A stretch of 23,734 bases of DNA, from positions 1 through 23,734 of the forward strand of contig CAXHAT010000127.1 in NCBI GenBank assembly GCA_964014485.1, read 5' to 3'. The notes under the pieces are model-generated. The model saw only the letters and a list, made by a program, of their open reading frames with translations, was not told the origin of the DNA and made no database searches. The translations under genes were made by a program, and so were the position numbers. Of the stretch, positions 1 through 23,734 are shown one piece after another. The DNA comes from an uncultured Deferribacteres bacterium. GTDB taxonomy: Bacteria; Zhuqueibacterota; Zhuqueibacteria; Zhuqueibacterales; Geothermadaptataceae. Each line of letters begins with the position of its first letter. Position 1 is the stretch's first letter.

Positions 1-19
1 AGATGTGTATAAGAGACAG
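1..19 (+). other. Tn5/Nextera mosaic end (library adapter remnant)
   Basis: Exact AGATGTGTATAAGAGACAG at the contig start. Confidence 0.97.
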
Positions 20-21
20 GA

Positions 22-984
22 AATTATATCGGCGCAATGGCGACGGATAAACGCTCCGCGGACACAACCAATACAAACATTGGAATCGACGGCACGTTTT
101 GGCTCAACAACACCACGAACGTACAAGGTTTTGTTGCCCGCTCCATGACGGAAGGGGGACAATCCGGAACGGCGTACCGCATCGCAATTGACAAAACCAA
201 ACGTTTGTGGGGACTGAATTTACAGCATTTGATGATCTCGGACAGTGTGCAAACGGACATGGGGTTTACCCTGCGCACGGACGTACGGCGCACCGACGTT
301 TTCGCACGCATTTCCCCGCGCCCGGACGTTCTCGGCTTGCGCGTCGTCACATTTTTTCTTGGCGGACAGCATTATGTGAATACCGGGGGAGATTTGCGGG
401 ACTGGAATTTTGGCCCGTTTGTAAGCTTTGATTGGGAATCAGGCGAGAGCCTCAGCTTTTTTTATTCACCGGGGGAAACGGTTCTCGAAGAGGCTTTCAC
501 GCTCGCCGATCGCGTCGAAATCGATTCGATGCGGTATGATTTAGCATTTACCGGCGGTTTTTTCAGCACGAGTCCAAGCCGCGCCATAGTTTTGAGCCTG
601 GATGGAACACACCAGAAAATTTACGGCGGTGAAATCATCAATCTTGGCGCAAATTTGGGAACCGCTATTGGGTCGCACCTGAACCTTGAGTTCGGCTATT
701 CACACAACCGCGTCGATATCCCCAAGCCCGGCGGCAAGTTCAACGCCGACGTTGGCAGGTTGAAATTGTCCTATGCGTTTTCCACCAAGCTGTTCGCCAA
801 TCTACTGGTGCAGTACAATAGTCTGGATAACGCGTTTTCATCGAATCTCAGGCTCAATTTCATTCACAGACCAGGCAGTGACTTGTTTCTCGTCTTGAAC
901 GATAACCGGGGAACCGAGCAGTCGATCTGGGACCGTCAACTGCGCGACGTCATTTTGAAAATGACTTATTTGCACAGGCTCTAG
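22..984 (+). CDS. DUF5916-type outer-membrane beta-barrel protein, C-terminal part (5'-truncated at contig edge)
   Basis: Frame is open upstream of ATG 37 (NYIGAMATDK). C-terminus LVQYNS..SNLRLNFIHRPGSDLFLVLND..LKMTYL parallels the ends of 16918..19170 and 14705..16903. Confidence 0.8.
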   Translation, partial: NYIGAMATDKRSADTTNTNIGIDGTFWLNNTTNVQGFVARSMTEGGQSGTAYRIAIDKTKRLWGLNLQHLMISDSVQTDMGFTLRTDVRRTDVFARISPRPDVLGLRVVTFFLGGQHYVNTGGDLRDWNFGPFVSFDWESGESLSFFYSPGETVLEEAFTLADRVEIDSMRYDLAFTGGFFSTSPSRAIVLSLDGTHQKIYGGEIINLGANLGTAIGSHLNLEFGYSHNRVDIPKPGGKFNADVGRLKLSYAFSTKLFANLLVQYNSLDNAFSSNLRLNFIHRPGSDLFLVLNDNRGTEQSIWDRQLRDVILKMTYLHRL

Positions 985-1287
985 CGCAAGGCATGGGGCC
1001 GCCCCAGAACACAATCTCTGAATGCCAGACATACCGCGTACAGGGGTTCAAAATTTTGAAAATCTACGACATGTCGTGTGTCGTCTTGCAATTTTTAGGT
1101 ATTGAGACAGCCCCAATATTTCAAGATTTAATGAACTATTCCTTCCGGGGTTTTCGTTGCTCGGTCGCCACAACGACGTCGACGTCACCATCGAAATCGA
1201 GGTCGTCGGTAATTCGTAATTATCTCTCGAGCGGCCTCTGCGCCTGGTTTGCCGTCATGGGAAAATGCCGTGATCGATCCCGCTAAT

Positions 1288-2541
1288 CTATCGCGTCTGA
1301 CAAGGTTCGAACTGTGGCAGTTGCTCCATCTTTTCTTCCGAGTAAGGCTCTTCACCAAAGAGCATGGGGTAATGAAAGTGTCGCAGTGTGCTGTGAAATT
1401 GGCGAACACAATCTATGTAGCGCAGGTGCTGGGCGACATCGGTTTTGGCGGTGCGGCTGAGCCAGCGATCAATTAACAACGGCGGTGAGAAGAAAGAGAC
1501 CCACGCCATGCGCTGGTCGCGACGGGTAATGCCCTGGTAAAGGGCAGTCGACAATGGCTGCGCTTCCTGATCACCAACCTGCTGGAAGGCGTAGTACCAT
1601 TTCCACTCGAAGGGCTGATTCACCGCGGCTCCCTCGCTCCATTCCGGATGCACTTCGACGAATCGATCCATCGTTGCCGGTTTGGGAAGATCCCAGGCGT
1701 CATTCACAGTCTCACGCTGGGTCAGCAATATGTCGCCGCCATCGGGGACTGTGATCGATTGTTCAGCAACGAGCTTTCCGGCAAGCGGAATAATGCTGGT
1801 GAGCAGCAACCAAAGCCCGAACAATGTCGCGGCCGCGGTAACACCTTCGATCTTTCTGCTTGTCACGATTCGACAGACGCCCAGCCAGAAAATTGTGTGA
1901 ATCATCACTGCCAGGACAATGCTTAGGCTTGTCGCCAGCGCGACGTTTGAGAAAAGAAGGGCTGCCAGAAAAGGAGCAATGATAGCCGCGAACAGCAGCA
2001 CGGCGCGGGCGCAGGCACGAAAGAGGAGCACGCGTTCGCCGCTGATACTGGTTGCGCAGAGCAATTCGTACCGAGATTCTCGGCGTTCGCGGGCGTCGAG
2101 ATCAAAGAGCAAGCCGATCAACAAAAGAGGCAAAATGATGGCGACAACATAGGCAAAGTCTAAGCTGCCCAAATGCGACAGCTCGGGGTTGCCTGGATCG
2201 CTCTCATAAATCTGCCCTTCAAGCGCGAGGATTCTGAGACGGTGCTTCCAGGGAAGTTCGTCGCGCATTCCCATGGCTGTAAAGGCGAGTTTGGAAGGCG
2301 GGTCATAGGTGAGATGGAAGACGTAGTAACCGGCGCTGCCAGCGTCGCCCTGTGTCGGCAGGACGTGCGCTTGATCAGCTGCTGTCTCAGATTTGAGAAC
2401 CGCCAACTGGTCTTCCTGATGCTGAATCGCGAGCCACCCATTGATGAGGGAAATTCCTGAGAGGAGAAACGCGATCAACAGTGTCCAACGAACTACTTTC
2501 TCATTTAACGCAAAGCGAATTTCATGCAATAGATCAGACAT
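1288..2541 (-). CDS. ABC-2-type permease with DUF3526 domain (module B, second subunit)
   Basis: TM helices, ERRE motif, QRETVNDAWD and FEWKWYYAFQQVGD motifs. Start placed at ATG 2541 (MSDLLHE), overlapping the upstream stop by 8 nt. Confidence 0.85.
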   Translation of the reverse strand: MSDLLHEIRFALNEKVVRWTLLIAFLLSGISLINGWLAIQHQEDQLAVLKSETAADQAHVLPTQGDAGSAGYYVFHLTYDPPSKLAFTAMGMRDELPWKHRLRILALEGQIYESDPGNPELSHLGSLDFAYVVAIILPLLLIGLLFDLDARERRESRYELLCATSISGERVLLFRACARAVLLFAAIIAPFLAALLFSNVALATSLSIVLAVMIHTIFWLGVCRIVTSRKIEGVTAAATLFGLWLLLTSIIPLAGKLVAEQSITVPDGGDILLTQRETVNDAWDLPKPATMDRFVEVHPEWSEGAAVNQPFEWKWYYAFQQVGDQEAQPLSTALYQGITRRDQRMAWVSFFSPPLLIDRWLSRTAKTDVAQHLRYIDCVRQFHSTLRHFHYPMLFGEEPYSEEKMEQLPQFEPCQTR

Positions 2542-3988
2542 CGTTCTCTCTAAAAAGTCGTTGTGTCCCGGCGGCGCCGAAAAGAGCGGAACCCGCAACC
2601 CAGGATAATAGAATGATTAGCTGCGGCAGGATTTCAGACAGACGCTCCCCGGCGCCAGACGGCTGCCAGGAGAAGGTTTTTAGCAACCTCCAGTTTTCGC
2701 CGCTGATGCGTGCTCGCTGTGAGGACGCTTCATCGTCGCTGCGCCGAATGTCATCAGCGTAAGACAGTTGATGGGCGTGCAATTGATTGATTTTTTGTAC
2801 AAAATCATAGCGCAAAGCTTCAGCGTCGCGCAGGAAACGGTGATGCTGGCGCAAATCTGTACTGGCCAATGAAATAGAAAAAGCCTTCGCTACCAGTGCC
2901 GGCGACAGCGGACTCAGCCAGCGCACCAGATGAGATTGAGCGCTTTCTTTTTCCATGCGCTCGTCAGCGAATGTATTGAGGACTTCGGTAAGGTTGGCTT
3001 CACTGGTATGAGCAACCATGCCGCGGAAGTTTACCGGCAGACCCTCCACGTCTTTGACATTGTATTGCTCCAGCAACTGGGCGCGAAGCTTTTCAAAGGC
3101 AGGGTCGTTGGCGTTGTGACCGTCGCCGAGCTCACGCAAGGTGCGCGTCATCTCCAGATCTTTCGCTATTTTGCCGTCCAGGGGCACGGCGGTCCCCGCT
3201 GCGCTGCTGGCCAGTCTCGGCAAGATCACGCAGAGCAGGACCCAGTTGGAGAGCAAGATCGATAACGACAAAGATGATTGTCGCGCCCAGGCAGATACGG
3301 CCGTAATCAGGCTCGACCAGCAAGCCAGATACGCCATGTAGCCCAGAAAAAACACACTGGCAATAATGACGTTCTCGCCTTGCGTCACGGCGAAGACCAG
3401 GGCGATCGCCATCGGGATAAGTGCGATCATGGCAACACTGGTCAGAGCGAGCGATTTGCCCAGCCACAGCTCGACCGGGGAAATAGCGCTCGTCACCAGG
3501 ATGTAGTCGGTTTTTCCCTCGCGTTCTCTCGAAATGGAAGCAAAGCCGATGATCACGAACAAGAGAGGCGCCAGTATTTGATAAGAAAAAGCGGGCGTCA
3601 GTTCAGCGAACGAGCCGGCTTGGGGTGCAGAATATCGCGGGGAAAAGACGGCGGTGTTTTGCCTGTGTCCTTCCAGGAACATGATGGTGCCCGTGTGCGT
3701 GTCTACACCAGGATCGATCATCGCGAGGGGCGCAGGGGTACGGAACACGTAGTGGCCGTAGTGAACCATGCGGTGCGGGTGGCGTGCGGGTTGCTCTCGG
3801 AAGGTTTGCTCAGCATTCGCTTGGAAGTTTTCACGCGCGGCCCGTTCAGTTTCTACTTGAAGCGTTGTGCTGACGATTGATGCGAGCACAAGCATGAGCA
3901 GGGTCAGGCCTGTAATCACGCCAAGCCTCGAACGTCGCCAATAGCGCCATTCTTCCTTCGCAATCAGAAAGGCGGTTTGTATTTTCAT
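2534..3988 (-). CDS. ABC-2-type permease with DUF3526 domain (module B, first subunit)
   Basis: IAKEEWR N-terminus, HPHRMVHYGHY loop, SREREGKT, GDGHNAND. Confidence 0.87.
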   Translation of the reverse strand: MKIQTAFLIAKEEWRYWRRSRLGVITGLTLLMLVLASIVSTTLQVETERAARENFQANAEQTFREQPARHPHRMVHYGHYVFRTPAPLAMIDPGVDTHTGTIMFLEGHRQNTAVFSPRYSAPQAGSFAELTPAFSYQILAPLLFVIIGFASISREREGKTDYILVTSAISPVELWLGKSLALTSVAMIALIPMAIALVFAVTQGENVIIASVFFLGYMAYLACWSSLITAVSAWARQSSLSLSILLSNWVLLCVILPRLASSAAGTAVPLDGKIAKDLEMTRTLRELGDGHNANDPAFEKLRAQLLEQYNVKDVEGLPVNFRGMVAHTSEANLTEVLNTFADERMEKESAQSHLVRWLSPLSPALVAKAFSISLASTDLRQHHRFLRDAEALRYDFVQKINQLHAHQLSYADDIRRSDDEASSQRARISGENWRLLKTFSWQPSGAGERLSEILPQLIILLSWVAGSALFGAAGTQRLFRENDV

Positions 3989-4713
3989 TGGCCATTATGC
4001 TCCGCAAAAGTTTGATGCAAGCTTTCAGCGGAAATCTGTCCATTCTCAGGCGCCTCGAAAATTCCCACCATTTGTCCCTTCTGCAACAAGCCAACACGGC
4101 GCGCAACATGGCACGCGCCATAGACGTCGTGTGTGACCATGAGCGTCGTCGTGCCTTTGTTTGCAAGTGCGATCAGAATGGCATTAAATTCATCGATTGC
4201 GATGGGATCAAGCCCTGAAGTCGGCTCATCCAGTAACAGTACCGGGGTCTTTCGCAACACCGCCAAGGCGATGGCCACCTTTTGCCGCATGCCTTTGGAG
4301 TAGGAAGCGAGTCTTCTCGATCTCGAATCTTCGGCCAGGCTGACGGTATTCAAGGCATGTTCGATCTCGTCTGAAGAACGGTTAACGCGAGCGAGCGAGA
4401 GGAAATACTTGAGATTCTCACGTGCTGAGAGATGAGCATAGAGATTGGCAGATTCCGGCAAATAAGCCGTTTGCTGGCGGATGGCGGCTTTGTCTTCGTG
4501 GGCGACAACGCCATTGACGCTAGCACTGCCCTCCGAAGGATTGAGAAAGCCCAGGAAGGTCAACAAAGTTGTCGACTTGCCCGCGCCGTTGCCGCCGAGC
4601 AGGGCGAAGACTTCGCCATGGCCGACGCTGAAGCTGACGTTAGTGAGGACGCGACGACCGCCGCGATCAACACACAGGCCGTTTGCTACTAACACAGATT
4701 TTTTCTTCGACAT
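3985..4713 (-). CDS. ABC transporter ATP-binding protein (module B)
   Basis: Walker A GGNGAGKS, signature YSKGMRQK, Walker B LLLDEPT, H-loop VTHD; 4-nt overlap with downstream permease. Confidence 0.95.
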   Translation of the reverse strand: MSKKKSVLVANGLCVDRGGRRVLTNVSFSVGHGEVFALLGGNGAGKSTTLLTFLGFLNPSEGSASVNGVVAHEDKAAIRQQTAYLPESANLYAHLSARENLKYFLSLARVNRSSDEIEHALNTVSLAEDSRSRRLASYSKGMRQKVAIALAVLRKTPVLLLDEPTSGLDPIAIDEFNAILIALANKGTTTLMVTHDVYGACHVARRVGLLQKGQMVGIFEAPENGQISAESLHQTFAEHNGQ

Positions 4714-4907
4714 TTAGATTCCCACAGAAAAGAGATTTTGATTATGAAGCGCTTTTCTTTCGCTACCATCTTCACTTGCACTAATGGTTGATAAGTGATG
4801 ATTCCCTTGAACTCTGAATCCAGAAGATTGAAAATTTGATGTTACGCGCCAATGCATTTCCTGATAGTCAAGTACAAACATCGTCTCATTAACACCTGGC
4901 TTCAGCC

Positions 4908-5111
4908 CAATGCCCTAACTTTTTACTTTTTGGGTTCAAATTGTCTGTCGCAGCAAAGGCACGCTAAAGCGTGGACTACAAACGACAGAGCATCCGTCAA
5001 TTTTGAGCGTGACGAAAGCACGGTCGTTTGTAGTCCATGCTTTAGCATGTTTTTCGACAGTCGTCGCTTGGGCGTTTTTGAACTCAGAATCATGAAAAGT
5101 TAGTGACATTG
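4908..5111. mobile_element. IS4-family-like MITE nested in a hairpin
   Basis: Ends CAATGCCCTAACTTTT / AAAAGTTAGTGACATTG; 10-bp direct repeat GGCTTCAGCC at 4898..4907 and 5112..5121. Confidence 0.75.
4960..5049. repeat. Inverted pair of GTAG-type REP-like sequences (REPIN-like)
   Basis: 27-bp arms 4960..4986 and 5023..5049 with 2 differences that are compensatory in the internal hairpin (CACGC/GCGTG vs CATGC/GCATG); GTAG lies 2 nt before each hairpin. Confidence 0.75.
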
Positions 5112-5301
5112 GGCTTCAGCCAGGAGACGAGCGAGAGACTCACCCCCCTTTCTCTTCCACTCCCGAAACGTCGGGACGGTGGAAGAGAGGGAAGAAGGCG
5201 TTTCGTTTGTCACCGGACTGAAGTCCGGCGCTAATAGGAGAAGGCTTGTCCCGCAAAGAAGAATCTCCGTTGCGGTGCGTAACATCAGTGAAAATGTAAA
5301 C

Positions 5302-6720
5302 TCAGCTCACCAGCCGAAATCTCTTCAACTTTGCCGTCGCCCAGAACAACAGAACGCCTGTAAGAACGAGCAAGCCCGCCGCACCAGGCATGACGCGTGC
5401 GGAGATCACCGAAGTCTCTTCTTCCTGGAACTCAAATCGCGGCAACGCCTCGTAATCTCTTGAAGCCAAGCGTTCACTGCGAAAGATCTTCGGCGCCAGA
5501 AAGGACCGCCATTCCAAAAGGTATTCACGAAGCTGCCGGACATAGCTTTGTTGGCGCGCCACACTGGAACCTGCGATGTCATTCAGCGCCTCTTGCACGA
5601 CGACCGCCGGCGAGAGCAATCGAAACGTTCCGATGAGCGCCTGCTGATCCATGAGTCGACGTTCATATTCCTGCGCCACCGGCAGAACAGAGCTTTCAAC
5701 GTCTTGCTGCACGGCATAGAATGTGGAGACAAAATCGCGCCGCTGCTCCCCGGCGGCCAATTCGGGATGCTCGTGATAGAACTCCGCCAGCAATTCACTG
5801 CTCTTTCGCTGGGCGTCATTCTCCGCCGCTCGCATCTTGGAAACATATTCCATGCGGGAAGGGACCGGGCTGATTTGATTGATGGATATGTTGAGGAGAG
5901 CGGGTACGACGAGCAAAAAAAGGAGCCAGGCGCTCATCAATACGGTGAGATTCATCTCAGATTTCCGACCAAAGGCGGCGACCAAAGCCGTGAGCGCGAA
6001 CCAGAACGTCGCGTAGACGCCAATGATGGCCAGCCAGAAAACCAATCGATCCAACGGTAGAGCTACATCTGATCCCGCAACACCGAACATACCCCCCAGA
6101 ATACCCACGACAATCACCAAACCGGTCAATAGCGCAAGGCGCGCGAGCACTTTGCCAAAGACGAGCTTGCTCGCCGATAGTGGTTGCGAAAGCGCCAAAG
6201 CCAGGACGCCGCTTTCCTTTTCTCCGGAAAGAAGATTGTAGCCCAGTGCGATAATCAACAGCGGCAGCAGATAGACAATCACGAAAGTGAAGTCAAACTT
6301 GCCGGCGAGCAATCCAAGCGGACTGTCAATCTGATAGTTTCGGAAGAGATTGTCTTGTCTCCGAAACGGAGAGACGGAAGCGCGAAAGGGATAGAGATCG
6401 CTTTGGCCGATGGTCAGCGCCGAGAGCGGCCCCGGCGGCAGTGTTGCTTCGTAGGAGGCGCGGTTTGGTTGACCGCCCGCCGGTCTCCCGTTGTTCGCAT
6501 CGGGGTTCTGTTCCTGTTCTTCAACGGCGGCACGCTGCTCATCGAGTGCTTTCTCAGCTTCCAAAACATAATTTGCAATCGTTGTCTGACGCTGACTTTG
6601 CCAGTTTATACCGTTTTGGATGGCATATATCGCGAAGGCAAGCAACAGGAGCGCTGCGAACCAAAGCGTCTTTTCTCGCGCCATCAGACGCCACTCATTC
6701 TTAAAGACTTTTAAAAGCAT
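5302..6720 (-). CDS. ABC-2-type permease with DUF3526 domain (module A, second subunit)
   Basis: LTIGQSDLYP, FDFTFVIVYLLPLLII, SGEKESG, LSPAVVVQEALNDIAG motifs. Confidence 0.87.
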   Translation of the reverse strand: MLLKVFKNEWRLMAREKTLWFAALLLLAFAIYAIQNGINWQSQRQTTIANYVLEAEKALDEQRAAVEEQEQNPDANNGRPAGGQPNRASYEATLPPGPLSALTIGQSDLYPFRASVSPFRRQDNLFRNYQIDSPLGLLAGKFDFTFVIVYLLPLLIIALGYNLLSGEKESGVLALALSQPLSASKLVFGKVLARLALLTGLVIVVGILGGMFGVAGSDVALPLDRLVFWLAIIGVYATFWFALTALVAAFGRKSEMNLTVLMSAWLLFLLVVPALLNISINQISPVPSRMEYVSKMRAAENDAQRKSSELLAEFYHEHPELAAGEQRRDFVSTFYAVQQDVESSVLPVAQEYERRLMDQQALIGTFRLLSPAVVVQEALNDIAGSSVARQQSYVRQLREYLLEWRSFLAPKIFRSERLASRDYEALPRFEFQEEETSVISARVMPGAAGLLVLTGVLLFWATAKLKRFRLVS

Positions 6721-6839
6721 TGTTTTCTTCCCTCTTGTAAGTGTAATCCGGGCAATCCATTGAGGATTGGACCTTCTTCATGCAGAATCTACGAATACGG
6801 GACGATGGCCGCATGGCTAAATCGCGTAAGATAAAACCG

Positions 6840-8264
6840 TCAAACGACGCGCACATTATTCACCGAGCGAATCATAATCATAAAGGACAGAACTCCCCAG
6901 AGCGCAAGAATGCCAAGTTGCAGCGGGTAGTGGGAGAGAACCCAGGAGAAACTCGGTGAACTGTATTCGATCTGAGGCACATCTTGCCAAAGTTTCTCAT
7001 CAGCCATATAACCAAATCCGGCCTCGGCGCCGTTCTCCGCCAGGTCGTCGTTAAGGATTTTGACAATCTTGCGGCGGTGCAGTTCAGCGGCGTCTGCGAA
7101 ATGACGATGCTGGTGCAGATCCGTTCCTGCAAATCCTCTTGAGATGGCGCTCACAGCAATGGACGGAGATAGAACGCTGGCGAATGCTTGCAGATTTTCC
7201 TGGTTGGTGAATGTGTCCCACAATTGCTGGTAGTGTTTGTCGAAAACCAGGTTGCTGTATTCTTCGCTGTCCTGCAAACGAATGCCGGCATAATTGACAG
7301 GGAGATCCTCGACTTTGTCGACGCCATATTGTTCGAGGACTCTTTGTTGCAGTGCTTCACTCCGCTGACGGCGGGAAGTTTGACCATCAAGGCCTTCATC
7401 GACATCCGTGCTGACGCCTTCCCAAAAAGCCGTGATGGACGGCGTTGGATAGACAGACTCCGCGACGTCTGCACTGAGACGCGGCAGAAGAAGTCCGCCG
7501 CCGATCCAAAAACCAAGCAGAACGAGCAGAGCCAATCTGGGTGTTTTTGCTTTGGCTGAAACAGCGAGGGTCAGGCTGAAAAAGGCTATAAAGTACAGAG
7601 TGTAGATCAGGCCAAGCCCGAACAAGCGAGGCACAATTGCCGGGAAGCTGTCAGCATTTACACTCAAACCCAACAGCGCAAGGGCAACGATGGTGACTGG
7701 AACGAGCGCCAGCGCCAGGGCGGCCCCAATGCCAAGCGTTTTGCCCAGCGCCAACTGGCTGCTGCGCAGTCCCAGACTCTTAAGCTGTTTCAATGTACCT
7801 TGCTCCCTTTCGCCGGCAAATGCACTGAAACCCATGATGATAATAAACAAAGGTATCAGGTATTGCAGCGTCCACGCGGCAGTCAAATCACCGAACCTTT
7901 GCAAGGACGTCGCATCTTCCGCGGGACGGAAGCCGGCCGGATCTTGAGAATGCGCTTCGAGCCAAATTGCCGTTCCCAAAAACGAGTTCAATCCGCGATC
8001 TATGTAGGCCAGAAACGGGGTCGGTTTGAAAGCGTAGTGACCGAAGTGTGCGGCGGAGTGCGGATTGCGCGCGCCCTGCGCCAGCCAAGTTTCGCGGTCG
8101 GCTTTCTCCGCCGTTTCACGCTCATTTTGAGCCTGTTCTGCATACTGCCATCCGGTTGCAAGCGCCGCCAGCAGCAGCACTAGCAGTACGCCGGAAAGCC
8201 AGCGGAAACGCCCGTCGCGGACGATTTCCTTGAATTCCTTTTTTGCGATTATGAATGTAGTCAT
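6840..8264 (-). CDS. ABC-2-type permease with DUF3526 domain (module A, first subunit)
   Basis: IAKKEF, NPHSAAHFGHYAFKP, GEREQGTL. Start at ATG 8264 follows a GGAGG RBS. Confidence 0.87.
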   Translation of the reverse strand: MTTFIIAKKEFKEIVRDGRFRWLSGVLLVLLLAALATGWQYAEQAQNERETAEKADRETWLAQGARNPHSAAHFGHYAFKPTPFLAYIDRGLNSFLGTAIWLEAHSQDPAGFRPAEDATSLQRFGDLTAAWTLQYLIPLFIIIMGFSAFAGEREQGTLKQLKSLGLRSSQLALGKTLGIGAALALALVPVTIVALALLGLSVNADSFPAIVPRLFGLGLIYTLYFIAFFSLTLAVSAKAKTPRLALLVLLGFWIGGGLLLPRLSADVAESVYPTPSITAFWEGVSTDVDEGLDGQTSRRQRSEALQQRVLEQYGVDKVEDLPVNYAGIRLQDSEEYSNLVFDKHYQQLWDTFTNQENLQAFASVLSPSIAVSAISRGFAGTDLHQHRHFADAAELHRRKIVKILNDDLAENGAEAGFGYMADEKLWQDVPQIEYSSPSFSWVLSHYPLQLGILALWGVLSFMIMIRSVNNVRVV

Positions 8265-8345
8265 CCTCTTCCTCCTTGGTTTCTTCATCATTTTAAAATT
8301 TGCTTACTCACTTAAGCGCCTTTATTTTTCTCAGGAAGGGAAAGC

Positions 8346-9407
8346 CTAATGTCGTTCCCCCGTCAAAGCCGCTCTCAGGACTGCACCGTTTGAATCGTTT
8401 AGTGACATTTGGTCGCACTCAACCTGGATCACTGCATAAGCCATATTGAATTCGGCGTGAAGCAGTTCTCTGATGCGCAACTTAAGCTCTGTAACGTCAC
8501 TCAATAGCATGTCTTCCAGTACGACGTGCAGCGTACAGCAGAGATATTGTGACGTGATCTCCCAGATGCGCAAATCATGGACATCAAGAATTTCCGGCAA
8601 AGTGTTTTTCAAACTTCGTTTGACCCGGTCGGGGCTTATCGCGTCCGGCTTCCCTTCCAGTAGAATGCGGAAGGCGTCCCGCAACAGCGCCCACGACCAC
8701 TTTAACACAACCAGAGCGACGATAGTGCTCAGCAGCGGATCAATCAGGAGCCAGCCGGTGTACATCATGACAAATCCCCCAATGACGATTACGACTGAGG
8801 AAAACAAGTCGCCCAGCATGTGCAGATATGCACTGCGCGTATTTAGATCTTCCACGCCAGAGCGATGGAGAATCGCCGCAGTCACAATGTTTACGACGAG
8901 GCCAAGTGCGGCCACAAAGATCATCTCTTGGGTGGAAACCAATTCCGGCGCCGCCAGCCGTTCGAGCGCCTCAAAGATGATCCAGCCTGCCAGGGCCAAC
9001 AGCAGAAGACCGTTGAACAGGGCGGCTATGATCTCCAGCCGATACCAGCCAAACGGCAGCGCATCACTGTGTTTACGCGTTGCAAATACAATGGCGAGCA
9101 GGCTCACGGCTAAAGAAGCTGAATGACTTAGCATATGCAGTCCGTCGCTTGAAAGCATCAAGCTGCCGGTGTAATGTCCGGCAAGAAGCTCGACAACGGT
9201 CATCACCAGCGTGATTACCAGGCAATACCACAACGCCTTCTTTTGCCCTGTACGCTCAGGCCCGATCCGGTGGACATGAAAATGATGGCCCTGGTTTTGG
9301 CAGCAGGAGTTGGACTGATGATGATCGTGATTGTGCCGGTTCCGGTGCATTATTCTGCTTTCAATTGGGCAGTTGTAATCCACTGATGTCGTGCGTGGTG
9401 TTTTCAT
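8346..9407 (-). CDS. Cation diffusion facilitator (CzcD/DmeF-like) with His-rich N-terminus
   Basis: SLMLSSDGLHMLSH, FGWYRLEIIAALFN, DLNTRSAYLHMLGD, VHDLRIW; true start may be near 9350 (MHRNRH). Confidence 0.93.
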   Translation of the reverse strand: MKTPRTTSVDYNCPIESRIMHRNRHNHDHHQSNSCCQNQGHHFHVHRIGPERTGQKKALWYCLVITLVMTVVELLAGHYTGSLMLSSDGLHMLSHSASLAVSLLAIVFATRKHSDALPFGWYRLEIIAALFNGLLLLALAGWIIFEALERLAAPELVSTQEMIFVAALGLVVNIVTAAILHRSGVEDLNTRSAYLHMLGDLFSSVVIVIGGFVMMYTGWLLIDPLLSTIVALVVLKWSWALLRDAFRILLEGKPDAISPDRVKRSLKNTLPEILDVHDLRIWEITSQYLCCTLHVVLEDMLLSDVTELKLRIRELLHAEFNMAYAVIQVECDQMSLNDSNGAVLRAALTGERH

Positions 9408-9553
9408 AGAAAAAGGCGTCCTTTTTTTGTCATTACTTTCTGATTCAATGAAGAATCTTATTGTGAAATCATCTCACCCTTGGCAGGTCCTCTGCTCAGG
9501 CGCTTGATGTAGAATTTGTGAACGGGGCAATGCTGATTTTCAATTTCCTGTCG

Positions 9554-10258
9554 TCATTCATGCATCTGTTCAAGATAGATGTTCTCCAGATCCACATGCG
9601 AAAGATCGTCCGTGTTTTGCGACTCCACCAATTTCCCCTGCTTCATAATGCCGACGCGTGTGCCGGTTTCTTTCGCCCGGAAGAGATCGTGCGTCGCCAT
9701 GAGGATGGCAGTTCCAGTCTCCGAAAGTTGCTTTAGCAGCGCGGCAAACTCGTTGCTGGCTTTTGGGTCGAGGCCTGAGGTCGGTTCGTCCAGCAAAAGG
9801 GCTTCCGCCTCCTTCGCCACAGCGATGGCAATGCCAACTTTCTGGCGCATGCCCTTGGAGTAGGTAGAGACGCGCTCTTGCGCTGCTTTTGCATTCAATC
9901 CTACCTTCGAAAGGATTTCCAGATAACCATCTTCGGCGTAATCATCATGTCCGGCGAGGGCGGTGAAGTATTCCAGATTTTCCAGGCCGGTCAGATTGCC
10001 GTACAGGGCGACCTGTTCAGGGATGTAGGCAAGGTATTTTTTGGTTTCCAAAGCGTGAGAGGCGACGTCCAGATCTTTTATGCGCGCAGTGCCGCCGGTC
10101 GGCTCGATGAAATTCAAAAACAGATTGATGGTGGTGGTTTTGCCCGCGCCGTTTGCGCCTAACAGACAAAAGATTTCTCCCGACTCGATTTTCAGGTTTA
10201 GTGAATCAAGTGCGGTTGTTCCGTTATATTTTTTGGTAAGATTAACGGCTTCTAACAT
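9554..10258 (-). CDS. ABC transporter ATP-binding protein (module A)
   Basis: GANGAGKT, YSKGMRQK, LLLDEPT, ATHD. Start at ATG 10258 follows AAGGAG. Confidence 0.95.
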   Translation of the reverse strand: MLEAVNLTKKYNGTTALDSLNLKIESGEIFCLLGANGAGKTTTINLFLNFIEPTGGTARIKDLDVASHALETKKYLAYIPEQVALYGNLTGLENLEYFTALAGHDDYAEDGYLEILSKVGLNAKAAQERVSTYSKGMRQKVGIAIAVAKEAEALLLDEPTSGLDPKASNEFAALLKQLSETGTAILMATHDLFRAKETGTRVGIMKQGKLVESQNTDDLSHVDLENIYLEQMHE

Positions 10259-10343
10259 GGTTCTCTCCTTTTTGTAGTGAAATACGAGATTGTCGACATT
10301 TGCCAATCAGAATGCTTTTGGGTAGTTGTCTGTCCACAACCTG

Positions 10344-10778
10344 CTAATCAGATTCCAGCGTGCGATTCCGGCAAGCCGGACACGTTTTGCACAATCGCCG
10401 GTTTACGGCATGGCAAATGACAAAAAGCAGCGCACCGGCCGGTAAGACAATGGGCTCAAGGCTCTCTTTAACCAGGAATTGGCTAAAAATCACCAATGCG
10501 CTCCCTGCCAGAAAAAACGCGAACGGCGCCGCGTTTCGGTGATGCCTGTAATAACCTGCTGCCGCCGAAAAGCCTGCTATAAGCACCGAGAGCAGGATAA
10601 GACCTTGCTCTATGACAGGGTCAGGTGCGATGCTCAAGCCGAGAAGGGCCAAAGCCGGAAGAAACAGGGGCAAGAACAAACAATGTGCGATACAGAGAGC
10701 GGAAATCGATATGCCCAAAATATCCGCCCGCCGCTCAACCCCGAATTCTTTTAATAAAACAGTCACTTTTCTCTCCAT
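10344..10778 (-). CDS. MerC-domain membrane protein
   Basis: DILGISISALCIAHCLFLP motif, 4 hydrophobic segments, GYYRHH, Cys-rich tail HAVNRRLCKTCPAC. Confidence 0.85.
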   Translation of the reverse strand: MERKVTVLLKEFGVERRADILGISISALCIAHCLFLPLFLPALALLGLSIAPDPVIEQGLILLSVLIAGFSAAAGYYRHHRNAAPFAFFLAGSALVIFSQFLVKESLEPIVLPAGALLFVICHAVNRRLCKTCPACRNRTLESD

Positions 10779-10816
10779 TCATTTTTATCATGATTTTATT
10801 GTCATCACCTATCTTC

Positions 10817-11302
10817 TCAAAAAATCACTATCGCATCATTGATGCGGTAAACCATGCCCATCGGATCATCGGTCAACAGCTCGAGGGCGCCGCTGACGAC
10901 GACCGAGGTGAGTTTAAAGGCCGCGGGCTTCTGTAAGCGCACCTCGATCAGGGTCTGGATCTCGTCGGAGCCGCAGAAGAAACATTCCGAAAACGGAATC
11001 TTGCTCAAAATGAAACTGGTCTGCTTGCCGGACGTTTCCAGCGGCACCATAAAACCTTCGATTTCGACTTTTTTGCCGTCGAGCTTTTGAATCTCTTCGG
11101 CAAACTTCGGCGCGTACTTGCCGTTTTCACGAACAAAATCGAACTTTGACAGTGCATTCCAGGTCACCCGCACCGGTTTTTGGTCTTTCTTGGAAGTTTC
11201 CGCCGATTTGTTATTCGCCTTGTCCGCTTGTTTCTTTTGCGCCAGGCCTGCTGTGTTAAGGCAAAACACTAAAAACAGGATTGAAAGCATTCTGTTTATC
11301 AT
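10817..11302 (-). CDS. DUF3299-like (ZrgD-like) exported protein with CxxC
   Basis: Signal peptide; LDGKKVEIEGFMVPL...FILS...CFFCG...IEV pattern. Confidence 0.78.
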   Translation of the reverse strand: MINRMLSILFLVFCLNTAGLAQKKQADKANNKSAETSKKDQKPVRVTWNALSKFDFVRENGKYAPKFAEEIQKLDGKKVEIEGFMVPLETSGKQTSFILSKIPFSECFFCGSDEIQTLIEVRLQKPAAFKLTSVVVSGALELLTDDPMGMVYRINDAIVIF

Positions 11303-11335
11303 GGCTAATGTCCTTTCATTTTGGTGTTTTGGAAT

Positions 11336-11453
11336 CTGATGTTACGCACTCTTGGAAATTTCCCAAACAACACCTGAGAAACATCATTCCCGCGCAGGCG
11401 GGAATGACTCTAACGAGAGTTTCTACGGCGTCGCGGCTGGCGCGTAACATCAG
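11336..11453. mobile_element. MITE with CTGATGTTACGC ends (copy 2, short form with one ATTCCC-N8-GGGAAT repeat)
   Basis: Perfect 12-bp TIR; body alignable to 22475..22648; no clear target duplication. Confidence 0.8.
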
Positions 11454-11504
11454 TGATTATTATAGGCTCTATGTCGTTTTGTGTGGGTGAAACGCTTAAA
11501 AGCT

Positions 11505-11834
11505 TACGCCGAAGGCGTTATACTCCACAGCCCAGGGTTCCCGCCCGACGGGTCGGGCGGGAACCCTGGGTCAAGCATCGATAAATTCATAAACCCTGCA
11601 AGGGTTTTACAAAAGGGCTCCCAAACGTCGCAGCCATTCACTGAACTTCAATCTCATTTGGTCTTCATTTACAAATGTTGCGTTTGGGACGGGCAACGGG
11701 CCAGGGGAAGCCGGTATGCCCGCGACGATAGTTTGTAAAACTCTTTCAGAGTTTCCATTTTCCGCCGACGCAGTCCCAGGGTATGCCGTTCCACCGGCAT
11801 ACCCTGGGCTGTAGAGTAAAACGCCTTCGGCGTA
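11505..11834. repeat. Long inverted multi-hairpin repeat inside the MITE
   Basis: 33-bp arms 11505..11537 / 11802..11834 (2 mismatches); perfect 19-bp stem at 11531..11570; inner arms AAACCCTGCAAGGGTTTTACAAA / TTTGTAAAACTCTTTCAGAGTTT. Confidence 0.85.
11625..11690 (+). pseudogene. Possible vestige of an IS200/RAYT-type (Y1) transposase, N- and C-termini fused
   Basis: Reads (T)SQPFTELQSHLVFIYK-CCVWD, resembling the MxQS...HLVFSTK start and RYVWD end recalled for this family. Confidence 0.4.
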
Positions 11835-11907
11835 GAGAAATGATCAAATACAAAAATGATTTACCCACACAAAACGACATAGAACCTTATTATAGAACTC
11901 CTTCAGC

Positions 11908-13182
11908 TTACCGTTGCGCCAGCGTTCGGGCGATGTCCGTGCGATAGGCCTGGATGGCCGGCAGCAGCGCGGTGATGACGCCGACCGCAAGCGCCAGCAC
12001 AGCGATCCACAGCTCTTCCGGCAGCACGATCCAGCCTGTCAGCTCGACCTGTTGCGCCTCGCGGAGAAAAAGACCTAACATCTCCGTTGCCGCGTGGCCG
12101 AGCAGCAAACCGAGCACGGCACCGCTTAAGGTCATCAGAACGCCTTCGAGCAGAACATGCAGAAGTAGCTTTGTCCGTGAGGCGCCCATGGTCCGCATGA
12201 CGGCCAGATCGTAGCGCCGGTCATTCAGAGCGTTATAGAGCGCCACAAACACGCTGAGCGCCGCGGCGGCGATCAGGATCACGCCAAAAGCCCGGACGGC
12301 GTCCAGGCCGACCCCCAAAAGCGAATACAAACGCGCCGTTTCGAAGGCTGGTGATGCAGCCTGCAAATTGGTTTCGCTGTTGACAAACCGCGGGAACATC
12401 GCCGCCGCTATCGGCGAGCTGTATTGAATCAACAGCGTTGTCACTTCCTTGCCTTCGCTGTCGTCGAGCGCAAAGATATCGTCCTCAGACGCGTGGTCGG
12501 CGTGCTCGCCGTCATGCCCGTCGTCATGTTCCTCTTCTATTTCCGCGTGATCTTCATCGCTTGCAGTTTTCTCATGCACGTCCCAGACCGTGGGAATGCT
12601 GGTCAGCAGCAGACGGTCCACAACCGTACCGCTCGGTTGTAGAATGCCGACGATTCGGAGAGCGTGGTCGTGGTGGCCGGCGCCGCCGTCGTTCAAGCCG
12701 TGCGAGCTGACGATTTCATCGCCAATTTTCAGCCCGGCTTCTTCCGCCGCTCGCGCGCCGACCGTCACTTCCAGCGCCTTTTCCCAGAGCCTGCCTTCAC
12801 CCGCTGAAATGCCGTAGTGCATGGGATAATCGTGGGTCGTCCCGACGATGCGATAACCGCGGTAGCTGTCGCCCAAAGCCAGCGGAATGGCCTTTTTGAC
12901 GGCGCGCTGGGCGACAATCTTCCTGGCTTCAGGCAGTGGAATATTGCCGGTCGGCACGTCCACATGATAGATGCTGGAAAGAATGAGCTGCATCGGACTG
13001 CCCTTGGCGCCGACCACGAGATCGATCCCTTCGGCGTCGCGGGTCAAACTCTCTTCGAATTGCGCGCCGAAGAGCAGAAGCACGACAATGGTGGCGACGC
13101 CGAGCGCCAACAGCAGTGTGTTGAGTACACTGTTGAGTTTGCGACGCCGGATGTATGAAAAATTGAGTTTGATGAGATTCAT
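11908..13182 (-). CDS. MacB/FtsX-type ABC permease with His/Asp-rich periplasmic loop (ZrgC-like)
   Basis: DLVVGAKGSPMQLILSSIYH, PLALGDSYRGYRIVGTT, SSHG, RRYDLAVMRTMGAS, LLPAIQAYR. Confidence 0.9.
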   Translation of the reverse strand: MNLIKLNFSYIRRRKLNSVLNTLLLALGVATIVVLLLFGAQFEESLTRDAEGIDLVVGAKGSPMQLILSSIYHVDVPTGNIPLPEARKIVAQRAVKKAIPLALGDSYRGYRIVGTTHDYPMHYGISAGEGRLWEKALEVTVGARAAEEAGLKIGDEIVSSHGLNDGGAGHHDHALRIVGILQPSGTVVDRLLLTSIPTVWDVHEKTASDEDHAEIEEEHDDGHDGEHADHASEDDIFALDDSEGKEVTTLLIQYSSPIAAAMFPRFVNSETNLQAASPAFETARLYSLLGVGLDAVRAFGVILIAAAALSVFVALYNALNDRRYDLAVMRTMGASRTKLLLHVLLEGVLMTLSGAVLGLLLGHAATEMLGLFLREAQQVELTGWIVLPEELWIAVLALAVGVITALLPAIQAYRTDIARTLAQR

Positions 13183-13194
13183 GGCTTTATCGTT

Positions 13195-13836
13195 TCATTC
13201 TGTAAATGCGTTCAGGGTCAGCTTATTTTCGAATCGGCCCTGCACGCGGCGATCGTGGGTCGTGAGTATCAGCGTAGCGTTTTGCCGGTTCGCCTGGTCG
13301 ATCAGCAAATCCAAAACCTGATTGCTATGCATGTCGTCCAGGCTCGATGTAGGTTCGTCGGCCAGGATGACGGCAGGGCGGTTCATGACGGCGCGAGCAA
13401 TGGCTGCCCGTTGTTGCTGGCCGTAGCTCAATTCTTCGGGATAGGCGTCCGCTTTATCGGTAATATCAAGGCTGCCGAGCACTTCCTGCACCCGCGCCGG
13501 TTCCTGGCGCAGGCCGGCAAGGTATTGCGCCAGCAGCAGGTTACCGGCCACGGTCAGGGTCGGCAGCAAGTGCAACTGCTGGAAAACAATGCCGATATGA
13601 CGTCCTCGAAAGGTATCGAGTTCGGCCCCGCGAAATTGGCCAATTTTTTCATCCGCGACCTCGATAGTCCCCCGCGAAGGTCGCAGCAGTCCGGTCATGA
13701 GGTGCAGCAAGGTGGTTTTGCCGCTGCCGGACTGGCCCATGACCAACCAGTGCGAGCCTTGTACCGCTTCGAACCGCGGCATATCGAGAACAGTCTTTCC
13801 TGCAAAACCATGGATGATATTTTCGAGCTTAACCAT
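13195..13836 (-). CDS. ABC transporter ATP-binding protein (LolD/ZrgB-like)
   Basis: [33 protein letters not shown]. Confidence 0.95.
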
Positions 13837-13838
13837 AA

Positions 13839-14408
13839 CTATTCCTTTTTCTCAAGCGGTGAAGCCTGCAGAAATTGTTGAATCAACAGACTGTCTTCTT
13901 TGGTGAGGAGTGGTGCGTCCATCTGCTCTTGTTCATGTTCAGGTTTCGGCTGCAACTCCTCGAGTGAAATCTGTTCCGGCTGAGCCTTCGTCATGCGAAA
14001 GAGCATGTATTCGCGCAAGCGGACGTCGATCTCCAATTCGCCACTCATCTTAATGGGTTCATAGGTAAACGGAACCGGCGTCTCGCTGACGACTTCCAGA
14101 TAGGACGTTGGACCGCCGCCGCCGCAAAACCCACAGGAGGCGTCATTCATGGCCAAAACGAAATGCTTGTGTTTCTGCCCGCGCCCTAAGGGAAACATAT
14201 ATCCGATCAGCGAGATGCGTTTGCCGACGAGCGCCTTCAAACTGTCACTGAAAATGACAGTCGTTGCACTGTTGTCTGCGTACGGCTCGAACCTGGTTTC
14301 CAGAAACGGATCCCAGCTCACCGGGATCGCAGGCGGGTGCGGCGAATCCGCGCACGAAAAAAGACCGCAAAGAACACACAGGAGTAAGTTGTATTTCATG
14401 TCATTCAT
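13839..14408 (-). CDS. DUF3299-like lipoprotein with CxxC
   Basis: Lipobox-like LFSC; LVGKRISLIGYMFPL...HFVL...CGFCGGGGP...LEV; paralog of 10817..11302. Confidence 0.75.
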   Translation of the reverse strand: MNDMKYNLLLCVLCGLFSCADSPHPPAIPVSWDPFLETRFEPYADNSATTVIFSDSLKALVGKRISLIGYMFPLGRGQKHKHFVLAMNDASCGFCGGGGPTSYLEVVSETPVPFTYEPIKMSGELEIDVRLREYMLFRMTKAQPEQISLEELQPKPEHEQEQMDAPLLTKEDSLLIQQFLQASPLEKKE

Positions 14409-14436
14409 CTTGTTATCTGATTCATTTAAAGATCAT

Positions 14437-14703
14437 CCGACATTCCGCACGTCAATTTTTGCATTTGAAATCATTTATTGACAGAACATTTTTTTGACAA
14501 CTTCTGCATCCGCCTGGATTTTATATTTCATTAGCCCCGGCTTTCAAGCCGGGGTTTTGGTTATATCACGCTTCCCTTCTCCCCGCCGCGCTTGCGAGGC
14601 GGGGAGAAGGGGGTGAAGAACGCTCTTGTCGCCGCCCTGAAGGACGGCGCTAATGAGAGAAAGCAATGATCCCTATCTCCAATTTTCGTGTGCGGAATGT
14701 CGG
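14437..14703. mobile_element. MITE with CCGACATTCCGCAC ends (IS1634-like)
   Basis: Perfect 14-bp TIR; 5-bp direct repeat ATCAT at 14432..14436 and 14704..14708. Confidence 0.85.
14528..14656. repeat. Three-hairpin REP-like unit bounded by TCATTAGC/GCTAATGA
   Basis: Hairpins CCCCGGCTT/AAGCCGGGG, CCCTTCTCCCCGCC/GGCGGGGAGAAGGG and GCCG(C)CC/GGACGGC; same layout at about 4886..5238. Confidence 0.75.
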
Positions 14704-14704
14704 A

Positions 14705-16903
14705 TCATATCTGCAACTGGTAGTTCAACTTCATAATGATCTGGCGCGTCTCCGGAAAAGGGGAAAGTCCGTTCCCCTCGAATTTCGAGTCGTTGAAAAC
14801 GAGATAGAGATACGACAGCGGCGCGAACTCCCAGGCGAATCGCACATTCCAACTCGAGTTCTCGCTAAAAGAATTGTATTGATAAAAAGCAAACATCTGC
14901 AGGCGCGGATTGAGCGCCAGTCGCAGCTCGGGGCCGAGAAGATGCGTGGTCTGCTCTTCTTCCAAAATGCCGAGATCGCCGGCATGATTGAGTTCGTATT
15001 CGGCGGTCAGTGCAGCATACGGAGAAGGGGCATATTTGAGTCGAATGCCCAATTCTTCGCGCTTGCCGTTGAAATAATCCCCAGTCGAGCCAAAAACACT
15101 CGCCGCCACTCGTTTCGACTGATCTGACCCTACGCGCAGCCGGTAACGCCAATAGGTGTAATTGCCGGCTGCCAGCGCGACGCCGAATGGCCGGAAGAAT
15201 TGAACATCTTTTTCTTCCAGTCGCTGCCAATTCGGAATCAGATAAAACGCCAGCCAACCTCCATTTTCGAATACAATACTCAGAGGTCTAAGGGTTAGCC
15301 AACCTTCCTGGAATTTTCGATCAGATGCGCGATGATACCAATACCCGGTAAACCCAGGATCAAAGTTTCGGATGAACCCCGGTCGCCATTGAGGGCGTAA
15401 GTCCAGAGAGACGGCCGGACTGGTGACGATCAGGTTTCTTCTGACGAGAAATCCGGAAGCCGGATTGTAATTCTCCGAAACAACCGCCTGAAAATGGCCG
15501 ACATATCCCCAGCTTGTCCGATTATAAATCCATAAATTCGCGGCCAAACCATCCCCTTCGGCGCCGGCTGTCCAGGATCGCGAAATCATTGGAATCGCTG
15601 TGGCCGTCTCGGTCAATCGAAATAAGCCGTCCAGGCTGACAACCGTATTATGGACAGAATTGTTTTCTCCCGATGATTCATCATATCGATGCGTAACCAG
15701 TCCGCCGATCCTGTTGATCTTGCCAATATTTCGGTTATAGCGCGCGACGCCAAAATGACTCGCGGGACTTCCTGAATTTCCCCGCTGTCGAATGAATAAT
15801 GCGCCGCCGCTCTGCGCGACGTCGCGAAATGTGATGCGCCCCCCGGCGTCGATAGGGATAGGACTGCCCGAGTTATCGAGTCCAATTCGGCGGCTGAAAA
15901 AGGGCTTGACCGACAGCGTGCTGCCAATATCAAACAGACTGCCGTTTTCAAGGAAAAATTGCCGCTTTTCGGGGAAGAAAACCGAAAAGCGCGTGGTATT
16001 AATCACTTGTCGGTCGGCGTCGGCTTCAGCGAAGTCGGTGTTAAAAGTCAAATCGAGCGCACTATTGGGCGTCAATGCCCATTTTAAGTCGCCGCCGATA
16101 TCAGGATCCGTATTGCTGTTCGTCGTTGTGAGATTTCGAACGCGATTTCCGCGACCGCTTATATAGGGCTGAATGCGAAGGTTTCGGGACGGCGGCGGCG
16201 GCGAAAGGCCTCTAATCACCCCGGCATACTCCATTCGGTAGGGCGAATAAACGCGAGGCCAAGCCGACCAGCCGGTAATCTCCTTGTTGCGGCGGATGTT
16301 ACGGACGAAGTTTATACCCCACTCGGCATTTTCGCCTGCTGGATACCGGAGCGTAGACCACGGTATCGCCATCTCAACAGTCCAACACGAATCTGTGACC
16401 GCCGTGCGTGTCTTCCAGCGATCGTTCCAGTCGGTATTGAAAAACTGTCCGTCGATCACCTGTAGATCACGCTGTGAGCCATAAGGGTTTGCTTGGAAAG
16501 TCTGGCTGTTGCGTTCATCCCGGAACGGATCAAAACTGACTCCGAAAAGGTCGTTTTCAAAGTAATCAAAATCCCGGCGCAGATCGGGCACGCGCACGCC
16601 GGAAAAACCGGTCGAATCCCTGCAAATGGCGCCGATATAGAGATTTTTCTTGTCAAAAAGCACGCGGACTTCCGTGTCGAAATTCGGTTTACTCCCCTGA
16701 TTTGGCTCCACCTGCGTAAAACTGTTGGCGGGCCTTGCCAAGCGCCAGGCAGGATCATCCAATTTACCGTCAATGGCCAGCGCCCCGTTCGCACGGCCTG
16801 CGTGGATTGTGGGGCGTTCGGATGGCGGCGGAAAGACGTCTTGCGCCTGCACGGTCATCACAAATCCGAGCACGATGATCGCAAAAATTACGCTGGTTTT
16901 CAT
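14705..16903 (-). CDS. CBM9-like + DUF5916 outer-membrane protein
   Basis: Signal peptide; IDGKLDDPAW..FTQVEP; WTVEMAIPWSTLRY; LDLTFNTDFAEADAD..TRFSVFFPEKRQFFLE; FFSRRIG; beta-strand-rich C-terminus. Confidence 0.88.
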   Translation of the reverse strand: MKTSVIFAIIVLGFVMTVQAQDVFPPPSERPTIHAGRANGALAIDGKLDDPAWRLARPANSFTQVEPNQGSKPNFDTEVRVLFDKKNLYIGAICRDSTGFSGVRVPDLRRDFDYFENDLFGVSFDPFRDERNSQTFQANPYGSQRDLQVIDGQFFNTDWNDRWKTRTAVTDSCWTVEMAIPWSTLRYPAGENAEWGINFVRNIRRNKEITGWSAWPRVYSPYRMEYAGVIRGLSPPPPSRNLRIQPYISGRGNRVRNLTTTNSNTDPDIGGDLKWALTPNSALDLTFNTDFAEADADRQVINTTRFSVFFPEKRQFFLENGSLFDIGSTLSVKPFFSRRIGLDNSGSPIPIDAGGRITFRDVAQSGGALFIRQRGNSGSPASHFGVARYNRNIGKINRIGGLVTHRYDESSGENNSVHNTVVSLDGLFRLTETATAIPMISRSWTAGAEGDGLAANLWIYNRTSWGYVGHFQAVVSENYNPASGFLVRRNLIVTSPAVSLDLRPQWRPGFIRNFDPGFTGYWYHRASDRKFQEGWLTLRPLSIVFENGGWLAFYLIPNWQRLEEKDVQFFRPFGVALAAGNYTYWRYRLRVGSDQSKRVAASVFGSTGDYFNGKREELGIRLKYAPSPYAALTAEYELNHAGDLGILEEEQTTHLLGPELRLALNPRLQMFAFYQYNSFSENSSWNVRFAWEFAPLSYLYLVFNDSKFEGNGLSPFPETRQIIMKLNYQLQI

Positions 16904-16917
16904 ATCGCGCGCCTCTG

Positions 16918-19170
16918 CTATCTGATCAATGTATGCGTGTATTTGAGCACCAGCGCGCGGCTGTTCGAAAACGGCAGGCTCGGCCCAACGAAAACATCGC
17001 GTTCCGTGTTCAAGCCTTCGTCATAAACCAGCCACAAATCGTTGCCCTCGCCAAAATGGTAACGAAATCGCGCATTGAGGCTCAGTCTATCTGTAGCGCT
17101 ATTGTACTGGAGAAATGAGTTCAGGGAGATGCGTGTATTGAGGGCTGTTCGAACGCGCAAGCGGGCCAAATGGGAATCGAATTCCTGGTCGCGATCAGAA
17201 AAACGAATCGCATTGAGGATATAGTCACCACTCAGTTCAAGATGCCTTGAAAGATTCCATCGTGGCGTCACCTGGAGCGAAGTTTTCCAGCCATCATAAA
17301 AACTGCCGGCGCGAAGCGTCACGGTAGGTCGAAAATACCAGGCGTCCGGGCTGCTCACCGACAACCAGACGTTGTGAAACCAATAACTGCCTGGGAGGAT
17401 CTGGGCGTCGTCCCGCGAGGAGAGCGAAAACGGCATGCGCACATCCTCATAGAAATGATCGGTGGAGATGAGTGCGGAGGCTCCATTCTTGAACCCAAAC
17501 CAATAGAACGGGTGCAGCCAAACGGATTGAATACTGCCATCTTCGTTGCGCCGGTAGAATCGCCCCCAATGGCCAATCCAAACACGCCTCAGAATCGATG
17601 ACTCATCTTTGAAACTCTGGTAATCGATGCTGTTCCAAACATAGGTGAAATCGTTTCGTGCCTGGAAGCCAAGGCCGGGATCGAAATCCGCCCCGGCGCG
17701 TGAATAAGTCAGATCGTAACTGAATCCCTTGATCGACCGCCTCGCCCACGAGAAGAACAATCGACTGTTACGCAGCAAGTCATCGGGCTGGTCATTCTTT
17801 TGGGTGCGCGCCATTTTGAAGGTGAGATAGTCTTGACCGACAACGCGAACGACGCCATCGAGACCGTAGGCCAGATTGTAGTCGCCGTCTGTATCGATTT
17901 TTGAGGTGAGCATCCCTCCCACTGTGGAGTTCTCGTTGAGAATCTGCCTACGCAGACGGAGCACGCCAAAATTTTCCGTCGGAACATTCTCGGACTGCGC
18001 GCCCGCCGATTTATTGGCATGCATGTTGAGAAAGCCAACATCCCAATCGTCAATTCGCCCGACCAATCGGGCCCCGCCGTAGATTCGAGTGGGATTCCCA
18101 GATGCATCAAGTCCGATACGACGGCTGTGAAAGAGTCGATTCGAATTCTCAAAGCCAAATTCAAAAATGCCTGCCCGCTCCTGAAAAAACTGACGCTTCT
18201 CAGGGAAGAAAAGCGGGAATCGCGTCAGGTTGATCTGCTGATCATCGGCCTCGACCTGGGCGAAATCCGTATTTACAGTCGCGTCGAGGGTGAGATTGCG
18301 CGCCAGATTGTACTTCGCGTCCAGGCCAATCTCCGCAGGACTTTGGCGCGTACTCTGATAGCCCGTTTGCGTCGGATTTAACTCGGCAACTTGCTCAGTT
18401 CCGCCAAGAAAATACGGTGTGAAGTAAACCGGTTTTTGGCGGTAGACGCCCTCCAGAACAACGTCTTGCGCCACCGAGGGTTTGTTTGAAGCACGCTCCC
18501 AATTGGGCGGAATGTCCGGGTAGATGTATCGCTGCCCGCCGACTGAAATCCAGCGATATGCGATCAAACCCATAACGACCCGGCCATTGTCGTCCTGAAA
18601 CGGCAAACTCGAAAACGGGATGCGGAACTCCGCCGTCCAGCCATTCTCGTTCCGCTTGGTCGCTACATCCCAATGCGTATTCCAGTCGCTGTTTGAGTCT
18701 CTGCGGCCGCCGCTGGCGTCATTCGACACAGCGATGTCGGTCCGGGTTCCGAGGGGATTTGTATAGAACCACAGCGCGTTTTCATTATCGTTGAACGTAT
18801 CAAGGACGATGGCAAATGTATCGTCTCCGCTCCACAGGTCGCGATAATACGAGTTGCCGCGAATATCATTTGTATTGTTATGAAATAGTCGTCCCGACAT
18901 GTAGATCGCTTCGTCGTCGTATGCGACGCGAATCTCGGTGCGCTCTGTCATTTCGCCTTTATAAGTCGGCTGATACATAACCAGCGGCAACGGTTCGATT
19001 TTCGTCCAGGCAGGCTCATCGATGACGCCGTCAAGCACGATTGAACCGTCAAGACGAGGAAGCGGCAAAGGACCGTTCGCTTGTAGTTGAGGAGCAGTAA
19101 GCAGCAAAAAGAGCAAAAATCTATAGCGAGAGTAAAGGTCAATTCTAAATGAACGGTTTTCTTTTGTCAT
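16918..19170 (-). CDS. CBM9-like + DUF5916 outer-membrane protein
   Basis: LDGVIDEPAW; WTAEFRIPFSSL; LDATVNTDFAQVEADDQQINLTRFPLFFPEKRQFFQE; LFHSRRIG. ATG 19170 preferred because a signal peptide follows; ORF is open to 19236. Confidence 0.88.
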   Translation of the reverse strand: MTKENRSFRIDLYSRYRFLLFLLLTAPQLQANGPLPLPRLDGSIVLDGVIDEPAWTKIEPLPLVMYQPTYKGEMTERTEIRVAYDDEAIYMSGRLFHNNTNDIRGNSYYRDLWSGDDTFAIVLDTFNDNENALWFYTNPLGTRTDIAVSNDASGGRRDSNSDWNTHWDVATKRNENGWTAEFRIPFSSLPFQDDNGRVVMGLIAYRWISVGGQRYIYPDIPPNWERASNKPSVAQDVVLEGVYRQKPVYFTPYFLGGTEQVAELNPTQTGYQSTRQSPAEIGLDAKYNLARNLTLDATVNTDFAQVEADDQQINLTRFPLFFPEKRQFFQERAGIFEFGFENSNRLFHSRRIGLDASGNPTRIYGGARLVGRIDDWDVGFLNMHANKSAGAQSENVPTENFGVLRLRRQILNENSTVGGMLTSKIDTDGDYNLAYGLDGVVRVVGQDYLTFKMARTQKNDQPDDLLRNSRLFFSWARRSIKGFSYDLTYSRAGADFDPGLGFQARNDFTYVWNSIDYQSFKDESSILRRVWIGHWGRFYRRNEDGSIQSVWLHPFYWFGFKNGASALISTDHFYEDVRMPFSLSSRDDAQILPGSYWFHNVWLSVSSPDAWYFRPTVTLRAGSFYDGWKTSLQVTPRWNLSRHLELSGDYILNAIRFSDRDQEFDSHLARLRVRTALNTRISLNSFLQYNSATDRLSLNARFRYHFGEGNDLWLVYDEGLNTERDVFVGPSLPFSNSRALVLKYTHTLIR

Positions 19171-19260
19171 CGATTGGAATTCCCGTTTGCAATCATGCAA
19201 GTTGCGCTTAGGCCTAACTGTTGACGTTAACGCCATTACAGCACAATTTTGAGTTTGTTG

Positions 19261-19326
19261 ATCCTGCGAAAATATGGGGCAACGCCCTGTAGTCAGCGAT
19301 TTGCAAGCGCGGTTTTTTCACAGGAT
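19261..19326 (-). promoter_or_regulatory. Candidate structured RNA in the leader between the RAPP ORF and the DUF5916 gene
   Basis: 12-bp closing stem AUCCUGUGAAAA/UUUUCGCAGGAU (one U-G pair on the minus strand) enclosing two small hairpins. Confidence 0.4.
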
Positions 19327-19348
19327 AATCTTGACGTCATGACACAAA

Positions 19349-19678
19349 TCAGGAGAAGGGAGGCGCTCTAATTGCGCGCTGTTCGATGCGGTGGTTGGAT
19401 AAGAAATCAGCGGGAAGAAGCGGGGAATAAATTTCGAATTGATTAAAATGCTGCGTATTGTCGGCTGGAAGCAATTGCACAAACGAGAATTGGCAGGCGA
19501 TACAGAAATCGTGCTTCGCCCAAGTGAGCATTGCTTCCGTATGGGGCTGAACAATCTCCTCCTGCACACCCGTTGTAGCAATACCGGCATGAGTATGCCA
19601 AAAATCAACGGTCCCCGCCAGTGCAGCGTATACAGTGAGGAGGAATATCGAGATTGTGGTTTTCAGATTGTTCTTCAT
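19349..19678 (-). CDS. DUF2946-like small exported protein / putative RAPP ribosome-arrest leader
   Basis: N-terminal hydrophobic segment, HTH, HDFCIAC (C59,C62), C-terminal IRAPPFS. Confidence 0.8.
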   Translation of the reverse strand: MKNNLKTTISIFLLTVYAALAGTVDFWHTHAGIATTGVQEEIVQPHTEAMLTWAKHDFCIACQFSFVQLLPADNTQHFNQFEIYSPLLPADFLSNHRIEQRAIRAPPFS

Positions 19679-20078
19679 AAGAAGTTTTTATTCAAACCAA
19701 CAAGAACTGCTCGGTAAAAATCCGCGAGAAGGAGCGTCGTTCAGCATCTCCAGAAAAATATTCGATACAACCAACTTTCGAAGTCGGAAACCAAAGAGCA
19801 AAACCATTTCAGCGTGTGACATACACCTTTCGCAAACCAGACAAATAAGCGAAATGCAGCGAGATGTAATCACGCACGACTGCGCCCAAACTCCAAGATT
19901 TTGAACTGGCTATCGACAAGCCGCACTAGCTCGCCTCAAGCCATTCCAAATTTCCGGAAGCGTCTGGTCACACGATTGAAATTTTGCAGAAAGGTTGAAA
20001 AACGTAAGCGCTAAAACAGCCGGATGGAATGCGACAACTCAGGCTTTGTGCGTTCTCTCCGGGAGAGTTTTTAGCATG

Positions 20079-20420
20079 TTAGGCAGTAAATGGGGGAGCG
20101 CGCAGAGAGCAATGTGAAGTAAGATTTTGATAATCAAGAGGCGCGGAAACGTCCAGGATCATTCCGGCTGGCGTGAACCGTATCGCAGACATGCCGACTT
20201 GCGGCGTCGCCAAGTGTGTGGAGTGGAATATACAGGCCGAACAGAGCGCAACAAAACTTCCTTGGGTCGAAGAAGATTCTTCCGGAGTGTGAGCGGTTAA
20301 GTGCCGGGCTGTTCCGACTTCAACCAAACAGTCGATATGCGCTAATTCAGCACTGAATCCCAAGAAGAGCAGAACCCCGCTCATTAGTAAAGCGAGGGTT
20401 TTTCGATTGTCTTTTCGCAT
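20079..20420 (-). CDS. DUF2946-like small exported protein / putative RAPP ribosome-arrest leader
   Basis: N-terminal hydrophobic segment, several His, CSAC (C60,C63), C-terminal LRAPPFTA. Confidence 0.8.
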   Translation of the reverse strand: MRKDNRKTLALLMSGVLLFLGFSAELAHIDCLVEVGTARHLTAHTPEESSSTQGSFVALCSACIFHSTHLATPQVGMSAIRFTPAGMILDVSAPLDYQNLTSHCSLRAPPFTA

Positions 20421-20455
20421 TGCTACAATTCGCAGTAAAGGCCTTAATTTTTTCG

Positions 20456-20484
20456 AGAATATGAAATTCTGTCTCGCCAGTCAA
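20456..20484 (-). promoter_or_regulatory. Putative sigma70 promoter for the minus-strand cluster
   Basis: TTGACT-17 nt-TATTCT, with the -10 box ending 35 nt upstream of ATG 20420. Confidence 0.5.
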
Positions 20485-20792
20485 GCAGTTTGTTGCAAAG
20501 GGGTATTTTTGATTCAATCTGCAAATGGCGGCATGAATCGCGAATTTCCCCTAGTAGACCAGCATCGCAAAAAATTGTTCAGAATTTCCAATTCGAGGTC
20601 GCCGGCTTCCTGTTTTTGCCTTGCTTCTGATTGGTAAAATCGAAGGAGCATTAACATTTATCATTTTGTCAAGCTTTTGTTTTTTCAAGCGGATTTACCA
20701 ACTAATTTGTTCATTGGACGATTTATGGTATCATCCGTCTTTAGTTCGGCGTACTCTTAAATGTTTTGAGCCAAAACATCCGTGAAATCTTC

Positions 20793-22478
20793 ATGAAATT
20801 CTTTCCCGCGCAATTCGCCCATTTTCTGCAGAGCAGAGCCAGCGTTAGAAACTTTCGGATTCTTGTTCGCTACCTCCTTGTTCTGGCTGTCATGATCATC
20901 GTCTACAGCGTTGTTTTCCACTACCTGATGGCGCGCGAAGGCCAGGAATACAGCTGGGTCACCGGGTTTTACTGGACGTTGACTGTCATGTCAACGCTTG
21001 GATTCGGCGACATCACTTTCCACTCTGACCTTGGGCGCATTTTTTCGATTTTTGTGCTGCTTTCCGGCGTTCTGTTCTTGCTGATTTTACTGCCTTTCAC
21101 ATTCATTCAATTTTTTTATGCGCCCTGGATGGAAGCGCAGCAGGCGGCGCGGGCGCCCAGAAAATTGCCCCAAAATATAAACGGCCATGTCATCATCACC
21201 CACTACGGCCCTGTGACGAGCGCTTTAATCAAGAAGCTGGAGCAATATAATTATCCTTACGTCGTGCTCGTTCCTCAGCTTGAAGAAGCGCTGCAACTTT
21301 CCGACATGGACGTCAAAGTCGTTCTTGGCGAGTTGGATGATCCGAAGACGTATCGCAAAATCCGTGTAGCGGCAGCGGCGCTGGTTGTGACTACCAGAAG
21401 CGACGTCGCCAACACCAACGTGGCGTCGACGGTGCGAGGCATAACGGAAAGCGTTCCCATCGTTTCGACGGCGCGGGACGAAGCGTCGGTTGATATTTTG
21501 CAATTGGCGGGCAGCACGCATGTGCTTCGCCTGGATGAGACGATGGGGCAATCACTGGCGCGGCGGACCATTGGCGCGGATGCAAGGTCACATTTGGTCG
21601 GCAGGTTCGACTCGCTTTTAATCGCTGAAGGCGGGGTGTCAGGAACGCCGATCGTCGGCAAAACTTTGGCGGAAAGCCGGGTGCGCGAGGTCACCGGGGT
21701 TACGGTATTAGGCGCTTGGGAGCGCGGTCAATTCCATATCGCTCAGTCGAAAATGGAAATAAAAGAGAATTTTGTTTTAATGCTGGCCGGGTCTCGTCAA
21801 GAATTGCACAAATACGACGAACTGTTTTGTATTTACCACAACGTTAAGAACCCGGTCATCATTATCGGCGGCGGACGCGTTGGCCGGGCGACAAGCCGTT
21901 TTCTCAAAAAGCGAGGGTTAGACTATCGCATCGTTGAAAAAGTGCCGGGAAGAGTTAAAGACGACGGTAAATACATTCTGGGCACGGCCGCTGATATTGA
22001 CGTTCTCAAAAAAGCCGGCGTCGACGACGCTCCGGCGGTCATCATCACCACGCACGAAGACGACGTTAACATTTATCTCGCCATTTACTGTCGCAGACTA
22101 CGACCGGATATTCAAATCATCAGTCGTGCGAATCTGGAACGCAACGTAACCACGCTGCATCGCGCCGGAGCGGACATTGTCATGTCCTACGCTTCTATGG
22201 GAGCCAACGCCGTTTTTAACTTGCTCGAACGCAGCGAAAACGTGATGATTGCCGAGGGTCTTAACGTTTTCAAGCTGAAACTTCCAGAGCAACTGGCGGG
22301 CAAGACTCTGGCGACTTCGGGAATCCGCGAAAAAACCGGCTGCAACGTCGCCGCGATAGTGCATGATCAGGAAACGCAATTCAACCCTGATCCGAATTCT
22401 GTTCTGCACCCTGATGCTGAAATCATCCTTATTGGAACAGTGGAATCAGAAGATCTATTTTTTGAGACTTATAACTGA
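20793..22478 (+). CDS. Potassium channel protein with tandem RCK (TrkA-N/TrkA-C) domains
   Basis: 2 TM + pore FYWTLTVMSTLGFGD; two Rossmann-like RCK units (second with IIGGGRVG); ATG 20793 preferred over TTG 20766. Confidence 0.92.
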   Translation: MKFFPAQFAHFLQSRASVRNFRILVRYLLVLAVMIIVYSVVFHYLMAREGQEYSWVTGFYWTLTVMSTLGFGDITFHSDLGRIFSIFVLLSGVLFLLILLPFTFIQFFYAPWMEAQQAARAPRKLPQNINGHVIITHYGPVTSALIKKLEQYNYPYVVLVPQLEEALQLSDMDVKVVLGELDDPKTYRKIRVAAAALVVTTRSDVANTNVASTVRGITESVPIVSTARDEASVDILQLAGSTHVLRLDETMGQSLARRTIGADARSHLVGRFDSLLIAEGGVSGTPIVGKTLAESRVREVTGVTVLGAWERGQFHIAQSKMEIKENFVLMLAGSRQELHKYDELFCIYHNVKNPVIIIGGGRVGRATSRFLKKRGLDYRIVEKVPGRVKDDGKYILGTAADIDVLKKAGVDDAPAVIITTHEDDVNIYLAIYCRRLRPDIQIISRANLERNVTTLHRAGADIVMSYASMGANAVFNLLERSENVMIAEGLNVFKLKLPEQLAGKTLATSGIREKTGCNVAAIVHDQETQFNPDPNSVLHPDAEIILIGTVESEDLFFETYN

Positions 22479-22648
22479 TGTTACGCACTCTTGAAAATTT
22501 CTCAAGCAGCACCAAAGAAACGTCGCTTTTACGTCATTCCCGCGCAGGCGGGAATCCAGTCAATCGTGCGCAGCCCCTGGATTCCCGCCTGCGCGGGAAT
22601 GACTTTAACAGGAGTTTCTTTGGCTTCATAGCTGGCGCGTAACATCAG
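22475..22648. mobile_element. MITE with CTGATGTTACGC ends (copy 3)
   Basis: Perfect 12-bp TIR; direct repeat TTATAA at 22469..22474 and 22649..22654. Confidence 0.88.
22533..22603. repeat. Perfect 27-bp inverted repeat of ATTCCC-N8-GGGAAT (dRS3/RPE-like) units
   Basis: GTCATTCCCGCGCAGGCGGGAATCCAG ... CTGGATTCCCGCCTGCGCGGGAATGAC. Confidence 0.9.
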
Positions 22649-22681
22649 TTATAACTAACAAACCAAACTCGAGGGAAAAAC

Positions 22682-23690
22682 ATGGCTTCTGAAAGCAAAA
22701 TGAATCGACGCACATTTCTTGAAACGTCTTCAGCCGCGATGGCCGCGACGATTGTCCCGAGATATGTTTTGGGCGGCCCGAATTACGTCGCGCCAAGCGA
22801 CAAAGTCAACATTGGCTATATCGGAACAGGTACGCAGGGGATTCGCGTGTTAATGGATGTTTTGCGCAAAGAAAACACGCACGTGGCTGCGATCTGCGAC
22901 GTAAACGAGGACTCACAGGATTATATCGAATGGTTCAAGGACGAATTGAAGCTCAAAATGCGTCAATTTCTGGACGAACCGAAATGGGGCGAGGGCGACG
23001 AGGGCTGTCGCGCCGGACGTAAGGTCGGGCAGGAATTGGTGGAAACGTATTATGCCAAACAGCGCAAGAAAGAAAAGTACCAAGGTTGTAACGCCTACGC
23101 TGATTTTCGCGAGTTGCTGGAGCAGGAAAAAGATCTCGACGGCGTTTGTATTTTGACGCCGGAACACACCCACGCCGCGATTGCCATCGCTGCCATGCGC
23201 AAGGGCAAGCACGTGATCACGCACAAGCCAGTCTCGAATGTGCTGGCTGAAGTGCGGATGTGTGAAGCCGTCGCCGCTGAAACAAAGGTGGCAACGCACA
23301 TGTTTTGCTCGGCGGACGTCCACACAACCCCGTTGCTTTGCGAATGGATTTGGAGCGGCGCGATTGGTCAAGTGCGAGAAGTTCACAACTGGAGCATCCG
23401 CCCGTTCTGGCCGCAAGGCATGGCGTCTTTCCCGACGGAAACGCCGCCGATTCCGGAAGGCTTTGACTGGGATTTATGGCTCGGCCCGGCGGCTTACCGG
23501 CCTTACCATCCGGCCTACACGCACGCCGCTTTTCGAGGCTGGTACGACTTTGGCACCGGCGCGCTTGGCGACATGGGGCATTACAGCAATTATCAGATTT
23601 TCAAAATTCTCAAGCTTGGCGCGCCAAGTTCGGTTGAAGCCAGCCGCAGCGTTTATTGGACATTTGAAAACGGGCTTTGGGGCAAAGAGG
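22682..23690 (+). CDS. Tat-exported Gfo/Idh/MocA family oxidoreductase (3'-truncated)
   Basis: Manual translation: MASESKMNRRTFL (Tat), NIGYIGTGTQG, AICDVN, YADFRELLE, TPEHTH, GKHVITHKP, LDWDLWLGPA, GALGDMGHY; GAGGG RBS; runs into the adapter. Confidence 0.92.
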
Positions 23691-23734
23691 CTGTCTCTTA
23701 TACACATCTGACGCTGCCGACGAGCTTCTTGGTG
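23691..23734 (-). other. Nextera adapter read-through (mosaic end + s5 + probable 8-nt index + start of P5)
   Basis: CTGTCTCTTATACACATCT GACGCTGCCGACGA GCTTCTTG GTG. Confidence 0.97.

Follow-up and report, generated by a model that had tools for sequence, protein, structure and literature searches.

A mosaic metal-related gene island whose conserved core pairs the predicted barrel protein DUF5916-A with a DUF3526 ABC transporter

Introduction

How does a metal, or a metal chelate, cross the outer membrane at a locus crowded with metal-related genes that includes no TonB-dependent receptor? The question is raised by a window of DNA (the whole stretch of 23,734 nucleotides analysed here) in which 16 genes, all on the minus strand, lie between 1288 and 20420. 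Pfam recognises four DUF3526/ABC-2 permeases, three ABC ATPases, one CDF transporter, one MerC-domain protein, one FtsX/MacB permease, one DUF3299 protein and two CBM9_1+DUF5916 proteins. As the original prediction had stated, the 16 genes are co-oriented, and the Pfam scan of the 19 window ORFs returns no TonB-dependent receptor, TonB, solute-binding protein or glycoside hydrolase. It had also described many of the products as rich in His or Cys. Such motifs are present in the MerC and DUF3299 proteins, the CDF transporter, both small leader ORFs, the FtsX permease and, within each DUF3526 pair, a single permease. They are absent from the two DUF5916 proteins, whose His content is 1.1% and 1.6% as compared to 5.3–5.5% in the two small ORFs. 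The account that we tentatively prefer is that of a mosaic island induced by starvation for a metal, probably zinc, at the core of which DUF5916-A and a DUF3526 ABC transporter would use a plugged barrel as a TonB-independent gate for a chelate.

A mosaic rather than a single machine

Three intergenic gaps, which carry no strand, contain repeats found throughout the genome, each stretch tested having between 15 and 172 blastn hits: a repeat-filled one at 4714..5301 (161 hits), one of 605 bp at 11303..11907 and one with hairpin repeats at 14409..14704 (57 hits across the genome). Because of these repeats a single transcript over the 16 genes is not concluded, and the hairpins at 14409..14704 possibly mark a transcript break. 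Scans for promoters and terminators performed no better than chance (12 versus 8.8 and 17 versus 16.2). The genes had been proposed to form one envelope-spanning system; mosaic origins and repeat-filled gaps rule out a single 16-gene machine. The 19 kb instead read as a mosaic, since DUF5916-B and the Zrg-like module are rarely linked to the rest elsewhere. The conserved core of the island is DUF5916-A together with one DUF3526 ABC transporter, around which DUF5916-B, the Zrg-like module, the CDF transporter and the second DUF3526 module look accreted.

Architecture of the DUF5916 proteins

DUF5916-B (750 aa; 16918..19170) has a signal peptide and consists, according to Pfam and a structure model, of a CBM9-like domain (residues 31–241) and a predicted barrel (248–745) with an internal loop (300–360). 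DUF5916-A (732 aa; 14705..16903) has the same architecture and is 28% identical to B. The two proteins match PF19313 (DUF5916) with 57.6 and 80.5 bits, against a cut-off of 22.6, and CBM9_1 with 44.3 and 35 bits. Both models agree with the earlier description of these proteins as barrels, with 24 predicted strands in each as counted by hand from DSSP of the models. The barrel is predicted to be closed by its own conserved internal loop, with the CBM9-like domain on the periplasmic side. This N-terminal domain had been expected to be small and plug-like; it measures about 210 residues and adopts a CBM9-like fold instead of that of a TonB plug. Superposition on the CBM9 structure 1i82_A gives a Z of 20.2 and an rmsd of 2.6 over 178 residues, both N-domains scoring Z 18–20, and CBM9 is the sole match in a PDB sequence search with the profile of A. 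Of the two tryptophans that form the CBM9 sugar clamp, the first (W71) has no Trp at its position in A and one shifted by a residue in B; the second lies outside the alignment.

Like the TonB-dependent transporters Cir, BtuB and FyuA (Z 14–15, rmsd 4–5), the DUF5916 models show a large barrel that is made of one chain and has its lumen occluded. However, they have 24 predicted strands and not 22, a loop internal to the barrel and following strand 3 serves as the plug, the N-domain is a CBM9/DOMON sandwich, and neither PF07715 (plug) nor PF00593 (TonB barrel) is matched at E 0.01; the true TonB receptors of related loci match both by the same Pfam approach. Fold searches return no close solved barrel, the best Z values being those of MtrB (15.5), Cir (15.2) and PapC (14.5), which does not by itself imply a new fold. 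A 2026 preprint gives barrels termed “hypothetical type 1” as 24-stranded (10.64898/2026.03.07.710327). Neither DUF5916 nor DUF3526 is named in the full-text literature searched; DUF5916 is likewise absent from one supplement of PMC10629564, the larger tables of which may name it.

Metal sites had been anticipated in these proteins. No barrel His, Cys or Met is conserved above 65% across 186 family members, so that metal-ligand residues within the barrel are rejected, and linked copies have no more His than unlinked ones (median 1.07% as against 1.41%). The family is large, with over 5,000 and 7,800 relatives among the 8,000 candidates scored. In this genome alone, 16 matches spread over 13 contigs indicate no fewer than 13 DUF5916 loci (another search gives 14 matches), and most family members are orphans lacking a recurring neighbour.

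The CBM9-like domain raises the question of whether DUF5916 barrels bind or take up sugars and are located here by chance, which would suit their usual annotation and had been named as the alternative at the outset. We regard this as highly improbable. The same fold serves in a haem-binding protein (2ivf_C, Z 15.7). Of the genes directly next to 66 unlinked loci, 129 in all, only two are glycoside hydrolases, one is a SusD and one a TonB receptor, so that a polysaccharide-utilisation context is ruled out. Moreover, the link of A to DUF3526 recurs across families and phyla. Chance placement is harder to dismiss for B: a single one of its 70 relatives is linked (40 of the 70 loci have less than 3 kb on one side), and B was rejected as a conserved metal partner.

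Linkage of DUF5916-A to DUF3526 modules

A DUF3526 module adjoins DUF5916-A in 12 of the 34 loci with at least 36% identity and in none of the 45 at 34% or less. In a random draw of 300 Bacteroidota genomes, 13 encode an A orthologue, seven of them with a strong DUF3526 gene no more than 16 kb away along the contig, while 25 of the 300 have a strong DUF3526 gene at all. The expected conservation of the DUF3526 neighbourhood is thus upheld for DUF5916-A. Each partner is also found alone: 18 of the 25 genomes with strong DUF3526 have no A orthologue, six of the 13 with A have no strong DUF3526, and in nine of 41 DUF3526 loci no DUF5916 barrel of either type is close by. In the trees, all built with FastTree, there is also an A subclade whose 15 rows are without any metal neighbours. 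An A orthologue is present in just one of 30 kin genomes, G013, and the same genome is the only one of the 30 with a strong DUF3526 pair. Four genomes contain a compact operon of the form leader-barrel-ATPase-permease-permease with no TonB receptor. Linked loci also carry COG0523, DUF1826, ZIP, Fur-family, FolE and PhoX genes, and zinc-type markers dominate.

Alternatively, DUF5916-A could be expressed under metal starvation and carry no metal, as a low-metal paralogue within a family of orphan barrels that has a general envelope or small-molecule role, in the manner of FolE or PhoX. We consider this possible but rather unlikely. It would fit the many orphan loci, the lack of conserved ligands in the barrel and the non-transport genes in the same loci; locus L100, in which a DUF5916 copy follows a leader with no ABC genes, points the same way. 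On the other hand, less than 500 bp separate the barrel from the ABC module in 16 of the 18 loci measured, the barrel is placed between ATPase and permeases in G013 (ATPase-barrel-permease-permease), and DUF5916 is nearby in all ten rows of one DUF3526 clade.

The DUF3526 modules and the direction of transport

The module linked to DUF5916-A comprises, according to Pfam, an ABC ATPase (9554..10258), 74% identical to its G013 counterpart, and two DUF3526 permeases (permease 1, 6840..8291; permease 2, 5302..6720). A CDF cation transporter with a His-rich N-terminus (8346..9407) is inserted between ATPase and permeases; CDF proteins usually export. The second, ZnuGHI-like module consists of an ATPase (3985..4713), permease 1 (2534..3988) and permease 2 (1288..2541). 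In its two closest Pseudomonadota relatives a TonB-dependent receptor is found where the window has the 4714–5301 gap. In the linked permease 1, the first periplasmic loop carries invariant H78, H82 and H114 and a near-invariant E112. The three His occur without exception in the 43 permeases compared and are retained in permease 1 of the second module; the alignment reveals no conserved His in the linked permease 2.

DUF3526 is matched in one of 14 control genomes, that of Caulobacter, whose ZnuH and ZnuI are presumably DUF3526 proteins. The window modules share with ZnuK/ZnuGHI of Caulobacter crescentus (CC1517; CC1518–1520) an ATPase and two ABC-2 permeases with no binding protein beside an outer-membrane barrel; znuGHI is a Zur-repressed ABC-2 system beside a TonB receptor (PMC4176598). 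The window differs in having DUF5916 where Caulobacter has a TonB receptor and in containing two modules, and no Zur or Zur box was found.

The direction of transport deserves attention. ABC-2 and MacB folds are mostly exporters, and the solved structures closest to the permeases, those of NosY and of the exporter PmtD, include no importer. The barrel might thus be an exit port, through which a metallophore, spent chelator or metal complex pushed into the periplasm by the ABC-2 and MacB transporters is released; no TonB would be needed, because the release is downhill. The ligand-type CBM9 domain on the predicted periplasmic side would suit such a role, and the TonB receptors of eight of the 19 linked loci could provide an inbound route. 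The PA4063–66 system has likewise been proposed as an exporter of pyochelin-cobalt (PMC11481552). Against an exit port, the window holds no metallophore synthesis gene, no conspicuous one was noted among the ORFs listed for some of the linked loci, and the invariant His triad is on the periplasmic side, where a capture site would be expected. An exit port is therefore, in our opinion, unlikely.

The NosY match suggests yet another function, that of a NosFY-like motor for metal hand-over in the periplasm, possibly of copper, which would grip the CBM9-like domain and open the barrel with ATP instead of TonB. NosY is the best solved match to the permeases (E 1.1e-11 and 1.8e-7), and G013 has SCO and PCuAC genes some 6 kb upstream of its module. 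However, the match covers membrane helices only (profile positions 129–257), no NosD-like gene is present in the window, DUF5916 and DUF3526 occur apart, and zinc-type markers are the prevailing ones in the linked loci. NosFY, from the maturation system of nitrous oxide reductase (PDB 7o0y; PMC8457098), has the closest solved membrane domain to both DUF3526 permeases; these differ in that they pair as a heteromer, contain two large periplasmic insertions and a His triad of their own, and come with no NosD. We find such a motor quite doubtful, even though CxxC/RAPP leaders such as those discussed below sense copper in Bordetella (PMC9426467).

The Zrg-like module

Between the DUF3526 genes and DUF5916-A lie a MerC-domain membrane protein (10344..10778), a DUF3299 (ZrgE) exported protein with an invariant CxxC (10817..11302), an FtsX/MacB-type permease with a His/acidic periplasmic stretch, related to Zrg/PA4065 (11908..13182), an FtsE/LolD-type ATPase (13195..13836) and a DUF3299/ZrgE-like protein with a possible lipobox and a CxxC (13839..14408). 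The DUF3299 match of the exported protein is barely above threshold (22.9 bits, cut-off 22); the ZrgE-like protein has no Pfam match and is 26% identical to it (E 7e-9). This set of ATPase, FtsX/MacB permease and adjoining DUF3299 gene is also that of ZrgABCDE in Vibrio and of PA4063–PA4066 in Pseudomonas aeruginosa, as set out in PMC9817125 and PMC11481552, the latter reading the system as an exporter of pyochelin-cobalt. The window differs from both in having two DUF3299-like genes and no ZrgA (DUF2796, with no Pfam match among the 19 window ORFs) or ZrgD. A conserved association of DUF5916 with Zrg-type genes had been expected. The Zrg-type permease was beside DUF5916-A in none of the 23 sampled genomes that carry it, and the link is discarded as a rule.

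Leader ORFs and regulation

Two small ORFs precede the DUF5916 genes. Leader ORF 2 (113 aa; 20079..20420; leader profile E 6.8e-6) has an N-terminal hydrophobic segment and a CxxC 47 residues before a RAPP motif; leader ORF 1 (109 aa; 19349..19678; E 1.1e-4), directly upstream of DUF5916-B, has a spacing of 45. With an export signal, a CxxC before a C-terminal RAPP, a place at the head of the operon and long gaps (400 and 178 bp) ahead of a barrel gene, they resemble CruR (DUF2946), the uORF of Bordetella pertussis bfrG, in which the spacing is 49 and which responds to copper, not zinc (PMC9426467). The window leaders differ in being two in tandem, His-rich and followed by DUF5916. Neither they nor four leaders from related loci match Pfam DUF2946 at E 1, and the window pair has no Pfam match of any kind even at this threshold. 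When the 31,889 small ORFs of this genome are searched with a leader profile derived from 30 other loci, just three are selected, the two that precede the DUF5916 barrels here and one that precedes a TonB receptor.

Of 40 related loci, 15 have a palindromic operator, as compared to a mean of 0.8 and a maximum of 4 in shuffles; it is absent from the window, where the best score is 9.8 as compared to 13.6–24.4 for real sites. Profile and tblastn searches of the 97%-complete genome yield no FUR-family gene, although one may have been lost from the assembly, and no ZnuA was found in this genome. The leaders point to leader-based control in a genome in which no Fur-family regulator was found.

TonB receptors and the barrel

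The original prediction had placed DUF5916 barrels in the usual position of the TonB-dependent receptor. The four compact TonB-free operons agree with this, but eight of the 19 linked loci have both. Replacement does not hold as a general rule, and this genome itself keeps a TonB receptor on another contig, C78, in a leader-TonB receptor-lipoprotein module. TonB receptors are likely a parallel entry route, not displaced by DUF5916.

A putative chelate gate

Returning to the preferred account, DUF5916-A is a plausible chelate gate because it has the same ABC partner in many unrelated bacteria and lies behind predicted metal-sensing leaders. When metal is scarce, ribosomes would stall at the RAPP of the leader ORFs and allow expression of the downstream genes, as with CruR. 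The chelate would pass the outer membrane via DUF5916-A, the His3/Glu site that the DUF3526 permease carries in its periplasmic loop might strip or capture the metal, standing in for the missing solute-binding protein, and ATP hydrolysis would drive the metal onward. DUF5916-B, the Zrg-like MacB module, MerC, CDF and the second DUF3526 module, which lacks its usual TonB receptor, would have been collected around this core. A bolder version, which strikes us as rather improbable, makes the leader, DUF5916-A, ATPase and DUF3526 pair a self-contained TonB-independent metal uptake machine spanning the two membranes, in which the ATP-driven ABC-2 transporter with its His3 site would gate a novel class of 24-strand, loop-plugged barrel via the periplasmic CBM9-like domain, under the control of metal-sensing, ribosome-stalling leaders in a cell that has neither Zur nor ZnuA.

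A putative built-in periplasmic metal site would explain why ZnuGHI-type permeases have no binding protein. As for DUF5916, the A subfamily provides it with a concrete condition, partner and readout, and cultured carriers of A exist, for example Flagellimonas nanhaiensis (L040).

Gene content and layout

The island comprises 16 genes, all on the minus strand, and is read from 20420 to 1288 in a window that is the complete contig C127 of an 8.4 Mb, 97%-complete genome. In order of transcription these are two small ORFs (20079..20420 and 19349..19678), DUF5916-B (16918..19170), DUF5916-A (14705..16903), a DUF3299-like protein, an ATPase, an FtsX/MacB permease, DUF3299, MerC, an ATPase, a CDF protein, two DUF3526 permeases, an ATPase and two further DUF3526 permeases. 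As first described, this set is co-oriented and contains neither a TonB receptor, TonB, a binding protein nor a glycosidase; none occurs among the 19 window ORFs scanned. Elsewhere the genome has 44 TonB-barrel matches, and its 16 DUF5916 matches are spread over 13 contigs.

Intergenic repeats rich in hairpins, REP- or MITE-like and with as many as 172 genomic blastn matches, lie at 4714-5301, 11303-11907, 14409-14704 and 22479-22681. Since three gaps of the island are filled with such repeats, a single transcript is putative only. Overall, the island is a mosaic built on a single conserved core. The divergent potassium channel with TrkA domains (20766-22478, plus strand) and the Tat-exported Gfo/Idh/MocA oxidoreductase (22682-23690, plus strand) show no sign of belonging to it. 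A third, distant DUF5916 gene is represented by its C-terminal half (37-984, plus strand), convergent with the island. The fragment that terminates contig C398 is probably the N-terminal half, as both match consecutive parts of one locus (L213) and the contig ends share 5 bases. Both ends of C127 (1-19 and 23691-23734) carry the same sequence, found on an end of 139 of the 465 contigs and presumably the Nextera transposon adapter, so that the ORF at 22682 ends in a few artefactual residues.

Association of DUF5916 with the DUF3526 module

In 79 GTDB loci, DUF3526 permeases are found near 12 of the 34 DUF5916-A relatives with at least 36% identity versus none of the 45 more distant ones; at one of the distant loci (L056), an ATPase and a stub of a permease lie 5 kb away. 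Among 30 kin genomes, G013 alone possesses a DUF5916-A orthologue (59%), and it is likewise the sole one with a strong DUF3526 pair; its order is ATPase, barrel, permease, permease. Weak DUF3526-like matches occur in 19 of the 30, beside a DUF5916 match in none of those compared. The source genome itself carries another DUF3526-like pair (G000:C164:10736-15311), which is divergent and scores weakly against Pfam.

An even sample of 300 Bacteroidota genomes, which excluded the centre and in which no more than three candidates were scored for each genome, yielded a DUF5916-A orthologue in 13, a strong DUF3526 gene (E < 1e-20) in 25 and both in 7. In all seven the two share a contig and lie no more than 16 kb apart, and four (L108-L111) read leader, barrel, ATPase, permease, permease without a TonB receptor. 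A Zrg-like permease, present in 23 of the 300, adjoins the orthologue in none, although one locus (L035) holds all modules together. Kin genomes are not independent, but linked DUF5916-A copies, i.e., those near a DUF3526 ABC module, spread over three separate subclades of the tree; none of the 15 rows in a fourth subclade lies beside metal genes. It is conceivable, and in our estimate rather doubtful, that DUF5916-A is a passenger of metal-starvation loci. At L100 (G214:C1:1531957-1534583) the leader and DUF5916-A stand alone without ABC genes; all DUF3526 matches of that genome are weak.

For DUF5916-B, 1 of 70 relatives is linked, in G235, where the tree sister of the window copy sits in a similar island. 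The proposed association of DUF5916 with metal genes is thus conserved for DUF5916-A and DUF3526 but rare for DUF5916-B. A full-text literature search, with subscription journals largely outside its coverage, returned no mention of DUF5916 or DUF3526 and four papers for DUF3299.

Relation to TonB receptors

The original prediction placed DUF5916 barrels in the usual position of the TonB receptor. At some loci DUF5916 is indeed the only barrel, but this is no rule: a TonB receptor lies within 7 kb in 8 of 19 linked loci (18 measured jointly plus L046), counting G013, where it lies in an adjoining stretch. Of 41 DUF3526 loci, a sample biased towards DUF5916 by the way it was assembled, 13 contain DUF5916 alone and 11 a TonB receptor alone; the two occur together in 8 and are both absent from 9. 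A leader, TonB receptor and lipoprotein occur together elsewhere in the genome (G000:C78:30390-34306), and in G013 and L040 the same type of module stands ahead of the DUF3526 operon. The nearest loci to the second DUF3526 module of the window are from Pseudomonadota (62, 47 and 44% identity in G656); there a TonB receptor abuts the ATPase, and the window has a repeat-filled gap in this slot. The original interpretation holds for one barrel, DUF5916-A, and one ABC module, with the barrel as a partner rather than a replacement. That the module is an ATP-driven motor for the barrel seems quite improbable.

Leader ORFs and regulation

An export signal is present in both small ORFs, together with a CxxC 45-47 residues ahead of a terminal RAPP. 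This is the pattern of CruR, whose TonB receptor operon is reportedly expressed only under copper scarcity (PMC9426467). A profile built from 30 motif-chosen ORFs of other genomes retrieved three clear matches among 31,889 small ORFs of the source genome, the C78 leader and the two window leaders (next E 0.067). Downstream of the 30 profile leaders are an ATPase (14), DUF5916-A (7), COG0523 (3), a TonB receptor (2) or other genes (4). The palindrome ATGCAAC-N3-GTTGCAT, a putative Zur-type box, lies upstream in 15 of 40 related loci and is absent from the window. Neither a Fur-family gene nor ZnuA was found in the 97%-complete genome (controls positive in 13 and 11 of 14 genomes), and tblastn gave no complete match to COG0523 or ZIP. 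As best mechanism we tentatively propose that DUF5916-A would act as a chelate gate under metal starvation.

Metal and direction of transport

The first DUF3526 permease of each pair carries H78, H82 and H114 in 43/43 sequences and E112 in 42/43, within the loop that joins helices 1 and 2. Nothing else in the cluster speaks as strongly for a metal site, and this putative site would substitute for a binding protein. The nearest solved relatives of these permeases are NosY and an exporter, and CDF proteins usually export; both points weaken an import reading, as does the export role proposed for PA4063-66 of Pseudomonas (PMC11481552). The barrel as an exit port is an unlikely reading. As to the metal, zinc is probable by our own estimate, favoured by COG0523, DUF1826, ZIP, Fur-family, FolE and PhoX neighbours and by the Zur control reported for znuGHI of Caulobacter (PMC4176598) and zrgABCDE (PMC9817125). 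Copper is kept in play by CruR, by NosY and by SCO/PCuAC genes close to the module in G013, and cobalt by the Pseudomonas work.

Predicted structure and the sugar reading

Confident AlphaFold models of DUF5916-A (pLDDT 92.6, pTM 0.90) and DUF5916-B (90.6, 0.89) each comprise a signal peptide, a 210-residue sandwich domain and a barrel, with 24 strands counted from DSSP strings. The sandwich matches CBM9 and relatives (4jpq, Z 20.4; 1i82, Z 20.2; haem subunit 2ivf_C, Z 15.7) and, by normal barrel topology, would face the periplasm. The closest solved barrels are distant (Z 14-15.5, rmsd 4-7). Past strand 3, some 60 residues holding the most conserved motif of the family depart from the barrel wall; many structural alignments to TonB receptors start in this loop, paired with the receptor plug region (e.g., DUF5916-A 291 with Cir 59), and we read it as a predicted internal plug. 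Conserved residues across 186 family members are Arg, Asp, Gly and aromatics, while His and Cys columns all stay at or below 42% and the top Met column reaches 65%. A bare-metal-ion site in the barrel is hence not supported, and an organic ligand appears more likely.

The 'carbohydrate-binding' name of DUF5916 is based on fold alone. The 129 immediate neighbour proteins of 66 unlinked loci include 2 glycosidases, 1 SusD and 1 TonB receptor. A sugar barrel, or a chance neighbour, is a highly improbable reading. Any one neighbour family is shared by 6 loci at most, and most DUF5916 genes are orphans. Several unlinked ones (L029, L042, L049, L161) adjoin a LytTR response regulator and histidine kinase pair.

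Follow-up and report, generated by a model that had tools for sequence, protein, structure and literature searches.

The window analysed here (the whole stretch of DNA, 23,734 nucleotides) carries two ORFs of about 110 amino acids at 19349..20420. Both were present where the initial annotation had placed them, and both lie on the minus strand, which it had not stated. The upstream one is referred to here as ORF-A and the second as ORF-B. Their features are as follows:

20079..20420, minus strand: ORF-A, the upstream putative leader gene, 113 aa (ORF call, family-profile match)
20349..20399, minus strand: hydrophobic N-terminal segment of ORF-A, TLALLMSGVLLFLGFSA, preceded by basic MRKDNRK; predicted by hydropathy to be an export signal or N-in anchor
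20331-20345, minus strand: LAHID of ORF-A with His28, the nearly invariant His of the family (alignment)
20232..20243, minus strand: CxxC of ORF-A, CSAC, residues 60-63 (sequence and family alignment)
20091..20102, minus strand: RAPP of ORF-A, residues 107-110, codons CGC GCU CCC CCA (predicted arrest site)
19349..19678, minus strand: ORF-B, the second putative leader gene, 109 aa, adjoining the first DUF5916 gene on its upstream side (ORF call, family-profile match)
19589-19603, minus strand: HxH of ORF-B, within FWHTH (sequence)
19493..19504, minus strand: CxxC of ORF-B, CIAC, residues 59-62 (sequence)
19358..19369, minus strand: RAPP of ORF-B, residues 104-107, codons AGA GCG CCU CCC, with the mRNA word CCUCC inside (predicted arrest site)

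In both ORFs a basic N-terminus is followed by a hydrophobic stretch of 14-17 residues (by hydropathy) and then by His. The RAPP motif is followed by F-T-A and the stop codon in ORF-A (3 residues after the motif), and by F-S and the stop codon in ORF-B (2 residues). CxxC and RAPP are separated by 43 residues in ORF-A and by 41 in ORF-B, the latter at the edge of the family range. The distances of 42 and 44 residues given earlier between the second Cys and the Arg are correct as differences of positions. The two ORFs resemble each other in architecture only (N-terminal anchor, His, CxxC, spacer, RAPP near the stop), as had been claimed. Their identity in the family alignment is 17%, and the BLASTP alignment between them was limited to the RAPPF end (E 0.023). 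Shine-Dalgarno sequences are weak across the window, and both leaders lack one. In a gene call elsewhere (P0028), ORF-A is 101 aa long and starts at Met13.

Three sequencing runs contain this DNA, all of them DNA runs from one study. A 1479-nt Logan contig of run X1 spans both ORFs and the spacer (window 18958-20436) with 0 differences, but the run may be the source sample of the window assembly, and the contig therefore does not count as independent support.

The genes that follow the two ORFs lie on the same strand:

16918..19236, minus strand: first DUF5916/CBM9 gene (PF19313, 80.5 bits, cut-off 22.6; PF06452 CBM9_1, 35 bits, cut-off 23.4)
14705..16903, minus strand: second DUF5916/CBM9 gene (57.6 bits; 27% identical to the first)
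1288..14408, minus strand: transport genes behind the barrels (family scans)

The same-strand cluster thus opens with two DUF5916 genes, and the leaders stand at its head, in agreement with the initial annotation. DUF5916 is present in 158 of 167 genomes of this phylum; no paper on it was found in the literature, and the sequence gave only chance-level matches against the PDB, with no solved relative. The structure model of the first DUF5916 protein (pLDDT 79.6, pTM 0.76) matched the LptD, AlgE, Cir, FptA and ZnuD barrels in Foldseek, and also CBM9, with a target TM of 0.69-0.73. The model suggests a large beta-barrel of the outer membrane that carries a CBM9-like domain at its N-terminus, and the gene for this protein is the immediate candidate target of regulation by the leaders.

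The genes in 1288..14408 encode a lipoprotein, a MacB-type ABC system (ATPase and FtsX permease), a DUF3299 protein, a MerC family protein, an ABC ATPase and a ZitB-like CDF protein, together with two sets of DUF3526 ABC-2 permeases with ATPase. The description of this region as a 19-kb metal cluster stood only in part: the ZitB-like CDF, the MerC-family protein and DUF3299 are metal-linked, but the remaining genes encode generic ABC systems, and two gaps, each about 600 nt long (11303-11907 and 4714-5301), may divide the cluster into several units. No further leaders were found in these two gaps. Consistent with the claim that the window holds no transcription factor, no DNA-binding family was detected in the 16 large ORFs scanned; one ORF of 315 aa had no family at all.

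The ending of the two ORFs is rare in this genome, where only 6 of 65,165 ORFs (at least 40 aa) have R[AG]PP plus 0-4 residues at the C-terminus. The longer pattern C..C, 38-48 residues, R[AGS]PP, 0-14 residues and stop was found in 3 of 59,476 stop-to-stop frames (at least 60 aa), namely ORF-A, ORF-B and a third copy on contig C78, whose next gene encodes a TonB receptor. The reversed-peptide control gave 0 frames. The combination of motifs in ORF-A and ORF-B exceeds chance.

A family profile (A2) was built from 19 members, and since ORF-A and ORF-B are among them, their scores of 102 and 100 bits are those of profile members. Searched against 1.84 billion representatives, the profile matched 350 clusters at E<=1e-3 and 58 at E<=1e-10; judged by these matches, the family comprises at least 350 sequence clusters. 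CxxC and R[AGS]PP were both present in 178 of 182 family proteins. Among these 178, the CxxC-to-R spacing was 41-45 in 174 (mode 43, found in 109), the tail after R[AGS]PP was 1-6 residues in 172, a hydrophobic 15-aa window (Kyte-Doolittle mean of at least 1.6) preceded CxxC in 176, and HxH lay upstream of CxxC in 160; the motif itself was RAPP in 111, RGPP in 64 and RSPP in 3. In the alignment of 19 members only M1, H28, C60, C63, R107, P109 and P110 were invariant, with a mean column identity of 37%. In a larger alignment of 150 members the first Cys of CxxC was invariant and the second was present in at least 90%.

The 17 loci yielded 16 complete relatives, the remaining locus being truncated at the edge of its contig. 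All 16 have a length of 113-116 aa and retain the full set of motifs. All motifs are also kept in P0027 and P0048 (62% and 57% identical to ORF-A) and in P0067 (50% identical to ORF-B). A word-indexed search with ORF-B alone as query found only ORF-B itself. The relatives are named KSB1 or Calditrichaeota by their sources. Retention of RAPP and CxxC in homologs, on which the original proposal had been made to depend, thus extends across a large family with a fixed CxxC-to-R spacing.

A search with the DUF2946 model (PF11162) had been proposed as a check, and it turned out negative for the two ORFs themselves: neither matched at E up to 10 (cut-off 23.7 bits), and the whole genome, searched in six frames, yielded a single match (E 1.58), on another contig and to neither ORF. 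Pfam and NCBIfam scans of ORF-A and ORF-B likewise returned no useful family. Within the wider family, PF11162 matched 37 of 150 members at E<=1 and 11 of 145 scanned members at E<=0.002, and 3 of the 145 passed the cut-off (P0140, 25.2 bits; P0149, 24.7 bits; P0151, 28.0 bits). The alignments of these three each extend to the last position of the PF11162 profile, and profile A2 recovered them at E 2.1e-6 to 4.2e-6. By sequence comparison, the family of ORF-A and ORF-B is joined to DUF2946 through intermediate members, so that homology is traceable. Since three members pass the DUF2946 cut-off, the family appears to be a divergent branch of the CruR/CutF kind, with at least 350 clusters and apparently beyond the reach of the Pfam model. 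The link is transitive and involves mainly the hydrophobic segment and two short motifs, and convergence may therefore be an alternative. ORF-A and ORF-B are probably related to the copper-sensing leader peptides CruR and CutF.

The hallmarks of DUF2946 leaders point in the same direction. According to the available text of PMC9426467, more than 95% of DUF2946 proteins have an N-terminal export signal or an N-in/C-out anchor, and the family is defined there by an export signal, a CXXC motif, a spacing of 45 residues and a RAPP that lies three residues from the C-terminus. By hydropathy both ORFs have such a signal or anchor, and both have CXXC and a RAPP a few residues from the C-terminus. Measured against the CruR spacing of 45, ORF-A (43) lies within two residues and ORF-B (41) lies outside, in a branch with mode 43 and range 41-45. 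Both stand at the head of an operon-like cluster with a long spacer before metal-homeostasis genes; the gene that follows here belongs to DUF5916, a family missing from the partners listed in the available text of PMC9426467. The leader architecture of the CruR/CutF (DUF2946) kind recognised by the initial annotation is conserved in a large family, with the link to DUF2946 running via the intermediates. CruR/CutF-kind nascent-peptide metal sensors are a recently recognised form of regulation without a transcription factor, and this locus points to a large branch of such leaders that keeps the hallmarks and lies outside the Pfam model.

CruR (Bp2923 of Bordetella pertussis) is the prototype of DUF2946. 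Mutants in its RAPP and CXXC are reported to alter the expression or the copper control of the downstream receptor gene, via Rho (PMC9426467, text available in part), and its arrest was demonstrated in vitro with a toeprint (partial text of PMC12992588). ORF-A and ORF-B share with it the export signal, the CxxC, the RAPP 2-3 residues before the stop and a fixed spacing (45 in CruR, 43 and 41 here, with a family mode of 43), as well as a place at the start of a cluster, with a long spacer and then an outer-membrane barrel gene behind it. Further parallels are the presence of Rho and the C-rich, G-poor 3' part of the leader. Unlike CruR (145 aa), the two ORFs are 109-113 aa long, do not match the DUF2946 model and come from a different phylum. 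Their family adds a nearly invariant His or HxH directly after the anchor, the target is DUF5916 instead of a TonB receptor with PepSY_TM, and two leaders stand back to back.

CutF of Rhodobacter capsulatus, also a DUF2946 protein, is likewise a leader that is small and exported, carries a Cys motif, has a Pro-rich stalling site at the C-terminus and controls the next gene post-transcriptionally. Its action needs the signal sequence (bioRxiv 10.1101/2025.02.05.636593, PMC9973294), and copper-induced stalling is reported in the former to melt a stem-loop over the ribosome-binding site of the next gene. CutF differs in having CxxxC and an EF-P-sensitive PPP motif and in having a multicopper oxidase as its target; an output by stem-loop melting is not supported here by folds or pairing. 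By definition, ORF-A and ORF-B fall into the class of the RAPP/RGPP upstream ORFs of PMC12992588, which encode small proteins with a localisation signal and a RAPP/RGPP near the C-terminus, precede outer-membrane or metal genes (TonB-related and copper-related ones in that survey) and occur in many Gram-negative phyla. In the available part of that source, which covers 52,895 GTDB genomes, small secretory upstream ORFs of this kind are enriched before TonB receptors across phyla. No two adjacent leaders are described in that part, and the 10 of its 12 supplementary files that were covered contain no mention of DUF5916, KSB1 or Calditrichota. A literature search found no paper on tandem leaders, in line with the earlier statement that no described case was known.

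The leader 3' ends share a base composition. The last 120 nt were C-rich and G-poor in 20 of 22 leaders, with a mean C minus G of +0.19, compared with +0.03 in the first 120 nt and +0.01 in the downstream genes. At four-fold degenerate sites G made up 21.3% in the last 40 codons (530 sites), against 34.3% in the first 40 and a background of 31.1%. The word CCUCC is carried by 16 of the 22 leaders, though not by ORF-A, and the leaders are biased toward CCU at the first Pro codon of RAPP. The genome encodes Rho (694 bits, cut-off 509). Part of the G-poor bias could be due to a need for unstructured mRNA or to tunnel-compatible residues rather than to a Rho site. Masking of the Shine-Dalgarno sequence was rejected as a general rule for the branch, since the RAPP codons had a high predicted pairing with the ribosome-binding window of the next gene in only 4 of 16 cases. 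In this analysis Rho-dependent attenuation of the CruR type is favoured over unmasking of a ribosome-binding site of the CutF type. The G-poor 3' ends and the CCU bias at the predicted P-site Pro codon bear on how arrest might be coupled to the downstream gene, and both can be tested at the bench.

Three noncoding regions flank or separate the ORFs:

20421..20765: divergent region between ORF-A and the plus-strand K+ channel/TrkA gene, AT-rich (61%), presumed promoter region
19679..20078, minus strand: spacer of 400 nt between ORF-A and ORF-B (sequence)
19171..19348, minus strand: spacer behind ORF-B, 112 nt up to the first ATG of the DUF5916 gene (19236) and 178 nt up to its Met23 (19170)

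Met23 of the DUF5916 gene opens a signal-peptide-like sequence. Neither spacer contains an intrinsic terminator or a terminator-like site on the minus strand, and their fold z-scores (-1.24 for the 400-nt spacer, -1.27 for the other) are not significant. No Rfam family was found in the 400-nt spacer. A decayed receptor gene there was ruled out, as tblastn gave only chance matches (E above 1) and no gene remnant.

The gene next to the leader was a TonB-dependent receptor in 9 of the 16 relatives' loci and an unnamed protein in 7. Six of the unnamed proteins are about 400-450 aa long (one with a sub-threshold porin match), and that of locus L014 is 484 aa long. The leader family thus consistently precedes genes that appear to encode outer-membrane barrels. 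Among the receptors linked to leader relatives, heme and ZnuD models outscored the copper model, all of them below the cut-off. A survey of the regions upstream of DUF5916 genes for RAPP ORFs, which had been suggested as a check, found a leader within about 1.5 kb in none of 29 loci in other genomes. Two leaders lay directly side by side in this genome alone, among the 33 family-bearing genomes of 167 searched and all loci fetched. In two relatives the order is leader, TonB receptor, leader, lipoprotein, ABC. The nearest relatives of ORF-A lie on contigs of 4106 and 4708 bp and that of ORF-B on one of 4493 bp, i.e. on different contigs. The metagenome contigs searched with family alignment A4 held no relative, and a search with the RGPP-subfamily alignment (A7) gave 3 loci, two with a single leader and one a short fragment in which no leader was detected. 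The locus ties the leader family to DUF5916, a widespread barrel family.

ORF-A and ORF-B are considered likely to be regulatory leader peptides, from a divergent branch of the DUF2946 (CruR/CutF) kind, that work as follows. Each peptide would be translated at the beginning of the transcript, and its hydrophobic N-terminal segment would direct it to the membrane. The ribosome would arrest with Arg-Ala-Pro at the peptidyl-transferase centre and the codon of the last Pro in the A site. At that point the second Cys would be 44-46 residues back, which would place CxxC and the upstream His just outside the exit tunnel, where they could meet a metal ion. Binding of the metal would alter the duration of arrest, and this would set whether expression proceeds into the next gene. 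Given its position 112-178 nt before the first DUF5916 gene and the metal and ABC transport genes that follow, ORF-B would be the direct gate of the cluster, and ORF-A, 400 nt further upstream, a second gate on the same transcript. Arrest, metal sensing and the identity of the metal, the sign of the response, the Rho step and the working of the leaders in series are all points that we infer.

That the two leaders act in series is put forward tentatively, the remaining confidence going to ORF-B alone mattering for this cluster. A rather unlikely form of series action is a two-input gate, in which each peptide would use its own His/CxxC site to read a metal or a concentration threshold that differs from the other's, and only the right combination of arrests would allow transcription through both Rho-sensitive, G-poor ends and on into the cluster of DUF5916 barrels, efflux and ABC systems. 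If true, such a gate would be a combinatorial metal sensor made of nascent peptides alone, without a protein regulator, and the DUF5916 barrels would gain a role in metal traffic. Two leaders in direct series would also be the simplest test bed for logic gates of arrest peptides.

Series action is weakened by the adjacency being confined to this genome, by the location of the nearest ORF-A-type and ORF-B-type relatives on different contigs, by the missing CCUCC word of ORF-A and by the absence of the leader-DUF5916 pairing from the 29 other loci, which points to recent shuffling at the locus. All of this fits an accidental juxtaposition by rearrangement, in which only ORF-B would gate the DUF5916 cluster and ORF-A would be an orphan whose receptor gene was lost, or a separate unit, and would provide no second input. 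The order found in two relatives appears to be the normal two-leader form, and loss of its receptor would yield the arrangement seen here. Recent tandem duplication was rejected as the origin of the pair, because 17% identity and the lack of any DNA repeat common to the two leaders show that the pair is not a local duplication. Against juxtaposition, ORF-A is intact, with all family motifs and the ordinary spacing of 43, and the AT-rich region lies upstream of ORF-A rather than in the spacer (54% AT). Moreover, the 400-nt spacer has neither a receptor remnant nor a terminator-like site on the minus strand, so that read-through into ORF-B is the simplest expectation. Juxtaposition is regarded as a serious possibility, although short of probable.

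Other readings question what the peptides do. They might be stable, exported proteins, membrane-anchored or periplasmic, that bind metal as chaperones or sensor partners, with RAPP having no regulatory role. The export signal, the His/CxxC ligands and the adjacent metal transport genes would suit this, as would the description of CruR as most likely exported and degraded (PMC9426467). Against it, only H, CxxC, R[AG]PP and the distances between them are conserved and the remaining sequence drifts, unlike in a folded domain, and the constraints on synonymous sites at the 3' end point to a role in mRNA or translation. According to PMC12992588, proteomes strongly avoid RAPP/RGPP, and the motif is enriched close to the C-terminus in small secretory upstream ORFs. 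Such endings are likewise rare in this genome, and the reading is considered improbable. Slightly less credit still is given to leaders that monitor protein export or outer-membrane biogenesis instead of metal, like ApdA, ApdP and SecM, with the pulling force of translocation freeing the arrest. As described in the available text of PMC7897499 and PMC10951233, ApdA and ApdP also have an N-terminal export signal and a C-terminal RAPP core after a variable region and lie upstream of the regulated gene, and the targets of the present family are always outer-membrane barrels. In contrast, ApdA and ApdP precede genes of the Sec or YidC pathway, sense translocation and lack a conserved CxxC at a set distance, whereas no Sec or YidC component was found downstream here, where DUF5916/CBM9 proteins and transporters are encoded instead. 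The invariant CxxC and the HxH, which keep a constant distance to the arrest site, are a hallmark of metal sensors of the DUF2946 type, and CDF, MerC and ZnuD/heme-like receptors occur in the gene contexts.

For the preferred reading of ORF-A and ORF-B as regulatory leaders, the transcript would start in the divergent region upstream of ORF-A. This region contains an inverted repeat (20457-20471 / 20580-20594) and, on the minus strand, promoter-like sequences at 20688-20660 and 20484-20456, which are consensus matches only.

Two leader ORFs head the cluster and share the reading direction of the genes behind them.

Leader ORFs of the window
20079-20420, minus strand, ORF-A (upstream leader), 113 aa
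19349-19678, minus strand, ORF-B (second leader), 109 aa

They are separated by a 400-nt spacer. Downstream of ORF-B is a 772-aa gene (16918-19236); its first ATG lies 112 nt from the end of ORF-B, and its Met23, which opens a signal-peptide-like sequence, 178 nt. ORF-A carries CSAC at residues 60-63 and RAPP at 107-110, with 43 residues between the motifs and 3 after RAPP; in ORF-B, CIAC occupies residues 59-62 and RAPP 104-107, with 41 residues between and 2 after. Each N-terminus combines basic residues, a hydrophobic stretch and His (LAHID in ORF-A, FWHTH in ORF-B). By BLASTP the RAPPF ends alone aligned, and identity between the two in the family alignment was 17% which, together with the lack of a DNA repeat, rules out a recent duplication. 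Since coordinates, motifs, spacings and dissimilarity were all confirmed, the initial annotation had described these ORFs correctly, leaving out only the strand. A Logan contig from sequencing run X1, which may be the sample behind the window's assembly, covers 18958-20436 with no difference.

Scans with Pfam and NCBIfam gave no useful model match for either ORF. Of 41 related genomes, 17 contained relatives found with a first family profile, built from the three copies in this genome. The 16 complete relatives (the 17th locus was cut by a contig end) were all 113-116 aa, and in all of them the anchor is kept together with an AE[FLYW]xHxH-like motif, CxxC and an R[AG]PP with 3-6 residues between it and the stop. 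In the 19-row family alignment A2 (one row, L008, is from the unpublished genome G023) the invariant columns were M1, H28, C60, C63, R107, P109 and P110. The A2 profile retrieved 350 clusters at E <=1e-3, 58 of them at E <=1e-10, from 1.84 billion representatives. RAPP and CxxC, which the initial annotation had tied to a candidate ribosome-stalling metal sensor, are conserved in homologs, both motifs being present in 178 of 182 family proteins. The spacing between them was 41-45 residues in 174 of these 178 (43 in 109), an N-terminal hydrophobic window was found in 176 and HxH in 160; the C-terminal motif was RAPP in 111, RGPP in 64 and RSPP in 3. The proteins were annotated at source as 'hypothetical' only, and the named organisms were KSB1 or Calditrichaeota. 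In the phylum of the window, members were found in 33 of 167 genomes, which belong to 4 of 26 families.

In the 8.4-Mb genome, R[AG]PP followed by 0-4 residues at the C-terminus was found in 6 of 65,165 ORFs of at least 40 aa. The fuller pattern (CxxC, 38-48 residues, R[AGS]PP, 0-14 residues, stop) was found in 3 of 59,476 stop-to-stop frames of at least 60 aa, and its reversed-peptide control gave 0 matches. The third such frame, on contig C78, is 115 aa from its likely start and lies directly upstream of a TonB-dependent receptor (CarboxypepD_reg-like, Plug and barrel domains).

In the sections available of the CruR paper (PMC9426467), DUF2946 proteins are characterised by an export signal, CXXC, a 45-residue spacing that varies by one or two at most, and RAPP located three residues from the C-terminus. 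The present branch is built in the same way, 43 being its most frequent spacing. A link to DUF2946 had been put forward for both ORFs; however, the Pfam model (PF11162), run against the genome in six frames, touches neither, and by this test they are not DUF2946 members. Among family members the model gave matches at E <=1 for 37 of 150 scanned; in a one-by-one scan 11 of 145 were at E <=0.002 and 3 passed the 23.7-bit cut-off (25.2, 24.7 and 28.0 bits). The alignments of these three extend to the last profile position, and A2 retrieves them at E about 1e-6. From these comparisons we read the family as a divergent branch of the DUF2946 kind. Each ORF alone belongs to a known leader kind, in a branch that is not captured by Pfam.

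The gene after the leader in 16 relatives' loci encodes a TonB receptor in 9 and an unnamed protein in 7 (9 and 6 of 15 without the unpublished genome); at one receptor locus a 199-aa ORF lies in between. Six of the unnamed proteins are of about 400-450 aa, five of these ending in AHG(A/G)H(A/Q)Y, and the seventh (L014) has 484 aa and a different end.

Unnamed 400-450-aa proteins encoded after the leader
L010, 1915-3216
L013, 140-1360
L015, 1872-3194
L018, 3-1343
L011, 74-1561
L008, 2-1366

None of the six reaches a Pfam cut-off, the L008 protein (from the unpublished genome) having a sub-threshold BBP2 porin match; the L010 protein, the sole one scanned against NCBIfam, matched no family. They may be a new family of porins associated with these leaders. 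Heme and ZnuD-type models gave the leader-linked receptors their highest scores and the copper model lower ones, none of which reached the cut-offs.

In the window, ORF-B is followed by two genes for DUF5916/CBM9 proteins (14705-19236). Literature and sequence searches found, respectively, no paper on such proteins and no solved relative. The first was modelled from 19 sequences (pLDDT 79.6, pTM 0.76). In Foldseek the model matched the outer-membrane barrels LptD (E 5.5e-9), AlgE, Cir, FptA, ZnuD and ushers, with low whole-chain TM scores (0.2-0.36), and its N-terminal part matched CBM9 (target TM 0.69-0.73). As modelled, the protein would combine a large outer-membrane barrel with an N-terminal domain like CBM9; given this resemblance, the rule of a leader before an outer-membrane barrel gene would hold in the window too. 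DUF5916 relatives are found in 158 of 167 phylum genomes, in multiple copies (up to 7 matches per genome). No ORF of the leader pattern lay within about 1.5 kb at any of 29 DUF5916 loci surveyed in other genomes, one of these loci being from the unpublished genome G016.

Behind the barrel genes lie a lipoprotein, a MacB-type ABC system, DUF3299, a MerC-family protein, a ZitB-like CDF protein (CDF superfamily match, 255.9 bits) and two DUF3526 ABC-2 sets. The term 'metal cluster' in the initial annotation suits some of these genes but is unproven for the cluster as a whole. The lipoprotein-like ORF (13839-14408; 189 aa), ahead of the MacB-type ABC genes, has a CGFCGGGG motif and no family match. 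Two gaps of about 600 nt in the cluster contain short ORFs (4923-5109 and 11453-11880), on opposite strands or in two places, that encode near-identical peptides (for example ...KAWTTNDRA..., ...PGFPPD.SGGNPG..., ...RRRR.T.QPRV...), a sign of intergenic elements that are palindromic or repeated.

Among the 44 listed phylum matches, this genome alone has two leaders next to each other, and at none of the other loci retrieved was a leader adjacent to another leader. At the loci L023 and L024, from two genomes, one cluster comprises, in this order, a leader, a TonB receptor, another leader, an acidic lipoprotein of 189/191 aa and an ABC ATPase.

Second leader and lipoprotein regions
L024, 5787-7686
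L023, 1407-2663

Having several leaders in a cluster thus occurs elsewhere too, and what is unique is their direct adjacency. The two acidic lipoproteins share 63% identity, have no family and are unrelated to the ORF at 13839-14408. In L024 the ABC ATPase comes after the lipoprotein, and the second leader overlaps the receptor stop codon. A search of the 400-nt spacer for a gene remnant found none. The nearest relatives (62% and 57% identical to ORF-A, 50% to ORF-B, all with the motifs kept) are on separate Logan contigs of 4106 and 4708 bp (ORF-A type) and 4493 bp (ORF-B type); a joint search revealed no further members, and these results give no sign of the pair being kept in the nearest relatives. 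The initial annotation knew of no described tandem case, and our literature search likewise found none in print: in the available text 'tandem' is used in PMC9426467 for a cloning step only and is absent from PMC12992588. What is new here is the back-to-back placement of the leaders and the DUF5916 target. It is possible that both leaders form a two-input sensor, in this one genome.

For CruR, ribosome arrest has been demonstrated with a toeprint (PMC12992588, in the part available); expression of the downstream receptor gene depends on RAPP and copper control on CXXC, via Rho (PMC9426467). By analogy, the ribosome is predicted to arrest when the third RAPP residue occupies the P site and the A site holds the last Pro codon. 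The second Cys would be 44-46 residues back, so that the Cys and His ligands would sit just outside the tunnel; metal binding would alter the duration of arrest and hence expression of the downstream genes.

For the output step we favour Rho, because the genome encodes it (694 bits) and a search of both spacers found neither an intrinsic terminator nor a significant fold. The last 120 nt of the leaders are C-rich and G-poor in 20 of 22 (C minus G >0.10), with a mean C minus G of +0.19 versus +0.03 in the first 120 nt. At four-fold degenerate third positions, G falls to 21.3% of 530 in the last 40 codons, against a background of 31.1% and 34.3% in the first 40, and U is up to 28.9%; the G depletion indicates that the bias is not only amino-acid choice. 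All these counts cover related sequences, which overstates their independence. The leader 3' end looks like a Rho-site-like or structure-free stretch of mRNA. In the CutF-type alternative the stalled ribosome unmasks the ribosome-binding site of the next gene (bioRxiv 10.1101/2025.02.05.636593, as far as available). As a general rule here this is not supported, since predicted pairing of the RAPP codons with that region was high in 4 of 16 cases only and Shine-Dalgarno sequences in the window are weak. A second Rho-like frame (contig C66, 6264-7343; 426 bits) is under the 509-bit cut-off, the bona fide rho gene being on C63.

At the first Pro of R[AG]PP, 16 of 22 leaders (window 20091-20102 and 19358-19369, L002, L004-L021 without L008 and L017, L023 and L024) use the codon CCU, which makes up 12.7% of 1413 Pro codons in the same loci; the second Pro showed no CCU bias. 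As a result, the mRNA word CCUCC is found in 16 of the 22, being present in ORF-B and absent from ORF-A. An mRNA contact, or the tRNA in the P site of the arrested complex, may account for the bias. Between ORF-A and a K+ channel/TrkA gene, the divergent AT-rich region contains a 15-nt inverted repeat (20457-20471/20580-20594; 87% complementary, 108 nt between the arms), which may be an operator or due to chance.
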